Below are positions 1-40,494 of a stretch of DNA of 40,494 bases, piece by piece. The DNA is from a virus. The translations under genes were made by a program, and so were the position numbers. The stretch lies in IMG/VR virus record IMGVR_UViG_3300045988_104813; one strand, written 5' to 3'. How positions within the stretch are numbered: the first letter of the stretch is position 1; each line of letters opens with the position of its first letter. The notes under the pieces are model-generated. The model searched no databases. It worked only from the letters and a program-made list of their open reading frames with translations, and had not been told where the DNA came from.

Positions 1-55
1 AATGAACACAATAGGAATTGCACTGATTAGTTTCGGTATCGGACTAATCATAAGT
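1..55. repeat. Exact 55-bp terminal direct repeat, copy 1 (identical to 40440-40494); most likely an assembly overlap of a circular molecule
   Basis: Read directly: bases 1-55 = 40440-40494. Confidence 0.9.
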
Positions 56-115
56 TGGAAATTGGCAGAAAGGGACAGGAAGAATGCTAAAAAGAAAACC
101 AAAAACAGAGAATGA
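2..115 (+). CDS. Small 37-aa membrane peptide (MNTIGIALISFGIGLIISWKLAERDRKNAKKKTKNRE); one TM helix plus a basic tail; its RBS lies at the other end of the window
   Basis: ATG at 2 (same ATG as 40441); strong SD AGAGAGG at about 40428-40436 only if the sequence is circular; hydrophobic core; below the 60-aa track cut-off. Confidence 0.35.
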   Translation: MNTIGIALISFGIGLIISWKLAERDRKNAKKKTKNRE

Positions 116-225
116 GAAAACGGAAGAATATTTCCACAGAGAAGTATTTCCGATGATTAACGCATTCGCCAAGGAGTGCAGAGGACACGCAAAACAGAAA
201 ATAACGGTGAAAGGAATATTTTCAA

Positions 226-399
226 ATGAACAAATATGTAGTAATGACGGGCAGAGATGATGTAGTGGTTTTAAACGCCGATGACAACAAGTCGGTTAAG
301 GCATACATAGCAAAAGGATACGGCATAACAAACCGCATTAAAGCAAAGTATCCGCTTGAAATGAGTGTCACAAAGATTATCGGAGGAGAGAAACAATGA
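226..399 (+). CDS. Hypothetical small protein (about 57 aa); stop overlaps the ATG of the next gene (ATGA)
   Basis: AAAGGAA RBS upstream; frame supported indirectly by the track; exact frame around 355-365 uncertain in my reading. Confidence 0.3.
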   Translation: MNKYVVMTGRDDVVVLNADDNKSVKAYIAKGYGITNRIKAKYPLEMSVTKIIGGEKQ

Positions 400-692
400 C
401 AGCAAAGCAAATAACAGAATTGCACGATTTGTGTTTGCAGATTAATTTATTTGCAGAAAGACATAATCAAGCACCTATTGCTATGTATCATATGATAGGT
501 GATGAAAATCCATTTACAACTATGATATGTATAGAAATATATCAAACTGAACCGTTCAATATAATCAAAACATTTACATTTTCAACGGATACTATTTCGA
601 CCGAAGACGTAAAAGGAAGATATTACAGATTAGTTAAGAAGTATTTGAAAGATTTAGTCAAAAAGAATGTAGAGGTAAAAGAGAATGAATGA
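396..692 (+). CDS. Hypothetical early protein
   Basis: Track ORF; GGAGGAG RBS; co-oriented early operon. Confidence 0.5.
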   Translation: MTAKQITELHDLCLQINLFAERHNQAPIAMYHMIGDENPFTTMICIEIYQTEPFNIIKTFTFSTDTISTEDVKGRYYRLVKKYLKDLVKKNVEVKENE

Positions 693-855
693 CGAAGTAG
701 AGAACTACAATAATGAAGAATTTATCGAGATATTAACCGCACTTGGCAGTAACACAAAAATATTGATTAATGGTAGTGCCGATTTTGAAATACGCCATTC
801 GTGGAATAATGGTGAGCCGTATATCAATATTGTTGTAAAAGAAAAAGACCGTTAG
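685..855 (+). CDS. Hypothetical small protein (56 aa, MNDEVENYNNEEF...)
   Basis: ATG overlaps the stop of the upstream ORF (ATGAATGA); below the track cut-off. Confidence 0.3.
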   Translation: MNDEVENYNNEEFIEILTALGSNTKILINGSADFEIRHSWNNGEPYINIVVKEKDR

Positions 856-886
856 AGCTGGCACTCGTAAACGGTCAAAGGTAATT

Positions 887-904
887 ACATAGATTAATCT
901 ATGT
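887..904. promoter_or_regulatory. Perfect 18-bp palindrome ACATAGATTAATCTATGT in an AT-rich intergenic region; candidate operator overlapping promoter-like hexamers
   Basis: Read directly; lies between two early genes. Confidence 0.4.
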
Positions 905-958
905 TTTACATATATTATACCACAAAAAAATAAAAAATCAAGAAAGGAATGATAAAAA

Positions 959-1315
959 GTGGGTAATGCAAATTTATTAGAGGTCGCTCGTGGCGCAATC
1001 GGTGAAAGATTGGACTATGAACTGGGAAAGGTTGTTGATAATATCAGCGACCTAAACACAAAAGCGGACGCAGTAAGAAAGATAACATTGACGTTATCAC
1101 TAAAGCCGGACAGCGAGCGACAGAACATAAAAATGTCGACACAGGTAAAATCAACATTGACACCAACGAACAACATTGAAAGCGCGTTGTATTTGACGGA
1201 ATCAGACGAGGGCAAAGCATTAGTCGAAATGTTGCCACAAGTACCGGGACAAATGGCATTAGATGGCTCGGAGCAAGACGAGCCAAAGATTATAGCGATT
1301 AAGAAAGCAATGTAA
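959..1315 (+). CDS. Hypothetical protein (GTG start)
   Basis: Track ORF; RBS AAAGGAATG upstream. Confidence 0.45.
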   Translation: MGNANLLEVARGAIGERLDYELGKVVDNISDLNTKADAVRKITLTLSLKPDSERQNIKMSTQVKSTLTPTNNIESALYLTESDEGKALVEMLPQVPGQMALDGSEQDEPKIIAIKKAM

Positions 1316-1335
1316 TTTAAAGGAGGATAAAGATA

Positions 1336-2037
1336 ATGATTAACAAAGAGTTTATTGAAAAAATCGAGGATATGACAGGACCAAAGGTGATTGAAACCGA
1401 CCATGGCGCATTTTCAGACAAGCAACTACACAGAATTGAGGACAGATTGATTGATACAACCAAGTTGTCAAGTCTAAGTGGTTTAGTCACTATGATGAAA
1501 CAAGAAATGGACAATTATGATAAGCCATTATTCGTCAGAGTGGTATCACCGGAGCAGGTTGATGTATTGGGTACGGTCAGATATGATATGCAACGTGAAA
1601 GACCATATGTTGCATATGCAAAATTCAATAGCTTTGACTTCGACAGTTATATGAGCATTGAAAATATGATTATCTGCCTAAAGTCACGTTTTGCACCGAC
1701 AGAGGACAGAGATTATCTTGTACAGTTACTCGGCAACATTACCGATCAACAATCAGTTCAGACGAAAGATGACGGTATAACACAATCGGCAACCGTCAAG
1801 AGCGGTATTCAGCTGGTTGGCGAACAGAGAATAAAACCGATTGTTTCGCTAAAGCCATACAGAACGTTTTTAGAGGTAGAACAACCAGAAAGCGACTTCC
1901 TAATTAGATTAAAAGACGGAAGTGCGGCACTGTTTGAGGCAGACGGTGGAGCTTGGGAACGTGAGGCAGTAAAAAATATTGCGGACAAGCTAAGAGAACT
2001 ACTTGCCGATGTTCAAAATGTACATATAATCGAATAA
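1336..2037 (+). CDS. Hypothetical protein (233 aa) upstream of the recombination module
   Basis: Track ORF; RBS AAGGAGGA. Confidence 0.6.
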   Translation: MINKEFIEKIEDMTGPKVIETDHGAFSDKQLHRIEDRLIDTTKLSSLSGLVTMMKQEMDNYDKPLFVRVVSPEQVDVLGTVRYDMQRERPYVAYAKFNSFDFDSYMSIENMIICLKSRFAPTEDRDYLVQLLGNITDQQSVQTKDDGITQSATVKSGIQLVGEQRIKPIVSLKPYRTFLEVEQPESDFLIRLKDGSAALFEADGGAWEREAVKNIADKLRELLADVQNVHIIE

Positions 2038-2044
2038 TAAAAAA

Positions 2045-2068
2045 GCGGGGGAATTTAATTTCCCCCGC
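2045..2068. terminator. GC-rich hairpin GCGGGGGAA-loop-TTCCCCCGC after the 1336 gene; weak T-tract
   Basis: Inverted repeat read directly. Confidence 0.3.
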
Positions 2069-2133
2069 AATACCGTTCAACGGCATATATTATAACACGC
2101 TTATATCTTAACACATAGAAAGGAAAATGTCAA

Positions 2134-2610
2134 ATGAACATATACGAAATAGACAATGCAATGTTTTCTTTAATTGACGAAGAAACAGGCGAAATAAAGG
2201 ATTACGAGGCATTTGAAGAACTACAAATGCAGAGAGAAGAAAAAATCGAAAATACAGCGTTATGGTATAAAAATCTTGTAGCCGAGAGCAAAGCTATAAG
2301 AGAAGAAGAAAAAGCACTTGCGGAACGTCGTAAGTCGTTGGAAAACAAGGCTGAAAATCTGAAGAATTTCATAAATCGAACATTGCAAGGTAATAAATTC
2401 GCTACTCCAAAAGTGGCGATAAGTTACAGAAAGTCAACGGCGGTGGAAGTTGATGACGAATTTATCGACTATGCAATGAAGAACAACAGTGACTTACTGA
2501 CATATAAGCAACCTGAGCCGAACAAAGCGGTCATTAAGGAAATGTTGCAGGGCGGTTTTGATATTCCGCACGCAGAGTTGACCGTGAGAAACAACATGAG
2601 TATAAAATAA
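2134..2610 (+). CDS. Siphovirus Gp157-like protein (recombination/replication-module accessory)
   Basis: N-terminal MNIYEIDN..F..L..E and ISYRKS motif recalled from Gp157-family proteins; position just upstream of a Sak4-like ATPase. Confidence 0.45.
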   Translation: MNIYEIDNAMFSLIDEETGEIKDYEAFEELQMQREEKIENTALWYKNLVAESKAIREEEKALAERRKSLENKAENLKNFINRTLQGNKFATPKVAISYRKSTAVEVDDEFIDYAMKNNSDLLTYKQPEPNKAVIKEMLQGGFDIPHAELTVRNNMSIK

Positions 2611-2613
2611 GGA

Positions 2614-3258
2614 GTGATACATATGGGAATACCGGTTTTAATTATGGGCGAAAGCGGTAGCGGAAAAAGTGCAAGTATGAGAAATATGGTACCTGAAAAG
2701 GTAGGTGTATTCAATGTTGCAGGGAAACCATTACCGTTTAAAAATGGCAAAAATTTTAAAACTGCTGACAATCCGTCATACAAAACAATAATGAACAGTT
2801 TGAAAAATGCAAAGCTAAAATGCTATGTGATAGATGACAGTCAATATTTAATGGCATTTGATTTTTTTAACAAATCTAAAGAAGTAGGTTATCAGAAGTT
2901 TACCGAAATAGGATATAACTTTGAGCAACTAATACGAACAGTGCAGACTGATACACCGCACGACTGCATTGTATATTTTCTGCACCATACAGAACAGATG
3001 CCTAACGGAAGTCTTAAGGCGAAAACAATCGGCAAAATGCTTGATGAAAAATTAACGGTTGAGGGATTATTCAGTATTGTTTTGATGTGTGTTGCAGATG
3101 AAAACAAACATGTATTTTTAACACAATCAAACGGAATAAGTACGGCAAAGTCGCCTATGGATATGTTTGATTTAGAGATTGATAATGATTTAAAAATGGT
3201 TGATGAAACAATAAGGGAATATTACGGACTGAATGAGGAGGATAAAAATAATGAATAA
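2614..3258 (+). CDS. Sak4-like RecA-core ATPase (AAA_24-type), putative single-strand annealing/recombination protein
   Basis: Walker A GESGSGKS near the N-terminus; about 214 aa; between Gp157-like and SSB-like genes. Confidence 0.6.
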   Translation: MIHMGIPVLIMGESGSGKSASMRNMVPEKVGVFNVAGKPLPFKNGKNFKTADNPSYKTIMNSLKNAKLKCYVIDDSQYLMAFDFFNKSKEVGYQKFTEIGYNFEQLIRTVQTDTPHDCIVYFLHHTEQMPNGSLKAKTIGKMLDEKLTVEGLFSIVLMCVADENKHVFLTQSNGISTAKSPMDMFDLEIDNDLKMVDETIREYYGLNEEDKNNE

Positions 3259-3814
3259 AATACAAGGATATGACGAAGCACAATCGTACACAGGTGAGAG
3301 CAGAACATTGCCGGCAGGTAAATATATCTGCGAAATCAAGGGTGCAAAAGAGGTTGAAACCAAAAACGGTAAGAAACAGTTGGTATTGCAACTGGATATT
3401 GCAGAGGGCGAATATAAAGACCATTACAGTAATCTATATGCGGCGAATGCTGAAAGAAACGGAACGAACGCAAAATGGAACAACGGAGGACTTTTCAGAC
3501 AAGGATACGAGGGTAAACAATTACCATTTTTTAAAGGTATGATAAGTTGTATTGAAAAAAGCAATGAGGGCTATGAATGGAATTGGGACGAAAAAACGCT
3601 TAAGGGTAAGAAAATAGGTGTATTGTTTGGACGTGAACAATACCTGATGAACGGTCAAAAAAAATGGGCGACTAAGGCAAGAGCGGTAAGAAGTATCAAA
3701 GGATTGGAAATGTCCGAAATTCCACAGGATAAACTACTTGATGGAAGTACATCGGGATTTGATACAAGCGGATTTGATGATGAGGACGAATCGGAAGAAG
3801 ATTTGCCGTTTTAA
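3251..3814 (+). CDS. Putative ssDNA-binding protein with SSB-like acidic C-terminal tail (…DEDESEEDLPF)
   Basis: Start moved to ATG 3251 (GAGGAGG RBS, 8-nt overlap with upstream stop); acidic tail ending in LPF resembles the SSB C-terminal interaction tip. Confidence 0.5.
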   Translation: MNKIQGYDEAQSYTGESRTLPAGKYICEIKGAKEVETKNGKKQLVLQLDIAEGEYKDHYSNLYAANAERNGTNAKWNNGGLFRQGYEGKQLPFFKGMISCIEKSNEGYEWNWDEKTLKGKKIGVLFGREQYLMNGQKKWATKARAVRSIKGLEMSEIPQDKLLDGSTSGFDTSGFDDEDESEEDLPF

Positions 3815-3827
3815 TATAGGTTAAGGA

Positions 3828-5693
3828 ATGGGTGCTATGGAGAATGAAAACAGAATAACGATACCCGATTTCAGTAAGGACGATTTTTTAATATCATCAA
3901 AACCGTTTCAATGGATAATAGACCAAGCTGACGGCAACGAGTTCATCAAAGGTCAGCTTGTGGCGCAAATGGCGGACAAAGCGAAAGAACTTGATGTATC
4001 AAACTTTCGGACGCAATTCAAAAACTACGTCAGAGCGCAAAAGGGTCAAAGCATTGTTTACGGCAACGTAATGGAGTTCAGTGGCACTGCAATAATGTGG
4101 GATACAGGCGAATGGATAGCAACTGATGACGGAGTGTATAGGTTTAAAGGACAGTTCAGCGAAAAAGTGACGGCGTGTCCACACCCGATATTTATGATAA
4201 CAAGATATTCAAATGTAGATACTGATGTTGAAAGTGTGCAACTTGTTTACGGCAGACCGGGACGAAATTACAAAACTAAAATCGTCCCACGTTCTGACCT
4301 TGCAAGTGCGAATAAAATCGTAAAATTAGCTGAATACGGTGTCGGTGTAACATCGGAAAACGCAAAGGCACTTGTACAGTTTTTAAGTGATTTTGAAAGT
4401 ATAAATTACGACAAAATAATCGAAAAGAAATCGTGCGATCATATGGGTTGGGTAGGCAGAGGATTTAAAGAATTTGCACCGTATATATCAGATTTGGAGT
4501 TTGAGGGACAGGACAGTTTCAGACAGTTATTTAATTCGGTAAGAGAGGTCGGCAGTTATGAAAAATGGCTTAAAACAATCAGAGATTACCGCAAAAACGG
4601 TAATATAGTTGTTCGCATGGTTATGGCGGCGAGTTTTGCGAGTGTACTGTTAAAACCGCTTGGAGCATTGCCGTTCTTCGTTCACCTATGGGGCGATACA
4701 GAAACGGGTAAATCGGTTGCGCTACTTGCGGCAGTGTCTGTATGGGCTGAGCCGGTTATCGGTAAATATGCCTATACATTCAATTCTACTGATGTAGGTA
4801 ATGAATTATATGCGGCGTGTTTAAATTCACTGCCGTTATGTATGGACGAATTGCAGATACTGAATAAACGTTCGGATTTTGATGATATAATATATCGTCT
4901 GTGCGAGGGTACAGGACGTTTACGCGGTAAAAAAGATGGTGGTATACAAAATATTAAGACGTGGCGAAATTGTATTATAACCACAGGCGAACGCCCGATA
5001 ACGTCAATGTCTTCCGGTGGCGGTGCGGTCAATCGTGTTATTGAAATAGAATGTAACGGCGGTAAGTTCTTCAAAAATCCGAGAGAATTTTGCAGAACGA
5101 TACAGTCAAGCTATGGTCACGCAGGCAAAGTATTTGTTGAGAATTTGACCGAAAATCTTGCAGAGGCAAGAGAATTACACGAAAAATACATAAAGCTGTT
5201 AGAGGACAATACGGACGCCACAGACAAACAAATTGCGTCAGCGGCGGCATTATTAACCGCTGATGAACTGTCTGAACGTTGGATATTTAATGACGGTATA
5301 AGAATAGGCATAGATGATATTAAGCCATATTTACAGACAAAGGATATGCTGAACGTCAACAGACGTGCCTATGACTATTTGCGTGAAGAAGTTATTTCTA
5401 ACTATAACAATTTTAAAAACAATGATAACGAGTGTTGGGGAATTGCTAAAGAAGGTTATATATATATTTTGCGAAACAAATTCAATGCAATATTGCAAAG
5501 CGGAAATTTCAATCCACAATCGACGCTTTCGTGGATGGCGAGAAACGGTAAGCTTGCAAAAACAGACGGTCGCAATCTTTCTGTTAAAGTGCAGATAAAC
5601 GGTACAAGAATACGTTGTATTTGCTTGCACGAAGATGATGGAGAGTTTACAGAAATGGATATTGATGATGAAGATTTGCCATTTGATATTTAA
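3828..5693 (+). CDS. Large replication protein: P-loop NTPase/helicase-like (Walker A GDTETGKS; DUF927/VirE/D5-like class) with an acidic C-terminal tail (…DIDDEDLPFDI)
   Basis: Track ORF, 621 aa; Walker A read directly; followed immediately by an iteron/AT-rich region. Confidence 0.55.
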   Translation: MGAMENENRITIPDFSKDDFLISSKPFQWIIDQADGNEFIKGQLVAQMADKAKELDVSNFRTQFKNYVRAQKGQSIVYGNVMEFSGTAIMWDTGEWIATDDGVYRFKGQFSEKVTACPHPIFMITRYSNVDTDVESVQLVYGRPGRNYKTKIVPRSDLASANKIVKLAEYGVGVTSENAKALVQFLSDFESINYDKIIEKKSCDHMGWVGRGFKEFAPYISDLEFEGQDSFRQLFNSVREVGSYEKWLKTIRDYRKNGNIVVRMVMAASFASVLLKPLGALPFFVHLWGDTETGKSVALLAAVSVWAEPVIGKYAYTFNSTDVGNELYAACLNSLPLCMDELQILNKRSDFDDIIYRLCEGTGRLRGKKDGGIQNIKTWRNCIITTGERPITSMSSGGGAVNRVIEIECNGGKFFKNPREFCRTIQSSYGHAGKVFVENLTENLAEARELHEKYIKLLEDNTDATDKQIASAAALLTADELSERWIFNDGIRIGIDDIKPYLQTKDMLNVNRRAYDYLREEVISNYNNFKNNDNECWGIAKEGYIYILRNKFNAILQSGNFNPQSTLSWMARNGKLAKTDGRNLSVKVQINGTRIRCICLHEDDGEFTEMDIDDEDLPFDI

Positions 5694-5922
5694 AATAACC
5701 GCCCTAACTGCCCTACAAAACCGACGTAAAACAATATGTGTATATTATAGAATATTTTTTTGAATTATTTATAATTAATAATTTTTATAAAAATAAAAAA
5801 GTATAAAAATGTGTAGGGCGGTAGGGCATTGGATAAAAAAATGTGTAATAATGCGGTCTAAAATATGCCCGACATTAAATTTTTGAAATTAGGGCAATAG
5901 GGCATATATAAGGAGTTAAACA
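5694..5922. promoter_or_regulatory. Candidate replication origin: three paired GCCCTA/TAGGGC iterons flanking a roughly 75-bp AT-rich stretch
   Basis: Iteron pairs at about 5701-5715 (+), 5814-5827 (-), 5890-5903 (-); AT-rich 5733-5810; directly downstream of the helicase-like gene. Confidence 0.5.
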
Positions 5923-7173
5923 ATGAAATTATTTGATTATCAAGAAAAAGCACTTGCATTAACGAGTGATAAAGACAATTCGGCATTTTACTATGATATG
6001 GGTTTAGGTAAGACATTTATAGGCAGTGAACGAATGCGATTATACGGTGAACGTGTGAATGTAGTCGTGTGTCAGAAGTCTAAAATCAAGGATTGGTACG
6101 AACATTTCAAAGAACATTATACAGATTATGCGGTATTTGATTTGACGAACAAAAAAGATATGCAGGCATTTATGACATATCCGATATACAAATGTATCGG
6201 TATTATAAATTACGAACTGGCATACAGACGTGAAGAATTAAAACAATTAACGAATTTTACAATGATGTTAGATGAAAGTTCGATGATTAAGAATGAAACT
6301 GCAAAACGTACGAAGTTTATACTTTCACTGAAACCGTCACATACAATATTGTTATCCGGTACACCGACAGACGGCAAGTATGAGTTCCTGTATTCGCAAT
6401 TACGCTTGTTAGGTTGGAAGATTACCAAAACGGCATATTATAACCGATACATAAAAACGGAATTGCGAAGTTACGGCGGTCCAATGTTCAGAGTAGTTAC
6501 AGGATACAAGAATGTAAGCGAATTAAAGGCAAAACTAAAGGAATACGGAGTGGTATTTGCTAAGGCAGAAGAAGTTATTAAGTTACCTGAAAAGAAGTTT
6601 ATCAAGGAATATTCGACTGTTTCATCAGACTATAAAAAGTTTATGAAAGACCGAGTAATCAAGATAGACGATAAGGAATTGACAGGCGACAGTACATTGT
6701 CAAAAAGACTGTATGCAAGAATGTTATGCAGTGCATATAGCAAAGACAAAATATCGCGATTAATTGATTTAGTTAATTCTACATCTGACAGGGTTATTAT
6801 ATTCTACAATTTCAATACCGAACTTGAAGCATTAAGAAAAGTGCTGTTTGATAGACCAATAAGCATAGTAAACGGACAAGTTAAGGACCTAAAGGAATAC
6901 GAAAATAACGATAATTCAGTTACATTGATACAATATCAAGCCGGAGCTATGGGATTAAATTTGCAAAAGGCGAACAGAATTATATATTTTTCTCTGCCGG
7001 AACGTTCGGAACTGTTTGAGCAATCAAAAGCGAGGATATGCCGTATCGGTCAAGAAAAACAATGCTATTATCACATAATGATGTGTCATAAGAGCGTGGA
7101 AGAAAAGATATATGAGTGTCTGTTAATGCGAAAAGATTATACAGACGAATTATTCAGAAAGGAATTTGGCTGA
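5923..7173 (+). CDS. SNF2/DEAD-like superfamily II helicase
   Basis: Motif I YDMGLGKT, motif III LLSGTP; classic phage partner of VRR-NUC. Confidence 0.8.
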   Translation: MKLFDYQEKALALTSDKDNSAFYYDMGLGKTFIGSERMRLYGERVNVVVCQKSKIKDWYEHFKEHYTDYAVFDLTNKKDMQAFMTYPIYKCIGIINYELAYRREELKQLTNFTMMLDESSMIKNETAKRTKFILSLKPSHTILLSGTPTDGKYEFLYSQLRLLGWKITKTAYYNRYIKTELRSYGGPMFRVVTGYKNVSELKAKLKEYGVVFAKAEEVIKLPEKKFIKEYSTVSSDYKKFMKDRVIKIDDKELTGDSTLSKRLYARMLCSAYSKDKISRLIDLVNSTSDRVIIFYNFNTELEALRKVLFDRPISIVNGQVKDLKEYENNDNSVTLIQYQAGAMGLNLQKANRIIYFSLPERSELFEQSKARICRIGQEKQCYYHIMMCHKSVEEKIYECLLMRKDYTDELFRKEFG

Positions 7174-7469
7174 TGGCAGAGGAAAAGAATTTTGAAAACC
7201 GAGTTAAGCAATGGCTTAGAAGTAAAGGCTGTTATGTGGTTAAATATTATGGTTGCGGAGGTACAAGAGCGGGCGTTCCTGATTTAATTGTATGTGCAAA
7301 TGGTAGATTTATCGGTGTTGAAATTAAAGCTGAACACGGTAAGCTTGCACCGCTACAACGTAGTCATTTAGATAAAATATTAACTTCCGGCGGTGCGGTA
7401 GCAGTGATTAGACCGTCAGAATTTGACGGGTTTAAGAAATTCATTGAGGAAGTGTTGAATGATGATTGA
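7173..7469 (+). CDS. VRR-NUC domain nuclease (PD-(D/E)xK)
   Basis: GVPDLIV…GVEIK motif; start moved to ATG 7173 overlapping the helicase stop (TGATG); AAAGGAA RBS. Confidence 0.75.
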   Translation: MAEEKNFENRVKQWLRSKGCYVVKYYGCGGTRAGVPDLIVCANGRFIGVEIKAEHGKLAPLQRSHLDKILTSGGAVAVIRPSEFDGFKKFIEEVLNDD

Positions 7470-7716
7470 TAAAGCTACAAGAAATAAGCTGAAAGCTAAG
7501 GCAAACGAATTGTCGGATATATGTGTAACCGATGGCGAAAAGTTTGCAAAATGCTATGATGATATGTATAACAGTGGTGAATTTAATTGCGGGGAATGTT
7601 TCATCATAGCACGATTAGCTGATTTATATACTGCAATAAAACAGGGCATTATTGATAAAAATGACGGTGCTAAACAGCAAAGTGAGATATTTAAGGTGAT
7701 TGAATTGGAGGAATAG
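7459..7716 (+). CDS. Hypothetical protein (85 aa, Cys-containing)
   Basis: Track ORF. Confidence 0.45.
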   Translation: MMIDKATRNKLKAKANELSDICVTDGEKFAKCYDDMYNSGEFNCGECFIIARLADLYTAIKQGIIDKNDGAKQQSEIFKVIELEE

Positions 7717-7720
7717 AGTA

Positions 7721-8299
7721 ATGAGAACAGAACAATTTGAAGAAGTTATAAACAACCGCATAGAAACGTGTAAAAGCGTTCTATGCAGTAAAGCAGAAGA
7801 ATACGCAACCGATGATAGATTACATAATTTCAAAGTGGCAGGCGAATTGCAGAAATGCACAGCGGTTAAAGCGTTAGGCGGTATGATGGCAAAGCATACT
7901 GTCAGCGTGTATGATTTGATTGACGATTACGAACAGGGCAAGGCAATATCAAAAGAAATGTGGGCTGAAAAGATAGGTGACAGTATAAATTATCTGCTGT
8001 TACTTACGGCGCTGTTGGAGGAAGATAAAAATTTTGAGCCGATGAAAAGAGAAATGACATACGAACAAACAATAGAGGTTATTACAAATGCTATACAAAA
8101 AGACGAAATGACTGTCGAACGAGATATGGCATTGGCTATTGTACAAAAAACATTAAAAAAACAAATTCCCAAAAAAATAGAATTCGACGGCAATCAACTC
8201 ATTTGTCCTAATTGCGGCAATGGTACAGATATATTATTTGGCGATAAATATTGCGTTGAATGCGGACAGCATTTAGATTGGAGTTGGGCGATTCAATGA
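7721..8299 (+). CDS. Hypothetical protein with C-terminal CxxC…CxxC zinc ribbon; N-terminal region possibly MazG-like NTP pyrophosphohydrolase
   Basis: Start moved to ATG 7721 (GGAGGAA RBS); helices with EE…GEL and DSINYLLLLTALLEE resemble MazG signatures (weak); CPNCG…CVECG read directly. Confidence 0.4.
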   Translation: MRTEQFEEVINNRIETCKSVLCSKAEEYATDDRLHNFKVAGELQKCTAVKALGGMMAKHTVSVYDLIDDYEQGKAISKEMWAEKIGDSINYLLLLTALLEEDKNFEPMKREMTYEQTIEVITNAIQKDEMTVERDMALAIVQKTLKKQIPKKIEFDGNQLICPNCGNGTDILFGDKYCVECGQHLDWSWAIQ

Positions 8300-8431
8300 G
8301 CAAAAAGTATAAGGGATTTAAGGGTAGCGGCTACAACAAAAAGTCGCTACCGTAAAACGTTGCTGAAAATTATAAAAAAGGCAATGGCGAGCAAGTTGGA
8401 AATTGATTGTAAGTATTGAGGAGGATGCATA

Positions 8432-8890
8432 ATGCGAGAGATACTATTCAGAGGTAAACGTATAGACAATGGAGAATGGATAACGGGCGGTATATTTCAG
8501 CAAAAAGCTGATGATGTAAAAGATGAAGTAGTGTATATAATTGATAATTCATCAAATGATGTTGACTGGGCACATAGGGTTATACCTGAAACAGTAGGAC
8601 AATTTACAGGAGTTACCGACAAAAAAGGAAACCGAGTCTTTGAGGGAAGTATATTCCGATATGAACCGCATTTCACAACGGAGAAAGCGTGTTTAGGAAT
8701 AGTTAAATACAGAAATACATACGACAGACAACGTGCGTGTAATGACTGTGGTTTTGTCATAGAGTGGCAACATGAGCCGTTATTGACGCTACGAGAAGAT
8801 TTATTATACTGGTGCGGTGACGGGAAATCAGCCAGTGTTATAGGCAATATACACGATATGAATGATAATCCCGAATTGTTTGAGGAATAA
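8432..8890 (+). CDS. YopX-family phage protein
   Basis: N-terminal ILFRGKRIDNGEWITG pattern characteristic of YopX. Confidence 0.55.
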   Translation: MREILFRGKRIDNGEWITGGIFQQKADDVKDEVVYIIDNSSNDVDWAHRVIPETVGQFTGVTDKKGNRVFEGSIFRYEPHFTTEKACLGIVKYRNTYDRQRACNDCGFVIEWQHEPLLTLREDLLYWCGDGKSASVIGNIHDMNDNPELFEE

Positions 8891-8893
8891 AAA

Positions 8894-9208
8894 ATGAAAG
8901 AATGGAAAGTCAAAAAGAATGAATTTGGAGAAGAATGGCACGAACTTCGTTTTAGCCCATTTTATGAAGATGATGATGAGGTAATTGCGAGCTTTGTTCA
9001 AGATGAAATGGATGATGAAGCATTTTATTATATATCAAAAGAATTAAGTGCAGACGATGACCTATTGTGGGCTGATAGTATAGATGACGCAAAGCAACAA
9101 ATCGAAGAAATGCTAATTGAGCATTGGAAAGATGAGATTGAATATTTAGAGGACAGATTAAAGGAATTTCAAGAAAAAAATAAACGGAGGAAAAGTAATG
9201 CAAGTTGA
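8894..9208 (+). CDS. Very acidic small protein (104 aa, many D/E); candidate DNA-mimic/anti-defence protein
   Basis: Track ORF; composition read directly. Confidence 0.5.
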   Translation: MKEWKVKKNEFGEEWHELRFSPFYEDDDEVIASFVQDEMDDEAFYYISKELSADDDLLWADSIDDAKQQIEEMLIEHWKDEIEYLEDRLKEFQEKNKRRKSNAS

Positions 9209-9728
9209 ATTAAAAGTGAACGGTAAAACCGTTCACGCTGAAATATCAGAAGAACAAGCTAAAATATTGGGATTGGTTGAGGATACGCCTAAAACTGGAT
9301 ATGAGAGGGGCAAAAACGGTAAACTGTATTATTGTGTTGAGGAAGACGGTCATCTGTTACGTTACGCAGAAGGAAATGATTCAGCAGATGATAATTTTTA
9401 TGGTATAGGTAATTATTACAGCGATAAAACCATTGCCGAGAACAATGCTCGTGCAGACAGATTGCAACGTTGTCTAAGACAATGGCAGGCACAAAACGAC
9501 GAGCCTATTTCAGTAGAAGATTGGAACAATGAAAGTAAAAAGAAGTGGTTTATTATATATAGTTCTGAAGAAATGTACGCAGAGTATTATTATATTATGC
9601 GATTACCTAATACAATATATTTCGCCACCAAGGAAAAAGCAGAGGAAGCTATCGAAGTATTCAAAGATGAACTGCTATGGTATTTTACCGAGTATGTTCA
9701 GAGATTAGACGAGATGCAAAATGACTAA
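9198..9728 (+). CDS. Hypothetical protein (176 aa)
   Basis: Track ORF; overlaps neighbours by a few nt (operon coupling). Confidence 0.55.
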   Translation: MQVELKVNGKTVHAEISEEQAKILGLVEDTPKTGYERGKNGKLYYCVEEDGHLLRYAEGNDSADDNFYGIGNYYSDKTIAENNARADRLQRCLRQWQAQNDEPISVEDWNNESKKKWFIIYSSEEMYAEYYYIMRLPNTIYFATKEKAEEAIEVFKDELLWYFTEYVQRLDEMQND

Positions 9729-10038
9729 AGAACAATTATGTTGGACGTGCCAGAAAGCTTGTGGTGGTTGTTCGTGGAGCAGTTGCTTTCAGCCTGTTGA
9801 GGGTTGGACTGCTGAAAAGGTACACCGCAAGACGTATGATTCGTATAGAATAACAAAGTGTCCGGAATATGTATCGGATAAAGCAAGCAATTCTGAAAAC
9901 AAGAAAAAGACACGAGTAACCAACAAAGAATTAGATACAATGAAAAGATTAAGAGATGATGGCCTATCATATTTTGAAATAGCAAAGATTGTAGACAGAA
10001 ACCCTGACGTGGTTAGGGTGAATTTGGTGAGGTGTTGA
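9721..10038 (+). CDS. Putative regulator: N-terminal Cys cluster (CWTCQKACGGCSWSSC) plus C-terminal HTH (LSYFEIAKIVDRNPDVVRVNL)
   Basis: Motifs read directly. Confidence 0.45.
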   Translation: MTKEQLCWTCQKACGGCSWSSCFQPVEGWTAEKVHRKTYDSYRITKCPEYVSDKASNSENKKKTRVTNKELDTMKRLRDDGLSYFEIAKIVDRNPDVVRVNLVRC

Positions 10039-10039
10039 T

Positions 10040-10702
10040 ATGGATAAAACAGCGAAGAAGTTAAAGCAGAAACGCAGAGCCGTAAGGCAGGCGATAAAGA
10101 ACGCCGAAGAAGAAAGAATATTAAAAAATTTTGATGAAATTGCAAAGAAACGCGGTATTAAGAAATTCAATAGAAAGAAAGCATTGCAGTCGTACAAGAT
10201 TGTTGAAAACGAAGTTACAACAGAGGGTGTTGTCAATCTTGTGGTAGTAGGTGCGTGGTATCTGCGTATAAAATGCAAATGGGGTCAAAAACGCGTGTGT
10301 CAATACATAGAGGGAGTTATTCGATATATTGGGGTTGTGTATAACCGTGAACGCGATATTGATAAACTCGCAGAGGAATTAAAAGATGAGTGTGATTTTG
10401 ATTATGAAAAACTGATGAACGATTTTGACCCACTAAAAATCAAGACAAGCACTGCCGAGCAAGACCATATTAAAATGGTTACGTGTGCAATGAAAAACAA
10501 TGCACCTATAATCCTGTATACGTTCTATTCAATGTTGAAATGGAAGAAGAAACGTATAACAGAATTAGGACAGGCAATAAAAGATGTTTTAATGGGTATG
10601 CAGGACGGCAAGCTGAAAGAGGTTAAAGATGTCGTAAGAAAAGAATGCGGTATGACATTCTATTACGACGGACGTATTGAATATTTAGACAGGAGGAATT
10701 GA
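10040..10702 (+). CDS. Hypothetical protein (220 aa)
   Basis: Track ORF. Confidence 0.55.
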   Translation: MDKTAKKLKQKRRAVRQAIKNAEEERILKNFDEIAKKRGIKKFNRKKALQSYKIVENEVTTEGVVNLVVVGAWYLRIKCKWGQKRVCQYIEGVIRYIGVVYNRERDIDKLAEELKDECDFDYEKLMNDFDPLKIKTSTAEQDHIKMVTCAMKNNAPIILYTFYSMLKWKKKRITELGQAIKDVLMGMQDGKLKEVKDVVRKECGMTFYYDGRIEYLDRRN

Positions 10703-10703
10703 T

Positions 10704-11105
10704 TTGACGAAAGAAGAGCTAAAACAGTATCGCAGTATTGTTGCAGAATTAAACGAGGTAAATGACAGAATAAACAGTAATACAGTACACGGTACTGTCA
10801 CAGGCTCTGACGCTGAATTTCCGTACGTCAAGCACTGTATTTCTGTGTCGGGTGTTGAGCCAACACATATATCTGATATTGTACTACGTCAACGATTGGA
10901 GCGGCAAAAAAACAAGATTGAATTGTTTGTTGCCGGTATATTAGACAGTGAAACACGTCGCATATTCCGATACAGGTACATAGACGGCACCGTAATGCCG
11001 TCATGGCAGTGGATTGCATTTAAGATAGGGCATTACGATGAGAGTTATCCACGAAGAAAACATAATAAATTTTTAAAAATGCCGAATTTGCCGAAAAAAG
11101 TGTGA
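10704..11105 (+). CDS. Putative late-gene transcriptional activator (sigma-70 region-4-like, DUF1492/ArpU/RinA-class)
   Basis: C-terminal RRIFRYRYIDG…SWQWIAFKIGHYDES resembles ECF region 4; last gene before a terminator and the packaging region. Confidence 0.45.
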   Translation: MTKEELKQYRSIVAELNEVNDRINSNTVHGTVTGSDAEFPYVKHCISVSGVEPTHISDIVLRQRLERQKNKIELFVAGILDSETRRIFRYRYIDGTVMPSWQWIAFKIGHYDESYPRRKHNKFLKMPNLPKKV

Positions 11106-11286
11106 TACAATTTATAATGCGAAAAGAATGAGCAAACAAAAAATAATGCAAAACATATATACAGTGCAATATTTTGTGTTCTATATCTTACCGCTCGTTA
11201 TTTTCGTAAAAAAGGTAGTGTATCGTCGTGAGATGATGGGTGAATATCTCGTGTGATTGGTGGGAGTGGAGATATTAAGTCAATTA

Positions 11287-11333
11287 AACAGATTGTATAT
11301 GTCAATCATATGCAGTCTGTTTTTTATTTTTGA
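11287..11333 (+). terminator. Rho-independent terminator (16-bp imperfect stem AAACAGATTGTATATG/CATATGCAGTCTGTTT plus TTTTTTATTTTT)
   Basis: Read directly; ends the early/middle operon. Confidence 0.55.
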
Positions 11334-11350
11334 ATGAAAGGGACATAACT

Positions 11351-12916
11351 ATGGAATTATTGCAATTAGTTGAAAAATTTAAAGATATTATCAATGTAAG
11401 CAAGATTGAAGATGCTGTAGATGAATTAAAAACAAAATTGTTAAATGATAATGAGTGTAAGAAGTTATGCGAAGATTGGATTTCAATATGTCCCGATTTA
11501 ACAAAAGATTATATGCAGATGATATTTCAATATTATTTTGCCGACCGTAAAGAGAAAATGCAAGACTACACACCAAAAAGTCTTGCAACGGCAGTCGCTG
11601 AATTATCAAAAAATGAAGATGAAAAGATATGTTTAGATTTATGTGCCGGTAGCGGAGCATTGACGATTCAGAAATGGAATAAGAATAATAATTTAAAATT
11701 TATCTGTAAGGAATACGATAGGCGAGTTATTCCGTTTTTATTATTTAATTTGGCAATTAGAAATATTGATGCCGAGGTCGTGCATTGTGATGTATTGGCA
11801 GATGAAACGTTTAAAGTGTACAGGACAAAAAAAGGCGATAGATTTGCAACAGTTGCAGAAATCGGTAAAAGTGAATTTAAGGCTGACGTCTGTATATCGA
11901 ATCCGCCGTACAATATGAAATGGGAACAACCTGTATTTGCACAATTACAGAATAGATTCTCACAGTGTGAAATTCCGCCGGAAAGCAATGCAAATTATGC
12001 GTTTGTGTTGACGGCATTAAATGAAATCAAGAGCAAGGCAAGTTTTATACTGCCGAATGGCATTTTAAGCACTGATAATAAAAAAGAGAAACAAATAAAA
12101 AAATATTTAGTCGAAATGAATTTTATCGAAAGTATAATTTTATGCCCCGATAAAATGTTTGAAGTAACGTCAATACCAACGTGTATTATTACATTCAACA
12201 AAAACAAACAACATTCGACAGTGGAAATGATTGACCTACGACAGAAATATGAAATTGAACAGCGAATGCAAAACGGGCAGTACGGAGGGGCAAGCCATAC
12301 AAACAGAACATACGCCAAAGAAGTTAAGATTATAACAGAAAGTCAAGTTCAAGACGTATTACTGCAAATTGAACAGCGTGGAAATGTAGCCGGTTATTGT
12401 AAATCTGTAAGCATTGAAGAAATAAAAAACAATGATTATGTATTGATACCGAGTCGATATATAGATTTTGATACGGTGGAAGAAGTGCATAGACCGTATG
12501 TCGATATAGTGAATGATTTGAACCGTGTTATAGCTGAAAAAAACACTTGCAAATTGACAATAAACGAAACTATCGCTAAATCAATAGGTTTTGATGTGGA
12601 AACGCTAAAGCAAGACAATAGTACATCAGATGGATTATCAGAATTAACAGAGAAACTATGTGGCAAAAAGATTGTGAAAAGTGACTATTTCAGAACGACA
12701 AAAAAGAAAAATGAAATAGTATTTTCAAACAACAGCAAAGAAAATATTTCGAGCATTTTTATGCTGATATTCAATATGTGGAAACAACACATATACTACC
12801 TAAACATCGAGGAAAACAGATATTTAGTCGAACTAAGAGATGCACTATTACCGGAACTGATGAGCGGTAAGATTGATTTAAGTGATATACAAACAGAAAG
12901 CGAGGGTGTGCAATGA
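11351..12916 (+). CDS. N6-adenine DNA methyltransferase (HsdM-like, NPPY motif) fused to an HsdS-like target-recognition domain; no endonuclease partner in the window
   Basis: Motif I DLCAGSGAL, motif IV ISNPPYNMKW; C-terminal YVLIPSRYI and LRDALLPELMSGKIDLS resemble HsdS conserved regions; start moved to ATG 11351 (AAAGGGA RBS). Confidence 0.75.
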   Translation: MELLQLVEKFKDIINVSKIEDAVDELKTKLLNDNECKKLCEDWISICPDLTKDYMQMIFQYYFADRKEKMQDYTPKSLATAVAELSKNEDEKICLDLCAGSGALTIQKWNKNNNLKFICKEYDRRVIPFLLFNLAIRNIDAEVVHCDVLADETFKVYRTKKGDRFATVAEIGKSEFKADVCISNPPYNMKWEQPVFAQLQNRFSQCEIPPESNANYAFVLTALNEIKSKASFILPNGILSTDNKKEKQIKKYLVEMNFIESIILCPDKMFEVTSIPTCIITFNKNKQHSTVEMIDLRQKYEIEQRMQNGQYGGASHTNRTYAKEVKIITESQVQDVLLQIEQRGNVAGYCKSVSIEEIKNNDYVLIPSRYIDFDTVEEVHRPYVDIVNDLNRVIAEKNTCKLTINETIAKSIGFDVETLKQDNSTSDGLSELTEKLCGKKIVKSDYFRTTKKKNEIVFSNNSKENISSIFMLIFNMWKQHIYYLNIEENRYLVELRDALLPELMSGKIDLSDIQTESEGVQ

Positions 12917-13050
12917 GTACATACAGATATAAATTTAAAAAATGGCTATTTATACGCAAATGGCGATTTAATAATCGTAAATGGTGCGAGTGCCGGCACA
13001 AGCGCAGAACGTTAGAACGTGCGTTGACAAAAAACGGATATACGATGTAG
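12913..13050 (+). CDS. Possible 45-aa highly basic K/R/W-rich peptide (MSTYRYKFKKWLFIRKWRFNNRKWCECRHKRR…), translationally coupled (ATGA) to the methyltransferase; alternatively non-coding pac-region repeats
   Basis: ORF read directly; below the track cut-off; contains three AAATGG(C/T) repeats. Confidence 0.2.
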   Translation: MSTYRYKFKKWLFIRKWRFNNRKWCECRHKRRTLERALTKNGYTM

Positions 13051-13083
13051 TTAATCGGAAAATGTGAAAGCGAGGTGATAAGA

Positions 13084-13557
13084 GTGACTGAAAAGCAAAA
13101 GTTGTTTTGTGAGGAATATTTGATTGATTTGAACGCGACACAAGCGGCATTAAGAGCGGGATATTCGGAAAAGACGGCGTATTCGATTGGAAATGAGAAC
13201 TTGAAGAAACCTGAAATTCAAGAATACATACAAAAGCGGCTAAAAGAGAAAGAGGACGCTCTTATCGCCAAACAAGATGAGGTGTTAAAGACGTTAACCG
13301 CCGTTATGCGACGTGAGAAACCCGAAACGGTTGTTGTGACGTGCAAAGCACGTAAATCACACTATGACGACAAGGGCAAGAAAGTCACTGACGAGGCGGA
13401 GCAACCGATATGTGTTGAAATACCGACAAAGGTGTCGGACGTAAACAAAGCGGCGGAAATGTTGGGTAAATACTACGCATTGTTCACAGAAAAGCTGAAT
13501 GTTGACGGTGATATGGACTACAGCATTAAAATTGATTACGGTGGTGAGGACGAATGA
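13084..13557 (+). CDS. terS: Terminase small subunit
   Basis: N-terminal LTEKQKLFCEEYLIDLNATQAALRAGYS pattern typical of phage TerS; probable GTG start with GAGGTGA RBS; directly upstream of terL. Confidence 0.8.
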   Translation: MTEKQKLFCEEYLIDLNATQAALRAGYSEKTAYSIGNENLKKPEIQEYIQKRLKEKEDALIAKQDEVLKTLTAVMRREKPETVVVTCKARKSHYDDKGKKVTDEAEQPICVEIPTKVSDVNKAAEMLGKYYALFTEKLNVDGDMDYSIKIDYGGEDE

Positions 13558-14792
13558 ACAAAATAACAGTACCGTTCAATCCGATATTTAAGCCTGTACA
13601 TCAATGTAAAAAGCGATACGTTGTGATGAAAGGCAGTGCCGGAAGTGGCAAGAGTGTTGATACCGCACAACTGTACATATTGCGTTTAATGCGTGACAAA
13701 GGGCGTAATTTGGTATGTGTGCGAAAGTCCGATATAACAAACCGTGACAGTACATTTGCCGAATTAGAATCAGCCATAAACCGTATGGGCGTTGGCAGAG
13801 CGTGGAGAGTTACGCAAAGCCCGTTGTCGTTCACCTGTATAAACGGCAACAAGATTATATTTCGTGGTGTCAACGATAACAAACAACGCGAAAAGCTGAA
13901 ATCAATCACATTTGCGAACGGAAAATTAACGGACGTATGGATTGAAGAGGCTACGGAGCTTGTGCAACAGGATTTTGAAATTATAGATGACCGTTTGAGA
14001 GGTGAACTCCCCGACGGTCTTTTTTATCAGATAAAATTGACATTTAACCCTGTATCGTCAAGTCACTGGATAAAGAAAGTGTTTTTCGATATACAGGACG
14101 ATAACGTCTTAACGCACCAAAGCACATATTTAACAAACCGATTTTGTGACGAGGCATACAGACAACGTATGCTACGTCGTAAAGAAGTTGACCCTGAGGG
14201 CTACAGGATTTACGGACTGGGTGAATGGGGCGAAACAGGCGGATTGATATTCTCAAATTATCGCATTGAAGAATTTGAAACAGATATGAGCCGTTTTGAC
14301 GCTATGGCGATAGGACAGGACTTCGGATTTAATCACGCAAACGCCATATTGACGTTAGGTTATAAGGACGGTGATATTTACGTTTGTAATGAACTGTATG
14401 TATACGAAATGGATACAACCGAAATTATCACTAAGGCTGACGGGAATTTCAGCAAAAGTCTTGTAATGTGGTGCGACAGTGCAGAGCCGGACCGTATAAA
14501 AATGTGGCGAAAGGCAGGCTATCGCGCAAGGGCAGTTGTTAAAAATCCGAACAGCATACAATCGCAGATTGACTGGTTAAAAGGCAGAAAGATACACATT
14601 CACCCGTCTTGCGTGAACGTGATAAAAGAGATACAGCAATGGCGTTGGCGAGTTGATGAGAAGTTGGGCGAGTATACTGACGAACCTGTCAATGTATTTG
14701 ATGACGCAATGGCGGCACTGAGATACGGCGTTGAGAGTTGGCGCAAGGATAAAAAAGCTAAAATCTATTCAAGAGAGGAGTACGGAATATGA
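13554..14792 (+). CDS. terL: Terminase large subunit (PBSX/Terminase_3-type)
   Basis: Walker A GSAGSGKS; size and position. Confidence 0.9.
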   Translation: MNKITVPFNPIFKPVHQCKKRYVVMKGSAGSGKSVDTAQLYILRLMRDKGRNLVCVRKSDITNRDSTFAELESAINRMGVGRAWRVTQSPLSFTCINGNKIIFRGVNDNKQREKLKSITFANGKLTDVWIEEATELVQQDFEIIDDRLRGELPDGLFYQIKLTFNPVSSSHWIKKVFFDIQDDNVLTHQSTYLTNRFCDEAYRQRMLRRKEVDPEGYRIYGLGEWGETGGLIFSNYRIEEFETDMSRFDAMAIGQDFGFNHANAILTLGYKDGDIYVCNELYVYEMDTTEIITKADGNFSKSLVMWCDSAEPDRIKMWRKAGYRARAVVKNPNSIQSQIDWLKGRKIHIHPSCVNVIKEIQQWRWRVDEKLGEYTDEPVNVFDDAMAALRYGVESWRKDKKAKIYSREEYGI

Positions 14793-16135
14793 TAATTGAT
14801 GAAGATATAGTCGCAGGCGGTGTGACACCGTTTATCATAACAAAATTGATTGAACGGCACGAGCGAGAGCGACAGAGATACCGATTGTTACACGATTACT
14901 ATATGGGCGACCACCGTATTTTAAGCCGCAGAAAAAGAGGCAAAAACGTGGCAAACAACCGTATAATGTGCAACCACGCAAAGTACATAACAGATATGAC
15001 GCAGAGTTATCTTGTCGGCAATCCTGTAACATACGCAGTATCGGACGAATACGATATTGAGGCAATCAAAAACGAATATTTGGAACAGGATATGCCGAGT
15101 GTTGACAGTGAAATCGTAAAGAATATGAGCATTTACGGCAAAGCGTATGAACTGATTTATGCGGATGAAAAAAGCAAACCGAGAAGTGTACGATTGGATC
15201 CGGAGCATACATTTGTATGTTACTCACAGTCGGCATTTGAAAAGCCGTTGTTTGCGGTGTATTACTACAAGAAATACGACCTTGACGGCTACTGCACAGG
15301 CAGTATTTGTCGTGTGTATGATGAGTCGTTTATATATACATACACAGGTCTTGACAGCTATACGGCATTGTCATTGCAAAATGTTGAACCGCATTACTTT
15401 TTTGATGTACCTATTATCGAATACAGAAATAATACGGAAATGCAGGGCGATTTTGAACAGCTTATAACGCAGATTGACGCATACAATGTGTTGATGTCAG
15501 ACCGAATAAACGACAAAGAGCAATTCGTTAATTCGCTGTTGTTTTTGTGTAATTGCGACCTTGACACCGAACAGGCAAAAAAATTATTGGTAGAACGTAT
15601 CTTAATGGGCGACGGTGATGCAAAGGCGGAGTATCTATCAAAGGTGTTGAACGAGGCTGATACAAAGGTGTTGCGTGACGACATCAAGGACGATATACAC
15701 CGTTTGTCACACGTTCCTGATTTGTCGGACGAAAGTTTCGGCAATAATTTGTCGGGCGTGGCGATAAAGTATAAGCTGTTGGGATTTGAACAGCACGTCA
15801 AGAACAAAGAACGTAATTTTGCTAAGACGTTGAGAAAACGTTTGGAGATTTACAACAATTTCTTAGTGACATTAAACGCAATGAAAGAAGTGCCGTCGCA
15901 CAGAGTTGATATAGGATTTACATATAACTTGCCTGCAAACGAACTTGAAATAGCACAGATGATTAATTACCTCAAAGGTCTTGCGTCTGACGAAACACTT
16001 TTAGAGCGTCTGCCGTTTATAACAGACGCAAAGGAAGAAGTTGAAATCGCACGCAGAGAACAGGCTGAAAAGTCCGCCGAAGATATGCGTATCGCTGAAA
16101 GTTCGGCAAGGAAAGTAAACTACAATGAAGAGTAA
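14789..16135 (+). CDS. Portal protein (SPP1 gp6-like)
   Basis: About 448 aa immediately after terL; sequence character of SPP1-type portals. Confidence 0.75.
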   Translation: MIIDEDIVAGGVTPFIITKLIERHERERQRYRLLHDYYMGDHRILSRRKRGKNVANNRIMCNHAKYITDMTQSYLVGNPVTYAVSDEYDIEAIKNEYLEQDMPSVDSEIVKNMSIYGKAYELIYADEKSKPRSVRLDPEHTFVCYSQSAFEKPLFAVYYYKKYDLDGYCTGSICRVYDESFIYTYTGLDSYTALSLQNVEPHYFFDVPIIEYRNNTEMQGDFEQLITQIDAYNVLMSDRINDKEQFVNSLLFLCNCDLDTEQAKKLLVERILMGDGDAKAEYLSKVLNEADTKVLRDDIKDDIHRLSHVPDLSDESFGNNLSGVAIKYKLLGFEQHVKNKERNFAKTLRKRLEIYNNFLVTLNAMKEVPSHRVDIGFTYNLPANELEIAQMINYLKGLASDETLLERLPFITDAKEEVEIARREQAEKSAEDMRIAESSARKVNYNEE

Positions 16136-17627
16136 GGCATATTGGGTAAAACGTGCCGTTGAAGTTGAAACATATTTGCAATCGCAAGCGGACAGCGTTA
16201 AGGACGGTGTAATTAAGGCGTATGAGCGAGCAATCAAAAATGTAAACAATGACATTGAGAAAACGTTCAAAGCCTATATTTCGACCGATATACCCGAAAA
16301 AGAGGCACGCCGATTAATGAGCATAGCCGACAGCGACAAACAGTACGAAGAACTTCTTGAACTGTATGCCGAAACAGACGACAAGACAGTCAAAAAAGAA
16401 ATTCTAAACCGTATAAATGCACAGGCATACGGTGCGAGAATTAGCCGATTAGAGGGACTGAAACGGAATGTATATATTTACTTTAGGCGCGTTGCAAACG
16501 AGGCTATAAAGGAGCAAAAGAAACTGTATGACAGTGCGGTAAAGACGGCGTATTATACGAATATTTTTGATACCGCACAAGGTTTAAACTGCGGTATTGA
16601 TTTTCCACTTGTACCGCAAAAGGCGGTTAATAAAGTGTTAAGTGAGCCGTGGCACGGTCACAACTACAGCGAGAGAGTGTGGATACATAACGACAGATTT
16701 ATACAGGCAGTCGGACAGACGATTGAGGACGGTATAATCAGCGGTCACAGTGTAAGCCGTATGACCGATAAGCTGATTGATTACGTCAAAGATACTGCAC
16801 CGGGTGGAATACGAACATCAGCCGAAACACTTGTGCGAAGTGAAACGGCACATTTTATGAACCAAGGTCAGAGAATGGCATATGAGGAAATCGGCATAAA
16901 ACAGTATCGTTTTGTTGCGGCACTGTCTGAATTGACGTGTGACAGGTGCGGAAGTCTTGACGGTAGCGTGTTTGATACGGATAAAGCCGTTGAGGGCGAA
17001 AACTTCCCACCGATACACCCACGTTGCCGTTGTGTTACGATTATGGCAGATGTGAATTTGTCAACTCGTATCGCCCGTGACCCGTTGACGGGTGAAAATT
17101 ACAAGGTTGACGGCGGTATGACATTTAACGAATGGAAAAACAGTTTGTCGGACGAGCAAAAAAATGCGTTAAAATATGTTGCAAATAGTGAAAAACGTGG
17201 TATAATAGAGATGAAAAGAAAAAAGAACGATAATAAATCAGAAACTATGCCCAAAAAGCAACTTCAAAAAATAATTAAAAGGTTTAAGAAGTTGGGAGGA
17301 ACTATTCAAATGAGCGAGGAAACGGATAAATATTTGGATAGTAAATTTGCAGAAGCAATTACATATGATGCGCATACAATTTTATTACGTCAAAAACCTA
17401 GTCGTGCCAGTGTATTTGAAGAGCTTATACATTCCGCTCAATATGGAACGGGGAAAAATGATGGAAGTTATATTAGTCGATTAAAGTGTGAAATAGAGGC
17501 ACAAGAGAAATTACTAAGATACCAAAAAGCATACAGACTTACTAAAATTGAGGTCGAACAAACAGAAAAGGCTTTAAATGATTACAAAAATGAATTAAAA
17601 CTATACTATAAAAAAGGCGGTGTGTGA
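16125..17627 (+). CDS. Head morphogenesis protein, Phage_Mu_F/SPP1 gp7 family, with about 150 aa extra AT-rich C-terminal module
   Basis: DRCGSLDG…HPRCRC signature of the MuF family; C-terminal 350-500 region unrecognised and clearly lower in GC. Confidence 0.8.
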   Translation: MKSKAYWVKRAVEVETYLQSQADSVKDGVIKAYERAIKNVNNDIEKTFKAYISTDIPEKEARRLMSIADSDKQYEELLELYAETDDKTVKKEILNRINAQAYGARISRLEGLKRNVYIYFRRVANEAIKEQKKLYDSAVKTAYYTNIFDTAQGLNCGIDFPLVPQKAVNKVLSEPWHGHNYSERVWIHNDRFIQAVGQTIEDGIISGHSVSRMTDKLIDYVKDTAPGGIRTSAETLVRSETAHFMNQGQRMAYEEIGIKQYRFVAALSELTCDRCGSLDGSVFDTDKAVEGENFPPIHPRCRCVTIMADVNLSTRIARDPLTGENYKVDGGMTFNEWKNSLSDEQKNALKYVANSEKRGIIEMKRKKNDNKSETMPKKQLQKIIKRFKKLGGTIQMSEETDKYLDSKFAEAITYDAHTILLRQKPSRASVFEELIHSAQYGTGKNDGSYISRLKCEIEAQEKLLRYQKAYRLTKIEVEQTEKALNDYKNELKLYYKKGGV

Positions 17628-17856
17628 TATGGATATAATAAATTCATTGAAAATTGGACAAAATATATCGGTACAAATCAATGACAACGGTATAAACTTA
17701 AAAAATGGGGGATATGTTGCAGATGAAAACGGAAACCGCTTTAAAATATTATCAGTAGCGATGATAAATAATCATAAACGATTAATTGATAGTAATGCAG
17801 AGTTATTGTTGGCGGGAGATGTTAATAATATCGGAAAAAAATTATATACGATATGA
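17620..17856 (+). CDS. Small hypothetical protein (78 aa) immediately after the MuF gene; candidate immunity/partner protein
   Basis: Track ORF; overlaps the MuF stop; AT-rich. Confidence 0.45.
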   Translation: MCDMDIINSLKIGQNISVQINDNGINLKNGGYVADENGNRFKILSVAMINNHKRLIDSNAELLLAGDVNNIGKKLYTI

Positions 17857-17905
17857 TTTAATGAAAAAGAGTGTGTAAGAAAAAACTAAATATAAATTAA
17901 ATATT

Positions 17906-17934
17906 AAAAGCACGTTTGCAGACGTGCTTTTTTG
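17906..17934 (+). terminator. Rho-independent terminator AAGCACGT-ttgcag-ACGTGCTTTTTT
   Basis: Read directly. Confidence 0.7.
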
Positions 17935-18026
17935 ATATTCAAATTTATTGAAAGGCGGTGATAGTGTGAGAGTAGGCACAACATACACATAGAAGAAAGG
18001 AATGGTGATCCGATTATCTCCCTGTT

Positions 18027-18054
18027 AGACGTGGGGTTATACGTCTTATTTTTA
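18027..18054 (+). terminator. Second hairpin plus T-tract (AGACGT-ggggttat-ACGTCT TATTTTTA)
   Basis: Read directly. Confidence 0.55.
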
Positions 18055-18084
18055 TACAATTTTTTTTAGAAAGGAATGATTTGA

Positions 18085-18606
18085 ATGGCAGAGCCAACAC
18101 CAAATCCAACACCAAATCCAACACCACCGGCAGACCCGACACCACCGACACCAGCGACAGGCGACGAGGGCAAGGCGATTGAGGACGCAGTGGCAAAAGC
18201 AAAGGCTGAATGGGAAAAGGACCTTGAACAAAAGCTAATGGACGCTGAAAACGAGGGCGCGAGAAAAGCTAAGCTATCGGCAGACCAACGCAAAAAGGAA
18301 GAGGACGACAAGGCAAGAGAGGATTTTGAAAAAGAAAAGGCGGAGTTTGAACGTGAAAAAATCGTTGCATATGCCGAAACGGAACTTGCCAAAGTCGGAT
18401 TGTCTGCCGAGATTGCAAAGTACATCATAGCAGAGGACAAGGATAGCACAAAGGCGGTTATCGACAAGATAAAAGAAAGCTATGACAAAGATGTACAAGC
18501 AGGTGTTACCGAGCGTTTAAAGGGCAAAACACCGAATTTAAACGGTGGCAGTGGCGGTCACAACACAGGCAGTTTTATGGACATAATCAGAGAAAATCAG
18601 AGATAA
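18085..18606 (+). CDS. Scaffolding protein (GP20-like) with N-terminal Pro/Thr-rich repeat (PTPNPTPNPTPP)
   Basis: Position before the major capsid gene; charged coiled-coil composition; 12-bp tandem repeat CCAACACCAAAT at nucleotide level. Confidence 0.6.
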   Translation: MAEPTPNPTPNPTPPADPTPPTPATGDEGKAIEDAVAKAKAEWEKDLEQKLMDAENEGARKAKLSADQRKKEEDDKAREDFEKEKAEFEREKIVAYAETELAKVGLSAEIAKYIIAEDKDSTKAVIDKIKESYDKDVQAGVTERLKGKTPNLNGGSGGHNTGSFMDIIRENQR

Positions 18607-18620
18607 GGAGTGAAGTGTAA

Positions 18621-19772
18621 ATGAGTTATTTGAAAAATGAATTGACAGGTTTTGTGCCTGTCGAGCAAGCAACAGACATCATCAAAATGGTGACAAGGGG
18701 TTCAAGTGTTTTAAGAATGGCGAAAGTCGAGGAAATGAAACACGAGAAAAAGAAGTTTAACGTACTTACAGACGGTCCGGGTGCTTACTGGGTCGGTGAG
18801 GGTGAGAGAATTAAAACAAGCGGTGCTACTTGGATTCACCCTGAAATCGAGGCTAAGAAGTTAGCCGTTATTATTCCGGTAACAAAGGAAAAGTTGGAAG
18901 ATACGACTATCAGCGTATTTGAAGAACTAAAGCCGGAAATTGCAGAGGCATTCTACAGAGCGATTGACGCGGCGTGCATTTTCGGTACAAATTCGCCGTT
19001 CAAGACAAACATTATGAACGCTATAGACAGCAAGCATATGGTTGTTACAGACAACACAAATATTGATATTGCTATATCTGACGCAATGTCAATGATTGAA
19101 GAAAACGGCTATGACCCGTCGGGATTTATCGGTCGTATCGGTGTTAAGAATATGCTGAGAAAATTGCGTGACGCAAACGGCGCACCTGCATATGTCAACG
19201 GTACAACAGGCGGTGAGCTGTACGGTCAGCCTATCGAATTTGTGCGCAACGGTGCGTGGGACAACAAACGTGCCGATATTATCACAGGTAACTTCAAGTA
19301 TGCCGTTGTCGGTATGCGTGCAGGTATCAATTACGAAATTCTTACCGAGGCTACACTACAAGGCACTCTTGACAGTGACGGTAAACCGCTATCACTTGCC
19401 GAGCAAGATATGGTAGCTATTAAGGCTACTATGCGTTTAGGTTTCCTTGTTGTTAAGGACGACGCATTTGCCGCATTTAAGAACGGTGTTCCGGCGATGG
19501 GTGAATTGGACGTTGAATCGGTTGCCGGCACAACAGGCAACACTGTTATTACGGTATCGCCAAAGCCTATCGGCGGTCACAAGTTGGTTTACAAGACTGC
19601 CGCAAGCACCGCTCCAAGTGTTGCGTATGACGACGATTTGTCGAAGTGGACAGAGTTTAACAACGGTGACGAAATCACTGCAACAAACGGTCACAAGATT
19701 ACAGTTGCGGAAGTTACCGCAGACGGCAAGGCGAGAAAGTCGGGCAGTGCCGACGTTGTAAGCGGTGAATAA
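18621..19772 (+). CDS. Major capsid protein, possibly with a C-terminal Ig-like decoration domain
   Basis: Size, position after scaffold, typical MCP character. Confidence 0.7.
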   Translation: MSYLKNELTGFVPVEQATDIIKMVTRGSSVLRMAKVEEMKHEKKKFNVLTDGPGAYWVGEGERIKTSGATWIHPEIEAKKLAVIIPVTKEKLEDTTISVFEELKPEIAEAFYRAIDAACIFGTNSPFKTNIMNAIDSKHMVVTDNTNIDIAISDAMSMIEENGYDPSGFIGRIGVKNMLRKLRDANGAPAYVNGTTGGELYGQPIEFVRNGAWDNKRADIITGNFKYAVVGMRAGINYEILTEATLQGTLDSDGKPLSLAEQDMVAIKATMRLGFLVVKDDAFAAFKNGVPAMGELDVESVAGTTGNTVITVSPKPIGGHKLVYKTAASTAPSVAYDDDLSKWTEFNNGDEITATNGHKITVAEVTADGKARKSGSADVVSGE

Positions 19773-19773
19773 T

Positions 19774-20127
19774 ATGGAGCAGTTGGGGACACTAAAAATG
19801 TTGTTGGGAATTAAGGACGACGAGCAAGACAGCTTGTTGTCCTTTTTGATTGATGACACGGTTAATATGATTATGGCGTATTGCCATATTGATGTACTGC
19901 CTCGTCAGCTTGAAAGCCTTGTTCCGAAGATTGCGGCGGATATGTACAGGGCGAAAGGTTATGGGGGCAGTAAAAGTCCCGAAGTAGTCAAGAGCATAAG
20001 TGAGGGCGAACGCTCCGTTACATACACCGAAACCGACAACGACAAGATTTTCAGCAACTATTATAAACGCCTTGACCCGTTCCGAAAACGAAAGGGGCGT
20101 GTTCCGAGTGACATCAGTATTCAATGA
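19774..20127 (+). CDS. Head-tail connector (gp6/gp15-like DNA-packaging/connector protein)
   Basis: Position; start moved to ATG 19774 just after the capsid stop. Confidence 0.5.
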   Translation: MEQLGTLKMLLGIKDDEQDSLLSFLIDDTVNMIMAYCHIDVLPRQLESLVPKIAADMYRAKGYGGSKSPEVVKSISEGERSVTYTETDNDKIFSNYYKRLDPFRKRKGRVPSDISIQ

Positions 20128-20422
20128 TTTTTACGATAAAACTGTTATAATCGCAGAATATGAAATTGACGACTATACAGGTAAAACCGAAAAGACTGTA
20201 TTATCCGAAATCAAAGCCGATGTACAACCGTACAGCGGTGGCAGAGCAAGAGAGCAATACGGTTTAGATATAGAATGTCAAATGCGTATGTTCTGCGATA
20301 TGTCAGACGACGTAAAGGTTGAAAACAGGGTCGAATATGACGGCGACATATATGATATAACATATGTGCAGAAATGGGACAGCGGTTTGGTAGCAATGCT
20401 CGAAAGGAGTAGGCTGAAATGA
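20108..20422 (+). CDS. Head closure / head-tail adaptor protein
   Basis: Start moved to GTG 20108 (AAAGGGG RBS) to avoid a 127-nt overlap; position. Confidence 0.45.
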   Translation: MTSVFNDFYDKTVIIAEYEIDDYTGKTEKTVLSEIKADVQPYSGGRAREQYGLDIECQMRMFCDMSDDVKVENRVEYDGDIYDITYVQKWDSGLVAMLERSRLK

Positions 20423-20829
20423 ATTTTTCAATCGAGGGGATAGAGAACGTTGTTGACAAGCTGACACAGTATGCGTCGGGCGATAAAATACAGCGAGGTT
20501 TGGCAATGGCGGGTGAAGTCGTAAGAGCGCACGCAGTGGCAAACTGTCCTGTTGCAACAGGGCGATTAAAAGGCAGTATCGTAAGCCAAGTGGACGGTGA
20601 CAGTGTTGCAATCGGTCCGACTGCCGATTACGGTATTTATGTCGAATTTGGCACAGGCTCAAAGGGCGACAAATCTGTTTCGCATACGTCAAAAAGACAC
20701 TGGACGTATTACAGTGGCGGTCGATTTTACACAACGTCGGGGCAAGCACCACAGCCGTTCCTCGTACCTGCACTGAAAAATAACATAAGTGAAATAATTA
20801 TGAAATTTAGGGAGGGGTACGGTGTTTGA
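20419..20829 (+). CDS. HK97 gp10-family tail-component protein
   Basis: TGRLKGSI…YGIYVEFGT motif. Confidence 0.7.
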   Translation: MNFSIEGIENVVDKLTQYASGDKIQRGLAMAGEVVRAHAVANCPVATGRLKGSIVSQVDGDSVAIGPTADYGIYVEFGTGSKGDKSVSHTSKRHWTYYSGGRFYTTSGQAPQPFLVPALKNNISEIIMKFREGYGV

Positions 20830-21175
20830 TATTGGTTTGGAATTACGGGATATTTTAAAGCAAATAGACGGTGTAAGTGTATGTTTTGCATATCCCGATA
20901 ATTTTAATAAATTGCCTGCAATAGCATATTACACGCTTACGGACAAAGGTTCAATGTCATACGACAATACAGTCATTACGAATGATACGACTGTTCAGAT
21001 TGATATTTACGCCGATTATCCGCAAACGTGTTTTGAATTGTCGGAGAGGGTATATAAATTGTTGACTGATCATGAATATTATCACGAAATGACAATGGAC
21101 GTACCCAATCCCGACGATAAAAGTATAAAACATAGGACAATGAGATTTACGAAAGTAGTAGAAAGGAATGATTGA
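20822..21175 (+). CDS. Tail completion / tail-terminator-like protein
   Basis: Position between gp10-like and the major tail protein. Confidence 0.4.
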   Translation: MFDIGLELRDILKQIDGVSVCFAYPDNFNKLPAIAYYTLTDKGSMSYDNTVITNDTTVQIDIYADYPQTCFELSERVYKLLTDHEYYHEMTMDVPNPDDKSIKHRTMRFTKVVERND

Positions 21176-21178
21176 TTT

Positions 21179-21796
21179 ATGGCAAATACAGCAAAAAGAA
21201 AACCACTACCTACAATAGGTGTGGACAAGTATACTTTCTTTAAAGTGAATGAGGACAGCGTTAGCGGAACGGAATACGGAGAAGCGTATAATTTGAAAGG
21301 AACGGTTGAAATTGCACCGACTGACAGCGGTGGCAGTGATGTTTTTGATGCGGACAACGGTGCGTATGAGGCGTCAAGCTATATCGAAAAATTGGGACAC
21401 GATATTACAAATGCCGATATTCCGCCGGAGGTTGACGCAATGTGGCGTGGATTGACACGCAAAAACGGTGTGGTTGAAGTCGGAAACGATGTTAAAACAG
21501 TATATTTCGGTGTGGCATGGAGAATTTTGAAGTCCGACGGCTCGTACCGTTATGTAAGATACTACAAGGGTTCATACAGCTTTGCGTCAAACGTCGGAGG
21601 TAAAACAAAAGCGTCAAGCGGTGCGCCTGAAAAGCAAACCGCAAAGGCTACATATACAGCCGTACAGCGTGATTTTGACAACAACTATTACGCATACTTT
21701 GACGAATGCGATTTGCCGGAAGGTGTCACAAAGACAGAACTTGAGGAAAATTGGTTTAAGGATATGAACTACTATCCTGTAAAGAAAGGACTGTAA
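21179..21796 (+). CDS. Major tail protein (TP901-1/phi13-like)
   Basis: Size and position directly before the chaperone/tape-measure genes. Confidence 0.7.
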   Translation: MANTAKRKPLPTIGVDKYTFFKVNEDSVSGTEYGEAYNLKGTVEIAPTDSGGSDVFDADNGAYEASSYIEKLGHDITNADIPPEVDAMWRGLTRKNGVVEVGNDVKTVYFGVAWRILKSDGSYRYVRYYKGSYSFASNVGGKTKASSGAPEKQTAKATYTAVQRDFDNNYYAYFDECDLPEGVTKTELEENWFKDMNYYPVKKGL

Positions 21797-21808
21797 AATA
21801 AACGTAAT

Positions 21809-21837
21809 TTGACATTATATGAGGTATAGTGTAGAAT
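21809..21837 (+). promoter_or_regulatory. Strong sigma-A-like promoter: TTGACA, 17 nt, TAGAAT
   Basis: Hexamers and spacing read directly. Confidence 0.45.
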
Positions 21838-21903
21838 AAAAATAGGCTGAAAAGCCTTGATATATGGAGAGCGGTGGCGGCTCTGTTTCGGAAAGGAAAT
21901 ATT

Positions 21904-21966
21904 ATGAGTGAAACCACAATACAACTTGTATTGATTTTGCTTATTGTATGGATATTAAAGAAATAA
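21904..21966 (+). CDS. Tiny 20-aa hydrophobic peptide ORF (MSETTIQLVLILLIVWILKK) with GGAAAGGAAA RBS; may equally be part of a non-coding leader/sRNA
   Basis: Read directly; follows the promoter at 21809. Confidence 0.2.
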   Translation: MSETTIQLVLILLIVWILKK

Positions 21967-22098
21967 CCGCCCTAACGCAATAGGACGGTTATTTGGGTAG
22001 AAAAATATTTTCTACACTAAATATAAACTAATGTATTAGAAACGGCTGTTTACCGTTCCTCTTATATCTAAATTATAACACAATAAAAAATGTATGTC

Positions 22099-22122
22099 AA
22101 GCACGCATATAGCGTGCTTTTT
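22099..22122 (+). terminator. Rho-independent terminator AAGCACGC-atatag-CGTGCTTTTTG
   Basis: Read directly. Confidence 0.65.
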
Positions 22123-22148
22123 GTATGCAATGAATTAGGAGGAATATT

Positions 22149-22418
22149 ATGCAACACACATTAACATTTAAACACGATAATAAAAAATACGTTTCAAAGC
22201 CGTTCGACTTTGAGGCAATGTGTATTATTAATGACGCACATAACGATGAAAATAAAAACGGACCGTTAAATATCTGCCGAGAGGCGGTGGACTATATGTT
22301 CGAGGGAACGGACGCAACGCAGGATATTATTGATGCCATTGATGTAGGCACACACTCAAGACTATGTATGGAATTATGGAAATTCTATATAGACGCGTTG
22401 ACAACAAAAAACGAGTAA
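22149..22418 (+). CDS. Tail assembly chaperone (gpG-like)
   Basis: Position between major tail protein and tape measure; overlaps the next ORF in the -1 frame. Confidence 0.7.
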   Translation: MQHTLTFKHDNKKYVSKPFDFEAMCIINDAHNDENKNGPLNICREAVDYMFEGTDATQDIIDAIDVGTHSRLCMELWKFYIDALTTKNE

Positions 22419-22615
22419 AGGGCGGTAATTCCTCAAAAAGCCAACCACTGCGTACTTTGTATGCAGATTGGTTTAGGCAAAGAGGGTTATTGCCGAATGT
22501 AATATCAAAGCAAAATCCGTTTGTTTTGTTTAAAATGATAGACGATTTGGAAGATGATACGGAAGAGGTCTATACAGGAAACGACCCGTATTTAAAAATG
22601 TTTTACGGAATGTAG
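22364..22615 (+). CDS. C-terminal extension of the tail assembly chaperone (gpGT-like), expressed by -1 frameshift from ORF 22149
   Basis: Overlapping -1 frame ORF; conserved G/GT arrangement upstream of the tape measure gene. Confidence 0.6.
   Translation: MYGIMEILYRRVDNKKRVKGGNSSKSQPLRTLYADWFRQRGLLPNVISKQNPFVLFKMIDDLEDDTEEVYTGNDPYLKMFYGM
22406..22412 (+). promoter_or_regulatory. Programmed -1 ribosomal frameshift slippery heptamer A_AAA_AAC
   Basis: In ORF1 frame …aca aaa aac gag taa; the -1 frame continues as KKRVKGGNSS… to 22615. Confidence 0.6.
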
Positions 22616-22629
22616 TGAGGTGATTTGTA

Positions 22630-25600
22630 ATGGCTGACGCGGCGGAATTAGTAGTAAGAATAAGAGGTGATGCGTCGGATTTAGAGGCAACAATAAGCGG
22701 TGTATCGCAACAACTCGAAGAATTGGAACGAACACAAAGCAATACAAATGGTGTGAAAGGTGTAAGAGAAAGCACAAGTGCATATCAAGGTCTTGCAAGT
22801 CAGCTTAAAGATACCGGAAAAGGTATAAAAGAAGTCGGCGAAAGTATTGACACGATAACAAAACCGATACAATACGCATCAACGGCTCTTGCCGCAGGCG
22901 GTGTCGCAAGTGCGAAGTTTGCAATAGATTTTGAGGATAGTTTTGCCGGAGTTAAAAAGACGGTTGACGCTACACCGGAACAGTTATCCAAAATAAAGCA
23001 AGGCATTATTGATTTGTCAACAACAGGTATTGACGGCAGAGGCGCGATACCACAAACAACGACTGAACTAAACGAACTTGCGGCGGCGGGCGGTCAGTTG
23101 GGTATATCACAAGAAAACATTATTGACTTTACGGAAGTAATGGCACAAATGGGTTCAGCAACAAACCTTGTCGGCGAAGAGGGTGCCGCAACACTGGCAC
23201 GTTTTCAGAATGTTATGGGTGTCGGTCAAAACGAAATCCGTAATATCGGCAGTGCAATCGTTGATTTGGGTAACCACAGTGCGACAACAGAATCGGAAAT
23301 CGCGGAAATGGCATTGCGTATGGGTAAATACGGTTCATCTGTACGAATGTCGGCGGCGGACGTGTTGGGTTATTCTGCCGCACTATCATCATTAGGCATT
23401 GAGGCACAAATGGGCGGTAGTGCGATAGGTCGTACGTGGCTATCCATAGAAACAGCCGTTGCAAGCGGCGGAGAGGGCTTGACGAAATTCGCAAAGTATA
23501 GCGGTAAAAGTGCGGAAGAGTTTAAAAAGCAGTGGAATACTGACAGCTCCGGTGCATTTAACGGACTGTTAAAAGGCTTGCAGTCTGCCGAGAATCTAAC
23601 TGTTGCGTTAGATGATTTAGGCATAAACAATACACAGGATATACAGGCTATGATGGCATTAGTCAACGGTTATGATTTAGTAACCGAGAGTGTCAATCGT
23701 TCAAACACCGCATACCAAGAAAATACGGCATTGCAAGAAGAATTTAATGCAAAGAATGAAACGACCGCATCAAAATTGGCGAACACAAAAAACAATATTA
23801 TTGAGGCGGCAAGAAGTATCGGCGAAACAATGTTGCCGTCAATAAAAGACGCAAGCACCACAGTAGCTGATTTTGCAAAAGGATTGTCGCAAATGGACGA
23901 CGAGCAAAAACGTGCTGTTGTTAATACGGGTGCGACAGTTATTGCGATAGGTGCTATTTCAAAAGTCAGTGCCGGAGCAATCAAAGGTGTTGGCGGAATT
24001 GTTGAGGCAGTCGGCAACATCAAAAAGGCATTTTCAACAGGCGGAGCATTGGCGAAGTTTGCACCGACATTGACAAGTATCGGTGCGGCGGCAGGTCCTG
24101 CCGCATTAGCTGTTGCCGGTATTGCTACGGCGGCGATAGCCGGAAAGGTTGCATATGACAAATGGTATCAATCACAATACAGATGGAGTGAGGGGCTGTC
24201 AGAGGGCAACGAGAAAGTCAAGGAAAGCCTTGAAAAATACAAATTCTTGAATGATATTCAAGGACAAATAAAGTCGCTGAAAATGGTTATTGAAAGCCCC
24301 GAAAGCAGTCAAGAACAAGTTGACAATGCAAAAAGCAAGTTAGAAGAAATAAAGGAAATGCTATCACAGGAATACAATCTTGTTATCAATTCCGATAATT
24401 CTAATTTAGACGACGCAGTTGAACAAGTTACAAAACTGTCTAAGAATGAATTGCAATCTAACATAAATAATCAACGTGCCGAATTATCTGAATTAGTAAA
24501 TAATAATGCTAATTATATACAAACACGACGCGAGGCACAAGAAAATTATAACAAAGAATTGGAATTGCAGACCAAATATTCAGAGGCACAGTCTAAAGTC
24601 AGTGACATTACTGCAAAAATAGCAAATAACGAAATCACTGCGGCTGAGGGGTATGCGAAAGCTAAAGAGATATATAAAAATACAATAGGTAGTGACTATG
24701 AAAACGCAATAACAGATGAATCCGATAAGAATGCCGAAAGCGTGCTTGCTTCAATCACCGGCAGTTATAAGGTTGCGACAGGAATACTTGAAGATTATAA
24801 AAAGCAACTGGATGATTTGGACGGTTCACATCAAGAACTACATGATACAGCAGAAGAACTGTCTAACATGGAGCTTGAATTGTTAAAAATGTCAGTGGCA
24901 AATAAGGATAATGAGAGTGTGGAAAAATCATTGTCTGATATGAAAGAATTTATTTCAGCGGGCAAACTGGATATGAACAGTTATGCTCAAGCCGCGGCAT
25001 TGGCAATGAATGGAGTTGATAATTTAGAGTCTGCGTGGGAAAAAGCGGCAAATGGTGACGGAACAGAATTGAATAATATAATTAACGATTATGTTCATTC
25101 AATGCAAAAGTTTGGAGCATATTCAGGTGATATTGCAACAAATGCCGCTTTACTGCAAAATGGATTTAAGACTGTAAAAGAAGCTGCCGAAAATGGTAAA
25201 CTTGATGTTATTACCGAACAGGCAAACGAATTAGCACACAGTATGGGACTGATTCCCGAAAATAAGCGGATAGTGATAGATGCCGACGGGAACATTTCGG
25301 TAGTAAAGGAACTTCAACAGGCTGTAGATGATGTAAATACAAAAGGTGACGTAAAACTGCAAGTCGATGCAGAGGGCGATGTTTCTGTATTGGACACAGC
25401 TGATGAAAAATTAAAAGAACTTGTCAAAAATGACGAAGTTCAGATTAAATTTAATGTCGATACAGGCGGTTTTGATATTAACGATTTGAATGGTAATAAG
25501 TTGGGTGAAATCACTGCAACGGGTAAAGTTATATGGACTAACGACAGCACAGAACCCGACAACTATACGGCACCACCCAAAGAGGGCAATGTTACATTTA

Positions 25601-27489
25601 AGAAGAATAGTGCAGAACCTGACGGCTATCAACCCGAAGACAAATTTGCGACAGTCCATTATACTGTTTCTGTTGAGGGTTCGTCTATAGAGGGACTAAG
25701 CAATAAAAGTGTTCCTGCGGCACGTTTTGGCAGTACGGGAACGTTCGTCAAAAAGAAAGTCGCAAAAGGTACACAAAACTTCGAGGGCGGTTTGGCAATG
25801 GTTAATGATGAAAAGGGTATATCTGACCCGCGAGAATTAATCGTTGACAAAGGACGTGCATTTATACCGCAGGGCAAGGACGTGTTGTTGCCATTGTCAA
25901 ATGGTGCAAAGGTGTACACAGCGTCGCAAACCAAGGCGATAATGTCGGGTATGGGTATACCGCATTACGCAACAGGAAAAGACAATTCGGACGCGTTTAC
26001 ATCAGCCAAGGACGATTGGACGCATTACACTAAAACGCACGCAGTAACGACTGCACAAGATCTTGAAAAGTGGTTAGAATTTCAAGAGAAATTCAAATCG
26101 AACGACAAGGATATTGCCGATATAGAGGAACAAATTTTCAGTCTGACACAGAAACGCACGCAGGAGTTAAACAACCTGTCAAAGTCGTACATTGAAGAAC
26201 GTGCGGCACTGAATGACTGGGACGACAACGGCGACAATCCTGTTGACGCATTTGCCCGTATTCGTGACCGCAATATGGCGGAAGTCGAGGCAGGACGTAT
26301 GACGTGGGAGGACTATACGACAGAAATGTCAAGTATAGGTTCAACGTTATACGAGAATATGACCGAATACAGTCGCGATTGGTTGGAACACCAAGAAAAA
26401 TACAACGGTATGAGTGCCGCCGATTATATCGCAGGTATCGGCAGAATACAGACGTACACCGAACAAATGTACGCACAGGGTATAATCAGCCACAAAGAAT
26501 ATGTAGAGGCTAAAAACAAGCTGAATGAAGAATATTTAGATAAACGCAAAGAACAGATTGAACAAGAATACAACATATCTAAGGACTACATCAGCGAGCA
26601 TACATATTTCAACGACTGGCAAGATAACGGCGATAATCCGCTTGATGCCTATAACCGAGTTATGGACAGGCACCGTGAGGAATTGGCGAACGGCGAGTTG
26701 ACACAGGACGAGTTCGACAAGTATCAAAGTGAATTAGGTTCGGATATGTATTCGGAGCGTGTGGAGCAGTCAAAGAACTGGTTGGAAGAACAACGCAAGT
26801 ATTACGGTATGACTGATGAAGAATATATCGCCGGTTTAAAACGTATTCAGCAGTATACACAGGAATACTATGATTTGGGGTTAATCAGCCGCAAAGAATA
26901 CAACGAAAATATGACTGAACTAAATCACGATATGTTCGACCAAGCGGGCGAATCGTTTGACGATATGCTACAGCAACAGCAGGACTACATCAATAAACTG
27001 CGTGATGAATTTTCTGCACAGGAACAGGCATTACAGGACAGTTGGACGGTAGAGGACCGCAAGGCTGATATGTCCGAAACACAGGCACAGTTGGATATTT
27101 ACGCAAATGCAGTAACAGACCGAGGACAACAAAAATACAAGGAACTGCAAGAGCAGATGAAACAACTGCAACGTGACGAAGAACTGTATCAATTACAGGT
27201 CAAGAACAATGCCACGATTGAGAAGTTGGAGGCGGAGTATGACGCGTTGGAAAACAGCAAGGCTGATTTCATCAAGTCCATTGCAACCAACATTGACAGT
27301 ATAGACGTGACGGGTATTGTGGCGGATATAACACAGGAAGTCAGCGGCGGCAATGATAAGATAACCAAGACTTTGGGTGAGATTATAGAGGCTATTAAGG
27401 GCATTAAGATTGAACAGCAGAACTATAACAACAACAGTAAAATCACAATCAATACGACTGACAGCGCCGTTTTGGGTAGCTATGTATAA
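22630..27489 (+). CDS. Tail tape measure protein (TP901-type core), 1619 aa
   Basis: Size; TP901-family core region (residues about 100-350); Ala/Gly-rich TM-like segment; position. Confidence 0.9.
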   Translation: MADAAELVVRIRGDASDLEATISGVSQQLEELERTQSNTNGVKGVRESTSAYQGLASQLKDTGKGIKEVGESIDTITKPIQYASTALAAGGVASAKFAIDFEDSFAGVKKTVDATPEQLSKIKQGIIDLSTTGIDGRGAIPQTTTELNELAAAGGQLGISQENIIDFTEVMAQMGSATNLVGEEGAATLARFQNVMGVGQNEIRNIGSAIVDLGNHSATTESEIAEMALRMGKYGSSVRMSAADVLGYSAALSSLGIEAQMGGSAIGRTWLSIETAVASGGEGLTKFAKYSGKSAEEFKKQWNTDSSGAFNGLLKGLQSAENLTVALDDLGINNTQDIQAMMALVNGYDLVTESVNRSNTAYQENTALQEEFNAKNETTASKLANTKNNIIEAARSIGETMLPSIKDASTTVADFAKGLSQMDDEQKRAVVNTGATVIAIGAISKVSAGAIKGVGGIVEAVGNIKKAFSTGGALAKFAPTLTSIGAAAGPAALAVAGIATAAIAGKVAYDKWYQSQYRWSEGLSEGNEKVKESLEKYKFLNDIQGQIKSLKMVIESPESSQEQVDNAKSKLEEIKEMLSQEYNLVINSDNSNLDDAVEQVTKLSKNELQSNINNQRAELSELVNNNANYIQTRREAQENYNKELELQTKYSEAQSKVSDITAKIANNEITAAEGYAKAKEIYKNTIGSDYENAITDESDKNAESVLASITGSYKVATGILEDYKKQLDDLDGSHQELHDTAEELSNMELELLKMSVANKDNESVEKSLSDMKEFISAGKLDMNSYAQAAALAMNGVDNLESAWEKAANGDGTELNNIINDYVHSMQKFGAYSGDIATNAALLQNGFKTVKEAAENGKLDVITEQANELAHSMGLIPENKRIVIDADGNISVVKELQQAVDDVNTKGDVKLQVDAEGDVSVLDTADEKLKELVKNDEVQIKFNVDTGGFDINDLNGNKLGEITATGKVIWTNDSTEPDNYTAPPKEGNVTFKKNSAEPDGYQPEDKFATVHYTVSVEGSSIEGLSNKSVPAARFGSTGTFVKKKVAKGTQNFEGGLAMVNDEKGISDPRELIVDKGRAFIPQGKDVLLPLSNGAKVYTASQTKAIMSGMGIPHYATGKDNSDAFTSAKDDWTHYTKTHAVTTAQDLEKWLEFQEKFKSNDKDIADIEEQIFSLTQKRTQELNNLSKSYIEERAALNDWDDNGDNPVDAFARIRDRNMAEVEAGRMTWEDYTTEMSSIGSTLYENMTEYSRDWLEHQEKYNGMSAADYIAGIGRIQTYTEQMYAQGIISHKEYVEAKNKLNEEYLDKRKEQIEQEYNISKDYISEHTYFNDWQDNGDNPLDAYNRVMDRHREELANGELTQDEFDKYQSELGSDMYSERVEQSKNWLEEQRKYYGMTDEEYIAGLKRIQQYTQEYYDLGLISRKEYNENMTELNHDMFDQAGESFDDMLQQQQDYINKLRDEFSAQEQALQDSWTVEDRKADMSETQAQLDIYANAVTDRGQQKYKELQEQMKQLQRDEELYQLQVKNNATIEKLEAEYDALENSKADFIKSIATNIDSIDVTGIVADITQEVSGGNDKITKTLGEIIEAIKGIKIEQQNYNNNSKITINTTDSAVLGSYV
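26208..26935 (+). repeat. Two tandem ~131-aa coding repeats inside the tape measure gene (NDWDDNGDNPVDAF…/NDWQDNGDNPLDAY…)
   Basis: Protein-level repeat read from the translation; period about 393 nt. Confidence 0.6.
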
Positions 27490-27505
27490 TGCGCGGAGGT
27501 AGAAA

Positions 27506-28336
27506 ATGCGAAACGGATTTTATTTTAAAAACAAACATTCAAACGATTTCGGAGTGACTGTACAAACGCAGTCACGTCCGATTAAACCTGAAATGAAAAT
27601 ACAGACATATGACAGCCCATATATAGACGGTGAATATGATTTTTCAACGGCAAATGCGTACAACCGTGAATTTTATAAAAACCGTGTATTTAAAATGAAT
27701 TTGCAAATATCGGCGGCGGATATGTCTGAACTGAACAGCAAAATCACAAAAATCACAACGTGGTTAATGGGACGCGGTGAGTTGATATTTGACGACACAC
27801 CGAATGTCAAATGGAACGCAACAGTTATTGAAACGATTGACTACAAACCCGAAAACTACGGACGCAAAGCGGTCATTTCGGTGTCGTTCAAGGTGCAGAC
27901 GTGGGCGGCGTTGGTATTTGATATTTTTGACGGTCCGATATTGGATAGCCAAAACATCAAATTAGATGATGAAATACCAATCGGACCGAATGAATATTAC
28001 ACGATTACAACGGCAGGCGACAGCACAATACATAACACAGGCGACCGTCCTGTCAGACCTGTTTTGCGTGCTACAAACGTCACAAAACCTACAACGATAA
28101 CCTGTAACGGTATCAGTATTACGGTGTCGGAAAACTGCGTTATTGACTGCGACAAACAGTCGGTAACAGACGTAAACGGCAACAGTATTATGAAAAAAAT
28201 CAAAGGTAGTTTTTTTGAACTGGAAACAGGGGCGAATACAATAAATTTATCCACGACGGCAACGGTCGAATTTTCATTTTATCCACAGTCTGTGTGGAAT
28301 ACAGAAACGGAGGATATATACAAATGGGACAGATAA
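27506..28336 (+). CDS. Distal tail protein (Dit, Sipho_tail family)
   Basis: Position after the tape measure; size; N-terminal pattern. Confidence 0.8.
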   Translation: MRNGFYFKNKHSNDFGVTVQTQSRPIKPEMKIQTYDSPYIDGEYDFSTANAYNREFYKNRVFKMNLQISAADMSELNSKITKITTWLMGRGELIFDDTPNVKWNATVIETIDYKPENYGRKAVISVSFKVQTWAALVFDIFDGPILDSQNIKLDDEIPIGPNEYYTITTAGDSTIHNTGDRPVRPVLRATNVTKPTTITCNGISITVSENCVIDCDKQSVTDVNGNSIMKKIKGSFFELETGANTINLSTTATVEFSFYPQSVWNTETEDIYKWDR

Positions 28337-30006
28337 CATTTATGCGATTGCACGACAGATATACAGACAGTTTTGAAACAGGTGAGGTACTGAACAACGC
28401 ATATAACGTCAAAGAAACAAGGATATTGAACGATACGGGAAGTATTGAATTTGACTATCCATACGACGAAAAGGCACGTCTAATCAGTCAAAATATGTTG
28501 GTTAGCGTAAACGGTCATATATACGAAATCAGCCGAACAACACGAAATATGAACGGTGCGGATTCACTGCACGTTTACGGTACACCACATTTTGTGTATG
28601 AGGCGCAGAAAGCGTTTATACCGACAATCGGCGACCATATCGGTAAAAGTTCAAGATATGTTCTAAAACAAGCGATTGATATTATATCAGATTTTAAAAA
28701 GACGGTCGGGGAAAGGTGCATTTTTCACATTATGACAGATGCAGAGCTGACCGCCAAAGGAATGAAGTGGGTTGCAGATGATGAACTGCTGATTGATTTT
28801 TTCTCTACCGACAAAACGAATTTGTGGGACGTTATAAAAACGATAATAGAAAATTTGGGGCGTGGCGAGATATTCCACGAAACAACTATCGACAGTAATA
28901 ACAACATTGTATGTAACATTGCCATTGTTGAACGTATCGGCACAGATAACGGCGTCAGACTGCGTTTAGAAAAAAATATGCAAAGCATATCAATAGAACG
29001 CAACGTAAGCGATATGATAACGCGTTTATGGGCGTTCGGAAGTGACGATTTAACAGTCAGCAGTGTAAACGGCGGCAAAGCATATATAGACAGTCCAAAC
29101 ATTGAAAAATACGGAGTACAAGAGGGGTACAAGGACTATAGCGATTATACATCAGCGGCCAAACTGTACCGTAATGCAAAGTGGGAATTTGATGAGGATA
29201 ACGAGGATAGAATTGACGTACCACAGTTGACAATCAGCGGTAAATTGATTGACCTATCAAAATTAGCTGAATACGGCGACGCTGAAAAGTTGGAGATAGG
29301 CGACACGGTCCACGTCTTTGACCTTGATGGGACGGAGTATGTGCAACGAGTAACAGAATACCAAGCGTATCCGTTAGAGCCGAAAGAATCTAATATATCA
29401 ATCGGGCATATCAGACGTGATTTTTTTATCGAACTATGGCAAACGTCAGAAAAAACAAAGAAATTTGCAAAGTGGCAGACCGCAAATAACAGCGTAAACA
29501 TTCGCAAAGTGCAAGGAACGGTGAACACAGATCGAAACGAAGTGCAGTCGGATAATAACCTGCTTAAAATAGTGGGTGATTTGCTGACGATAAGCGACGG
29601 CGCTAATATCCGTATACGGCTCGGAAATTATAAAGGTGAGTTTGTTTTTATTATTTACGACAAAAAGAACAATCAAGCCGTGTACCTCAATGAAAACGGC
29701 GAGGCGGTATTCAGCGGAAGCGTTGACACTAAAAAGGACGCAACTATCGGAAGCTGTCTGTATTTACAGACAACGGAGCTTGTGGGAAATATACAACAGC
29801 CTGCAATACGTTTTAAAAATAAAGACGGCGAGGTTATATTTGAAATATCAGTGACAGAGGACGGTTGCTTGCGCTTTATTCCGATATTGGGGACAGGTAA
29901 GGTTTTGCTTGGAAATACCGAAGCGGCAAGTAAAGATGATATTCAAAAGTTGCAGAGTGACATCAAGGGTTTAGCAGATAGAATTTCAGCGTTGGAAAAA
30001 GCATAA
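28324..30006 (+). CDS. Tail-associated lysin / tail endopeptidase-like protein (Tal) with C-terminal coiled coil
   Basis: Position after Dit; start moved to ATG 28324 (GGAGGA RBS). Confidence 0.6.
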   Translation: MGQITFMRLHDRYTDSFETGEVLNNAYNVKETRILNDTGSIEFDYPYDEKARLISQNMLVSVNGHIYEISRTTRNMNGADSLHVYGTPHFVYEAQKAFIPTIGDHIGKSSRYVLKQAIDIISDFKKTVGERCIFHIMTDAELTAKGMKWVADDELLIDFFSTDKTNLWDVIKTIIENLGRGEIFHETTIDSNNNIVCNIAIVERIGTDNGVRLRLEKNMQSISIERNVSDMITRLWAFGSDDLTVSSVNGGKAYIDSPNIEKYGVQEGYKDYSDYTSAAKLYRNAKWEFDEDNEDRIDVPQLTISGKLIDLSKLAEYGDAEKLEIGDTVHVFDLDGTEYVQRVTEYQAYPLEPKESNISIGHIRRDFFIELWQTSEKTKKFAKWQTANNSVNIRKVQGTVNTDRNEVQSDNNLLKIVGDLLTISDGANIRIRLGNYKGEFVFIIYDKKNNQAVYLNENGEAVFSGSVDTKKDATIGSCLYLQTTELVGNIQQPAIRFKNKDGEVIFEISVTEDGCLRFIPILGTGKVLLGNTEAASKDDIQKLQSDIKGLADRISALEKA

Positions 30007-30011
30007 AAATA

Positions 30012-30035
30012 ATAGGTGCCGTTTTGGACACCTAT
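30012..30035. terminator. Bidirectional hairpin terminator ATAGGTGCC-gttttg-GACACCTAT between convergent Tal (+) and the moron (-)
   Basis: Inverted repeat; A-tract on + side, T-tract on - side. Confidence 0.6.
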
Positions 30036-30559
30036 TGTCTTAATTTATTTATTGCTGGAACGACGGATTTTATATAGTAATCATAAGGAATGTACGTTCC
30101 GTTTATGATAGGTACATCAGTAAGTACATCTGTATAATCTTTCCTATTGTAAAAATCAGTTCCGGCAAATGTATAAGAACCTAATCCAATATCATCAAGC
30201 ATTTCTTCGATACTTGAGATAAATATATAATTAACTCCGTCAACCTCATGAGGTGCTAATTCCGGCAATGGTTCAGCCGCGCTAATTGTCGGCACGTCTG
30301 TCGGTTCGGGGCAAACAGAAATAGTATTAACCGTAATAGTGTTATCACTGAAACCGACATTAAAACCGCCGACAGCGTCGGCAACGTCACGTAATTTGAA
30401 ATATGTATTATCGTTGATGTTGTAACCCTCTATCGCCGTTTCTGTACCGTTTACGGCAACAGGGAACGGGTTAGCCGTTACGGCATATTCTACGGCGAAA
30501 CCTGTCGCGGTCGCACAGATTATACCGCCTGTTATAAAACCTAATATAAATTTTTTCAT
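30032..30559 (-). CDS. Moron: secreted/membrane-anchored protein with signal/TM segment and a copper-amine-oxidase-N-terminal-like (Cu_amine_oxidN1) domain
   Basis: Only sizeable minus-strand gene in the structural region; start moved to MKKF (AAGGAGG RBS); AVNGTETAIEGYNINDNTYFKLRDVADAVGGFNVGFSDNTITV matches the stalk-domain pattern; low GC. Confidence 0.6.
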   Translation of the reverse strand: MKKFILGFITGGIICATATGFAVEYAVTANPFPVAVNGTETAIEGYNINDNTYFKLRDVADAVGGFNVGFSDNTITVNTISVCPEPTDVPTISAAEPLPELAPHEVDGVNYIFISSIEEMLDDIGLGSYTFAGTDFYNRKDYTDVLTDVPIINGTYIPYDYYIKSVVPAINKLRQ

Positions 30560-30584
30560 AGCTTGTAGCCTCCTTTTTGTTTTT

Positions 30585-30628
30585 AATATATAATAATTTG
30601 TGCATTTTGTCAATATTTGTTTGACAAT
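30585..30628 (-). promoter_or_regulatory. Minus-strand promoter for the moron (TTGACA, 17 nt, TATATT) overlapped by the palindrome TTGTCAA-tatttgt-TTGACAA
   Basis: Read on the reverse complement; 7-bp perfect arms. Confidence 0.4.
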
Positions 30629-30682
30629 ACAGCATTAATATGGTAATATAAAAATAAAAAGAAAAAAATTCTAAAAAACTAT

Positions 30683-30711
30683 TGCTTTTTTTAAGCAGAT
30701 AGAATATAATA
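30683..30711 (+). promoter_or_regulatory. Promoter for the Abi-like gene: TTGCTT, 17 nt, TATAAT
   Basis: Read directly. Confidence 0.45.
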
Positions 30712-30726
30712 TAACGCATGAGATAG

Positions 30727-30786
30727 GCCTCAACACGCCTCTTCGCAATGCGAATGCGTACCATGTTGAGGCTGCTTTTTTATTTT
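30727..30786 (+). terminator. Leader hairpin with T-tract between promoter and Abi start (outer stem GCCTCAACA/TGTTGAGGC, inner palindrome TTCGCA-A-TGCGAA, then TGCTTTTTTATTTT); possible attenuator
   Basis: Read directly. Confidence 0.4.
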
Positions 30787-30797
30787 AGGAGTATTGT

Positions 30798-31655
30798 ATG
30801 GAAATAAAAAGACCGACTACAATAGAAGAACAAATAAAAATTTTAGGTGGTAGAAAGTTAGTTATTGAAGATGTTGAATTCGCTCAAAATGTACTTTTAT
30901 CGGTAAATTATTATAATTTTACTGGTTATTTACATACATATAAAAATGCAGATGACAATTACGAAAACATTTCTTTTAATCAAGCGTATAGAATATATCT
31001 ATGCGATAGACGTATTAGGTCTACTATATTATACGCGATAGAGAGTATTGAACATAATTTAAAGACGAAAATCGCTTATGTAATAGCGATGAATACCTGT
31101 GCAACATCTTACTTAAACAAAGATATTTTCGTGGATGAAGAAGAACACCAAAAACTACTACAAAAATTTGGACAAGCAATAAATAGAAATAGTAAAATAC
31201 CATTCGTAAAACATCACATAAAGAAATATGACAGAAGATTTCCTATTTGGGTAGCTATTGAAATTTTTACCTTAGGAATGGTGTGGAATTGTTATAAAAA
31301 TTTAAAGACACCTCTAAAAAAGAAGATTGCATCAAAATTTAATATAGGTTCCGTTTATTTGGAGAGCTGGATTGAATGTATATCTTATTTACGAAATGTA
31401 TGCGCACACTATATGAGGTTATATAGATTTAAGGTACAGAAGACACCTAAAAAGAGTAAAAAACATAGTATGAATAATATATCTCACTGCATATATGACA
31501 TTATAAATGTAATGCGTTTTTTAATGCCAAGTAAAGATGAATGGAATAATTACATAATTTCTAATATTGCTCAAATCTTTGAAGAATATAAAGATGTTGT
31601 AAGTCCTGAAGATTATGGTTTTCCAAAGGACTGGGAAAAAACTTTAACATTATAA
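30798..31655 (+). CDS. Abortive-infection protein, Abi_2 (AbiD/AbiF-like) family
   Basis: N-terminal TIEEQIKILGGRKL…SVNYYNFTGY and C-terminal WVAIEIFTLG…YLRNVCAH motifs typical of Abi_2; strongly AT-rich; flanked by own promoter and terminators. Confidence 0.75.
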   Translation: MEIKRPTTIEEQIKILGGRKLVIEDVEFAQNVLLSVNYYNFTGYLHTYKNADDNYENISFNQAYRIYLCDRRIRSTILYAIESIEHNLKTKIAYVIAMNTCATSYLNKDIFVDEEEHQKLLQKFGQAINRNSKIPFVKHHIKKYDRRFPIWVAIEIFTLGMVWNCYKNLKTPLKKKIASKFNIGSVYLESWIECISYLRNVCAHYMRLYRFKVQKTPKKSKKHSMNNISHCIYDIINVMRFLMPSKDEWNNYIISNIAQIFEEYKDVVSPEDYGFPKDWEKTLTL

Positions 31656-31665
31656 TATTGAAATT

Positions 31666-31691
31666 AAGCACGTCTTACGGCGTGCTTTTTT
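31666..31691 (+). terminator. Rho-independent terminator AAGCACG-tcttacgg-CGTGCTTTTTT (copy 1 of a duplicated unit)
   Basis: Read directly. Confidence 0.75.
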
Positions 31692-31737
31692 CGTACCCAA
31701 AATGAGGTGACACAATGTACAGACGAATACCACCATA

Positions 31738-31760
31738 GCACGCTTACGGCGTGTTTTTTT
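31738..31760 (+). terminator. Near-identical second terminator AGCACG-cttacgg-CGTGTTTTTTT (copy 2, about 72 bp downstream)
   Basis: Read directly. Confidence 0.7.
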
Positions 31761-31805
31761 AATACCAAAATCCCAATCAATTATGATTTAGAAAGGACGG
31801 ATAAA

Positions 31806-34598
31806 ATGAAATTAAATTTTAATTTTAGCGGAAAAACGCTGTTAAAGGATTGGTGGCCGATAGTGAAAGAAAATTTCAAGACCATTGAAACAGACCACAA
31901 CACACTGTCCGACAAATTGGACACAGAAATCACGCAACGCACCAACGCTGATGTAGGGTTGGCAGACAAAATCACCGCCGAAACCAAAGCGAGGGAAAGT
32001 GCGGATAGTTCGTTAAGCAGTCGCATAAACAACGAAGTGACAATACGACAGGCGGCGGATAATGAACTGCAACGAAATATCAGCGGCGAAGCAACCGACA
32101 GGGAAAATGCGGACAATACGTTACAAGGGAATATTGACGCAGAGGCGAAAAACAGGCGGGTCGGTGACAGTGAATTGCGAGAACAAATTTTAACCGAACA
32201 GACAAACAGAACAAACGCCGACGATATACTGAACGGCGGAAAAGCCGATAAAACCGATTTATATGGCAAGGAAACAGATGTTGTCCATAAAATAACGCAC
32301 AGTTTGAAAAAGTCTGATTTTATTATAAACATAAATCAAGGAAACGGAAACGGCACAATAACGATAAACAGTTTGGCGGTGCAGACTAAAATCTTTTTGG
32401 ACGGGAATGCAGCGATACAAACAGAGCCGATTTCAGCTTCTTTTTCTGCGGAAAAGGGCGAAGAAGGCGAAAAGTGGGTTAATTTGCTCTATGACCAATA
32501 TACAGGTAAACTCGGACTGGAAGTTACAGAGCAACCAGAGGCGGGAAATGTTGCAAAGATAGCAGTAACATATATGAAAGCCGAAGTTGCCGAAATGTAT
32601 GCGGGTCAACTGAAATTTGACGGTATCAAAGATTTGAGAGCATTAAAAACAGACAATAAAAATTCGTTTTTGGAGGCGGTCAATGAAATTGCAACAAAAC
32701 TGACAACTGAAATTTCGGACAGAGAGGACGCAGAACATTCACTGACTGAAAAAATCAGTACTGAAATTTCGGACCGACAGGCGGCGGACAACGAGTTGAA
32801 AGCGAAAATATCAGAGATAAATACTGAACTGACAACGGATAACCTGTTTTATGATTTATCTAAATACGTCAACAGTGACAACAAATTAGTCACTGACGAC
32901 AGCGGTGTACAGTATTTGTCATATTCGGGTTCGTTTGAAAACGGAACGTATTTGTATCACAATTTTGTTGTTGATAATTTCCGCCGTAAACCGAAAACGG
33001 AAACCGCATTAGAATTGACATTCAATGTGGCGTCACGTCATATAGCTGTGGACGATTGTGACAGTGGCGGTTTGAATAAAGGTGAAACAGACGTATTGAT
33101 TACATACACTGATACAACAACAGAAACATTCGGACAGTCATATTACACAGCAACCGATACCGGTGATAAAACAATCACGATAAACGGCACATCAGAAACG
33201 TATAAAACAACAAAATTTAAAATTGAAATCCCTGTAAAAAAAGAAATTAAATCAATTTCATTCCGAATTGTATCGGATAACTATTATACAAACGGTGACC
33301 CGACGGGAAATGCGTGTAAACAGAAAACATTAATACAGTCGGCTGTTTGTTATGATGATGAATGTGTGGCGGTATTGCGTGATGATATTAACACGAATAC
33401 ATCAAAAATTACTGCCAATACAACAAAAATCACCGAAATTGATAAAACAGTTACAGACATTTCAAAAAATCAAATATTTGTCGTGTGTGACGGCGACCAC
33501 GACGAATTAAAATTACAGGCGGCGATAGATAGCGCGCCGTATAAAAGTATTATATATCCTGTAGGTGAATTGTGCATTATTACAAATGCAAATATGAAGT
33601 CGGGTTACGGAATGACGGGAACTAATAACGGTGTGGCAATTCCGTTGAAAGGCGGAATGACGTTAGACGGTTCAATGTGCAATACAATTATGTTCAAAAA
33701 CACAAATCCTGTCGCAAAACAATATGTTTTTCATCTGCCGGAAGGCGCTAAAATACAAAATGTAAAATTTACAGAGGACACGGACACAGTAACGGCGGAC
33801 ACAGTAAATCCGACAGTATTATCAGCGCAAAGTAGTTCACAGATAATATCCTGTACATTCTACGATATATTCAGTACACATCAATTCGGTGTATCAACGT
33901 TTGAAATGAGCAACGTTCTGTTTTTGAACAACGTCATAGATACGTTCGCAGGTGCACCGGCAAATAATTTGACATACGAAATAAAAATCGCAGGCAATTC
34001 GTTTGTTATGGGTAACAAATTTTTGAATTTCACGCAAAAAGAACAATCGTTAGGATATATGCTACAGGCGTCAACCGTTATATTTGTAAACAATTATATG
34101 TCCGGTTTTACAAATTGCAGTATTGATATAGGCAAAAAAATAGTAGGCAATATATTTAAAACGTTTACTGATTGCAGTATCGATATAAATGGCGAAATTT
34201 CGGACAATGAATTTGCAGCAATTACACAGAACACAAAAACACCGTTTATATACACCAAGGGGATTACATTAATCAGCGGAAACAGAATGCCTGTTATAAA
34301 AATTAATTCCGAATATATCGATTTTATCGAATGCGGAAATTATGCCGTTATATGCGGAAATTATATGCACATTTCCGCAGGCCCTACGTCGGGACAGTGT
34401 AATCTAATATCAGCCAGCAGTCAGACGCTGATAGCAGATAATATATTTAGGACAACGGCGTCTGTAACGGCAAATGCAGATTTTTCAATTATATACAGCG
34501 ACGGTAAAACAGTAGTCAAAAATAACGTGACAAACGCAACATCAATCGGAACGTTCAGCGATACGTGCGTTGTCGATGGAAATGTGACAGGGTGGTGA
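31806..34598 (+). CDS. Receptor-binding protein / tail fibre: N-terminal coiled-coil heptad-like repeats, C-terminal right-handed beta-helix (pectate-lyase-like, possible depolymerase)
   Basis: Start moved to ATG 31806 (GAAAGGA RBS); repeated D/E-x-x-R-x-x-AD-x-L segments; C-terminal NNV/GN-rich repeats typical of parallel beta-helix. Confidence 0.65.
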   Translation: MKLNFNFSGKTLLKDWWPIVKENFKTIETDHNTLSDKLDTEITQRTNADVGLADKITAETKARESADSSLSSRINNEVTIRQAADNELQRNISGEATDRENADNTLQGNIDAEAKNRRVGDSELREQILTEQTNRTNADDILNGGKADKTDLYGKETDVVHKITHSLKKSDFIININQGNGNGTITINSLAVQTKIFLDGNAAIQTEPISASFSAEKGEEGEKWVNLLYDQYTGKLGLEVTEQPEAGNVAKIAVTYMKAEVAEMYAGQLKFDGIKDLRALKTDNKNSFLEAVNEIATKLTTEISDREDAEHSLTEKISTEISDRQAADNELKAKISEINTELTTDNLFYDLSKYVNSDNKLVTDDSGVQYLSYSGSFENGTYLYHNFVVDNFRRKPKTETALELTFNVASRHIAVDDCDSGGLNKGETDVLITYTDTTTETFGQSYYTATDTGDKTITINGTSETYKTTKFKIEIPVKKEIKSISFRIVSDNYYTNGDPTGNACKQKTLIQSAVCYDDECVAVLRDDINTNTSKITANTTKITEIDKTVTDISKNQIFVVCDGDHDELKLQAAIDSAPYKSIIYPVGELCIITNANMKSGYGMTGTNNGVAIPLKGGMTLDGSMCNTIMFKNTNPVAKQYVFHLPEGAKIQNVKFTEDTDTVTADTVNPTVLSAQSSSQIISCTFYDIFSTHQFGVSTFEMSNVLFLNNVIDTFAGAPANNLTYEIKIAGNSFVMGNKFLNFTQKEQSLGYMLQASTVIFVNNYMSGFTNCSIDIGKKIVGNIFKTFTDCSIDINGEISDNEFAAITQNTKTPFIYTKGITLISGNRMPVIKINSEYIDFIECGNYAVICGNYMHISAGPTSGQCNLISASSQTLIADNIFRTTASVTANADFSIIYSDGKTVVKNNVTNATSIGTFSDTCVVDGNVTGW

Positions 34599-34602
34599 TA
34601 TT

Positions 34603-34980
34603 ATGTACAAATTTTATATGAAAAACGGGCAGGCACAATTCTATGAACGCGGTGTTGAAATTGACGGCACGGTGTACGGAATACATACCGACAGGGATAT
34701 ATTGCGTATAAAACGCAGTGTTGTAAATAACAAATTCGCCGAAACTGACGACAATTTCGATATGGACACAGAAATCGCAAAAATTCAGCATACGAGCATC
34801 ACATTTAAACAGCCGACATCAGAACAACTGTCGCAGATACAGGCGAAAGCATTTGGCAGTATGTCGGATATGAAACAATATGTTCAGTCCATTATGAACG
34901 GTGAGCTGACACAGGATGAAATCAACGCAATGCTGATGTTACAGATTGCGGAACTGAAAGCAGGTGTTGGTGGTGAATAA
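34603..34980 (+). CDS. Hypothetical protein after the RBP (125 aa)
   Basis: Track ORF. Confidence 0.5.
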   Translation: MYKFYMKNGQAQFYERGVEIDGTVYGIHTDRDILRIKRSVVNNKFAETDDNFDMDTEIAKIQHTSITFKQPTSEQLSQIQAKAFGSMSDMKQYVQSIMNGELTQDEINAMLMLQIAELKAGVGGE

Positions 34981-35095
34981 AGCGTTAATCAAGAAGTACT
35001 ATCAAATGGGTATTTACAAAGAGAAACACCTTGACATATTCGTCAAAGCGGGAGATATAACGAAAGCAGAAAAACGAGAGATTATGGAGGGTTAA
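34973..35095 (+). CDS. XkdX-like small protein (40 aa; …KKYYQMGIYKEKHLDIFVKAGDITKAEKREIMEG), GTG start
   Basis: Matches the XkdX pattern (YY..G.Y…FV.AG.IT..E); AGGTG RBS; below the track cut-off. Confidence 0.45.
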   Translation: MNKALIKKYYQMGIYKEKHLDIFVKAGDITKAEKREIMEG

Positions 35096-35096
35096 C

Positions 35097-35375
35097 ATGG
35101 AAAATGAAAAAGAAGTGTGGGAGCGTCTGACTGCCGTAGAGCAGTCCACCAAGTCGGCACACCACAGAATTGACGGTATCGAAAAACTGACCGAAAGCGT
35201 TCATATAATTGCTACTGAAACTAAAGCAATGAGAGAGGACGTAAACGATATTACATCACGGGTAGACGAAATAGAAAAACGTCCTACAAAGCGATACGAA
35301 ACAGTAGTTACCGCCATTATTACGGCATTAGTCGGCGGTTTGATAGGTTATTTTATTAAAATGTTGGGTTTTTAG
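35097..35375 (+). CDS. xhlA: XhlA-like haemolysin/lysis-associated membrane protein
   Basis: About 90 aa, N-terminal coiled coil, C-terminal TM (VVTAIITALVGGLIGYFI); position before the holin. Confidence 0.55.
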   Translation: MENEKEVWERLTAVEQSTKSAHHRIDGIEKLTESVHIIATETKAMREDVNDITSRVDEIEKRPTKRYETVVTAIITALVGGLIGYFIKMLGF

Positions 35376-35396
35376 TATTTTAGGAGGTATGTAAAA

Positions 35397-35600
35397 ATGA
35401 AAGAATGGTTTAAATGTGCAGGAATAAGAGCAATCAAGACGATTGCACAGACAGCGATTGCGACAATCGGTACGGCCGCCGTACTGGGTGACGTCAACTG
35501 GGTAATGGTTGCATCAGCGGCGGCATTGGCAGGCGTACTGTCGTTGCTGACATCAGTTGCGACGGGATTGCCGGAAGTGAATAATGAAAAGGGGGAATAA
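35397..35600 (+). CDS. Holin (LL-H / phage_holin_6-like)
   Basis: WFKCAGIRAIKTIAQTAIATIG…LSLLTSVATGLPEV matches the LL-H holin family pattern. Confidence 0.75.
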   Translation: MKEWFKCAGIRAIKTIAQTAIATIGTAAVLGDVNWVMVASAAALAGVLSLLTSVATGLPEVNNEKGE

Positions 35601-35603
35601 AAT

Positions 35604-35858
35604 ATGACGTTACAAGATACCGTTGCACTGATGAATAGTGCAGATTATAAGGAACGTTTCAAGGCGGAATATTATCAATTAGCCAATAGGTTCAAAGGAT
35701 TAAAGAAAATGTTGGAGGAATGGGACAGGGGAAAATTAAAATTTTTCCCAACGTGTCCACGCAGTACATACGACATACAACTAAACGCAATGGCTGACTA
35801 TTTGGCGATTTTAGAGGCGCGAGCAGTAATGGAAGATATTGAATTGAAAGAGGTGTAA
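35604..35858 (+). CDS. Hypothetical protein between holin and endolysin (84 aa)
   Basis: Track ORF. Confidence 0.45.
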   Translation: MTLQDTVALMNSADYKERFKAEYYQLANRFKGLKKMLEEWDRGKLKFFPTCPRSTYDIQLNAMADYLAILEARAVMEDIELKEV

Positions 35859-35864
35859 TGAAAT

Positions 35865-36677
35865 ATGCGAATAGGAATAAACTGCGGACACACCGTCAGT
35901 GGTGAAATCGGTTGTGGAGCAGTAGGCGGAATTGATGAAAGTGTGGAAGCACGTAACGTCGGTTATGCGCTTGAGGCACTGTTGCGTAGCGCCGGTCATA
36001 CCGTGTATGACTGCACCAACGACCACGCCGACAGTGTCGGCGCAAATTTAAGCAATATCGTAAATATGGCAAATGCACAGCCGTTGGATTTGTTCGTGTC
36101 AATCCATTTTAACAGTGGCGGAGGCAGAGGCACGGAGGTATGGACGTATCAAGAGGAAACGTTCCCCGAAGCCGAAAATACCTGCAAAGCTATTAGTGCA
36201 TTAGGCTATAACAACAGGGGAATAAAAAACGGTACGAAGTTGTACGTCGTTCGCCATAGCAACGCCAAAGCTATGTTGGTTGAGTGTTGTTTCGTTGACA
36301 CTGACGACGCAGACAAATACAAAAAAATAGGCGCAACAGAGTTCGCAAAAGCAATATTTAAGGGTATAACAGGGCAGGAAACAGAAAGTGAGGATTTAAC
36401 AATGTCACAATATACAGAATTAAAAGAATTAATCGAAAAACAGGCGGCGGAAATTGCCGATTTAAAAAACATCAACAAACAGTTGGTAAACGTAGTCCAA
36501 ACTACAATGGTATACGATTTCAATGATGACAATATGCCACCGTGGGCGCGTCCTGCGGTGCAGGCGGCTATGGATTGCGGAGCGGTACAGGGTGATGAAA
36601 ATGGCCGTTTAGGTTTGTCCTACAAGGATTTACGTGCCATTGTACGTGAATATCGTTGCGGATTGTATAATAAATAG
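35865..36677 (+). CDS. Endolysin: N-acetylmuramoyl-L-alanine amidase (Amidase_3) with C-terminal coiled coil and small binding domain
   Basis: MRIGINCGHT…LFVSIHFNSGGGRGTEVW…LVECCFVD amidase_3 signature. Confidence 0.9.
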   Translation: MRIGINCGHTVSGEIGCGAVGGIDESVEARNVGYALEALLRSAGHTVYDCTNDHADSVGANLSNIVNMANAQPLDLFVSIHFNSGGGRGTEVWTYQEETFPEAENTCKAISALGYNNRGIKNGTKLYVVRHSNAKAMLVECCFVDTDDADKYKKIGATEFAKAIFKGITGQETESEDLTMSQYTELKELIEKQAAEIADLKNINKQLVNVVQTTMVYDFNDDNMPPWARPAVQAAMDCGAVQGDENGRLGLSYKDLRAIVREYRCGLYNK

Positions 36678-36690
36678 GATAAATAAAAAA

Positions 36691-36720
36691 ATAGGTGGCT
36701 ACGTGCCACCTATTTTTTAT
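36691..36720. terminator. Bidirectional terminator ATAGGTGGC-acgt-GCCACCTAT flanked by A-tract and T-tract between endolysin (+) and integrase (-)
   Basis: Read directly. Confidence 0.75.
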
Positions 36721-37748
36721 TTGTTTTCGTTTATGCGGTTTATTGCGTCAATACCTGCATAGTACAAATTAGTTGCATATGTATGACGGAATATATGTGG
36801 TGTAACGTCTTTTGCGATTAATCGTATAGCCGTGTCCGAACGTGAAAACTCGTCACCGCCTGCGGCAACATTCATCTTATCTAATATATTATACCAAAAA
36901 CGACGAAACGATGATTTTGTCATAGGTTCACCGCTTTTCATTGTAAATAAATATATATTTTTTGCGTGTGCAATATATTCTTGCAATTCTGACAATAGTT
37001 TTGCCGGAAGAGGAATGGAGCGGTTGCCTGCGTTTGTTTTAGGCGAATTTTTTAGGTGACTTTCACCGTCCTTTATCACCAAATTTTTGTTTATGATTAA
37101 TCTGCGATTTTTAAAATCAATATCTTTGACGGTCAAAGCCAGTGCTTCACCGCGTCTTACACCAGTGTAATATAGTAGATCTACAAATACACGTTCACGC
37201 TGTGTCAGTTTTGCTTTTTCAAAAATTGCTTTCTCTTCGTTCGATAATGACCGCTTTTCTTTCTTTTGTGATTGCGGTAATGAAACTTTCAACGAAACGT
37301 CCTTGTAGATGTATTCGTTTATTATCGCTTGTTGGATAATCTGTTTTATCGTCAGTCTAACGATTTCAGCAGTTCGGTAATGACCGACACTGATAATGTC
37401 ATTTAACATTTCTTGAATATGATGTGACTTCAACGCACTTAAACGAATACCGCCTATTTCGGGTATAATGTGCGAATTTAGGGCGTTTAAATACATTGCA
37501 TAGGTGTTATACTCTTTCGCTGATTTGTACAGCTTTAGCCACTTTATTCCCCATTGCTCTACGGTCATACCCTCATCATTGATAATGATGCCTTTATTTT
37601 GCAGGCTCTTGAACTCGGCGACCTTTTTGTCCAGTTCCATAATTGTACGACCGTACAGTGTTTTACGTTTCGGTTTGCCGTCGTCTGTATATCCAACAAT
37701 CGTACTTGTTGCATAACGTCCGTCGGGACGTTTTTTATATTTAGCCAT
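36717..37748 (-). CDS. int: Tyrosine recombinase / phage integrase
   Basis: C-terminal HIFRHTYATNLYYAG (R…H..R…Y catalytic pattern); start moved to MAKYKK (AGGAG RBS). Confidence 0.9.
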   Translation of the reverse strand: MAKYKKRPDGRYATSTIVGYTDDGKPKRKTLYGRTIMELDKKVAEFKSLQNKGIIINDEGMTVEQWGIKWLKLYKSAKEYNTYAMYLNALNSHIIPEIGGIRLSALKSHHIQEMLNDIISVGHYRTAEIVRLTIKQIIQQAIINEYIYKDVSLKVSLPQSQKKEKRSLSNEEKAIFEKAKLTQRERVFVDLLYYTGVRRGEALALTVKDIDFKNRRLIINKNLVIKDGESHLKNSPKTNAGNRSIPLPAKLLSELQEYIAHAKNIYLFTMKSGEPMTKSSFRRFWYNILDKMNVAAGGDEFSRSDTAIRLIAKDVTPHIFRHTYATNLYYAGIDAINRINENK

Positions 37749-37847
37749 AAATAACACTCCTTTTTCGTTTTTTTGTATTGAAAATAGAGTGCATTTGTGT
37801 TACAATATCATTGGTATGGGATATTGTGTATAAATGCACTTTATTCT

Positions 37848-37887
37848 TTTTCCTCTGTCTGCTCCAACAGGCAGAGGATTTTTTATT
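37848..37887 (+). other. Hairpin CCTCTGTCTG-ctccaa-CAGGCAGAGG plus T-tract in the AT-rich int/repressor intergenic region; attP-core or terminator candidate
   Basis: Read directly. Confidence 0.3.
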
Positions 37888-37973
37888 TGTAATTTATTAA
37901 AAATCGACTATTTTAATAAATTAATTACGATTTTGATACATTTTGTTACGTTTTTTGTATTTTTAATGCGATT

Positions 37974-38696
37974 TTAGAATGTTTCTTCGCAAATACCCAA
38001 AACTTTACCGCAACATTCGTTTCTGATATATTCATTAATGATTATATCGGAATATTTTTCATTATGTGAAATTAATCTGTCAACACCTAATTCCTTAACA
38101 TATGCGTTACCGTCCACAACAAATATCCCGATTTCACCGATTTCAATACTTGGCTGTTCTTTGACGAATAACTTATCGCCGTTGTGATATGTCGGCTCCA
38201 TACTGTCACCCGATACACGAACAATGAAATCTGTTCCCTTTGGCGGTTGTTCTGTTAGGTCAACCTTTTCAGGATATTCTTCGTCCAACGGGTTGCCTGT
38301 TCCTGCCGATACGGGCATATCGTAATAAGGTACTTGGTATTTTTTTATTGGTATGATGTTATCGTAATTTGGTTCGTTTGGAATATTACGTTCTAACTCT
38401 TTTCTTATAACCACTTGAACAACTTCTTTACTGTGGTCATCAAGTTTTCTGTAATCGGATACTAATTTTTTTTCTACCGCTGAATAATTTTTTAAGTTAG
38501 AATTGTCATCAAAATCTTCGAGAGTACATTCTAAGGCTCTTGCGATAGCTTTTATAGTATCTATTTGAGGGTCTTTAGTCACTCCCGATAATATTTTTTT
38601 TAAGGTACTTATCGGAACACCAGATTTTTGCGATAACGTTTCTATTTTCATTTTTTTTGATTTGCGAATTTCTGATATTTTTGTTCCTATACTCAT
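37974..38696 (-). CDS. CI-like repressor: N-terminal XRE HTH plus C-terminal S24 LexA-like autopeptidase
   Basis: HTH KIETLSQKSGVPISTLKKIL; SGDSMEP…K peptidase motif; divergent from the cro-like gene; start moved to ATG 38696. Confidence 0.85.
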   Translation of the reverse strand: MSIGTKISEIRKSKKMKIETLSQKSGVPISTLKKILSGVTKDPQIDTIKAIARALECTLEDFDDNSNLKNYSAVEKKLVSDYRKLDDHSKEVVQVVIRKELERNIPNEPNYDNIIPIKKYQVPYYDMPVSAGTGNPLDEEYPEKVDLTEQPPKGTDFIVRVSGDSMEPTYHNGDKLFVKEQPSIEIGEIGIFVVDGNAYVKELGVDRLISHNEKYSDIIINEYIRNECCGKVLGICEETF

Positions 38697-38722
38697 AACA
38701 TTCAAACCTCCTTTTCAAAATC

Positions 38723-38751
38723 ATTGTAACACATAAATAACTCATAGTCAA
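38723..38751 (-). promoter_or_regulatory. Putative repressor promoter on minus strand (TTGACT, 17 nt, TACAAT)
   Basis: Read on the reverse complement. Confidence 0.4.
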
Positions 38752-38758
38752 GAAAAAA

Positions 38759-38849
38759 AGTTCCAAAAGGTATACTTTTTTTCTTGCAAAAGGGTTGACA
38801 AGTTCCGAATAGTATGCTAAGATATATATAGAAGTTCCAAATAAGGTAC
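38759..38849. promoter_or_regulatory. Three 17-bp operator repeats AGTTCC-N5/7-GTA(T)AC (O1 38759-38775, O2 38801-38817, O3 38833-38849)
   Basis: Read directly; O2 is exactly the spacer between -35 and -10 of the cro promoter. Confidence 0.5.
38795..38823 (+). promoter_or_regulatory. Cro promoter TTGACA, 17 nt, TAAGAT
   Basis: Read directly. Confidence 0.55.
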
Positions 38850-38866
38850 GAAAGTGAGGTGGTAAT

Positions 38867-39088
38867 ATGAAAGTTAAATATAGTGTTATGGCGTCAGAGA
38901 TAATGAAGCGTGGAATTAGAAAAACTGCTATAGCAAAAGCCATAAGTTCTTCAACAAAAACGTTGAACAATAAACTTTGTGGGAAAAGCGAGTTTACTTG
39001 GAACGAAGTATGTACTATTCAAGCAGGCTTTCTACCTGACATATCAAAAGACGATTTAATGGCAACAGATGAACAAAAATCAGCGTAA
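38867..39088 (+). CDS. Cro-like HTH regulator
   Basis: HTH GIRKTAIAKAISSSTKTLNNKL; divergent from the repressor. Confidence 0.6.
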   Translation: MKVKYSVMASEIMKRGIRKTAIAKAISSSTKTLNNKLCGKSEFTWNEVCTIQAGFLPDISKDDLMATDEQKSA

Positions 39089-39108
39089 ATGAAAGGGGGT
39101 ACATAATA

Positions 39109-39306
39109 ATGAACGAAGAAAAAGTTACTATAAACATAGGTACAGACACAACGGAGCTTAATCAAAAACTTGATGAAAGCATAAAAAAAGCAACGGAGTT
39201 AATGGAATTGCTACAACAATTAGGAATAACTCCGTTACTAAAAATTAATACACCATATAATAATGCAAATAGGGTAAGAGGAGCGAAAATTACTCGCCGC
39301 AATTAG
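39109..39306 (+). CDS. Hypothetical small protein (65 aa)
   Basis: Track ORF; preceded by the 19-bp repeat AATCAGCGTAAATGAAAGG. Confidence 0.45.
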   Translation: MNEEKVTINIGTDTTELNQKLDESIKKATELMELLQQLGITPLLKINTPYNNANRVRGAKITRRN

Positions 39307-39469
39307 AAAGTTTTTCACTAATATCTTGTAACCATTTTGTATTACCGTTTATGCGAGAAATGGCGCATTCAGCTAATTCATCATCGTACCAAGCACATCG
39401 TGAAGAACAGGGTGCTTTATCGGTAGCAGTTGACATTAGTGGACAGATTTCGTAATTTGTAAAACTCAT
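39290..39469 (-). CDS. Small Cys-rich protein (59 aa, 4-5 Cys), minus strand, convergent with the 39109 gene
   Basis: Start moved to MSFTNYEIC (GAGGTGA RBS 5 nt upstream); RBS lies inside a hairpin. Confidence 0.45.
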   Translation of the reverse strand: MSFTNYEICPLMSTATDKAPCSSRCAWYDDELAECAISRINGNTKWLQDISEKLSNCGE

Positions 39470-39500
39470 TATAATCACCTCGCTTTCTACGGTGATTATA
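39470..39500. promoter_or_regulatory. Hairpin TATAATCACC-tcgctttctac-GGTGATTATA; on the minus-strand RNA one arm carries the SD of ORF 39290-39469, and each arm carries TATAAT
   Basis: 10-bp perfect arms read directly. Confidence 0.5.
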
Positions 39501-39550
39501 ACACAAATAACGGGGAAATACAATCAGCGTAAATGAAAGGAAGTGAGGGA

Positions 39551-39781
39551 ATGAACATAATAGAAGCAACACGCAAGGCATTAAAAGAGGGCGTAGGAAT
39601 AAAGAATAAGAATGATATTACGCAGAATTATTTATTACCTACAAATACAAGAGAATGTTATATTGTTGTTCCGATTGGGTTTGCTGTAGGTAATAACACC
39701 AAAGCCGTACCACGTTGGAATCCTAAAGCAGAAGATATACTTTCAAATGATTGGGAGTTATATCCGCATAAAACGGTATAA
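39551..39781 (+). CDS. Hypothetical small protein (76 aa from second ATG; track start 39533)
   Basis: Preceded by the second copy of the 19-bp repeat; RBS AAGGAAGTGAGGGA. Confidence 0.45.
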   Translation: MNIIEATRKALKEGVGIKNKNDITQNYLLPTNTRECYIVVPIGFAVGNNTKAVPRWNPKAEDILSNDWELYPHKTV

Positions 39782-39794
39782 CCCCCACAAAGTA

Positions 39795-39998
39795 TTACTG
39801 TTTTAAACAGAACTCGTATGCTACATCATCTGCGTCTTGGACTGAATAAATAAAACCGTCTTGAATTAGATTTCGGAGCATAACATCTAACTCATCTTTA
39901 GGAATTTTAAGGTCGTCCATTACATCATAAAAACATATAGAAATGTATTTGTCGTGAGTTTTGTAAAAATCAAGAATATAATTCTTCAATGCTTCCAT
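39795..39998 (-). CDS. Small acidic protein (67 aa), minus strand, possible winged-helix
   Basis: Track ORF; GGAGGTGA RBS inside a hairpin. Confidence 0.5.
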   Translation of the reverse strand: MEALKNYILDFYKTHDKYISICFYDVMDDLKIPKDELDVMLRNLIQDGFIYSVQDADDVAYEFCLKQ

Positions 39999-39999
39999 A

Positions 40000-40029
40000 T
40001 ATAATCACCTCCATTCTACGGTGATTATA
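40000..40029. promoter_or_regulatory. Second copy of the RBS-sequestering hairpin TATAATCACC-tccattctac-GGTGATTATA upstream (minus strand) of ORF 39795-39998
   Basis: 30 of about 33 nt identical to the copy at 39470-39500. Confidence 0.5.
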
Positions 40030-40079
40030 GCATAATATCAAGAATTTTACAATGAGAGATAGAAAGTAGGTGAAAAACA

Positions 40080-40283
40080 ATGGCAAAAGTAATGGTAGAA
40101 GTAAAGCAAGTAGATTTGAAAACATTTCGCCAAATGTTCGGAATACCGGAGCATACTGTACAACGTTGGGTACACACCAAGAATTTCCCGGCATACAAGT
40201 TGGGTCAGAAATGGTACGTTGACCTGAAAGCATTTGAAAAATGGCGTGAAACAGAACACGCCAACAGCTACAAATATGCGTAA
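40080..40283 (+). CDS. Excisionase-like / MerR-type HTH DNA-binding protein
   Basis: FRQMFGIPEHTVQRWVHTKNFPAYKLGQKWYVDLKAFEKW resembles the HTH_17/Xis family pattern. Confidence 0.5.
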   Translation: MAKVMVEVKQVDLKTFRQMFGIPEHTVQRWVHTKNFPAYKLGQKWYVDLKAFEKWRETEHANSYKYA

Positions 40284-40439
40284 AGCATAATAAAACACCT
40301 TGCAGGCAGACAAGGGCTGTCCGCAGTATTATACCGCAAAAAAGTCAATTTTTCTTTTCCCTAAAAAGTTTGAATTTTAATGAAATCTGTTTTGCGGACG
40401 GCTCCTGTGTGCCTGTGAGGAAGTAAAGAGAGGTAAACA

Positions 40440-40494
40440 AATGAACACAATAGGAATTGCACTGATTAGTTTCGGTATCGGACTAATCATAAGT
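40440..40494. repeat. Exact 55-bp terminal direct repeat, copy 2
   Basis: Identical to 1-55. Confidence 0.9.

Follow-up and report, generated by a model that had tools for sequence, protein, structure and literature searches.

The window analysed here is the full 40,494 nucleotides of a viral record (IMG/VR IMGVR_UViG_3300045988_104813). It begins and ends with the same bases, and it carries an endolysin gene next to an integrase gene. The question raised by this arrangement is whether the window represents a complete circular phage genome, and whether such completeness extends to the functions needed for lysogeny.

The terminal repeat and the circle

Bases 1-55 of the window are exactly identical to bases 40440-40494, as a sequence-only reading of the window had noted, and 55 is the only length for which the prefix equals the suffix. 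In a repeat search this pair (D1, spacing 40,439) was the sole long exact repeat; all remaining repeat families are at most 39 nt long and imperfect. The probability of a 55-nt exact match by chance is negligible (4^-55 per position pair).

To see what the repeat represents we compare the window with independent assemblies. Ten contigs (L097-L106) are 99.98-100% identical to it, and eight of these (L097, L098, L099, L101, L102, L104, L105 and L106) span the end/start join and contain a single 55-mer there. The join-crossing contigs were assembled from other samples, in SPAdes style, by MEGAHIT (k127) or by Logan (k31). Contig L137, from another study, likewise passes from window position 40494 straight into window positions 56-77, and diverged relatives, 89-94% identical around the join, are contiguous there as well. 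Other scaffolds of 40,494 bp begin elsewhere on the circle, and different openings are seen in scaffold_1281, scaffold_421, COST17-1 scaffold_306 and Logan ERR12109363_479; the Logan k=31 contig measures 40,469 bp, i.e., 40,439 + 30. An exact search of IMG/VR for the end-join gave 0 matches, but the alignments to related and identical contigs do span it. The window is a circular siphovirus genome of 40,439 bp in one linear form, and the join-crossing contigs with their single 55-mer thus bear out the earlier proposal of a whole circular genome of about that size. That the circle was opened in its early region also holds; an early gene resembling an HTH_17 excisionase/regulator (40080-40283, + strand) lies just upstream of the opening.

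Because the 55-mer is present once across the join, and because other assemblies open the circle elsewhere, the repeat is a k=55 assembly overlap, again as had been suggested, and neither a pair of att sites nor physical termini. The left copy (1-55) is not a biological repeat, and removal of the right copy (40440-40494) yields the 40,439-bp circle; the final 55 bases of the window should be trimmed. The length of the repeat equals an assembler k and the record names are those of SPAdes-style scaffolds; a de Bruijn assembler run at k=55 wrote the terminal identity on closing a circular path. The repeat falls within a small conserved early ORF and is without biological role. The window shows the same exact terminal repeat of length k as metagenomic "DTR" circular contigs (the completeness flag of the CheckV or IMG/VR style). 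We see no difference from that standard case, which is additionally validated here by the permuted contigs of other assemblies; as a completeness signal the repeat is ordinary.

Alternatively, the virion genome could be linear with fixed ends and the 55 bp a genuine short direct terminal repeat; exact terminal repeats are indeed seen in assemblies of such genomes. We regard this as extremely improbable: 55 is a standard assembler k, and the size of the k=31 assembly fits a 30-nt overlap instead. No termini are common to all assemblies, the same genome being opened elsewhere with a shift of 22 nt, with a shift of thousands of nt or in reverse orientation. The repeat moreover lies inside a conserved ORF, and the packaging genes are of the SPP1/PBSX type, not of the type used for short-DTR packaging. 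The chance that the two copies are instead attL and attR cores bounding a prophage excised from a host contig is practically nil, even though a temperate phage-like sequence with direct repeats at both ends invites that reading. The true att core is a 48-nt tRNA-Lys fragment by int, unrelated to the 55-mer; the 55-mer is internal and present in one copy in the integrated parents described below; int lies 2.7 kb from the window end and is abutted by the lysin, which is not the integrated order; and the window holds no host DNA.

The ORF containing the repeat had itself been put forward as a sign of circularity, in that a 37-aa frame starting at base 2 would find its AGAGAGG only across the joined ends, and this was confirmed. 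The ORF, small and of membrane type, runs across the artificial opening at 2-115 on the + strand (ATG 2-4, stop 113-115; MNTIGIALISFGIGLIISWKLAERDRKNAKKKTKNRE), and the Shine-Dalgarno sequence AGAGAGG at 40427-40433 lies 7 nt ahead of the copy of the ATG at 40441. All diverged relatives retain the ORF together with the GAGGT motif, the distinct codon variants comprise 11 synonymous versus 4 non-synonymous ones, and independent gene callers predicted the ORF in L115 and L120.

Integrated parents of the circle

On long host contigs, a tRNA-Lys(CTT) gene is occupied by prophages that match the window at 99.9-100% identity. On one side of the prophage the order is CI, int (375 aa), partial tRNA and host; on the other it is lysin, HTH gene, 83-aa gene, full tRNA-Lys(CTT) and host genes. 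The FtsZ encoded next to the prophage is 100% identical to that of Hominilimicola. In these parents the integrase has its full 375 aa, there is an att core of 48 nt derived from the tRNA, and two small genes lie between integrase and lysin. The genome derives from a widespread temperate phage of human-gut Hominilimicola (Oscillospiraceae), which integrates in the 3' end of tRNA-Lys(CTT) by means of the 48-nt core.

The integrated prophages (e.g., ENA ERZ28755694 contig_17773; VERV19-1 SAMEA103971353 scaffold_283) have the gene order of the window, and the identity of 99.9-100% applies to every part compared, namely 8.3 kb of early and replication genes, the lysogeny module as far as 36731, and 30865-36752. 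They differ from the window in having the catalytic Tyr, the 48-nt att core, an intact 59-aa HTH gene and the 83-aa gene, all of which the window lacks; the window in turn is circular and free of host flanks.

A 1,011-bp deletion between lysin and integrase

The endolysin gene (35865-36677, + strand; PHROG endolysin, Amidase_3), which is the last gene of the late operon, and the integrase-family ORF (36717-37757, - strand) are 39 bp apart. This adjacency had been pointed out in the sequence-only reading and is correct, but its interpretation as the circular attP gene order is not: the canonical circle has the HTH gene, the 83-aa gene and attP between lysin and int, and the window has a deletion junction without attP. 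The junction lies at the 7-bp microhomology CGTCAAT (36746-36752). The reconstructed attP circle has two copies of this motif at a distance of 1,011 bp from each other, one in codon ~338 of int and the other 11 codons before the stop of the small HTH gene. To the left of CGTCAAT the window equals the attR-side parent L132 and to the right the attL-side parent L122; homology to int-side relatives ends at 36731 and homology to lysin-side relatives at 36752. The 1,011-bp distance, the 48-nt core and the exact flank identity were all computed. With these 1,011 bp the window has lost the 3'-terminal 37 codons of int, among them that of the catalytic Tyr, together with attP, the 83-aa gene and the greater part of the HTH gene. 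What is left of the latter, a 59-aa XRE-type gene of which the integrated parents have an intact copy, is its 3' tail of 11 codons plus stop (36717-36752, - strand), and a bidirectional intrinsic-terminator hairpin is predicted between the lysin and the HTH tail/int chimera (36686-36718). Recombination between the two CGTCAAT copies, either in a free circle or directly in the chromosome by aberrant excision, would account for the loss of the 1,011 bp in the lineage of the window.

Two other explanations of the junction were tried and rejected. The segment 36731-36752 is not an att core with host flanks, as the supposed flanks complete two genes (the int C-terminus and the HTH gene), contigs L107, L024 and L092 link these flanks via a tRNA fragment, and the true attL and attR were then located on host contigs. 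Nor does excision normally truncate int, with integration needed to complete the gene, since L107 has the canonical attP order with full int and since a circle without active Int could never have integrated.

It is also conceivable that the junction is an assembly chimera and that the real genome is the canonical attP circle of 41,450 bp. Breaks and mis-joins near att sites are common in assemblies, and many IMG/VR contigs end close to the tRNA fragment. We nevertheless judge this very improbable: the sequence shared at the junction is 7 bp only, far shorter than any k used, and different runs, assembled in SPAdes style (55-nt overlap), by MEGAHIT k127 or by Logan k31, give the identical junction. 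The sizes also agree on a unit of 40,439 bp, with 40,494 being the unit plus 55 and 40,469 the unit plus 30. The chimeric junction had 0 exact matches in IMG/VR and in JGI metagenomes.

The truncated integrase and the probable loss of integration

As a result of the 1,011-bp deletion the window encodes a chimeric, truncated tyrosine integrase (36717-37748, - strand) of 343 aa from its ATG, within an ORF that reaches a GTG at 37757. It ends in 9 residues (AINRINENK) contributed by the HTH gene and lacks the LLGH...Y catalytic C-terminus. Specifically, the window protein ends ...YYAGID-AINRINENK*, where the parental Int goes on VKTAQRLLGHSSIQVTLEIYTHLD.... The Pfam Phage_integrase profile is matched by the window Int only to position 146 of 172, versus 170 of 172 for the 375-aa form, and the catalytic set of PF00589, R-K-H-R-(H/W)-Y with a C-terminal nucleophilic Tyr, is incomplete. 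The tRNA-derived att core, present in parents and relatives, has 0 matches in the window at ≤3 mismatches, ARAGORN finds no tRNA there, and no attP lies beside int. The repressor/switch module is present: the CI-like repressor (HTH_3 + Peptidase_S24; 37974-38696, - strand) is intact and identical to the protein of the integrated parents, with divergent promoter-like sites at 38723-38823.

The distribution of the two integrase forms is consistent with a loss of integration. The exact chimeric protein occurs on 22 contigs of at most 40,494 bp, and the full-length form on contigs of up to 261 kb. In the 10 places shown of the 22 contigs the chimeric Int has phage genes on both sides and no host genes. 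The window is a complete circular replicon, but judged by its gene content it would be integration-dead, the derivative being presumably unable to integrate. Because the deletion removes attP and truncates int, "complete" is true of the replicon and not of the lysogeny module.

Other modules and the mode of propagation

The rest of the genome has the modules of a siphovirus. A replication and recombination module (959-7469, + strand) encodes a replication-terminator-like protein, a Gam-like protein (Sipho_Gp157), a Sak4-like annealase, an SSB-like protein, a DUF927 primase/helicase, an SNF2 helicase and a VRR-NUC protein. It is followed by a packaging module (13075-17627, + strand) with terS (Terminase_2), terL (Terminase_3/PBSX), an SPP1-type portal and a Mu-F-like minor head protein. 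The head, neck and tail module (18085-34598, + strand) contains scaffold, MCP, adaptor, neck, tail terminator, major tail, TMP (22630-27489), Dit, Tal and a 963-aa distal tail protein, and an r1t-type holin gene (35397-35600, + strand) precedes the endolysin. The packaging genes form the set of an SPP1-like headful (pac) system, and the derivative is probably packaged in this way, which also yields circular assemblies. No partition (ParA/ParB) or plasmid replication or maintenance genes were found among the called genes, and the genome does not have the make-up of a plasmid-like (episomal) prophage.

If the derivative does not integrate, it would exist only as replicating or packaged DNA, and it would therefore propagate lytically or as an unintegrated episome, despite its intact CI repressor. 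The circularity, the deletion junction, the truncated Int, the missing att core and the near-identical integrated parents are observed, and the circular 40,439-bp genome with its k=55 overlap is very probably a non-integrating CGTCAAT deletion derivative of the Hominilimicola tRNA-Lys(CTT) phage.

One lineage or a recurrent by-product

The contigs with the chimeric junction come from a few studies with possibly shared donors (COST17-1, HILD21-1, PRJEB24041, and runs ERR12109363 and ERR12109889). They are all 100% identical to the window except L105, which has one mismatch. The integrated copies, by comparison, differ by a few SNPs. The near-uniformity of the chimeric contigs and the confinement of the junction to a few cohorts, set against integrated copies that differ by SNPs, favour a single origin followed by propagation. 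We tentatively consider it possible that the circle is a self-sustaining, non-integrating lineage that arose once from a common Hominilimicola prophage, through one microhomology deletion of 1,011 bp, and has since been maintained and passed between related human donors across several sampling campaigns. If so, a natural transition from a temperate to a non-integrating phage has been caught in the gut, with parent and derivative known to the base.

Alternatively, the circle may be a recurrent dead-end by-product, formed by aberrant prophage excision at CGTCAAT and amplified after induction in a lysogenic Hominilimicola population. Such an event would be analogous to the illegitimate excisions behind specialised transducing phages, here with both breakpoints inside the prophage. 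The integrated parents are 99.9-100% identical to the window, chromosomal recombination between the direct repeats produces exactly the window circle, and an integrated form (L129) is present in another sample of the same study, HILD21-1. We consider this explanation unlikely, however, as the chimeric junction is seen in a handful of possibly related cohorts only, although identical CI is indexed in 462 and identical lysin in 372 blocks of the collection. Neither DNA nor protein searches found the reciprocal chromosomal scar, in collections that may not hold the relevant host.

Comparison with known systems

Megablast of both window halves against INPHARED gave no nucleotide match to any isolate, so none is closely related; the TerL is matched best by that of Dorea phage DO134P1 (68% aa identity). 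A scan of genome contigs with the integrase gave distant matches only. The window shares Terminase_2, Terminase_3, SPP1_portal, the Mu-F-like protein and the Dit/Tal tail tip with pac-type siphoviruses that have SPP1-like genes and PBSX-type terminases.

Automated lifestyle prediction would class this genome as temperate although it has neither attP nor the nucleophile of the integrase; a circular contig with an integrase is not necessarily a functional temperate phage. Since the exact integrated parent and the derivative are both defined, the pair is a clean natural system in which one can ask how often gut prophages yield non-integrating descendants, and whether these persist.

Classical att/int deletion mutants include the b2-type deletions of lambda and the spontaneous lysogeny-module deletions of Streptococcus thermophilus phage Sfi21. 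In these mutants attP and/or int is deleted between short repeats, lytic growth and the repressor are kept, and stable integrated lysogens are not formed. They are laboratory isolates, whereas the window comes from human gut metagenomes; the kind of deletion derivative that it represents is already known.

The terminal repeat and the circular genome

The sequence-only reading had taken the exact 55-bp identity of the two window ends for an assembly overlap, not a pair of att sites, on what is probably a whole circular genome of about 40,439 bp. The identity is present (1-55 equals 40440-40494), prefix and suffix match at no length but 55, and in a repeat search this pair, with a spacing of 40,439 nt, was the sole long exact repeat in the window, all others being at most 39 nt and imperfect. 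The window's exact integrase protein is on record on 22 contigs, ten of which were fetched for alignment; they come from several runs and several assemblers, namely SPAdes-style scaffolds, MEGAHIT k127 (PRJEB24041, a human gut cohort; Korpela 2018, PMC5880245) and Logan k=31. All are 100% identical to the window except one (L105), which has a single mismatch. Eight of the ten cross from the start region of the window to its end region, and since the two alignments then overlap by exactly 55 nt, the 55-mer is single-copy in these contigs, which excludes att sites. Fixed physical termini are likewise excluded because other contigs of the genome open at other positions: HILD21-1 scaffold_1281, HILD21-1 scaffold_421 and COST17-1 scaffold_306 are all exactly 40,494 bp long, with a different opening or in reverse orientation. 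Specifically, the opening of the COST17-1 record lies 22 nt away, and window position 40494 there runs directly on into 56-77. One Logan contig measures 40,469 bp (40,439+30), a length that would fit a k-1 overlap in a k=31 assembly. Diverged IMG/VR relatives, with 89-94% identity around the end-to-start join, are also unbroken over it. Single-copy join-spanning contigs, differing openings and contiguous relatives thus bear out the earlier claim that the repeat arose by assembly overlap, the genome being circular or circularly permuted and 40,439 bp long; a repeat of this kind is the usual 'DTR' mark of circular viral contigs that are complete.

The window opens inside a 37-aa ORF, with the HTH_17 gene on one side and the small early ORFs on the other. 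This ORF, which had been said to gain its Shine-Dalgarno sequence only on joining the ends, does begin at window base 2, and the Shine-Dalgarno-like AGAGAGG is found at 40427-40433, 7 nt 5' of the ATG copy at 40441. It is kept in all relatives (11 synonymous versus 4 non-synonymous distinct codon variants, with GAGGT kept), and gene callers annotated it in two related contigs only (L115 and L120), leaving it uncalled in most. A 58-aa ORF at 84-260, in another frame and overlapping the final 32 nt of the 37-aa ORF, is called in identical contigs.

The lysin-integrase junction

The endolysin gene (35865-36677, plus strand) and the integrase-family ORF (36717-37757, minus strand) are separated by a 39-bp gap, with a bidirectional terminator hairpin at 36686-36718. 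This adjacency had been read as the circular attP gene order; the adjacency is real, but the reading is wrong, and the site is a deletion junction. Homology to the window ends at 36731 in int-side relatives and at 36752 in lysin-side relatives. The window integrase terminates in ...YYAGID-AINRINENK*, whereas 99%-identical relatives read ...YYAGID-VKTAQRLLGHSSIQVTLEIYTHLD...*, and the Pfam Phage_integrase profile is covered to 146/172 in the window protein versus 170/172 in the relatives, so that the window protein lacks the final His/Trp and the nucleophilic Tyr. The replacement residues AINRINENK* are those that close a 59-aa XRE-type HTH protein, whose gene lies in relatives on the minus strand directly beyond the lysin terminator.

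The integrated parents

Integrated copies of this phage in bacterial chromosomes came up when the 98-aa early protein, the CI and the lysin of the window were used as queries. On the integrase (attL) side, contigs as long as 261 kb align to the window at 99.9-100% identity, starting at about 8.3 kb and running over the join as far as 36731, beyond which they carry a full 375-aa integrase gene, a partial tRNA-Lys fragment and host genes. On the lysin (attR) side the parents are 100% identical to window 30865-36752; next come the HTH gene in intact form, the gene for an 83-aa protein and a complete tRNA-Lys(CTT), and then host genes (tRNA-Arg, MurA, FtsQ and FtsZ in some; DUF218, QueH, PAP2, MurT and GatD in others). 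Both prophage ends occur on a single 56,775-bp scaffold (L116, L140). The adjoining FtsZ is 100% identical to that of Hominilimicola, family Oscillospiraceae. attL and attR have in common a 48-nt core, TGACTCTTAATCAGGGTGTCCAGGGTTCGAACCCCTGATCGCGTACCA, which is absent from the window with up to 3 mismatches allowed. The canonical attP order, full integrase-tRNA fragment-small ORF region, is seen in a short contig (L107). More distant relatives (integrase 83% identical) adjoin the tRNA-Lys(TTT) that closes a host tRNA cluster, which makes tRNA-Lys targeting a family trait.

The tRNA-Lys site is an integration hotspot. Further tandem elements lie there in L122, L123, L126 and L129 (about 12356-13766) and in L138 (5623-8553); the int-side island carries a different 380-aa integrase and an HTH_17 gene, while L138, past the full tRNA, holds another prophage lysogeny module (341-aa integrase, M78 peptidase, HTH repressor). 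In L016 (IMGVR_UViG_3300045988_079995, 1-10274) the full integrase 3' end, the tRNA fragment and about 220 bp are followed by DNA 92-95% identical to window 22125->12949, from the tail chaperone back to terS; either a related but truncated prophage may have inserted there as a second, tandem element, or the contig may be an assembly chimera. Beside the int-side junction the host carries genes for giant SLH-domain proteins (2,182 and >2,354 aa; L124 12883-20723, L128 10118-17958), and a 377-nt stretch immediately before these genes is 66% similar to window 21793-22125. An integrated copy from the same study as the circular form (L129 10949-12037; HILD21-1 SAMEA7519239 scaffold_1026) has a 362-aa integrase, 13 codons short of the usual 375 aa, another length variant in the lineage. 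Past the HTH gene, the cargo of more distant lysin-side relatives differs: L029 (4514-5853) has a HipA-like kinase and its HTH partner, and L032 (3076-5586) has ParB-like, Gp49/RelE-like and 390-aa proteins. The att-adjacent region is mosaic.

The 1,011-bp deletion

Joining exact parents at the att core rebuilds the canonical circle, in which two copies of CGTCAAT lie 1,011 bp apart; the undeleted circle would therefore be 41,450 bp. The window has a single CGTCAAT (36746-36752), with a left flank identical to the attR-side parent and a right flank identical to the attL-side parent, and a further partial match (GCGGTTT) flanks this 7-bp microhomology. The lost segment takes in the final 37 integrase codons and attP, together with the 83-aa gene and the main part of the HTH gene. 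A mis-join is ruled out, since assemblers of three types all give this junction and 7 bp falls far short of any k used in assembly; the junction is therefore real DNA. The 1,011 bp could have been deleted in the excised circle or, equally, in the chromosome by aberrant excision, and both routes would yield the same product. The reciprocal scar had no match as DNA or protein, in collections where the chimeric junction itself had none either.

Gene content

PHROG and Pfam scans give the gene set of a complete siphovirus: a lysogeny module (integrase, CI-like HTH+S24 repressor); early genes, including an HTH_17 excisionase-like protein; replication and recombination functions (Gam-like, Sak4-like, SSB-like, DUF927 primase/helicase, SNF2 helicase, VRR-NUC); an N6 methyltransferase; packaging (Terminase_2 terS, Terminase_3 terL, SPP1-type portal, Mu-F-like protein); head, neck and tail (scaffold, MCP, neck proteins, major tail, TMP, Dit, Tal and a 963-aa distal tail protein); and lysis (holin, Amidase_3 lysin). 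INPHARED contains no isolate with DNA-level similarity, and the top TerL match is Dorea phage DO134P1 (68% aa identity); the phage counts as a new SPP1-like/PBSX-terminase temperate siphovirus of Clostridia.

A low-GC island (0.33-0.34) at 30032-31655, within the tail module and also in the integrated parents, has the look of a moron/defence cassette, with an abortive-infection gene of the Abi_2 family (30798-31655, plus strand; PHROG 2158, PF07751) and, on the opposite strand, a 193-aa ORF (30032-30613, minus) with no family match. An 82-aa early protein (39533-39781) matches Pfam Tad2-like (Thoeris anti-defence 2) at 29.4 bits against a cutoff of 25, a possible early-region anti-defence gene. 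In the holin-lysin interval, an 84-aa ORF (35604-35858) matches PF21825 (crAss001_48-related; 'Sequestin' in precomputed hits). The plus strand is purine-rich (A 14,449 versus T 10,274; G 9,256 versus C 6,515), and cumulative GC skew climbs monotonically, flat only across the minus-strand blocks at 30.0-30.8 and 36.7-38.7 kb, with no inflection over the whole window to mark a replication origin.

Lifestyle and origin of the derivative

The window is a circular replicon, complete in its lytic, replication and repressor functions but lacking a catalytically complete integrase and attP, and we infer from its sequence that it cannot integrate. Consistent with this, the chimeric integrase is on no contig longer than the phage and has host-gene neighbours at none of the places listed, unlike the full-length protein, which occurs in chromosomes. 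No partition genes were seen in the window, leaving a stable plasmid-prophage state unsupported; lytic propagation or transient unintegrated carriage would be most likely. The packaging genes suggest headful packaging, which alone would produce circular assemblies. The chimeric form is limited to a few studies, possibly with common donors, and its copies are essentially identical, whereas the collection indexes identical CI and lysin in hundreds of its blocks; one origin and subsequent propagation would fit this better than recurrent formation.

The window is chiefly a caution for lifestyle prediction, and together with its integrated parent it makes a well-defined natural parent/derivative pair. 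Its int-attP deletion has its counterpart in the classical att/int deletion mutants of temperate phages, both those of lambda b2 type and the spontaneous lysogeny-module deletions reported in S. thermophilus phage Sfi21.

Follow-up and report, generated by a model that had tools for sequence, protein, structure and literature searches.

In a stretch of viral DNA of 40,494 nucleotides (IMGVR_UViG_3300045988_104813, hereafter the window), two neighbouring replication proteins of a phage of gut bacteria, a DUF669 SSB-like protein and a DUF927 AAA+ helicase, both end in an acidic tail of the bacterial SSB type (EEDLPF and DEDLPFDI), as had been claimed in an earlier note on this DNA; each tail has about 20 disordered acidic residues. 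We consider, with a probability of roughly 0.58, that the helicase is a self-loading initiator whose tail mimics that of SSB and recruits SSB-tail readers to the phage origin and fork. The putative docking code that the two proteins were proposed to share is strongly supported by comparison, namely by tail conservation, the association between helicase and SSB tails, and the match to chromosomal SSBs. That the tails bind partners, which proteins read them and what this means for replication are what we infer here.

Results

The four open reading frames of the module (2134-2610, 2614-3258, 3251-3814 and 3828-5693, all on the plus strand) are arranged as described previously. The first gene of this recombination/replication module encodes a Gp157-family protein of 158 aa, and the earlier call was confirmed by PF05565 (1e-30, 107.3 bits, cut-off 28.6), which matched over its full length (profile positions 2-162 of 162); phrog_253 also matched (5e-26), with the PHROG label Mu Gam-like end protection. 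The second gene encodes a Sak4-like RecA-core ATPase/single-strand annealing protein (214 aa) with the Walker A (P-loop) sequence GESGSGKS. The prediction of Sak4 or AAA_24 for this gene held for Sak4, with a full-length match to phrog_2872 'Sak4-like ssDNA annealing protein' (3.7e-72, 243 bits), while Pfam AAA_24 scored 21.3 bits, below its 27-bit cut-off. A SNF2-family helicase (5923-7173, plus strand; PF00176, 7.8e-18; PF00271, 6.8e-10; phrog_62) and a VRR-NUC/Hjc-like nuclease (7116-7469, plus strand; PF08774, 3.2e-7; phrog_93, 7e-22) belong to the same module. Neither a primase nor a polymerase was detected by profile searches in those window proteins that were scanned, and no GenBank phage matched the module in megablast.

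The DUF669 OB-fold SSB-like protein (3251-3814, 187 aa) has an alternative upstream start at 3233 (193 aa); 3251 is the better start because homologues begin with MNK. PF05037 (DUF669) matched it partially, at residues 16-67 only (23.8 bits, cut-off 21), and two PHROGs were found, phrog_18107 (1.8e-44) and the SSB family phrog_378 (1.7e-6). The AF2 model (pLDDT 84.5) is an OB fold, for which the top Foldseek matches were PrgE (8s4s, E = 2e-6) and B. subtilis SsbA (6bhx, 4e-3), in agreement with the SSB/DUF669-like OB fold anticipated for this gene; the profile of the protein gave nothing significant against PDB sequences. The fold and the PHROG annotation suggest that it binds ssDNA. Its acidic C-terminal tail (3749-3811, plus strand, residues 167-187) is disordered (pLDDT <50) and ends in GFDDEDESEEDLPF. 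The reading frame closes with SGFDDEDESEEDLPF (…DESEEDLPF) and the stop codon; the tip EEDLPF occupies 3794-3811 and Phe is the last residue. DLPF, LPFM or LPFN tips are kept in 120 SSB homologues.

The next gene (3828-5693) encodes a 621-aa DUF927 AAA+ helicase with a C-terminal Cch-type winged helix, which ends in …DIDDEDLPFDI. The DUF927-type helicase predicted there was recovered by PF06048 (DUF927; 1.2e-40, 140.5 bits, cut-off 22.6, residues 108-377) together with PF18662 (HTH_56, the Cch winged helix; 2.6e-18, 66.5 bits, cut-off 26.2, residues 510-603), and phrog_8841 matched with 1.4e-149. Both the DUF927 AAA+ core and the C-terminal winged helix are also found in the PDB relatives SaPI Rep (8tch) and SCCmec Cch (5dgk), although sequence similarity reaches only E = 4.5e-21 and 4.2e-14, respectively. 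Residues of Walker A (G289-K295; G289/G294/K295) and Walker B (D340/E341) are invariant across 39 homologues, and no primase domain is present. By analogy with 8tch and 5dgk, the protein is predicted to form a hexamer, to unwind DNA 3'->5' and to bind iterons specifically. In the AF2 model (pLDDT 84.5) the winged helix is folded and ends at about residue 601, and it is followed by a disordered acidic tail (5631-5690, plus strand, residues 602-621, EDDGEFTEMDIDDEDLPFDI; pLDDT <50 at 607-618). The tail is undocked in this monomer model, which is silent on partners. The tip LPF lies at 5676-5684 and is followed by two residues, so that F619 precedes D620 and I621 and is not terminal; the C-terminal motif described earlier is thus an acidic run with LPF in both proteins, but is not strictly C-terminal in the helicase.

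Of the 189 ORFs of at least 50 aa in the window (both strands), the SSB and the helicase alone have a tail that is acidic and places [LIVM]PF among its final 8 residues. Among the first 106 related loci, the motif occurred in 99/102 SSB ORFs and 76/86 helicase ORFs and in 0/3939 other ORFs; after enlargement to 192 loci, the sole further carriers were 29 classical-type SSBs. In S. mutans, likewise, LPF closes only three proteins of the core genome, and two of these are SSBs. When aligned on LPF, the two window tails have in common an F at -12 and the final five residues EDLPF. The position profiles of 128 helicase tails resemble those of 136 SSB tails, and an aromatic residue lies 11-14 positions upstream of PF in both families. 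The DNA encoding the two window tails is identical at 25/42 positions, and therefore a recent duplication was ruled out.

The helicase tail is retained in homologues from 95% to less than 40% identity, with acidic-xPF plus 0-2 residues in most of 120 homologues; xPF plus 0-2 residues ends 41 of the 150 closest 50%-identity helicase clusters (about 27%). Beyond the conserved Cys597, the medians are 22 aa for tail length and -4 for net charge, and 70% of tails have a net charge of -3 or below. The helicase tail, a disordered extension, is thus under selection. Many family members end otherwise (…ELLP, …ELID, …IPY), sometimes beside an SSB with a canonical DIPF, and therefore SSB-tail mimicry is not universal. 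A tail-less clade of 904-aa prim-pol-fused proteins had suggested that a fused primase and the tail exclude each other, but this idea failed: the PF tip is present in 3/14 long versus 38/136 standard-length proteins, and the helicases of FP_Epona and THSA-485A, although fused to a primase, end in …DDLPF and …ETPPF. A single origin of the PF tip was also rejected on an NJ tree of 109 representatives (21 changes, random mean 26); either the tip is very labile or this tree is poorly resolved.

The tip of the helicase is associated with that of the co-encoded SSB. Across 49 helicase clusters, a PF-tip helicase accompanied a PF-tip SSB in 25/32 cases and a non-PF SSB in 3/11 (P-value = 0.004, Fisher test, which ignores phylogeny, both genes being inherited together), and SSBs with one residue after the Phe (PF+1) paired with PF+1 helicases in 16/16. 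The helicase tail thus appears to track the SSB tail in related phages. Covariation in the number of residues after Phe is not strict: it is partial in that L207 combines PF+0 with PF+1 and the window PF+0 with PF+2, and FP_Epona is mixed.

To the same tails belong those of chromosomal SSBs. On metagenome contigs, 36 SSB genes that have rpsF and/or rpsR as neighbours encode a C-terminus of DGFMNIPDGIDEELPFN or a close variant of it, the taxonomy of these rpsF-ssb-rpsR contigs being inferred. Gut Clostridia chromosomal rpsF-ssb-rpsR SSBs end in …ELPFN, and therefore a terminal Phe is not defining for the tail in this host group. The bipartite PF+1 tail is common to DUF669 SSBs, classical SSBs of ERF modules and DUF927 helicases, and is also carried by SSBs of Butyrivibrio and Roseburia phages that have a replisome organiser and a DnaC-like loader without the DUF927 helicase. 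The helicase of Roseburia phage Jekyll ends in KDGFMQISEDEQEELPFK, 10/17 identical to the chromosomal consensus versus at most 6/17 in 3021 background ORFs. The idea of a phage-private PF+1/GFMNIPDG dialect read by a phage protein was refuted, since the chromosomal SSBs share the tail. Both SSB and helicase of Lachnospiraceae-type phages copy the chromosomal SSB tail; this host tracking, seen in the Lachnospiraceae-type clade, may extend by extrapolation to the window phage, whose own host clade is Oscillospiraceae-like.

Directly after the helicase stop lies a putative replication origin (5694-5910). TAGGGC iterons at 5701-5706 and 5710-5715 (minus strand) and at 5814-5819, 5822-5827, 5890-5895 and 5898-5903 (plus strand) lie on either side of an AT-rich region of some 80 bp (5735-5812), with a maximum AT content of 97% in 60 bp. 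Six of the 10 TAGGGC copies in the window fall inside 203 bp, where about 0.03 are expected. Related phages have their own lineage-specific repeated hexamers at the equivalent site after the helicase gene. The layout matches SaPI origins, where the winged helix of Rep binds iterons downstream of rep and the polarity of Rep is 3'->5'. Iterons and an AT-rich origin right after the gene therefore mark the helicase as a candidate self-loading initiator.

Discussion

If SaPI Rep is a valid guide, the C-terminal winged helix of the helicase would recognise the TAGGGC iterons that follow immediately after the helicase gene, and the enzyme would melt the AT-rich spacer and move along DNA in the 3'->5' direction. 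Its tail copies the SSB docking peptide (aromatic anchor, acidic linker and [LI]PF tip) that the DUF669 SSB also has, and the six tails of a hexamer would present the same docking code as the SSB-coated strand, recruiting SSB-tail readers to the phage origin and fork. Such readers would mainly be host SSB-interactome proteins, in Firmicutes DnaE, PriA, RecJ, RecO and RecQ/RecG. A phage with neither primase nor polymerase and with a non-DnaB helicase may thereby plug into the host replisome, and the tail may also permit hand-off to, or competition with, SSB-bound partners, Sak4 included.

This proposal has precedents. The SSB C-terminus is known as a hub (SSB-Ct; DDDIPF in E. coli, DDDLPF in Firmicutes) and in B. 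subtilis recruits DnaE, PriA, RecQ, RecG, RecJ, RecO and others. The window tails are likewise built from a disordered linker, an acidic stretch and an [LI]PF tip, and EEDLPF in the SSB and DEDLPF(DI) in the helicase correspond to the Gram-positive form. In contrast to bacterial SSB, the carriers in the window are a predicted hexameric AAA+ helicase and a non-classical DUF669 OB-fold protein, the Phe of the helicase is not C-terminal, and there is an extra aromatic anchor about 12 residues upstream. In E. coli the alpha-carboxylate of the terminal Phe is part of the recognition, a point against the proposal for the window helicase with its two further residues.

The comparison with phage T7 drawn in the earlier note is apt as a functional analogy only. 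In T7, too, both the replicative helicase (gp4 helicase-primase) and the phage SSB (gp2.5) have acidic C-terminal tails, and those of gp4 tether the polymerase via basic patches on gp5, so that a 17-residue deletion lowers processivity from 17 kb to about 5 kb. Both T7 tails end in Phe and are interchangeable. However, gp4 is a RecA-type SF4 helicase of 5'->3' polarity without homology to the AAA+ DUF927 helicase of the window, which is not DnaB/gp4-like. The T7 tail has a phage-encoded partner, whereas the window tail copies a host SSB motif and no polymerase was among the proteins scanned.

SaPI Rep and SCCmec Cch resemble the window helicase in gene context as well, with iterons around an AT-rich origin immediately downstream of the gene. 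The accounts of SaPI Rep and Cch that were consulted do not mention an SSB-like tail, and 'SSB' has 0 occurrences in the SaPI origin account. Among phage SSB-like proteins that copy the host SSB tip, Bas52_0087 has a disordered C-terminus with FDDDIPF, for which a link to host SSB partners such as SbcB was proposed; that carrier is itself SSB-like, while the carrier in the window is a helicase. Our literature search found an SSB-like tail on DUF927 helicases nowhere described, consistent with the statement that such mimicry was undescribed for this family. The SSB-Ct hub and the gp4/gp2.5 tails were known already; the SSB-type tail on a DUF927 helicase appears to be new.

The tail code could instead be internal to the phage, with a phage protein, Sak4 first of all, as the reader of both tails, either for handing the helicase to Sak4/SSB-coated ssDNA in recombination-dependent replication or for competition with SSB for Sak4. 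The Sak4, SSB and helicase genes adjoin in most DUF669 loci, that of the window included. In HK620 the Sak4 gene likewise adjoins that of a distant SSB homologue, whose last six residues (NDYPPF) Sak4 requires in order to bind SSB-coated ssDNA and to be stimulated in annealing; no helicase tail is described there, and the window-type tailed helicase also occurs without Sak4. Helicase PF tails are kept where ERF replaces Sak4, where no annealase is nearby, and without the Zn-ribbon protein, as in the window's clade, so neither Sak4 nor the CHC2 Zn-ribbon protein can be an obligate reader. Moreover, the same tail dialect is seen in chromosomal SSBs and in phage SSBs from unrelated replication modules, which is unexpected for a private code and points to host SSB-partner readers over Sak4 alone. 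Because helicase tails persist in ERF and annealase-less modules, the likely reader is the host SSB interactome and not Sak4 specifically, and a purely internal code is unlikely. The two views are not exclusive, and from the earlier proposal of Sak4 as tail partner it can be kept that Sak4 may read the same peptide.

We give equally low credence to the tail as an auto-regulatory DNA mimic, folding onto the helicase's own winged helix or central channel, or onto the OB fold of the SSB. In this way it would control binding or loading at the origin, or drive SSB off ssDNA, as has been suggested for the tails of SSB and T7 gp2.5. This would fit the general acidity of the tails even where the PF tip is missing (the 70% mentioned above), the start of the tail right after the putative iteron-binding winged helix, and the weak binding of the E. 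coli SSB tail to its own DNA site. Charge alone, however, fails to explain the [LI]PF tip, the upstream aromatic residue and the match with host SSB tails, and the undocked tail in the AF2 model (pLDDT <50) argues slightly in the same direction.

Far less probable is a proteolysis tag, by which the C-terminal LPF would target helicase and SSB to ClpXP and so limit their levels. In some S. mutans strains LPF at the C-terminus of SsbA and SsbB suffices for degradation by ClpXP. Yet this recognition is strain-dependent, does not occur in E. coli or S. gordonii, and requires a terminal LPF or LPY, whereas the window helicase is LPF+2 and the chromosomal SSBs are LPF+1, and the conserved upstream aromatic and acidic part is unneeded for a degron. 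A chance or compositional likeness of two acidic C-termini, for which the frequency of acidic tails among DNA-binding proteins and the 25/42 identity of the tail DNA might be cited, can be practically dismissed given the motif in 0/3939 other ORFs, its conservation in thousands of homologues and its association with the cognate SSB tail.

The preferred reading, the helicase as a self-loading initiator with an SSB-mimicking tail, leads to a broader idea that we hold only tentatively, at somewhat less than even odds: MCM-like (DUF927) initiator helicases of phages and mobile elements may join the bacterial replisome by impersonating SSB, each hexamer displaying six host-lineage-specific tails that would recruit host primer-extension and restart factors to the phage origin. 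A conserved, host-matched SSB-tail mimic on the helicase is a concrete and cheaply testable adaptor hypothesis, for which cultured phage-host pairs exist, of how the 3'->5' AAA+ helicases encoded by phages, SaPIs and SCCmec-like elements may engage a replisome normally organised around DnaB. The SSB-tail code of gut Clostridia, bipartite and without need of a terminal Phe, bears on SSB hubs outside E. coli. If the tail indeed follows the SSB dialect of the host (e.g., DGFM…EELPFx, Lachnospiraceae-type), it would therefore be a readable host-range marker in metagenomic phages, and might help to predict the hosts of uncultured phages.

Phage genome and replication module

The window, which encodes an integrase (36717-37757, minus strand), a CI-like repressor (37974-38705, minus strand) and terminase genes from 13075 onward, constitutes the genome of a temperate, siphophage-like virus infecting a gut Clostridia host. 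The single genome match is an uncultured Clostridia MAG, and the names on close helicase homologues are those of Hominilimicola (a member of the Oscillospiraceae) and Ruminococcus MAGs.

The ORFs of the replication module were present as described in the earlier note, and profile searches bore out the families proposed there. The Gp157-like protein at 2134-2610 matched Siphovirus Gp157 (PF05565, 1e-30). For 2614-3258, where AAA_24/Sak4 had been predicted, the Sak4 assignment was recovered (phrog_2872, 3.7e-72), while AAA_24 was hit below threshold only. The predicted SSB/DUF669-like protein at 3251-3814 reached 23.8 bits for DUF669 (cut-off 21) and matched SSB PHROGs, and the predicted DUF927-like helicase at 3828-5693 matched DUF927 (1.2e-40) and also Cch HTH_56 (2.6e-18). 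A SNF2 helicase and a VRR-NUC nuclease are encoded downstream of the helicase gene. Profile searches detected no primase or polymerase among the window proteins scanned. Just upstream of Gp157, two conserved phage proteins without a Pfam family were found at 959-1315 (phrog_997, 'replication terminator', 1.3e-30) and 1336-2037 (phrog_1029, unknown function, 4.6e-66), which may be part of the same early module.

Shared tails of the SSB and the helicase

The acidic [LIVM]PF-type tail, which the earlier note had seen on both the SSB and the helicase, is shared beyond chance. Among the 189 window ORFs of at least 50 aa, these two alone carry such a motif near the end, and in the first 106 related loci it was found in 99 of 102 SSB ORFs, 76 of 86 helicase ORFs and 0 of 3939 other ORFs. 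When 192 loci were considered, 29 classical-type SSBs were the sole further carriers. The two window tails, side by side, are GFDDEDESEEDLPF and EFTEMDIDDEDLPF; a recent DNA duplication was ruled out, as their nucleotides are identical at 25 of 42 positions. The likeness between SSB and helicase tails reaches past the tip: an aromatic residue stands 11-14 residues before the Phe in most tails of both proteins (helicases 63%, SSBs 93%).

The helicase tail is kept in homologues from 95% down to about 42% identity, with tips such as DLPFDI, DLPFNI, DLPFP, DLPFD, DLPF and YPF. An exhaustive search revealed 9197 helicase relatives; among their best 150 clusters at 50% identity, the tip is xPF plus 0-2 residues in 41 and xP[WYLIM] in 13. 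Counted from the conserved Cys597, the median tail is 22 residues long, and the median net charge is -4. The exact tip appears to be evolutionarily labile, since parsimony placed 21 changes of this trait on an NJ tree of 109 taxa (random mean 26).

Each helicase was then matched to the SSB gene immediately 5' of it on viral contigs, and clustering at 85% identity left 49 helicase clusters. The helicase has a PF tip in 25 of 32 clusters whose SSB has one, and in 3 of 11 whose SSB does not (P-value = 0.004, Fisher test, uncorrected for phylogeny). In 16/16 clusters whose SSB has a single residue behind the Phe (PF+1, …EELPFM/N), the helicase is PF+1 as well (…ELPFD/E/N); one of these clusters, L068, falls outside the main clade. 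LPF was lost from the helicase too where the SSB tip became …DADAPxxW, and SSBs ending …LPW+n occur with helicases ending …LL[PD] in three places on the tree. The match is imperfect, since some …ELLP helicases adjoin SSBs with the canonical …DDGDIPF. Alternative tail versions were observed in viral contigs (L130-L135, L149, L151, L161, L166 and L152) and at L058 and L107-L112: SSBs ending …DLPWVMN, …KLPWD or …EFPWK are paired with helicases ending …ELLP or …ELID, and SSBs ending …TDADAPxxW with helicases ending …EIKWQ or …EINF.

Structure of the tailed proteins and a putative origin

The SSB-like protein was modelled as an OB fold (mean pLDDT 84.5) with residues 167-187 disordered, and its best PDB matches were PrgE of pCF10 (E 2e-6) and B. 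subtilis SsbA. In the helicase model, also with a mean pLDDT of 84.5, the fold ends at about residue 601 with the winged helix; the C-terminal tail beyond is of low confidence, residues 607-618 falling below 50. The only solved relatives of the helicase by sequence are SaPI Rep (8tch, 4.5e-21) and SCCmec Cch (5dgk, 4.2e-14), which are self-loading initiator helicases of 3'-to-5' polarity. The C-terminal winged helix of this type binds iterons immediately downstream of its own gene. One clade of homologues of about 904 aa (P0058, P0096, P0101-P0104, P0108-P0111 and P0120) is fused N-terminally to an NrS-1-type prim-pol helix-bundle domain (PF22763); these proteins have no acidic tail and end right past the conserved Cys (…CVCILYNLE).

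Directly 3' of the helicase stop codon there are two minus-strand TAGGGC iterons (5701-5715), then an AT-rich stretch of about 80 bp with a peak AT content of 97%, and beyond it four plus-strand iterons (5814-5827 and 5890-5903), together 6 of the 10 TAGGGC copies found anywhere in the 40.5-kb window. In most relatives, hexamers of a different sequence are repeated within the 330 bp that follow the helicase gene, among them CTAACC, GTGGGA, CACACA, GGTTAC and GGTGAA. Because SaPI origins have the same layout, with iterons around an AT-rich stretch right after the helicase gene, and because relatives carry hexamers of their own, 5694-5910 is read as the putative phage origin and the helicase as its candidate initiator.

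The same tail in other phages, prophages and chromosomal SSBs

Tails of this kind were also found in cultured phages. In Roseburia phage Jekyll the SSB ends …DGFMNIPDGIDEELPFN and the helicase …DGFMQISEDEQEELPFK; in Anaerostipes AC844P2 the ends are …DGFMNIPDNLQEEIPFN and …DGFEDVEQEELPFD; and R. gnavus phiRg507T2_3 combines a classical SSB of an ERF module (…DGFVNIPDGVIDEEMPFN) with a helicase ending …DGFESIDETQEKLPFS. PF+1 was present in 97 of 120 homologues of classical SSBs bearing such a tail. Six of these PF+1 homologues were looked up, and all six belong to prophage modules of ERF, SSB, ERCC4, Zn-ribbon and DUF927 proteins, where most helicases end …QEELPF(M/K). This module of ERF, classical SSB, ERCC4 nuclease, Zn-ribbon protein and DUF927 helicase recurs in prophages (L196, L198, L200, L201, L204, L207 and L194); it is the ERF counterpart of the Gp157-Sak4-DUF669 module of the window, and its helicase tail is the same. 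SSBs with the same PF+1 tail also exist in Butyrivibrio phages Arawn and Bo-Finn and Roseburia phage Shimadzu, which have a replisome organiser and a DnaC-like loader instead of a DUF927 helicase.

A metagenome scan obtained 36 SSB genes with rpsF and/or rpsR alongside, of which 31 encode the end DGFMNIPDGIDEELPFN and the rest close variants. On the 468-kb contig L270, Pfam identified S6 (4.7e-31), SSB (6.4e-30) and S18 (9e-29). In these chromosomal-type rpsF-ssb-rpsR SSBs of presumed gut Clostridia (L270:2195-3227 and 35 further loci among L211-L290), the Phe is not the final residue, and DGFMNIPDG, another conserved motif, stands ahead of the acidic tip. The E. coli SSB paradigm is DDDIPF, with the terminal carboxylate recognised; the gut Clostridia tail differs from it in both the non-terminal Phe and the extra upstream motif. 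The bipartite tail including Phe+1 thus appears to be that of the hosts' own chromosomal SSB, and phage SSBs of two unrelated folds as well as DUF927 helicases would all copy it. Such host matching was demonstrated at the sequence level for the Lachnospiraceae-type group and is extrapolated to the window phage, for whose host an SSB with the end …[DE]DLPF is predicted.

A third tailed type is encoded just upstream of primase-fused DUF927 helicases: FP_Epona gp21 (L292:2029-2898, phrog_23155, …DKDKDLPFV) and a 245-aa protein of THSA-485A (L293:2499-3236, …KIDEENIPF). The docking peptide may therefore be carried by more phage proteins than the SSB and the helicase.

Possible readers of the tails

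A phage-private code was suspected first, because the extra residue after the Phe is unlike the textbook SSB tip, and was contradicted by the same PF+1 tail on chromosomal SSBs and in unrelated phage modules. As the host is the sole factor common to all carriers, host SSB-interacting proteins seem to be the most economical readers. That Sak4 or another phage-internal protein is the reader instead is unlikely: work on HK620 suggests that Sak4 reads an SSB tail peptide, and by analogy it may also read this one, but helicase PF tails persist in modules without Sak4 and without the Zn-ribbon protein, which disfavours either as an obligate partner. We consider it equally improbable that the acidic tail is auto-inhibitory or a DNA mimic. 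A ClpXP degron, as which LPF acts in some S. mutans strains, is very improbable, being a misfit with the +1/+2 variants and the upstream motif.

Most related loci encode a further protein of about 160-200 aa between SSB and helicase, its gene frequently overlapping the helicase start (for example L109:2079-2621, L058:7543-8139 and L053:7563-8165). Its only parts are a DnaG-type CHC2 zinc ribbon (PF01807) and a C-terminal region of helices; it has no detected catalytic primase domain and is frequently annotated as 'DNA primase'. The gene is absent from the window, where the SSB stops at 3814 and the helicase starts at 3828.

Proposed mechanism and meaning

We infer a mechanism with host SSB-interacting proteins as readers from what was observed: the domain architecture, the putative origin, the disorder of the tails and the way in which the tails vary among relatives. 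The initiator-helicase would bind the TAGGGC iterons, melt the AT-rich spacer and load itself. Its six SSB-like tails, together with phage SSB tails on the exposed strands, would draw in the host's SSB-tail-binding proteins, among which in B. subtilis are PriA and the polymerase DnaE, which lengthens RNA primers. In this way the phage would gain the priming and polymerase functions that it lacks, and its non-DnaB helicase would be connected with the host replisome. Functionally, the nearest precedent is phage T7, in which acidic gp4 tails tether the polymerase.

Several elements of this picture are already known: the SSB-tail hub, the T7 tails, the need of Sak4 for the tail of its SSB, and phage SSB-like proteins with the host C-tip. 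For an SSB-type tail on DUF927/Cch/Rep helicases no description was found in the searchable literature, in agreement with the earlier note, and SSB is mentioned nowhere in the main paper on SaPI Rep. The finding bears on how MCM-like helicases of mobile elements connect with bacterial replisomes, a question that it opens to simple experiments on available phage-host pairs.

Follow-up and report, generated by a model that had tools for sequence, protein, structure and literature searches.

The closest described replication origins are those of the SaPIs, staphylococcal satellite islands whose Rep proteins are self-loading helicases that recognise penta- or hexanucleotide iterons through a C-terminal winged-helix domain (PMC9371898). 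A SaPI origin is described as comprising 6-12 iterons located directly 3' of rep, at least two per side in opposed directions, around a roughly central AT-rich region; melting of the AT-rich region is ATP-independent (PMC9371898). The DUF927 protein Cch is related to SaPIbov1 Rep (PMC7581432). The SaPI primase gene (pri) typically adjoins rep or is fused with it, and is reported not to be essential (PMC7581432). For SCC elements, an origin had not been identified before, and a putative one was put forward for the Cch2 type only, in which the C-terminal domain binds repeats just downstream of the helicase gene (PMC7581432). Among phages, a SaPI-like origin has been predicted by sequence in Enterococcus phage Abitsa (PMC13517437). 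No description of origins for DUF927/Cch-type phage helicases was found in the literature searched.

The segment considered here, 5694-5922, belongs to a 40,494-nucleotide viral DNA from IMG/VR (the whole stretch is referred to below as the window), which is a complete temperate siphovirus-like phage. With a probability of roughly 85%, we regard this segment as a SaPI-type replication origin (SaPIbov1 Rep/ori) in a temperate siphovirus-like phage of gut Clostridia; at the level of sequence, it has each of the features by which SaPI origins have been defined. The anatomy of the site, the homology of the neighbouring protein, the conservation of the layout and the joint switching of iterons and the C-terminal domain of the helicase are directly established. 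The latter three, together with the match to the SaPI definition, favour the classic origin layout beside an initiator/helicase gene that a first-pass annotation had proposed. Feature coordinates are collected in Table 1.

Table 1. Elements of the candidate origin, the adjoining genes and the exchanged segment, in window coordinates
Feature	Position	Strand	Remarks
Initiator-helicase gene, 621 aa	3828-5693	+	DUF927 AAA+ core and C-terminal Cch-type HTH/winged-helix domain
Specificity cassette, ~560 bp	5350-5907		Helicase C-terminal domain and whole putative origin; from DNA identity between the window and relative L014
Coding region of the C-terminal DNA-binding domain, residues 510-621	5355-5690	+	Pfam HTH_56 and predicted secondary structure
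Left iteron pair	GCCCTA 5701-5706, 5710-5715	+	9-bp spacing; within CCGCCCTAactGCCCTAC at 5699-5716
AT-rich core, predicted DNA-unwinding element	5727-5810		Stability and A+T scan of the window
Inner right iteron pair	TAGGGC 5814-5819, 5822-5827	-	8-bp spacing; inverted relative to the left pair; inverted repeats I12, I16
Iteron-word-independent conserved box	5834-5862	-	Core CCGCAT, reads ATGCGG at 5851-5856
Degenerate seventh iteron	GCCCGA 5867-5872	+	One mismatch; orientation as left arm
Outer right iteron pair	TAGGGC 5890-5895, 5898-5903	-	8-bp spacing
SNF2-family helicase gene, right boundary of the putative origin	5923-7173	+	Pfam SNF2-rel_dom, Helicase_C

Ten GCCCTA/TAGGGC hexamers occur in the 40.5-kb window, and six of these lie within 203 bp (5701-5903); the Poisson probability of at least six per 229 bp at the background rate is 2e-13. 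All six had been listed in the first-pass annotation as doublets by the helicase gene, and all are present in the sequence. The annotation had further placed three doublets around the AT-rich stretch, with about one helical turn between repeats. Two of the doublets do bracket it, whereas the outer right one sits 76 bp further right and does not flank the core, and the spacings of 9, 8 and 8 bp fall somewhat short of a turn. The doublet TAGGGCNNTAGGGC has exact matches at only two places in the window, namely the two right-hand pairs. Across 5694-5922, the iteron order is two forward, AT core, two reverse, one forward and two reverse (n = 7), all between the co-oriented genes 3828-5693 and 5923-7173, the first iteron beginning 8 nt beyond the helicase stop codon (TAA, 5691-5693). 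The seventh iteron (5867-5872) and the CCGCAT box (5851-5856) were absent from the first description of the site.

The gap between the inner iterons measures 98 bp and is 86% AT. As had been claimed, the stretch is extremely AT-rich: the lowest-stability 80-nt duplex of the window is found at 5727-5806 (nearest-neighbour dG -75.7 kcal/mol, versus a mean of -103.9 and s.d. of 6.8), and the A+T maximum of the window at 5730-5809 (92.5%, 80-nt). A scan of 5400-6200 revealed neither a sigma-70-like promoter on the + strand nor a terminator, with counts below shuffle expectation. Over the whole window, no Rfam family reached its gathering score, the only match being a chance-level snoRNA hit at 5632-5687. 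DnaA boxes are absent from 5694-5922 even with one mismatch allowed, and their window-wide count is at chance level. GC skew climbs monotonically across 1-37 kb, following the direction of transcription, and is therefore uninformative for an origin; the switch in skew that had been suggested as a check shows no counterpart at 5694-5922, and none is expected where skew follows a uniform transcription direction.

The product of the gene immediately upstream (3828-5693) matches the Pfam families DUF927 (E=1e-40) and, over residues 510-603, HTH_56 (Cch HTH; E=3e-18). In a phmmer search against the PDB, it matched 8tch (E=4.5e-21) and 5dgk (E=4e-14). Foldseek searches with an AlphaFold2 model (mean pLDDT 84.4) gave SaPIbov1 Rep (8tch; E=4e-27, target-normalised TM 0.68-0.70) and SCCmec Cch (5dgk) as top matches, with 17-19% identity to SaPIbov1 Rep over the structural alignment. 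The model also contains a predicted helix-turn-helix and beta wing at residues 549-601, with the recognition helix at 563-572 and the wing strands at 586-601. By sequence and predicted fold, the protein is homologous to two self-loading initiator helicases, SaPIbov1 Rep and Cch.

The helicase gene forms part of a replication/recombination module at 2.1-7.5 kb, which also encodes Gp157, a Sak4-like annealing protein, a DUF669/SSB-like protein, the SNF2 helicase and a VRR-NUC nuclease. No primase gene or domain was recognised in the window, early genes included; relatives carry a small Zn_ribbon_DnaG protein or an NrS-1-like N-terminal fusion. The small and large terminase genes occupy 13075-14792, and N6-methyltransferase and amidase genes are also present. 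A tyrosine integrase (36717-37757, - strand) and a CI-like repressor (37974-38705, - strand), together at 36.7-38.7 kb, indicate that the phage integrates.

Megablast of 3800-7200 against GenBank phages gave no match, and relatives were found at the protein level only; at least 438 relatives of the helicase are present in IMG/VR. Sources of the relatives are human-gut viromes and metagenome-assembled genomes of Clostridia, for example Hominilimicola (Oscillospiraceae). Four named phages encode helicases that are 33-39% identical to that of the window, namely Anaerostipes AC844P2, R. gnavus phiRg507T2_3, Roseburia Jekyll and Thermoanaerobacterium THSA-485A. All four have a non-coding gap of 210-365 bp 3' of the helicase gene, in which short repeats that differ between phages are arranged in opposed directions around an AT-rich core. 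This layout is present in all 16 relatives examined first (helicase identity 33-95%, the four named phages included). Apart from the named phages, it is seen in a metagenome-assembled genome (69% identity) and eight metagenomic contigs (44-75%). Nearly all of 22 further IMG/VR representatives (41-46% identity) also have it, as judged by eye.

For a more stringent count, a rule was applied in which exact hexamers had to form iterons, an AT-rich gap and inverted iterons right after the helicase gene. Twenty-six of 38 representative relatives passed (in 22, the gap is at least 70% AT), compared with none of 620 random control segments from the same sequences; within the window, only tiles over 5694-5922 passed. 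By eye, several of the failures are degenerate copies (L007, L014, L042 and PT1028) or use the palindromic word GTATAC (L128/L141). The iteron word itself varies widely, with at least ten in use (GCCCTA, GTCCCC, TGTAACC, GCCCCA, GGCAACA, GTTCCC, GCACACA, GTGTAAC, GGTAACCG, GTAACA and others). The order is constant: directly 3' of the helicase gene, 2-3 forward iterons are followed by an AT-rich gap of 73-115 bp (mostly 70-86% AT, 63-69% in four relatives) and 2-3 reverse iterons, then by a spacer, one forward iteron, 1-3 reverse iterons and the ribosome-binding site. A lone forward iteron in the position of 5867-5872 is seen in L041, L042, L043, L005, L014 and others. The staphylococcal SaPI-like element PT1028 has the identical site order downstream of Rep, with the iteron AGTTCCC. 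In many relatives, YTATATAG-like motifs occur at both edges of the AT-rich core.

Closer relatives permit the iteron word to be followed against the protein. Among 26 IMG/VR relatives whose helicase is 87-99% identical to that of the window and whose downstream region is retained, nine carry GCCCTA (class A) and 17 carry GTCCCC (class B); the helicase of L034, whose reading frame breaks at 382 aa, was omitted from the protein comparison. Class B phages have GTCCCC at every equivalent position (left arm, inner right, single forward and outer right), and the two classes do not differ in the ribosome-binding site or in the start of the SNF2 gene. Over residues 1-510, class B helicases are ~100% identical to the window protein, whereas identity over the last 110 residues, the HTH_56 domain, is 76, 63, 36 and 43% in successive 30-column blocks. 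None of the 50 substitutions between class A and class B falls before residue 522; their density peaks at 571-596, corresponding to the end of the predicted recognition helix (563-572) and the beta wing (586-601).

The exchanged segment is sharply delimited in DNA. The window and L014 are 100% identical from 828 to ~5330 and again from 5908, whereas 40-nt bins over ~5350-5907 show 32-72% identity, apart from 88% in the bin at the boundary, which starts at 5348. In near-identical phages, the flanks of this cassette are ~100% identical upstream and 91-100% identical downstream. Variation elsewhere in the locus, in blocks at 2628-3078 and from 8028 on, is not tied to iteron class (L011, L019). 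Two variants of the helicase body (columns 420-510) occur with the two classes of C-terminal domain and origin in all four combinations; thus, the cassette recombines independently of the helicase body. The same relation holds when protein and iteron are compared in single relatives: in L042, whose iteron (GCCCTAC) matches, identity is 71% in the core and 88% in segment 560-600, whereas the corresponding values for L014, whose iteron differs, are 100% and 50%. This pattern of co-variation is as expected if the C-terminal domain reads the iterons, and the natural swaps suggest residues ~571-596 as candidate iteron readers. The comparison spans a 7.8-kb locus, and a factor encoded elsewhere in the genome, outside this locus, may co-vary with iteron class.

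One further element does not follow the iteron word. The CCGCAT box, located in the spacer that separates the inner reverse iterons from the lone forward iteron, varies in orientation and is unchanged between the iteron classes. The pentamer CGCAT is found in 13 of 16 origin regions (mean 3.8, maximum 10 in 2000 shuffles), and ACCGCAT is the most widely shared GC-containing 7-mer, being present in 16 of 38 regions. The longer consensus, AAACCGCAT-N6-AGCC, has A/T runs on its flanks (T or A after the AGCC); the bare 9-mer AAACCGCAT is too short to be origin-specific alone. The box is common to phages with at least ten iteron specificities, and there is a weak resemblance in PT1028, the staphylococcal SaPI-like island. 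Its interpretation as a -35/-10 promoter or a consistent hairpin was rejected, as its orientation is not fixed and stems are formed in some loci only. A scan of IMG/VR for the 15-mer GTAGGGCGGTAGGGC returned 45 stretches, near a rough chance estimate for the size of the collection; contigs of known relatives were among many others.

We tentatively suggest, as an idea that is rather less likely to hold than to fail, that the box is an iteron-independent conserved origin element of this helicase family and that the ~560-bp unit of C-terminal domain and origin is a mobile specificity module. At the conserved element, host primase, the conserved helicase body or some other conserved factor may dock or start priming. 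The module is possibly shuffled between otherwise identical phages under selection by replicon competition or by origin-hijacking satellites.

The 16-mer AAATAACCGCCCTAAC at 5693-5708 recurs exactly at 21961-21976, as had been reported in the first-pass annotation (0.01 occurrences expected). At this second site, the 16-mer supplies the 5' arm of a stem-loop of 14 bp, AAATAACCGCCCTA-acgcaa-TAGGaCGGTTATTT, with a folding z-score of -4.3; the stem-loop lies between a 20-codon mini-ORF, itself downstream of the probable major tail gene, and a second hairpin. Among 34 IMG/VR copies of the stem-loop, the stem is kept and the loop varies. The hairpin is identical in L054 (same contig as L023), whose origin is of class B, with GTCCCC. 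The exact 16-mer is not kept even in relatives with the same iteron, L007 having AATATAACTGCCCTAAC instead. A role for 21961-21995 as a second helicase-binding site, or accessory iteron site, was therefore discarded: the hairpin remains unchanged when the origin class changes, and its variants keep the stem and change the loop, so that it is a terminator-like structure, in RNA or DNA, with no relation to origin specificity.

Several other functions would place short repeats in this position. In the most serious alternative, which we nevertheless consider unlikely, the C-terminal domain of the helicase or another DNA-binding protein would use the repeats as an operator to regulate transcription or translation of the SNF2 gene cluster, and there would be no origin. 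The region does lie between two co-oriented genes, and the outer right pair stops 7 nt short of AAGGAG (5910-5915), the ribosome-binding site of the SNF2-family gene; initiators of iteron replicons, moreover, often autoregulate. However, neither a sigma-70-like promoter on the + strand nor a terminator was found in 5400-6200, as described above, and an unwinding-prone spacer of 98 bp would be superfluous in a pure operator. An AT-rich core with inverted iterons at a conserved distance of 73-115 bp instead fits the paradigm of the SaPIbov1 Rep origin (PMC9371898). Regulation through binding of the helicase at the outer pair could also exist alongside origin function. Centromere-like partition sites and packaging sites (pac/cos) are likewise clusters of short repeats, sometimes around AT-rich DNA, yet there is very little prospect that the segment is one of these or a recombination site: ParA/ParB-like genes are lacking nearby and the phage integrates, the terminase genes are 7 kb off, and the repeats switch together with the C-terminal domain of the helicase and with nothing else in the locus.

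It is highly improbable, too, that the long inverted repeat ACCGCCCTA ... TAGGGCGGT merely forms an RNA or DNA hairpin, a terminator or a processing site after the helicase gene. Its 9-nt arms (5698-5706 and 5814-5822) are perfectly complementary, and the 16-mer shared with 21961-21976 belongs to a true stem-loop at the latter position. Against this, the arms are separated by 107 nt, and no site resembling a terminator is predicted; in relatives, the arms consist of 2-3 tandem iterons of many words and not of a single stem, and the 16-mer is not retained even where the iteron is the same, as in L007. A functionless chance arrangement in an AT-rich intergenic spacer has only the small size of the motif in its favour and can practically be dismissed in view of the Poisson probability of 2e-13, the failure of all 620 controls to pass the layout rule, and the retention of the layout across at least ten iteron words.

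A SaPI-type origin at 5694-5922 would operate as follows. The helicase from 3828-5693 would be initiator and replicative helicase in one, its winged-helix domain (~residues 510-601) reading the hexamer GCCCTA. The opposed iteron pairs would place two helicase assemblies face to face across the AT-rich core (5727-5810); upon melting of the core, hexamers would load themselves on the single strands and bidirectional unwinding would begin, with the two hexamers moving outwards with 3'-5' polarity, by homology with SaPIbov1 Rep. We infer these steps, that is, helicase binding, melting, double-hexamer loading and origin activity, from the features described above. Because no phage primase gene was recognised, priming would presumably depend on the host primase. 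The forward iteron at 5867-5872, the outer pair at 5890-5903 and the CCGCAT box at 5851-5856 may serve as auxiliary origin elements.

The segment provides a concrete origin candidate for a large group of temperate gut-Clostridia phages, given the at least 438 helicase relatives in IMG/VR, and would extend the SaPIbov1 Rep/ori paradigm, known from staphylococcal satellites, to complete phages. No concept is changed by this, since origins of this kind are already established, and so is the C-terminal domain of Rep as the seat of specificity. The natural swaps of domain plus origin from GCCCTA to GTCCCC between identical flanks amount to a ready-made specificity experiment and could aid the design of orthogonal replicons or of phage-based vectors for gut anaerobes.

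Other initiator systems resemble the locus to varying degrees. Phage lambda has its origin within the gene for O, a protein that is not itself a helicase, and relies on P to bring in host DnaB; iteron plasmids have direct repeats of ~17-22 bp, usually accompanied by DnaA boxes. Origins of these types have been reviewed (PMC4980987). In both lambdoid and iteron-plasmid origins, iterons lie beside an AT-rich unwinding region, and related lambdoid phages exchange the specificities of iteron and initiator domain together. The candidate origin shares the placement of iterons by an AT-rich region and the joint exchange with an initiator domain. A lambda-type (O/P) origin was nevertheless rejected, as the iterons of 5694-5922 are intergenic and the initiator is itself a helicase, and so was an iteron plasmid origin of the RepA/pi class, as the units are of 6 nt in inverted sets and no DnaA box is present in 5694-5922. 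SV40 large T antigen and papillomavirus E1, from eukaryotic viruses, are SF3 helicases with the DNA-binding domain N-terminal to the helicase. Their origins are similar in that an initiator-helicase meets opposed short repeats, which should permit two hexamers to assemble over an easily melted region. The analogy with large T antigen and E1 has been drawn previously (PMC7581432); the fold matches between these helicases and the 3828-5693 protein are weak only.

Closer to the present locus, SCCmec Cch (5DGK), an MCM-like helicase, shares the Pfam architecture of DUF927 plus HTH_56 with the 3828-5693 protein. Cch2, by contrast, belongs to the D5/Primase_Cterm family, and its three direct AAGTG repeats do not form inverted sets around an AT-rich core. 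Abitsa is, like the present carrier, a true phage with repeats around an AT-rich region beside the gene for a self-loading helicase, but it is lytic, its helicase is of the PriRep5/D5 family and not of the DUF927/Cch family, and its repeats are seven in number and 10 bp long; co-variation evidence, as presented here for the relatives of 5694-5922, is not reported in the available part of that study (PMC13517437).

The best match remains SaPIbov1, whose homologous initiator helicase is the closest to the 3828-5693 protein in both sequence and fold, and whose origin, like 5694-5922, lies directly 3' of the helicase gene. There are 6-7 hexanucleotide iterons in 5694-5922, compared with 6-12 iterons in SaPIs, and in both a central AT-rich region has at least two opposed iterons on each side. 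SaPI Rep specificity resides in the C-terminal winged-helix domain; this domain is present in the 3828-5693 protein, where the co-switch points to iteron recognition by it. Unlike in SaPIs and in many relatives, no primase gene was recognised beside the helicase gene of the window. The locus differs further from the SaPIs in its iteron word, GCCCTA, and in its carrier, which is a complete temperate phage of gut Clostridia and not a staphylococcal satellite island.

Within the predicted origin (5694-5922), a conserved box that is independent of the iteron word is flanked by the inner reverse iterons (5814-5827) on one side and by the single forward iteron (5867-5872) on the other (see table). 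The same box is present in the relatives' loci L005, L041, L046, L113, L004, L001 and L002 (the last from R. gnavus phage phiRg507T2_3), among others, at a frequency far above that in shuffled sequences, and its orientation is not fixed.

Features in the predicted origin, upstream of the replication module and behind the likely major tail gene
Feature	Position	Strand	Description
118-aa ORF	959-1315	+	PHROG 997 match, annotated 'replication terminator' (E=1e-30)
Conserved box	5834-5862 (core 5851-5856)		AAACCGCAT-N6-AGCC plus A/T run; independent of iteron word
Likely major tail gene	21179-21796
Mini-ORF MSETTIQLVLILLIVWILKK	21904-21966		20 codons, hydrophobic; in gap 3' of likely major tail gene
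Stem-loop 1	21961-21995		3' of mini-ORF; adjoins stem-loop 2
Stem-loop 2	~21996-22018		adjoins stem-loop 1

Other motifs accompany the AT-rich core in relatives. Both of its edges carry YTATATAG-like motifs in L045, L047, L048, L115, L128, L144, L149 and others, and such a motif is weakly visible in the window, at 5745-5760. Relatives at 42-46% identity have a CTC(A/G)CGCGTATAGAG element ~15-25 nt 5' of the inner reverse iterons.

At 3361-3660, upstream of the canonical origin, L041 (75% identity; its AT-rich core contains a run of N) has GCCCCA iterons in an additional set, together with another CGCAT box, which suggests that the origin is partly duplicated. L034 (IMGVR_UViG_3300023505_000049) has a helicase frame that is broken after 382 aa, the DNA running on into a class B origin (iteron word GTCCCC); this break could stem from a frameshift or a misassembly, or the locus could be recombinant. 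The 58-aa gp43 gene of phiRg507T2_3 (4803-4979), annotated 'DNA binding regulatory protein', separates the helicase gene from the iteron/AT-rich region, and the origin is therefore not always immediately next to the helicase stop codon. The 15-mer GTAGGGCGGTAGGGC occurs in three copies at 16-nt spacing in L196 and likewise in L205, two loci of one 56-kb viral contig (IMGVR_UViG_3300045988_128361), these repeats having been detected solely through the iteron doublet word that the 15-mer contains.

The 16-mer at 5693-5708, on the origin's left edge, is found again without mismatch in stem-loop 1 behind the tail gene. The paired stem-loops have a folding z-score of -4.3, and the first hairpin is kept in 34 IMG/VR contigs irrespective of origin class.

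The replication module is preceded by the ORF that matches PHROG 997. Among the window's genes at 1-11200, none was recognised as encoding a primase, and a DUF669/SSB-like gene fills the slot upstream of the helicase; relatives (L045, L046, L048, L047) have either a small Zn_ribbon_DnaG protein immediately 5' of the helicase or a helicase of ~900 aa whose N-terminal domain resembles NrS-1 polymerase.

Follow-up and report, generated by a model that had tools for sequence, protein, structure and literature searches.

In Type I enzymes, the C-terminal helix of the methyltransferase subunit HsdM docks on the coiled coil of the subunit HsdS. Half-S subunits and chains in which M and S are fused (M~S) have been described as symmetric dimers that are held together through the conserved helices (Loenen et al., 2014; PMC3874165). 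M.XmnI and M.DrdI as well as M.XcmI are homodimeric gamma-methyltransferases with a fused S-like C-terminus, and M.AhdI is a “Type 1 1/2” methyltransferase with a separate half-S (PMC3874165). The phage protein described here, which had originally been predicted to be an M-S fusion, is a known kind of enzyme, and its novelty lies in a modestly new architecture, in which the end helix of HsdS has been kept and no target recognition domain (TRD) is recognizable.

A protein of 100% identity (P0001) and more than 1500 homologs were detected, and the family is distributed over gut Bacillota phages and prophages of many genera (371 representative clusters at E<=1e-30). Its annotation is limited to the generic “N-6 DNA methylase.” Full-length members cluster at about 500-530 aa, and no longer, nuclease-bearing form was encountered among the closest 120 homologs or among 150 representatives. 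A search of the literature retrieved no characterized member, no recognition sequence and no enzymatic, methylome or oligomerization data.

The gene is part of a 40,494-nt stretch of DNA, which was analyzed as a whole and is referred to as the window. The window represents a temperate siphophage genome, in which genes for an integrase, a CI repressor, a terminase, and an endolysin were recognized, along with a portal gene assigned by position. The methyltransferase gene and its surroundings are organized as follows:

10704..11105, plus strand: late transcriptional regulator-like gene, 133 aa (phrog_36 transcriptional regulator, E 1.4e-15)
11106..11350, plus strand: intergenic leader of 245 nt, holding a terminator-like hairpin and the ribosome-binding site GAAAGGGA at 11336-11343
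11351..12916, plus strand: methyltransferase coding sequence from the ORF list, 521 aa and a TGA stop (12914-12916)
13075-13557, plus strand: terS (Pfam Terminase_2, E 4.5e-40)
13554-14792, plus strand: terL (Pfam Terminase_3, E 2.5e-51)
14789-16135, plus strand: portal gene, labeled by its position after terL

The first gene after that of the late regulator is the methyltransferase gene, which terS, terL, and the portal gene follow immediately; its stop is separated from terS by 158 nt. Its proposed location at the head of the packaging operon was thereby confirmed, and the same position is occupied in the homolog loci. The regulator gene is a conserved left neighbor whose equivalent in homolog loci bears DUF1492 or DUF722, and the order of regulator, methyltransferase, and terminase persists in homolog loci whose packaging modules are of three different kinds. 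In agreement with the original prediction, which had listed neither an R partner nor an endonuclease, the gene map of the window contains no HsdS, HsdR, or nuclease gene, and neither hsdS nor hsdR was found beside the methyltransferase gene in the homolog loci inspected. The protein is a phage orphan methyltransferase, i.e., it is phage-borne and no cognate restriction endonuclease was found. A separate downstream S gene, as it exists in Streptococcus phages, was considered and ruled out, since the downstream ORFs in the homolog loci inspected encode HNH or TerS proteins and not S, and since the gap in the window is only 158 nt.

The start codon was assigned to the ATG at 11351, which is preceded by the ribosome-binding site at a distance of 7 nt. 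All homologs share an N-terminal MEL.. sequence, and this start is therefore favored over an upstream TTG at 11330. A terminator scan identified the hairpin of the leader (stem 11286-11322, T-run 11323-11332), and the predicted RNA fold of the leader has a z-score of -3.7 relative to shuffled sequences. A hairpin and T-run ending 26-32 nt before the ATG is present in at least 10 of 33 homolog loci. The leader of the window could not be meaningfully aligned with that of a locus whose methyltransferase is 53% identical; the position of the hairpin alone recurs across homolog loci. A search of the gene and its surroundings for known RNA families in Rfam returned only a chance-level miRNA match.

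The following elements were delineated in the protein:

aa 1-52 (11351..11506, plus strand): short N-terminal helical segment, with helices at aa 3-14, 19-31, and 33-46 in the model
aa 53-378 (11507..12484, plus strand): gamma-class N6-adenine methyltransferase catalytic domain of the HsdM type (Pfam PF02384)
aa 96-104 (nt 11636-11662, plus strand): motif I, DLCAGSGAL, read from the sequence
aa 184-187 (nt 11900-11911, plus strand): motif IV, NPPY, read from the sequence
aa 306-324 (12266..12322, plus strand): family-specific insertion MQNGQYGGASHTNRTYAKE, a beta-hairpin with a loop in the model
aa 361-371 (nt 12431-12463, plus strand): HsdM closing motif NDYVLIPSRYI, which aligns with NDYNLxxxRYV of HsdM chains in the PDB
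aa 383-398 (12497..12544, plus strand): counterpart of the C-terminal HsdM helix, seen as a helix in the AlphaFold2 model
aa 399-459 (12545..12727, plus strand): alpha/beta mini-domain of ~60 aa with a Lys-rich conserved hairpin containing TKKKNEIVFSNNSK
aa 460-517 (12728..12901, plus strand): conserved HsdS-like region at the C-terminus, made up of a long helix (aa 468-504) and the tail LRDALLPELMSGKIDLS

The Pfam model N6_Mtase (PF02384) matches aa 58-378 with 177.1 bits at a gathering threshold of 20.4 (E 7e-52), which is far beyond chance, and the same model was matched in 45 of 45 family members tested. A further match was obtained for the DNA methyltransferase family phrog_6380 (E 3e-114). 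The AdoMet-binding motif I precedes the catalytic motif IV and the C-terminal segment follows both, which is the order of the gamma class, and the key residues of the two motifs are invariant in 45 homologs of 50-92% identity. The HsdM chains 3khk, 7bst_D, and 3lkd are the best sequence matches in the PDB (E 1e-21 to 1e-19). Similarly, a Foldseek search with an AlphaFold2 monomer model (mean pLDDT 87.2) identified 3lkd, 7vs4, and 3khk as top matches (E 1e-21 to 1e-17); a fold search of BFVD returned only fragments and distant giant-virus methyltransferases. By homology, the protein belongs to the HsdM lineage of gamma-class N6-adenine DNA methyltransferases and is predicted to form m6A. The earlier assignment to a phage-borne, gamma-class, HsdM-like enzyme is thus well supported, and the two motifs on which it was based are both intact.

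Compared with canonical HsdM, the N-terminal region of ~150-190 aa is replaced by the segment of 52 aa (alignment with the HsdM sequences of loci L002 and L003). HsdM_N was not matched in the methyltransferase by Pfam, and the HsdM equivalog model TIGR00497 scored 92.6 bits, under its cutoff of 242.75 bits. At the other end, homology to HsdM extends to about aa 378-408, with aa 379-408 aligning to positions 480-510 of the EcoR124I HsdM chain, i.e., its C-terminal helix. The sequence YVLIPSRYI (aa 363-371), which had been taken for an HsdS signature, proved to be part of the motif at the end of the HsdM catalytic domain in 3khk, 7bst_D, and 3lkd. The 19-aa insertion at aa 306-324 is absent from M~S fusion relatives, from the enzyme of Streptococcus phage PY1, and from canonical HsdM. 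Its strands comprise aa 301-308 and 320-327 in the model, and R305, Q307, G309, Q310, R319, and K323 are invariant among the family homologs. The mean entropy of aa 296-325 amounts to 0.86 bits vs. 0.99 bits for the catalytic core. This hairpin may be considered a candidate DNA-contact element.

The C-terminal ~250 aa had been described as HsdS-like. With HsdM homology reaching aa 378-408, the S-like part was found to be much shorter and to be restricted to the last 55-75 aa (about 440/460-517). Within it, the similarity of LRDALLPELMSGKIDLS (aa 495-511) to HsdS was corroborated. In a tblastn search of plasmids with aa 479-513, 36 of the 40 listed matches lie within genes annotated either as a Type I specificity protein or as restriction endonuclease subunit S. 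Two of these matches, both situated in hsdM-hsdS-hsdR operons, were examined and correspond to the very C-terminus of hsdS (pairwise BLASTP with the products, E 2e-10 and 4e-9). An hhalign comparison with a profile of the C-terminal half of HsdS (probability 96.1%, E 3.4e-9) superimposed aa 460-517 on the last ~55 residues of HsdS and extended no further upstream than aa 460. With PADLOC, aa ~440-518 were matched by eleven Specificity_I models (best E 1.8e-8), and each of these alignments ends within ~13 positions of the profile C-terminus, with one weak model reaching further toward the N-terminus. In the conservation profile, the region of the HsdS-like helix ranks above every other segment of the methyltransferase, which argues for a functional element rather than a decaying remnant. 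A simple heptad count over aa 466-510 yielded a hydrophobic occupancy of the a and d positions of at most 0.67, a pattern short of that of a textbook coiled coil.

An HsdS TRD in the C-terminal half was searched for at several levels and rejected. The Methylase_S model (PF01420) did not match the methyltransferase even at E<=10 and matched 0 of 45 family members at E<=0.01. A profile of the C-terminus detected no HsdS chain among PDB sequences, and a separate AlphaFold2 model of aa 380-521, which shows the C-terminal segment as a single, independently folding unit (pTM 0.71), gave nothing at E<4 in a Foldseek search of the PDB. The mini-domain, whose edges are conserved and whose core (aa 421-450) is variable, has no match in Pfam, among PDB sequences or in Foldseek, and hhalign found no similarity to an HsdS TRD. 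Two subtypes of the variable core, there taken as aa 413-450, occur in the family (GFDVELYK.. and GLYDVFQMFK..). hhalign likewise gave no grounds for relating the C-terminus to the S part found in the nearest M~S relatives (probability 0.7%), and such a homology was rejected. Of the proposed fused HsdS specificity domain, the C-terminal helix and tail therefore stand and the specificity-determining TRD is missing. With no TRD found in the C-terminal half, the M-S claim fails in its strict form. As far as homology can tell, the protein keeps the conserved end helix of HsdS without a recognizable DNA-recognition domain.

We consider it likely that the protein is a stand-alone orphan phage N6-adenine DNA methyltransferase derived from a Type I M subunit, which would be made late, act as a homodimer, and recognize DNA without a TRD. 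It is probably produced late, as a protection of phage DNA against restriction by the host, and probably silent in the lysogen. In this model, expression late in the lytic cycle would result in the methylation of replicated phage DNA before packaging, and the modified sites would already be protected from restriction when the progeny enter the next host. The leader hairpin 28 nt upstream of the ATG makes the timing and level of expression less certain. The HsdS-like helix would pair in antiparallel orientation with the same helix of a second chain, and two HsdM-type helices would pack onto the paired HsdS-like helices. Such a homodimer would rebuild the four-helix core of the M2S Type I methyltransferase and present its two catalytic domains to opposite strands. 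The proposed dimerization rests on the homology of a single helix. As a canonical TRD is missing, recognition would have to be provided by the mini-domain (aa 399-459), by the hairpin (aa 306-324), or by the two together, which makes a short or relaxed recognition sequence plausible. A bolder version of this model, which we regard as conceivable and still rather doubtful, holds that the TRD has been wholly dispensed with. An S-less M2 core would be zipped together by the HsdS helix and DNA would be read by the new ~60-aa module and the hairpin, and adenines would be methylated with very short or relaxed specificity, by which many restriction systems of the host would be blunted at once; alternatively, the S-type helix might dock onto or poison Type I complexes of the host.

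The protein could instead be a monomeric orphan gamma-methyltransferase like M.TaqI, M.BseCI, or CamA, in which the C-terminal 140 aa form a compact novel TRD with the helix as a structural spine. M.BseCI, CamA, and M.TaqI are indeed among the fold matches (E 5e-11 to 8e-10), which are much weaker than those to HsdM chains. The autonomous folding of the C-terminal segment and the weak heptad pattern would also be compatible with a monomer; however, the C-terminal model matches no known TRD, the homologous helix of HsdS has a known role in antiparallel pairing (PMC3874165), and it is this S-like helix that is the most conserved part of the protein. On balance, a monomeric enzyme appears unlikely.

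A second alternative is that the protein constitutes the M component of a split system and requires a separate S subunit of the phage or the host, onto which it would dock with its HsdM-type and S-like helices, for example by borrowing or competing for the HsdS of the host. The precedent is provided by relatives in Streptococcus phages, which do use a separate half-S ORF of 145 aa, and the helix by which HsdM binds HsdS in Type I enzymes has been retained. Against this, no S-like ORF exists in the window or beside the gene in the homolog loci inspected (HNH/TerS), the family spans many Bacillota lineages with differing host restriction-modification complements, and the protein's own S-type helix would occupy the docking position, which renders a split system improbable.

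The original prediction had also offered a Type IIG-like design whose nuclease is absent, and a remnant of a Type IIG fusion (Eco57I/MmeI/BpuSI-like) that lost its nuclease domain was accordingly considered. The Pfam model Eco57I reaches 25.1 bits, just under its cutoff of 25.3, and BpuSI is found among the fold matches (E 1.6e-9). However, matches to Type I HsdM chains are better by at least ten orders of magnitude and are the closest in both sequence and fold, the C-terminus matches Type I S subunits, and the N-terminus consists of only 52 aa of helices and no nuclease domain. The clustering of full-length family members at about 500-530 aa means that nothing suggests a recently truncated nuclease domain, and a Type IIG origin is very hard to defend. 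Scarcely credible is the idea that the protein is not a DNA methyltransferase, i.e., that it is a HemK-like protein methyltransferase, an RNA methyltransferase, or an inactive pseudo-enzyme, as the weak, sub-threshold matches to PrmC/HemK (E 6e-8), whose models have the NPPY fold in common with DNA methyltransferases, and to Erm models lie far below curated cutoffs (32 bits vs. 199) where N6_Mtase reaches 177 bits, the end motif of HsdM and the helix of HsdS are features of DNA enzymes, and the catalytic residues are invariant in the family.

The TRD-less orphan methyltransferase that we favor is of interest since phage methyltransferases help to set host range and shape the methylation patterns of the gut virome, and since prophages of gut Bacillota commonly carry a member of this family, though its annotation is only generic. 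Should the enzyme work without a canonical TRD, it would amount to a naturally occurring, minimal Type I methyltransferase core and serve as a compact model for how an S-type helix organizes two M domains and how specificity arises outside a TRD. Should it have an ordinary, fixed specificity, it would simply join the other protective orphan methylases, with a more accurate annotation as the practical gain.

Compared with known systems, the phage enzyme shares the catalytic domain, motif I, and the NPPY/F motif IV with HsdM (EcoR124I M, 7BST; S. thermophilus, 3LKD; M. mazei, 3KHK), as well as the closing NDYxLxxxRY(V/I) motif and the C-terminal helix that follows it. In contrast to canonical HsdM, it lacks the long N-terminal domain and an adjacent hsdS or hsdR, and it possesses extra insertions at aa ~141-160 and 306-324 and an S-type helix within the same chain. 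Homology to the extreme C-terminus of genuine HsdS proteins (D2/CR2) covers its last ~55 aa, which comprise the helix and an LRDxLLPxLxSGxI tail. However, HsdS contains two TRDs and two conserved helices, whereas the phage enzyme has no TRD and a single helix, and the 60 aa ahead of this helix match nothing. The layout of an HsdM-like methyltransferase followed by an S-derived segment that ends in a coiled-coil-type helix is shared with M.XmnI-type enzymes and M.AhdI, as is the expected action as a symmetric dimer. As judged by their description (PMC3874165), these have full Type I-like TRDs and a cognate endonuclease, neither of which is present in the phage enzyme.

The nearest outgroup is formed by M~half-S fusions of phages and prophages with a length of 550-606 aa (P0217, P0220, P0237, P0248, and others) and by the methyltransferase of Streptococcus phages PY1 and IPP23 with its separate 145-aa half-S ORF. 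They resemble the phage enzyme in their short helical N-terminus, the phage-type insertion at aa ~141-160, and the M-helix, and they, too, are carried by phages with no R subunit. Unlike the phage enzyme, they carry a real Methylase_S TRD (19-25 bits, with three of five matches exceeding the 22-bit cutoff) and a tail of the type ..YLxxMFV; the 19-aa insertion at aa 306-324 does not occur in them, and a profile comparison of their S part with the C-terminus of the phage enzyme revealed no similarity. The same layout includes a real TRD in this outgroup, either fused or as a separate ORF, which shows that the mini-domain occupies the TRD slot. Other orphan methyltransferases of phages, such as the Dam-like enzymes of lactococcal 936 phages (PMC4190342), likewise have no cognate nuclease and are presumed to serve anti-restriction. 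Most of those that have been studied belong to the Dam or C5 lineages, whereas the present one is derived from Type I HsdM.

The methyltransferase gene lies on the plus strand, where its reading frame starts at 11330 (TTG) or 11351 (ATG) and stops at 12914-12916. Because GAAAGGGA precedes the ATG at a spacing of 7 nt and all 44 aligned homologs begin with MEL.. at the equivalent residue, the ATG is taken as the start, and the originally predicted coordinates of 11351-12916 (521 aa) are correct. A public metagenome protein (P0001) is 100% identical over the whole length.

The assignment to gamma-class, HsdM-like N6-adenine methyltransferases was confirmed by profile, structure and motif order. 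Pfam N6_Mtase matches aa 58-378 (177 bits, cutoff 20.4 bits; E 7e-52), PHROG 6380 (“DNA methyltransferase”) matches aa 53-478 (E 3e-114) and PADLOC MTase_I models span aa 50-420. The best PDB relatives by sequence are chains of HsdM, the Type I modification subunit (3khk, EcoR124I M (7bst_D) and 3lkd; E 1e-21 to 1e-19), and a family profile improves the HsdM E-value to 7e-38. An AlphaFold2 model built with 45 input sequences (mean pLDDT 87.2) retrieved, in a Foldseek search, first the HsdM chains 3lkd, PacII M, 3khk and EcoR124I M (E 1e-21 to 1e-16). Motif I, DLCAGSGAL (aa 96-104), lies N-terminal to motif IV, NPPY (aa 184-187).

However, the protein differs from canonical HsdM in several respects. 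It scores 92.6 bits against the NCBIfam hsdM equivalog, whose cutoff is 242.75, it carries 52 aa of helices in place of the long N-terminal domain, and it contains two insertions in the alignment. One of these, the 19-aa MQNGQYGGASHTNRTYAKE (aa 306-324), is found in this family alone in a joint alignment, being missing from M~S relatives, the enzyme of Streptococcus phage PY1 and canonical HsdM. R305, Q307, G309, Q310, R319 and K323, within or just beside it, are invariant.

The original prediction assigned the motif YVLIPSRYI and about 250 C-terminal residues to the specificity subunit HsdS. Residue-level alignments place both differently: the stretch NDYVLIPSRYI (aa 361-371) pairs with the closing motifs of three HsdM structures (NDFVLTPGRYV, NDYNLSVSSYV and NDYNLNIPRYV), and the next helix (aa 383-398) pairs with the helix at the C-terminus of EcoR124I HsdM. 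YVLIPSRYI is thus an HsdM feature, and the material beyond HsdM amounts to only about 120-140 aa.

Judged by sequence, the tail itself is truly HsdS-like. A 35-aa query (aa 479-513) searched by tblastn against 72,556 plasmids matched 135 records, and 36 of the 40 listed fell inside genes annotated as “restriction endonuclease subunit S” or Type I specificity protein. The two plasmid matches examined both lie in complete hsdM-hsdS-hsdR operons, at the final ~30 codons of hsdS; BLASTP of aa 380-521 against these two HsdS proteins gave E 4e-9 (28 aa, 61% identity) and E 2e-10 (61 aa, 39% identity). Alignment of the family C-terminus profile to a profile of the HsdS C-terminal half (hhalign probability 96.1%, E 3.4e-9) equated aa 460-517 with the last ~55 HsdS residues, with nothing aligned further upstream. 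Eleven PADLOC Specificity_I models match aa ~440-518 (best E 1.8e-8), each match ending at most about 13 positions from the model C-terminus; one weak model extends further N-terminally.

Of the fused specificity domain originally proposed, the terminal ~55 aa therefore stand as a match to the HsdS end, whereas the DNA target recognition domain (TRD) is absent by Pfam, PDB profile and Foldseek. The C-terminal 142 aa did not match Pfam Methylase_S at a threshold as loose as E<=10, nor did any of the 45 family members at E<=0.01, and a PDB sequence search with the C-terminal family profile retrieved no chain of HsdS. When aa 380-521 were modelled on their own (pLDDT 78.9, pTM 0.71), Foldseek retrieved nothing better than E 4.7 from the PDB. 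The full-length model contains the following elements:

aa 399-459, mini-domain, a small alpha/beta unit
aa 400-405, 447-450 and 456-460, strands of the mini-domain
aa 406-411, 416-424 and 426-437, helices of the mini-domain
aa 468-504, long helix after the mini-domain

In a joint alignment the mini-domain sits in the TRD slot of M~half-S relatives; hhalign detected no profile similarity between the methyltransferase C-terminus and the S part of M~S relatives (probability 0.7%). Mean entropies across the family are as follows:

aa 468-510, S-like helix, 0.71 bits, most conserved
aa 296-325, insertion region, 0.86 bits
catalytic core, 0.99 bits
aa 421-450, mini-domain core, 1.7-2.1 bits, most variable

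The mini-domain core, which shows two visible subtypes in the alignment, may carry specificity. A variable stretch flanked by conserved helices echoes the HsdS layout at much smaller scale.

An exhaustive profile search over 1.84 billion representatives identified 8124 relatives at E<=1e-3 and 371 at E<=1e-30. Among listed representatives, most full-length matches have ~500-530 aa and were counted as the family proper. The next relatives (550-606 aa) have the short N-terminus and catalytic domain in common and diverge after about aa 376-395. Five of ten scanned match Methylase_S within the last ~160 aa (19-25 bits, three above the 22-bit cutoff) and are, on these profile matches, true M~half-S fusions. 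Their tails (..YLENMFV) are of a different HsdS type from that of the methyltransferase (LRDALLPELMSGKI). In Streptococcus phages PY1 (locus L011, 2390-4068) and IPP23 (L012, 2750-4164), a TRD of this kind is encoded by its own ORF of 143-145 aa, annotated as hypothetical, that overlaps the methyltransferase gene end; that of PY1 matches PF01420 at 23.5 bits. This ORF is a miniature half-HsdS, a ~100-aa TRD plus helix, and the 550-606-aa metagenomic relatives carry this module as a fusion to the methyltransferase. The streptococcal pair forms an R-less phage system of M and half-S that current annotations overlook.

In many relatives the methyltransferase occurs as two ORFs, with a break that invariably falls around aa 173-180, immediately ahead of NPPY. 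Lactococcus phage D4044 (L001, 4001-5517) has two CDSs of 170 aa and 335 aa with one boundary base in common, and the form recurs in P0141, P0164, P0169-P0187 and others; ~25 representative clusters of ~330 aa start at position ~178 of the profile, and there are also several fragments of ~175 aa that cover the N-terminal side. The enzyme could be genuinely split, the gene could contain a frameshift or a site of recoding, or the break could be an error that recurs in assembly or sequencing. Many gut Bacillota carry relatives in prophage regions, among them Lachnospiraceae, Ruminococcus, Eubacterium, Erysipelotrichales, Limosilactobacillus and Sporolactobacillus; of the species-representative genomes, those of Candidatus Stoquefichus (67% identity) and Massilimicrobiota (63%) come closest.

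The window is a temperate siphophage-like genome with the following gene order:

first, DUF927 primase-like protein, SNF2 helicase and VRR-NUC protein
10704-11105, late-regulator-like gene (phrog_36)
11351-12916, plus strand, methyltransferase gene
then terS (Terminase_2), terL (Terminase_3) and portal (by position)
then putative tail genes and endolysin
minus strand, integrase and CI-like repressor

Homolog loci with three packaging modules (Terminase_2; HTH-type TerS; HNH plus Terminase_4 plus TerL) repeat the order of regulator, 160-245-nt gap, methyltransferase and packaging genes. As these modules are unrelated and the methyltransferase gene has a GC content of ~0.33 (11001-13000) against 0.40-0.43 in the adjacent packaging genes (13001-16000), it is suggested that the gene travels as a mobile cassette with the late-regulator gene. 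The 245-nt leader (11106-11350) ends in a terminator-like hairpin (11286-11322) with a 16-pair stem and a T-run (11323-11332); the hairpin lies only 28 nt before the ATG, too close for a promoter to fit in between. Leader folding beats 200 of 200 shuffles (z = -3.7), and, of 33 homolog loci, at least 10 have a hairpin plus T-run ending 26-32 nt before the ATG, although the leaders are not conserved in sequence. Together, these features suggest that the late operon may be entered by terminator read-through, in a logic like that of lambda Q/tR'. Among the late, apparently tail, genes, a plus-strand gene (30798-31655) in a low-GC stretch (0.33-0.34, about 0.42 nearby) encodes an abortive-infection protein of the AbiD/Abi_2 type (285 aa; PADLOC AbiD E 1.4e-86, Pfam Abi_2 E 5e-50) and looks like a prophage-carried defence moron.

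One chain thus combines the C-terminal helices of HsdM and HsdS with the mini-domain and an intact catalytic domain of HsdM type, and its gene occupies the first position of a late or packaging block without partner genes. Probably expressed late, the enzyme would methylate replicated phage DNA before packaging, as expected of phage orphan methyltransferases. It may form a homodimer in which the S-type helices pair antiparallel and the two M-type helices pack on them, an arrangement that would mirror the M2S enzyme core; evidence for symmetric dimers of half-S subunits and M~S chains via exactly these helices has been reviewed (Loenen et al., PMC3874165). Because a canonical TRD is absent, sequence recognition would proceed through the mini-domain, a family-specific hairpin of the protein, or both.

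The leading alternative, though an unlikely one, is an enzyme that acts as a monomer in the style of TaqI/CamA and has a compact TRD of a novel type: the monomeric gamma-enzymes M.BseCI, CamA and M.TaqI, like the Type IIG enzyme BpuSI, were retrieved by Foldseek at lower rank (~1e-10). Reliance on a separate, possibly host-encoded, S subunit is distinctly improbable; the window encodes no HsdS, HsdR or other nuclease partner, in line with the R partner originally reported as absent, and the ORFs directly downstream in homolog loci are HNH or TerS, with no S subunit. There is very little to recommend a Type IIG remnant, and a non-DNA methyltransferase or inactive protein is hardly credible for a family with invariant key motif residues.

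Phage orphan N6-adenine methyltransferases that descend from HsdM are already known as a kind, and the family of this protein is present in databases as “N-6 DNA methylase” and PHROG 6380. What seems undescribed in the literature searched is the fusion of HsdM to the conserved end helix of HsdS without a TRD, together with a conserved, family-specific insertion.

Follow-up and report, generated by a model that had tools for sequence, protein, structure and literature searches.

The ~330 bases between the major tail and tail-chaperone genes in the late operon of a Hominilimicola phage probably form a type I toxin-antitoxin-like module that the phage carries as a moron. The module spans positions 21793-22125 of the window (the whole stretch of viral DNA analysed, 40,494 nt), and we infer its function from sequence features. 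It appears to hold two convergent genes, one for the mRNA of a small hydrophobic peptide and one for a cis-antisense small RNA (both transcripts predicted), because a minus-strand promoter drives an RNA ending at a palindrome inside the cassette. No Pfam, NCBIfam, PHROG or Rfam match was found, and the best reading is that the cassette represents a previously undescribed type I toxin-antitoxin family.

The cassette was delimited as the homology unit common to phage and chromosomal copies, and is not assigned to a strand. When positions 21500-22400 were compared by blastn with 69 metagenome loci, the F-type chromosomal copies matched exactly 21793-22125, with ~87% identity. The left flank is the major tail protein gene (21179-21796, plus strand; PHROG 88, E = 2.4e-28), named a phi13-family major tail protein in the source annotation. 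The right flank, also on the plus strand, is a tail assembly chaperone pair recognized by gene order (22149-22418 and the overlapping 22364-22615); the chaperone gave no family match in profile searches. The tape measure gene follows (22630-27489; PF10145 on the 1619-aa protein).

The cassette was present in ~35 related phage contigs and absent from ~50 others. Close relatives lacking it had a gap of only 10-53 nt at the same place. Some cassette-free relatives had major tail genes 96-98% identical to those of the carriers, and others had chaperones 75% identical to the one in the window. Where the major tail genes are this similar (96-98%), the sequences of carriers and non-carriers part exactly at the stop codon. 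With a promoter and a terminator of its own, and placed between two genes that stand side by side in related phages, the cassette has the features of a phage moron. The initial annotation had suggested an inserted miniature element. The insertion was confirmed by the short gap of the relatives, and the segment is not simply a 3' UTR conserved in all of them. One cassette-free relative, L017, had a plain terminator hairpin at the cassette position.

The putative toxin gene is on the plus strand. Its promoter, TTGACA-17-TAGAAT (21809-21837), matches the consensus at 11 of 12 positions and would start transcription at ~21844. Only four sites with at least 11/12 matches were found in the whole 40.5-kb window, two of them in the cassette gap. 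A promoter of the sigma-70 type stood here in every allele with a recovered left end, although C, E and G differed in its sequence; allele D was left out of this comparison, being cut off at its 5' end. The predicted mRNA starts with a 5'-terminal hairpin, GGCU-GAAA-AGCC (GGCTgaaaAGCC, 21846-21857). At the same place, other alleles had hairpins of other sequence: AGCC..GGCU in E, CAATTAA..TTAATTG in C, AGATTAAA..TTTAATCT in G and GGGTTT..AAACCC in H. The ribosome-binding site GAAAGGA (21891-21897) occupies invariant columns in alignment A1, and lies 5-10 nt from the start codon in all alleles. As a ribosome-binding site, the GAAAGGA of the window is weak. In allele B the site is sequestered by a strong local hairpin, and in allele A there is a 4-bp hairpin only.

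The 20-codon ORF (21904-21966, plus strand; MSETTIQLVLILLIVWILKK) encodes a hydrophobic peptide with a Lys-Lys tail. Small size (<60 aa), hydrophobicity and, usually, a charged tail are the marks of a type I toxin (PMC7699646), and this peptide has all three. Its hydrophobic core has ~14 residues, which is short for a membrane helix. The ORF was the sole one of its type, with no second hydrophobic KK-tailed micro-ORF in the window. A 30-aa version with a GTG start (21874) was rejected, because its in-frame upstream stretch was not conserved, whereas GAAAGGA followed by ATG was. The five MSE-type alleles had 20 codons each, despite up to 28 differences in 60 nucleotides, and the form MSE.T...(I/V)KK was shared by the peptides of alleles A/F/C, E, G and H. 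Between close alleles, the substitutions in the ORF were synonymous only. Allele B had a different, analogous hydrophobic peptide of 24 aa, also ending in KK. All alleles with complete sequence kept both promoters, the 5' hairpin, GAAAGGA and the 20-codon ORF (24 codons in B).

An intrinsic plus-strand terminator (22099-22122), overlapping the -35 box of the antisense promoter, would end a long toxin mRNA of ~280 nt. It is inside the homology unit of the F-type chromosomal copies. We recognized it in alleles A, B, D and F; it was absent from C, E and G, with no canonical one in E. In alleles C and G, the predicted plus transcript would continue into a downstream gene. The promoter, the GGCTgaaaAGCC hairpin, the ribosome-binding site, the 20-codon ORF and this rho-independent terminator had all been described in the initial annotation, and all were recovered.

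The second gene, the putative antitoxin, is on the minus strand. Its promoter, TTGACA-17-TGnTATAAT (22072-22100, read from 22100 to 22072), matches the consensus at 12 of 12 positions and carries the TG element. It was the top-scoring site in the window by consensus score, and it was conserved in all alleles, with differing spacers. Transcription would start at ~22065-22067 and give an antisense RNA of ~110 nt (21955-22068). A covariance model built from nine alleles, R1, had its only strong match in the window at this site (122.8 bits), and 87 matches in Hominilimicola loci. A second antisense copy was not found in the window, where R1 gave otherwise only weak terminator-like matches, at 37777-37886 and elsewhere. 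The predicted RNA has three hairpins and a conserved terminator, the latter formed by the hairpin 21961-21994 (14 pairs) and the U-tract 21960-21955 (tail CTTTAATATC). In all alleles, the 12/12 promoter with TG and the conserved terminator delimit a predicted minus-strand RNA of ~110 nt.

The hairpin 21961-21994 is a palindrome with 14-bp arms, 93% complementary. The minus-strand sequence GGCGGTTATTT(C/T)TTT was invariant in nine alleles; the tail on the plus strand was variable and poor. Since conservation of the U-tract is limited to the minus strand, the palindrome most likely behaves as the terminator of the antisense RNA. In allele B the stem (helix 8) had compensatory changes and the TAGGGC motif was lost. 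The palindrome had been noticed before and is real, but the iteron-like role then proposed for it gives way to that of a terminator. Likewise, the self-contained unit of the initial annotation, with its own promoter, micro-peptide gene and terminator, holds up, but as two convergent genes and not as one transcription unit. The minus-strand promoter (22100 to 22072) and the minus-only conservation of the U-tract had been missed.

Complementarity between the antisense RNA and the mRNA beyond the shared hairpin requires a plus transcript extending past 21994. Such a transcript is supported by a conserved 5'-3' helix. The 5' leader of the plus RNA is complementary to a segment 180 nt away, immediately upstream of the antisense promoter, and this complementarity was kept allele by allele. 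The 5' arm of the predicted fold-back helix (21859-21889, plus strand) was found as inverted repeat I4, in the minimum-free-energy fold of a 282-nt RNA and in the RNAalifold consensus. The 3' arm (22039-22068, plus strand) has as its complement the 5' end of the antisense RNA. The duplex of the cognate arms in the window had -31 kcal/mol (z = -5.6). In all seven alleles tested, the cognate duplexes had between -30 and -40 kcal/mol, and none of 500 shuffles was as low. For B, G and H the pairing was allele-specific. In the helix alignment, 94.3% of the cells were paired. Changes on both sides were found in 10 pairs; shuffles gave 3.0±1.3 such pairs (0/500 as many), and slid controls gave 0-3. 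Allele C had a compensatory series in the 3' arm (G-C, G.U, A-U, A.C). Four loci (L007, L248, L262 and L266), which join the toxin half and the antitoxin half of different alleles, were treated as recombinants or assembly chimeras and excluded from the covariation set. A model with a bidirectional terminator and a short mRNA was disfavoured, because the plus tail is a poor one that varies between alleles, and because the pairing partner of the 5' leader lies past the hairpin.

Two further hairpins were predicted. One, on the plus strand (21899-21950), pairs the start-codon region with codons 12-16; it was found in minimum-free-energy folds, and helices 5-7 of alignment A2 were 87-100% paired. 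The other is a GTAGAA-loop-TTCTAC hairpin (21997-22015, not assigned to a strand; inverted repeat I9 and folds), which includes the right copy of the 10-mer TAGTGTAGAA. It was present in alleles A-H and absent from orphan copies.

In Hominilimicola, at least eight alleles were found, spread over phages, chromosomal sites and integrative elements; some of the copies are orphan antisense genes. The host genus was identified from the exact TypA and ArgS sequences beside one chromosomal copy. The contexts examined included this argS/typA site and an integrase-bearing element. In the three chromosomal contexts examined, no phage genes adjoined the cassette, and the chromosomal copies kept the same hairpin. 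None of 69 further copies on metagenome contigs was adjacent to a tail gene. Paralogous copies, by which type I systems are recognized, were thus found both on chromosomes and on mobile elements. In places there were several cassette copies per element, and orphan antisense genes were found on the integrative element (L244, L251, L255 and others). In a pattern scan of viral contigs, the cassette was confined to this phage group; the one other match, GC-rich, was due to chance (L240). A metagenome scan with anchors excluding alleles A and B gave no matches. The pattern AAAGCCTTGATATRTRG was too unspecific for genome contigs, where it gave at least 120 matches, all those listed being due to chance. 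The cassette family was recovered from one bacterial genus only. Because copies are also found in the host chromosome, the cassette is better seen as an accessory of the addiction or defence type than as a tail component. The initial annotation had likewise set the segment apart from the standard tail module, and the occurrence of the same unit (21793-22125) outside phages agrees with it.

The peptide could also be a non-toxic small membrane protein under cis-antisense control, acting in superinfection exclusion or lysis timing, with no part in addiction or killing. The layout of promoter, ORF and antisense RNA fits this function equally well, and late transcripts would carry the ORF, as it lies in the late operon. 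We consider this unlikely, given the near-identical peptides at chromosomal sites beside housekeeping genes, the several copies per element and the orphan antisense genes. Toxin-antitoxin families are typically distributed in this way, unlike genes for phage-specific functions. In addition, the locks on the mRNA, the fold-back helix and the sequestered start codon, resemble those of mRNAs for lethal peptides (PMC6733600).

Even less probable is an RNA-only element of the late operon, in which the ORF would be incidental. Convergent transcription and hairpins would then set the ratio of major tail to downstream tail protein, by termination, processing or RNase III cleavage. Cassette-free relatives such as L017 have a plain terminator hairpin at the same place, and the cassette ends in a similar terminator (22099-22122), as expected for such an element. 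However, the length, start, stop and hydrophobicity of the ORF were kept across alleles differing at up to 45% of the nucleotides, close alleles had only synonymous changes, and the ribosome-binding site was invariant. The cassette is also found outside any phage operon, and relatives with a 10-nt gap get by with no element of this kind.

The initial annotation described the segment as bracketed by an inverted repeat and sharing a 16-mer with the replication origin. The 10-mer TAGTGTAGAA indeed has two copies in the window, at 21827-21836 (plus) and 22010-22019 (minus), with 0.06 expected. The right copy lies ~100 nt before the right end of the cassette, and the exact 10-mer pairing was absent from the sister alleles F and B. 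No target-site duplication was apparent in the junction sequences examined. A miniature inverted-repeat transposable element was rejected, as the unit ends at 21793 and 22125 with both repeat copies internal. Because TAGTGTAGAA neither brackets the cassette nor is conserved, the miniature-transposon reading finds no support. The 16-mer AAATAACCGCCCTAAC (21961-21976) does have an exact second copy at 5693-5708, next to which six TAGGGC repeats are clustered. A single-unit mobile element delimited by the real and rare TAGTGTAGAA repeat, with a protein-binding palindrome shared with the origin, would be in keeping with the insertion and the second 16-mer copy, but is largely refuted and highly improbable: besides the internal right repeat, the palindrome stem of allele B keeps its pairing by compensatory substitutions and loses TAGGGC, the chromosomal copies keep the hairpin with no phage genes adjoining in the three contexts examined, and the palindrome is accounted for as a terminator by the promoter and U-tract on the minus strand.

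The region had no match in 50,697 GenBank phage records (megablast and blastn). At the low sensitivity that such searches have for 20-24 residues, the peptides of alleles A and B matched no Pfam or NCBIfam family at E ≤10, and those of alleles A, B and G no PHROG at E ≤0.01; the allele G peptide was scanned against PHROGs only. The known toxin families in these libraries, among them Fst/Ldr, TxpA/BsrG, Hok and Ibs, were not matched. Rfam 15 gave no matches at the gathering score in the whole window. The best sub-threshold match, to RefA9 (Enterococcus; 31.7 bits, compared with a threshold of 49), was rejected, as it aligned essentially only over the terminator hairpin, and one to rli38 was driven by the terminator.

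As a type I module, the cassette may work as follows. Transcription of the peptide mRNA would pass the shared hairpin, which is weak in the plus orientation, and end at the 22099-22122 terminator (~280 nt), so that the antisense RNA would be fully complementary to its 3' UTR and last four codons. The 5' hairpin may be protective, and the fold-back helix and the start-codon hairpin would stabilize the mRNA and hold its translation low. The abundant and presumably short-lived antisense RNA would pair with the 3' UTR, beginning at the complementary hairpin loops, and displace the imperfect 5' arm. The resulting long duplex would be cut by RNase III, a step modelled on the 3'-overlapping systems of Bacillus subtilis prophages. 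If the cassette were lost or its transcription stopped, the antisense RNA would decay first. The stable mRNA left over would be processed and translated, and the membrane peptide would arrest or kill the cell. The phage could benefit through prophage retention, or through action against competitors.

A more elaborate scheme joins a three-way competition for one RNA site with a titration trigger in the late operon and with orphan antitoxins as anti-addiction devices; we put it forward tentatively, as an unlikely extension. The 5' leader of the mRNA would imperfectly mimic the 5' end of the antitoxin, both pairing with the same 3'-UTR segment, and the antitoxin would act by strand displacement of the long-distance lock. 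With the cassette co-oriented in the tail operon, late read-through transcripts would carry the antitoxin target and soak up the antitoxin. The peptide would then be a built-in membrane trigger of the late stage, or would serve prophage induction as a dead-man switch. Orphan antitoxin genes on the rival integrative element (L244, L251, L255 and others) could counter addiction to the phage toxin.

Homology searches and gene callers overlook nearly all type I toxin-antitoxin systems. To our knowledge, they have been described from few lineages, and within Clostridia essentially only from C. difficile. The cassette would add a family from Hominilimicola (Oscillospiraceae), a common and little-studied genus of human gut commensals, and from its prevalent prophage. 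The putative toxin, at 20 aa, would be among the shortest proposed. The comparative set is unusually clear, with eight alleles and compensatory changes backing the predicted 5'-3' lock. A phage structural operon can thus conceal, in a long "intergenic gap", what looks like a two-gene, RNA-regulated module. Its coordinates can be used for work on prophage addiction, on cross-talk with chromosomal copies and on counter-selection markers in gut anaerobes that are genetically hard to handle.

Morons with their own promoter and terminator are found between late genes of lambdoid and HK97-like phages, and the classical ones typically encode a single protein. Unlike these, the cassette appears to be a two-gene, RNA-regulated module with chromosomal paralogues. 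The par system (Fst / RNA I-RNA II) of the Enterococcus plasmid pAD1 has convergent genes with a common terminator hairpin, and its toxin mRNA begins with a stem-loop, features that are also predicted in the cassette. In par, direct repeats make the 5' regions of both RNAs complementary. No direct repeats link 21844-21910 with 21995-22065 in the cassette. Because the repeats present are inverted, the two 5' regions are alike and not complementary, and a par-like model was rejected. The cassette peptide also had no match in Pfam, which would cover the Fst family. The Ibs toxins of E. coli, with 18-19 aa, are similar in size to the cassette peptide; their Sib RNAs overlap the whole ibs gene.

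Type I modules of C. difficile prophages are recognized by toxins with a hydrophobic N-terminus and a positively charged tail, a convergent layout and a prophage location (PMC7699646). Those of phiCD630-1 and phiCD630-2 (CD0977.1-RCd11 and relatives) resemble the cassette in being prophage-borne, in Clostridia, with convergent genes and sigma-A-type promoters (PMC7699646). Further likenesses are the hydrophobic N-terminal toxin with a lysine tail, the several paralogues, the failure of standard gene callers to detect them, and the proposed role in mobile element maintenance (PMC7699646). The C. difficile toxins have 34-47 aa (PMC7699646), compared with 20 aa in the cassette, and their function was shown experimentally, whereas the cassette is known from sequence alone. 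The location inside a tail-gene operon and the predicted allele-specific 5'-3' fold-back helix set the cassette apart from these systems.

A parallel for the proposed mode of action comes from Bacillus subtilis, where the two RNAs overlap at their 3' ends by 100-140 bp and decay through RNase III (PMC6562991, PMC3531473). In txpA/RatA, bsrG/SR4, bsrE/SR5 and yonT/SR6 (PMC6562991, PMC3531473, PMC5848175), an antisense RNA of ~100 nt covers the 3' end or 3' UTR of the mRNA over ~100 bp, as predicted for the cassette. These systems are also located on prophages or prophage-like elements, and the cassette would be expected to act as they do, through decay initiated by RNase III and possibly, like SR4, by influencing the ribosome-binding site from a distance. 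Alleles C and G have a second gene downstream on the same predicted transcript, like yonT-yoyJ. The yonT toxin has 58 aa (PMC5848175), compared with 20 aa in the cassette. No 5'-3' fold-back helix is mentioned in the relevant sections of PMC6562991, and none of the B. subtilis system RNAs had an Rfam match in the window.

The predicted lock is shared instead with hok/Sok of plasmid R1 and aapA/IsoA of Helicobacter pylori, which also have a small hydrophobic toxin and whose mRNAs carry long-distance 5'-3' locks (PMC6733600). These systems are from different phyla and have no sequence similarity to the cassette. In hok/Sok-like systems of Gram-negative bacteria, with complementarity in the 5' region, the antitoxin targets the ribosome-binding site or its vicinity (PMC6562991). 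IsoA3 pairs only with the 3'-truncated aapA3 mRNA, so that 3' trimming has to remove the lock first (PMC6733600). In the cassette, the antisense RNA has its complement in the very 3' arm that closes the lock, which would make the 5' leader and the antitoxin rivals for a single site. The cassette would thus combine a 3'-overlapping antitoxin with a fold-back lock, two features which the papers considered here describe apart, the first in the Bacillus systems and the second in the hok and aapA systems.

The segment at 21793-22125 lies in the late operon, in a gap of 352 nt that separates the major tail protein gene (21179-21796; PHROG 88, E = 2.4e-28; source name phi13-family major tail protein) from the tail-chaperone pair (22149-22418 and 22364-22615), which is followed by the tape measure gene (22630-27489). 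The phage originates from human gut metagenomes, and we compared this gap in 85 related loci. About 35 had the 352-nt gap with 99-100% identity, and five carried a variant of 370-372 nt (allele B). In ~45 the gap was 53 nt and contained only a terminator hairpin; shorter gaps were of 10 nt (five loci) and 13 nt (one locus), and L085 had ~66 nt. Major tail genes of carriers and non-carriers can be 96-98% identical, and the sequences part company exactly at the stop codon of this gene. In the carriers, the best conserved part of the neighbourhood was the segment itself (99.4-100% identity vs 86-88% for the major tail gene). With relatives lacking it and having gaps of 10-66 nt, the segment is an accessory cassette and not a 3′ UTR, in agreement with the insert proposed in the initial annotation.

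Two overlapping ORFs of 89 and 83 aa (window 22149-22615) occupy the place of the tail assembly chaperone pair, and neither matched a Pfam or PHROG family. The chaperones of relatives were just 45-85% identical to those of the window, indicating a highly mosaic module. In cassette-less relatives (L017, 3619-3672), the major tail gene is followed by the terminator GGCACGCCGAAAGGCGTGCTTTTTTCGTAT, whose 3′ half resembles that of the cassette terminator, GCGTGCTTTTTGTAT (window 22099-22122). The cassette may have entered by recombination at this point of likeness. Locus L022 (3619-4760, IMG/VR contig 3300045988_079995) had a major tail gene and an F-type cassette (allele F, see below), then ~500 nt of unrelated DNA, including a tRNA-3′-end-like stretch, and beyond it the 3′ end of the integrase gene of this phage, 99% identical to window 36731-37020. 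With ~14.5 kb of tail and lysis genes missing at this junction, L022 is the product of a deletion, of recombination or of chimeric assembly, the join lying at the cassette.

All elements listed in the initial annotation were recovered, among them a plus-strand promoter (TTGACA-17-TAGAAT, 21809-21837, 11/12 matches), the GGCTgaaaAGCC hairpin (21846-21857), a micro-ORF (21904-21966) encoding MSETTIQLVLILLIVWILKK, a palindrome (21961-21994, 14-nt arms with 93% complementarity), a terminator (22099-22122) and an inverted TAGTGTAGAA pair (21827-21836 and 22010-22019, 0.06 expected). Overlooked there was a minus-strand promoter running from 22100 to 22072, a perfect consensus with an extended -10 box (TTGACA-17-TGnTATAAT). 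The whole 40.5-kb window has only four sites reaching 11/12 promoter matches, two of which are the convergent promoters of the cassette.

Among the cassette variants (alleles A to H, A being that of the window), a sigma-70-type plus promoter was kept, with different sequences in C, E and G (D was 5′-truncated, without its left half). The plus RNA also kept a hairpin at its predicted 5′ end, with allele-specific stems (GGCU/AGCC, AGCC/GGCU, CAATTAA/TTAATTG, AGATTAAA/TTTAATCT and GGGTTT/AAACCC), and the ribosome-binding motif GAAAGGA, 5-10 nt upstream of the start codon. Masking of the ribosome-binding site varied from allele to allele, a 7-bp hairpin sequestering it in B. The ORF had exactly 20 codons in alleles A/F/C (MSETTIQLVLILLIVWILKK), E (MSETTVQLLLILLIVWVIKK), G (MSESTLVLIILFLLVYVIKK) and H (MSEFTLIIIIVFLLVIEIKK), despite up to 28/60 nucleotide differences, and close alleles differed only synonymously. 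For A, C, E and F the search pattern fixed the last 8 codons, leaving the first 12 as the unbiased part; G and H were found through their antisense RNA, which makes their ORF comparison unbiased. Allele B encoded a different hydrophobic peptide of 24 aa, with KK at its end.

On the minus strand, the hairpin at 21961-21994 has an invariant tail, GGCGGTTATTT(C/T)TTT, and on the plus strand a poor and variable one (TTATTTGGG, TTAGTCG, TTGAATG), and in allele B its stem is preserved by compensatory changes. It behaves as the terminator of a minus-strand RNA, and the iteron suggested initially is not needed. The minus-strand promoter, TTGAC(A/T)-17-TGnTATAAT, was kept with spacers that differed between alleles, as was a GTAGAA-loop-TTCTAC hairpin. 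A canonical plus terminator was missing in C, E and G, and the predicted plus transcript of C and G would run on into the downstream gene.

The stretch just past the 5′ hairpin (21859-21889) has its complement at 22039-22068, directly upstream of the predicted start site of the antisense promoter. In the minimum-free-energy fold of the 282-nt plus RNA these arms close into a ~25-bp helix (alleles A, F and B). In each of the seven alleles tested, the cognate arm duplex had -30 to -40 kcal/mol, a range reached by none of 500 shuffles, and pairing was allele-specific for B, G and H. RNAalifold predicted the fold-back helix from 14 natural alleles, with 94.3% of cells paired. Ten pairs were changed on both sides, vs 3.0±1.3 in shuffles (0/500) and 0-3 with the partners slid, a control in which the helix is favoured because its structure was derived from the same sequences. 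At one helix position, copies of allele C had G-C, G.U, A-U and A.C. The consensus structure pairs the start codon with codons 12-16. Since both arms are on one strand, they can pair only if the plus transcript passes the shared hairpin. It is chiefly this requirement that argues for a long peptide mRNA, ~280 nt in length (~21844 to ~22122, start sites and read-through predicted). Its 3′ UTR and last four codons would be fully complementary to the antisense RNA.

Cassettes are not confined to phages. With anchors on the ORF end and the hairpin start, a metagenome scan found 69 further loci, none with a major tail gene upstream of the cassette. Of the three metagenome contexts inspected, one had an aldo/keto reductase and argS/typA as neighbours, one followed a surface protein of 2182 aa, and one was an integrase/HTH-bearing element. 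By source names, the exact TypA and ArgS flanking sequences belong to Hominilimicola (Oscillospiraceae, Clostridia), and the chaperone of the window is likewise named from a Hominilimicola genome. Homology of the chromosomal F-type copies to the window spans exactly 21793-22125, matching the initially annotated segment and making the plus terminator part of the cassette. R1, a covariance model built for the minus-strand RNA, had one match in the window (122.8 bits) and 87 in Hominilimicola loci, among them alleles G and H, which are more divergent, and "orphan" antisense genes without an adjoining ORF. This single genus is where the cassette family was recovered.

The orphans (L244 8416-8504, minus strand; L251 9887-9975; L265 3260-3348; L274 2830-2918; L255 1987-2097) have their own promoter and terminator, and lack the toxin ORF and the middle hairpin. 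A C-type cassette and a small CopG/RHH-like gene (PF16777 below threshold) precede them by ~250 nt, and at least the L244 orphan sits on an element that also has genes of integrase-like and HTH type. Over 88 aligned positions, this L244 orphan shares 91% identity with the antisense RNA of the window, and it could cross-neutralise the putative phage toxin. The G-type ORF of L244 (5480-5860) has only 17 codons, through a one-base T-run difference from L288; either this toxin copy is inactivated or the difference is a sequencing error. In L299 (minus strand, ~10836-11520), an H-type and then an F-type cassette follow in tandem; their plus promoters are nearly the same, their leaders and toxins differ. 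Local duplication evidently expands the family. L007, L248, L262 and L266 join an A- or C-type toxin half to an allele E antitoxin half, with the cross-over at the shared ORF end and terminator start and a weakened 5′-3′ helix. These hybrids arose either by natural recombination at a hot spot or through misassembly across a family of repeated sequences.

The 16-mer AAATAACCGCCCTAAC (21961-21976) is repeated exactly at 5693-5708, as initially noted. This copy lies directly past the stop codon of the gene (3828-5693) for a replication-type protein (621 aa, DUF927 + Cch-HTH) and upstream of an SNF2-type helicase gene (5923-7173), and the likeness reaches further upstream given a 2-nt gap (GATATT.AAA..AATAACCGCCCTAAC). 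Six of the ten TAGGGC hexamers of the window fall within 5693-5910, two on one strand and four on the opposite one, to either side of ~100 bp of AT-rich sequence. The region looks like an origin or operator. The hairpin is retained in chromosomal copies of the cassette, so this repeat may be a recombination relic rather than a shared protein site.

Rfam gave no family at threshold, the best match being Enterococcus RefA9 (31.7 bits vs 49), aligned essentially over the terminator only. The peptides matched no Pfam, NCBIfam or PHROG family, at the low sensitivity expected for 20-24 residues, and nothing similar to the cassette was found among 50,697 GenBank phage records.

By its architecture the cassette resembles a type I system, and it falls outside the described sequence families. 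It probably represents a new family of type I toxin-antitoxin modules carried as a phage moron, for which we infer transcripts, toxicity, RNA half-lives and a benefit to the phage. An antisense-regulated small membrane protein without toxicity is an unlikely alternative reading of the same ORF. Still less probable is a purely RNA-level device tuning late-operon expression, given the coding conservation of the ORF and the copies outside phages. The initial reading, in which terminal repeats delimit a miniature mobile element that has an iteron, can hardly be upheld, the TAGTGTAGAA repeat being internal to the cassette, not bracketing it, and missing in alleles F and B, and the palindrome acting like an RNA hairpin.

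As a putative type I module, the cassette matches the hallmarks listed for Clostridioides difficile prophage systems (PMC7699646): two convergent promoters of sigma-A type, a hydrophobic, lysine-tailed peptide of very small size, a predicted cis-antisense sRNA from the stronger promoter, an mRNA predicted to be structured and end-protected, paralogues on chromosome, mobile element and prophage, and lack of any annotation. Its predicted ~100-nt 3′-end overlap is like that of Bacillus subtilis prophage systems, in which RNase III cuts the duplex and SR4 also remodels the ribosome-binding site (PMC6562991, PMC3531473). The predicted 5′-3′ lock, i.e., the fold-back helix, is like that of hok and aapA mRNAs (PMC6733600). 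Unlike in these precedents, the antisense RNA has complementarity to the 3′ arm of the lock; the mRNA 5′ leader therefore resembles the 5′ end of the antitoxin and would be its competitor for a single site.

Follow-up and report, generated by a model that had tools for sequence, protein, structure and literature searches.

A predicted AbiF/RNA-antitoxin module in an exchangeable cassette of a temperate gut phage

Results

Organization of the abiF locus

The window, that is, the whole stretch of DNA analyzed here (40,494 nt; IMG/VR virus record IMGVR_UViG_3300045988_104813), is a temperate siphovirus-like genome with genes for terminase, portal, capsid, tape measure, tail endopeptidase, endolysin, integrase and a CI-like repressor. 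The carrier is a temperate gut phage, and the structural, lysis, integrase and repressor genes bear out the description of abiF as phage-carried in the first-pass annotation. The gene lies in a cassette at a cargo hotspot between tail genes, with the following features in and around it:

30032-30613, minus strand: divergent neighbour encoding a 175-aa signal-peptide protein (ATG at 30559)
30036-30011, minus strand: terminator of the divergent neighbour
30613-30585, minus strand: promoter of the divergent neighbour (TTGACA-17-TATATT), inside the swapped segment
30583-31659, no strand: cargo-specific segment, i.e. the abiF cassette with promoters, RNA and ORF, delimited against empty-site and other-cargo relatives
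30621-30649, plus strand: second promoter-like site (TTGACA-17-TGgTAATAT), from a consensus scan only
30682-30710, plus strand: predicted sigma-A type promoter of the abiF RNA and abiF, from the sequence and box positions in homologous loci
30718-30786, plus strand: abiF RNA (AbiFr/RCd22-like antitoxin RNA with intrinsic terminator), predicted from Rfam, the R1 model described below, covariation and folding
30726-30734 pairing with 30765-30773, plus strand: stem P1
30736-30738 pairing with 30756-30758, plus strand: stem P2
30744-30746 pairing with 30750-30752, plus strand: optional stem P3
30759-30764, plus strand: invariant 3' bulge UACCAU
30776-30786, plus strand: U-tract U6AU4
30787-30791, plus strand: abiF ribosome-binding site AGGAG, read from the sequence
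30798-31655, plus strand: abiF ORF (ATG at 30798, stop at 31653-31655; 285 aa)
31392-31409, plus strand: HEPN catalytic motif R199-N-V-C-A-H204 (R-phi-xxx-H), from an alignment of homologues
31660-31714: terminator 1 segment common to other cargos
31666-31693, plus strand: terminator 1 (hairpin 31666-31687; 9-bp stem, 4-nt loop, U6)
31715-31738, plus strand: mini-ORF ATG TAC AGA CGA ATA CCA CCA TAG (MYRRIPP and stop), conserved among sequence variants
31737-31762, plus strand: terminator 2 (hairpin 31737-31755; 8-bp stem, 3-nt loop, U7)

Two minus-strand ORFs (30471-30764 and 31024-31203), which overlap the promoter region and abiF, were taken as spurious. The 175-aa divergent protein had no match in Pfam, PHROG or PADLOC; among relatives, its first ~78 codons are conserved and its C-terminal half is variable.

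The abiF product is a predicted HEPN RNase

From its sequence and modelled fold, the ORF product is predicted to be an AbiF-type (Abi_2, AbiD/F) HEPN RNase toxin of abortive infection. The protein contains the peptides SVNYYNFTGY, WVAIEIFTLG and YLRNVCAH, hallmarks on which the first-pass annotation had assigned the gene to Abi_2 (AbiD/AbiF), and profile searches confirmed this assignment: Pfam Abi_2 (PF07751) matched at 170.7 bits, well above the curated cut-off of 25.6 (E 5.3e-50), PADLOC AbiD over residues 1-284 of 285 (E 1.4e-86), and the PHROG 'abortive infection resistance protein' with an E value of 5.8e-62. The AbiF of phiC2/CD2301, which is the characterized AbiF_Cd, is 34% identical over the full length, and a sequence search of the PDB yielded 8vz6_A (PbAbiF; E 1.5e-20). 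The AlphaFold2 monomer model (pLDDT 96.5, pTM 0.91) had the same chain, from the entry titled 'PbAbiF dimer bound to ncRNA', as its sole significant Foldseek match in the PDB (E 3.6e-12, TM 0.83/0.80; next match E > 1). Within the catalytic motif, Arg199, Asn200, Ala203 and His204 are unchanged across 49 homologues. Arg199 and His204 align with the catalytic Arg210 and His215 of PbAbiF, and their counterparts in AbiF_Cd, Arg202 and His207, are required for toxicity (PMC12373285).

Promoter and structure of the leader RNA

The predicted promoter of the abiF RNA consists of a TTGCTT -35 box (30682-30687), a 17-nt spacer and a TATAAT -10 box (30705-30710), and transcription would start near A30718. 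As promoter-like matches occur about as often as expected for such AT-rich sequence (13 observed versus 11.2 expected), the call is backed by comparison: a -10-like box ends at most 13 nt upstream of the hairpin in 56 of 63 distinct homologous loci, many of which have a perfect TTGACA at 17 nt. The gene's own promoter, as annotated earlier, is thus present in the sequence with box positions shared by homologous loci. The -35 box of the second promoter-like site forms an inverted repeat with the -35 box of the divergent minus-strand promoter; if this site served as promoter, 60 nt more leader would lie upstream of P1.

The leader folds into one dominant structure, a hairpin (30726-30773; loop sequence CUCUU) with an MFE of -22 to -25 kcal/mol and z scores of -4.5 to -5.1, and none of 200 shuffled sequences folded equally well. 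A 2-nt spacer, GC, separates the hairpin from the U-tract, and the predicted terminator is a P1-based stem interrupted by an internal loop. At least five T residues follow within 8 nt after P1 in 61 of 63 distinct loci, and P1 with its U-tract (30765-30786) precedes the ribosome-binding site, which upholds the earlier placement of a terminator between promoter and start codon. Only ~8 nt separate the predicted transcription start from the 5' arm of P1. With this start, an antiterminator would have no room, which makes a classical two-hairpin attenuator unlikely.

Two other roles for parts of the leader were considered and rejected. A hairpin that terminates the divergent gene does not fit, as no T-run comes after the hairpin on the minus strand and that gene is transcribed away from it. 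A leaderless mini-ORF starting in the conserved 5' segment AUGAGAUAG (Met-Arg-stop) is at odds with the relatives, in which the segment reads AUGAUACAG, lacking the stop, or AACAG, lacking the AUG; the segment is conserved at the RNA level.

The leader hairpin belongs to the abiF RNA family

At gathering thresholds, Rfam gave no match anywhere in the window. Below threshold, RF03085 (gathering score 37 bits) aligned over its full model (1-37) at 30729-30771, with 19.9 bits and an E value of 1.7. We built an RNA model, R1, from related loci. R1 scored the window RNA at 59.1 bits (E 3.8e-13), the sole strong match in the window, ending 20 nt before the ATG. A match lies immediately upstream of abiF on the same strand in ~89 of 95 related loci, at 4-83 nt from the gene apart from two outliers at ~200 nt. 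The relatives in GTDB representative genomes came from a profile-based scan; an exact-protein pattern scan of the same genomes returned no relative, and a scan of viral contigs that used the single protein as query yielded nothing but 100%-identical copies, which are unusable for covariation.

The link to Rfam runs through these relatives. In eight of them, with 36-41% protein identity (L028, L029, L030, L031, L033, L035, L038 and L039), RF03085 scores above threshold (40-49 bits) at the same position; the seven closest relatives (L021-L027) fall below the threshold, as does the window. One alignment and model joins the window RNA to the eight loci that pass. We accordingly assign the leader hairpin to the abiF RNA motif (RF03085) as a sequence-based prediction, its membership resting on R1 and the comparative data.

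Covariation bears out the structure. Pairing reaches 94-100% at the six inner positions of P1, where as many as four pair types occur per position, and both sides change in seven of the nine P1 pairs. The covariation score was 0.373 versus 0.175 in shuffles, none of 500 shuffles reaching the real value, with P2 nearly invariant and the A3 alignment fitted to the model. In the real structure, 89% of cells were paired, compared with 27-50% when partners were slid, and the covariation result was repeated on 66 distinct sequences. The unpaired segments CGCCUCU and GCGUACCA are invariant among loci whose proteins are 30-60% identical while the stem covaries, an invariance of core bases that is inflated in appearance because a regular expression matching this core served as the seed of both the alignment and R1. 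The loci share a conserved order of promoter, motif, T-tract, ribosome-binding site and gene. There was no second R1 match and no tandem repeat upstream of abiF, so the motif is present as a single copy. The leader that had been proposed as a candidate control element is therefore a real hairpin with a T-tract, but it represents the known abiF RNA motif and not an uncharacterized attenuator.

Terminators and cassette boundaries

Terminator-like sites are enriched (8 observed versus 1.6 expected). Terminator 1 (MFE -15.8 kcal/mol, z -5.0) is predicted to end the abiF transcript, and it also follows HicAB, transmembrane-protein and 4-kb cargos at the same site. Terminator 2 (MFE -9.4 kcal/mol, z -3.0) closely precedes the tail-fibre gene (ATG at 31806) and is present in empty-site relatives. 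Terminator 1 thus moves with the cargo, whereas terminator 2 is ancestral. Two similar plus-strand terminators do follow the gene, as described before; the proposed 72-bp duplication, however, shrinks to a 28-nt module (~38 nt with one gap) that is 86% identical between copies 69 nt apart. The duplication had also been taken to mark the insertion joint. The right joint, defined against empty-site relatives, indeed falls between the two terminators (31714/31715), but terminator 1 is shared by cargos other than abiF. The position of the left joint is blurred over 30583-30595.

The mini-ORF between the terminators is preceded by GAGGTGA, and its TAG extends into the 5' arm of terminator 2. This mini-ORF occurs in 21 of 21 sequence variants, empty-site phages included, where unrelated upstream sequence supplies AAAGGAG before it; it is part of the phage backbone and not of the abiF cassette.

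GC content is 0.279 in the ORF and averages 0.39 over the window (sd 0.039, 858-nt windows). Only 0.1% of 858-nt windows are as low, so that the gene, noted previously as much more AT-rich than its neighbours, is essentially the window's GC minimum. The segment 30583-31714 has a GC content of 0.285, and the cassette is 99.9-100% identical among phages whose tail endopeptidases are just ~76% identical. In related phages, the hotspot is occupied by HicAB, a small membrane protein, a 4-kb or other cargo, or is empty. A megablast search of 29800-32300 against GenBank phages gave no match, and the exact AbiF protein was found in thousands of public assemblies, within integrated prophages. The AT-rich abiF cassette was horizontally acquired; its base composition, own promoter and near-identity across diverged phages agree with the insulated cassette postulated initially.

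Discussion

Relation to known systems

An AbiF/RNA-antitoxin system was described in 2025 (Saunier et al. 2025, PMC12373285). The present locus is a clear new example of it and contains no new kind of control element. The AbiF_Cd/RCd22 system of the C. difficile prophages phi027, phiC2 and CD2301 is similar in its prophage-borne Abi_2/HEPN protein with an RNxxAH motif, and in the arrangement of a SigA-type promoter, an abiF-motif RNA, a Rho-independent terminator, a ribosome-binding site and abiF in one unit. RCd22 is made from a SigA promoter; its short terminated form dominates, read-through yields the abiF mRNA, and the RNA neutralizes the toxin in cis and in trans through direct binding (PMC12373285). 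RCd22 combines two abiF motifs with a distinct terminator hairpin, whereas in the window RNA the predicted terminator is made of P1 of the only motif and the U-tract; details of stoichiometry and regulation may therefore differ. The core sequences are AAGCUUCU...GCUCAAAUA in RCd22 and ACGCCUCU...GCGUACCAU in the window RNA. R1 scores RCd22 at only 13.4 bits, and we regard the two as different subtypes joined only via the Rfam family.

In the cryo-EM structure of PbAbiF-AbiFr from Prevotellaceae (PDB 8VZ6; Zilberzwige-Tal et al. 2025, cited through PMC12737573), one RNA is bound per monomer and bulge nucleotides inhibit the RNase, a ratio that fits a single-motif RNA such as that of the window. 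AbiFr is likewise a cis-encoded ncRNA upstream of its gene (PMC12737573; PMC12373285), and the proteins share the fold and the catalytic arginine and histidine, although their sequence identity in the structural alignment is 23%. The window RNA shares with RF03085 the two-stem hairpin, the asymmetric internal loop, the sense-strand orientation and the position directly upstream of abiF; it differs in its A/U- and G-U-rich P1 and in an extra 3-bp hairpin (CGC-AAU-GCG) in the apical loop. The main text of Weinberg et al. 2017 does not mention abiF.

Lactococcal AbiD, AbiD1 and AbiF belong to the same Pfam and PADLOC family but are encoded on plasmids, unlike the prophage-borne window AbiF. The AbiD/F group is generally described as pairing a protein with an upstream RNA, and as toxic when cloned apart from its own upstream sequence (PMC13064643). 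A similar combination of an antitoxin RNA, a terminator and a toxin RNase in one unit is found in classical type III toxin-antitoxin systems (ToxIN, AbiQ, CptIN, TenpIN), with direct inhibition of the protein by the RNA, which for the window module would follow from its homologues. Their toxins, however, have the ToxN/AbiQ fold and not HEPN, and their antitoxins are tandem 34-50-nt repeats processed by the toxin, whereas the window locus has no tandem direct repeats and its antitoxin would be a single hairpin. AbiF with its RNA antitoxin has been proposed as the evolutionary ancestor of Cas13.

Proposed mechanism and alternatives

We interpret 30682-31693 as a two-component AbiF defence or type III-like toxin-antitoxin module carried as an accessory cassette of a temperate phage, a reading to which we assign a probability of roughly 0.8. 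Our analysis established the identity of protein and RNA, the structure of the RNA by covariation, the conserved order of the elements and the mobility of the cassette. In such a module, the constitutive sigma-A type promoter would start transcription ~8 nt before the abiF motif, and the outer stem P1 with the U-tract would act as an intrinsic terminator, so that most transcripts would stop near 30780-30786 and yield a free RNA of ~65 nt. A minority would read through and stop only at terminator 1; their translation, with AGGAG as ribosome-binding site and ATG 30798 as start, would yield AbiF. AbiF would act as a HEPN RNase using Arg199 and His204, and is probably dimeric, judging from 8VZ6 and models of AbiF_Cd. 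The abundant RNA would bind AbiF and block its active site via the unpaired CGCCUCU and GCGUACCA, allowing the lysogen to survive; upon infection by another phage, or if the RNA supply failed, free AbiF would cleave cellular RNA, arrest growth and abort the infection. Termination and read-through, RNA-protein binding, toxicity and the trigger are modelled here on RCd22/AbiF_Cd and PbAbiF/AbiFr.

Because antitoxin fold and terminator are the same hairpin in this clade, with P1 and U-tract fused in 61 of 63 loci, AbiF that binds the RNA while it is being made could control how efficiently its own leader terminates. We advance this protein-dependent autogenous attenuation tentatively and consider it rather unlikely. 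If true, an infection in which the RNA-protein complex is lost or titrated would at once free the RNase and open read-through into the toxin gene, a feed-forward switch undescribed for RCd22, whose motifs and terminator are separate.

The same module could equally serve the prophage as an addiction module. That it mainly stabilizes the phage by killing or arresting cells that lose the prophage, with defence secondary, seems unlikely to us. The HicAB toxin-antitoxin pair at the same hotspot and the type III-like logic of a labile RNA antitoxin and a stable toxin would suit such a role, and prophage maintenance was raised in the C. difficile study, in which anti-phage activity could not be shown for the prophage AbiF (PMC12373285). 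Lactococcal AbiD, AbiD1 and AbiF, however, were discovered through phage resistance (PMC13064643), and the two roles are compatible, with nothing in the sequence that separates defence from addiction.

We regard as improbable a hairpin that acts purely in cis, as an attenuator or insulator that limits abiF and keeps phage late transcripts from reading through into it, with no role as a trans-acting antitoxin. A hairpin and U-tract between promoter and ribosome-binding site, as conserved as the T-tract is, would be expected of such an element, and RCd22 also works in cis by premature termination. Yet a plain terminator needs no invariant unpaired bases, and here these are retained while the stem covaries; moreover, homologous RNAs bind and neutralize the protein in trans, and the short segment predicted before P1 would leave no room for an alternative antiterminator hairpin. 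Very improbable is a riboswitch-like sensor whose fold would be remodelled by an infection or stress signal to permit read-through into abiF: sensing of phage or stress stimuli by the RCd22 motifs is a possibility on which Saunier et al. speculate (PMC12373285), and the strongly conserved unpaired bases look like a binding pocket, but folding gives the leader a single dominant structure, the motif keeps close company with just one protein family, and the contact of the conserved bulge with the protein in the solved PbAbiF complex (PMC12737573) already explains the conservation of the bulge.

Implications

With the two-component reading, what had been annotated as an uncharacterized leader attenuator becomes a recognized system of AbiF and RNA antitoxin. 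The RF03085 threshold misses the window RNA and its seven closest relatives, whereas a clade-specific model recovers ~89 of 95 loci; since Rfam misses the RNA, annotation pipelines will label such loci as single-gene 'AbiD'. By analogy with its homologues, cloning of 30798-31655 without 30682-30786 would be expected to cause toxicity. The occurrence of the exact protein in thousands of assemblies indicates an accessory gene, for defence or addiction, that is common in these prophages, and the exchangeable cargo between conserved terminators (AbiF, HicAB, a membrane protein or none) makes the site a convenient natural system for prophage cassette exchange.

abiF encodes an Abi_2 protein related to PbAbiF

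The following features make up the gene and its 5' flank:

30682-30687 and 30705-30710, + strand: -35 and -10 boxes of a promoter-like site, TTGCTT-17-TATAAT
near A30718, + strand: predicted transcription start
30787-30791, + strand: ribosome-binding site AGGAG
30798-31655, + strand: abiF open reading frame, 285 codons

The product of this reading frame matched Pfam Abi_2 with 170.7 bits (cut-off 25.6; E 5.3e-50), PADLOC AbiD over residues 1-284 (E 1.4e-86) and the PHROG group of abortive-infection resistance proteins (E 5.8e-62). It also contains the peptide strings from which the first-pass annotation had recognised Abi_2, and the identity proposed there is confirmed. The very low GC content noted at the same time is equally evident: 27.9% compared with 39% for the window, with only 0.1% of 858-nt windows as GC-poor and the window-wide minimum at 30802.

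The best annotated phage match is AbiF_Cd of Clostridioides difficile (phi027, phiC2, CD2301; 34% identity, full length). By sequence, the sole solved relative is 8vz6_A (E 1.5e-20), and Arg199 and His204 align with the catalytic Arg210 and His215 of PbAbiF. Residues R199, N200, A203 and H204 are invariant among 49 homologues in our protein alignment, A1, which was gathered from 64% down to 28% identity with loci drawn from species-representative genomes and viral contigs. For the AlphaFold2 model (pLDDT 96.5, pTM 0.91), the only PDB entry to match significantly was 8VZ6, titled "PbAbiF dimer bound to ncRNA" (TM 0.83/0.80, E 3.6e-12).

The leader hairpin is an abiF RNA

The hairpin at 30726-30773 is followed by GC and UUUUUUAUUUU up to 30786. 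Its predicted fold has an energy of -22 to -25 kcal/mol (z -4.5 to -5.1), and none of 200 shuffled sequences was equally stable. The RNA is organized as follows (all + strand):

30726-30734 with 30765-30773: stem P1
30735: unpaired A
30736-30738 with 30756-30758: stem P2
30744-30746 with 30750-30752: P3, an extra 3-bp hairpin after the loop CUCUU
30759-30764: invariant 3' bulge UACCAU
30776-30786: U-tract

In place of P3, other family members have either a loop of 7 nt or an apical hairpin of greater length.

At gathering thresholds, Rfam yielded no match in the whole window. In a permissive search, the full model of the abiF RNA motif, RF03085 (positions 1-37), aligned at 30729-30771 on the + strand with 19.9 bits (E 1.7; gathering threshold 37). 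Above-threshold RF03085 matches (40-49 bits) were found directly 5' of the gene in eight relatives at 36-41% protein identity, and none in the upstream regions of the seven closest relatives (L021-L027). All upstream regions inspected share one element, in which a stem of variable sequence surrounds ACGCCUCUU, a loop and GCGUACCA; after it come, in this order, a T-run, the ribosome-binding site and the start codon.

We aligned 31 distinct examples, the window included (alignment A2). The outer stem varies in sequence yet remains paired, and the core CGC.UC and GCG.ACCA is invariant, an invariance exaggerated by the choice of the seed set with a regular expression for the core, which leaves the stem covariation and the later model matches unaffected. 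Pairing is kept in 94-100% of cases for the six inner P1 pairs, and as many as four pair types occur at one position; across all cells 89% pair, compared with 27-50% with slid partners. The covariation score of 0.373 (0.175 in shuffles) was reached by 0 of 500 shuffles, and covariation also holds across 66 distinct sequences. R1, the covariance model built from A2, scored the window RNA at 59.1 bits (E 3.8e-13) and, with filters off, found no second copy in the window. Among 95 related loci, about 89 gave a + strand match, whose end lies 4-83 nt upstream of the gene, or ~200 nt in two loci. The leader is thus an already described element, the abiF RNA, a putative antitoxin and terminator.

At least five T residues occur within 8 nt after P1 in 61 of 63 distinct loci, and P1 of the motif itself makes the predicted terminator ahead of abiF. 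Because only about 8 nt separate the predicted start from P1, which leaves little room, a classical two-hairpin attenuator is unlikely; folding gave one dominant structure, although a start at the promoter-like site further upstream (30621-30649) would add another 60 nt. The hairpin, which the first-pass annotation had called a leader attenuator, stands as a control element, but not as a new attenuator.

The 5' tail of the RNA (30718-30726) is conserved in two forms, AUGAKAYAG (the window and its closest relatives) and AACAGR. Reading AUG AGA UAG at the predicted 5' end as an ORF was rejected, there being no ORF conservation; the tail is probably an RNA-level or protein-contact feature.

Promoter-like sites are not enriched in the AT-rich stretch (13 found, 11.2 expected), and the TTGCTT-17-TATAAT match alone therefore means little. 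A -10-like box ends within 13 nt upstream of the R1 model start in 56 of 63 distinct loci, frequently paired with a perfect TTGACA at a 17-nt distance. The putative promoter named by the first-pass annotation thus occupies a conserved position. A second promoter-like site further upstream (TTGACA-17-TGgTAATAT, 30621-30649, + strand) matches the consensus and had no comparative support among homologous loci. An inverted repeat at 30608-30627, TTGTCAA-N6-TTGACAA, is made up of its -35 box and the -35 box of the minus-strand gene's divergent promoter; this may be an operator or simply a pair of back-to-back promoters.

Several further RNA genes were seen at homologous loci. L061 (2265-2500) carries two abiF-motif units, each with its own TTGACA-17-TATAxT promoter. 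The second of them precedes abiF, and the first, with no clear T-tract and no gene after it, would be an additional antitoxin RNA gene standing alone. Two other orphan RNAs of Rfam occur near homologues: a drum RNA (85.7 bits) lies ~90 nt upstream of the motif in Hominicoprocola fusiformis (L036, 2218-2330), and a skipping-rope RNA (52.8 bits) downstream of the homologue in a Faecalibacterium contig (L031, 5092-5191). In several loci tRNA genes lie immediately 5', which suggests integration hotspots.

The cassette occupies a cargo hotspot

Terminase, portal, major head protein, tape measure, tail endopeptidase, endolysin, integrase and CI-like repressor are encoded in the window, a temperate siphovirus-like genome. 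Segment-by-segment comparison of 50 related viral contigs, fetched via the tail endopeptidase, revealed an interval of variable content (30560-31805). On its left lies a divergent signal-peptide gene on the minus strand (30032-30559), and on its right the gene for the tail fibre (31806).

Contents of the variable interval
abiF cassette: 11 loci
empty, with terminator 2 alone after a filler of 57 nt: L171 (99% identity in the flanks), L148, L150, L158, L160, L174
HicA/HicB pair: L140 (7451-8069) and others
78-aa membrane protein: L149 (7477-7713), L153
about 4 kb of other genes: L163 (among them Cu_amine_oxidN1, HTH and Bro-N) and others

The 3' side of the cassette contains:

31666-31687, + strand: terminator 1 (terminator scan)
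31737-31755, + strand: terminator 2 (terminator scan)
within 31715-31762: mini-ORF of 7 codons with its own Shine-Dalgarno sequence, ATG TAC AGA CGA ATA CCA CCA TAG (MYRRIPP*)

Comparison with empty sites placed the left joint at about 30583-30595 and the right joint at 31714/31715, so terminator 2 is ancestral. Terminator 1 lies on the inserted side, and the same 66-nt terminator 1 ends all non-empty versions, whatever the cargo type. Phages with only about 76% identity in the tail endopeptidase have abiF cassettes that are 99.9-100% identical, and the cassette has therefore moved recently as a unit; the first-pass reading of it as a cassette is right. The exact protein occurred in 3519 blocks of public assemblies (contigs up to >1 Mb), always in the same tail-module context and, where the prophage ends, beside genes of bacterial origin.

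There is an excess of terminator-like sites (8 found, 1.6 expected), and the two terminators described after abiF were both recovered. The "72-bp duplication" proposed for them was not: the shared sequence is a shorter, 28-nt module, 86% identical, in copies 69 nt apart.

The divergent minus-strand gene (30032-30613 including its promoter) encodes a protein of 175 aa that carries a signal or lipoprotein-like sequence at its N terminus and has no match in Pfam, PHROG or PADLOC. It has a strong promoter, TTGACA-17-TATATT, which is also replaced by the swapped segment, and its own terminator. Among relatives, conservation is 95-97% over its first ~78 codons and its C-terminal half is replaced; at its site, L163 encodes a different protein with a Cu_amine_oxidN1 domain.

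Late transcription from the tail endopeptidase into the tail-fibre gene (30007-31805) would meet this antisense gene and, on the + strand, three terminators (those of the abiF RNA and terminators 1 and 2), unless it began anew at 31759-31787, a weak promoter-like site. Antitermination or a separate promoter is implied. The ratio of RNA to toxin may also be affected while the phage itself grows lytically. Just ahead of the tail-fibre gene, the mini-ORF's stop codon and the 5' arm of terminator 2 overlap. The mini-ORF is present in all 21 sequence variants (MYRRIPP* or MYTGIPP*, start ATG or TTG), and empty-site phages supply a different Shine-Dalgarno sequence (AAAGGAG) from unrelated upstream sequence. 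Its Pro-Pro-stop end suggests ribosome stalling that could mask terminator 2; together they would be a candidate translation-coupled attenuator of late tail-fibre expression.

A putative type III-like toxin-antitoxin module

AbiF_Cd of the phi027, phiC2 and CD2301 prophages was studied by Saunier et al. 2025 (PMC12373285). It is toxic in C. difficile and Escherichia coli, and toxicity requires R202 and H207 of its RNQCAH motif. RCd22, the ncRNA 5' of abiF_Cd, has a SigA promoter, a pair of abiF motifs and, as a separate element, a Rho-independent terminator; its short form predominates and abiF mRNA arises by read-through. RCd22 lowers expression in cis and neutralises AbiF_Cd in trans through direct binding (PMC12373285). 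According to accounts of Zilberzwige-Tal et al. 2025 in PMC12373285 and the reviews PMC12737573 and PMC13064643, PbAbiF is a HEPN RNase dimer that binds one upstream-encoded ncRNA (AbiFr) per monomer, bulge nucleotides block the RNase, and AbiF is a proposed ancestor of Cas13.

The window RNA differs from RCd22 in having one motif fused to its terminator, a layout also seen in relatives passing the Rfam threshold, and in its core sequence (R1 gives RCd22 only 13.4 bits). Its abiF lies between tail genes, whereas characterised examples lie in or after the lysis module. These departures are variations inside a known family.

The module, with the identity, structure, architecture and mobility described here, is most likely a type III-like toxin-antitoxin and abortive-infection unit; for its termination, RNA binding, toxicity and trigger we follow the homologues. 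The promoter would be constitutively active in the lysogen, with the majority of transcripts ending after P1 to give a surplus of ~65-nt RNA. Rare read-through would yield AbiF, the longer transcript stopping at terminator 1. The RNA would bind AbiF and block its HEPN site, probably as one RNA per monomer of the dimer. Infection by another phage, or loss of the RNA supply, would free the RNase and arrest the cell. A role in addiction rather than defence is a rival reading of the module that is itself compatible with the toxin-antitoxin model. The leader might instead be a cis-only attenuator; RCd22 acts in cis as well as in trans. As a further rival, the leader might be a ligand-sensing riboswitch; the related RNAs described above bind protein.

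The locus exposes a blind spot of Rfam, in that the RF03085 threshold misses the window RNA and those of its seven closest relatives, and it shows how prevalent this prophage module is. The fusion of the putative antitoxin fold with the terminator also raises the possibility of protein-dependent attenuation.
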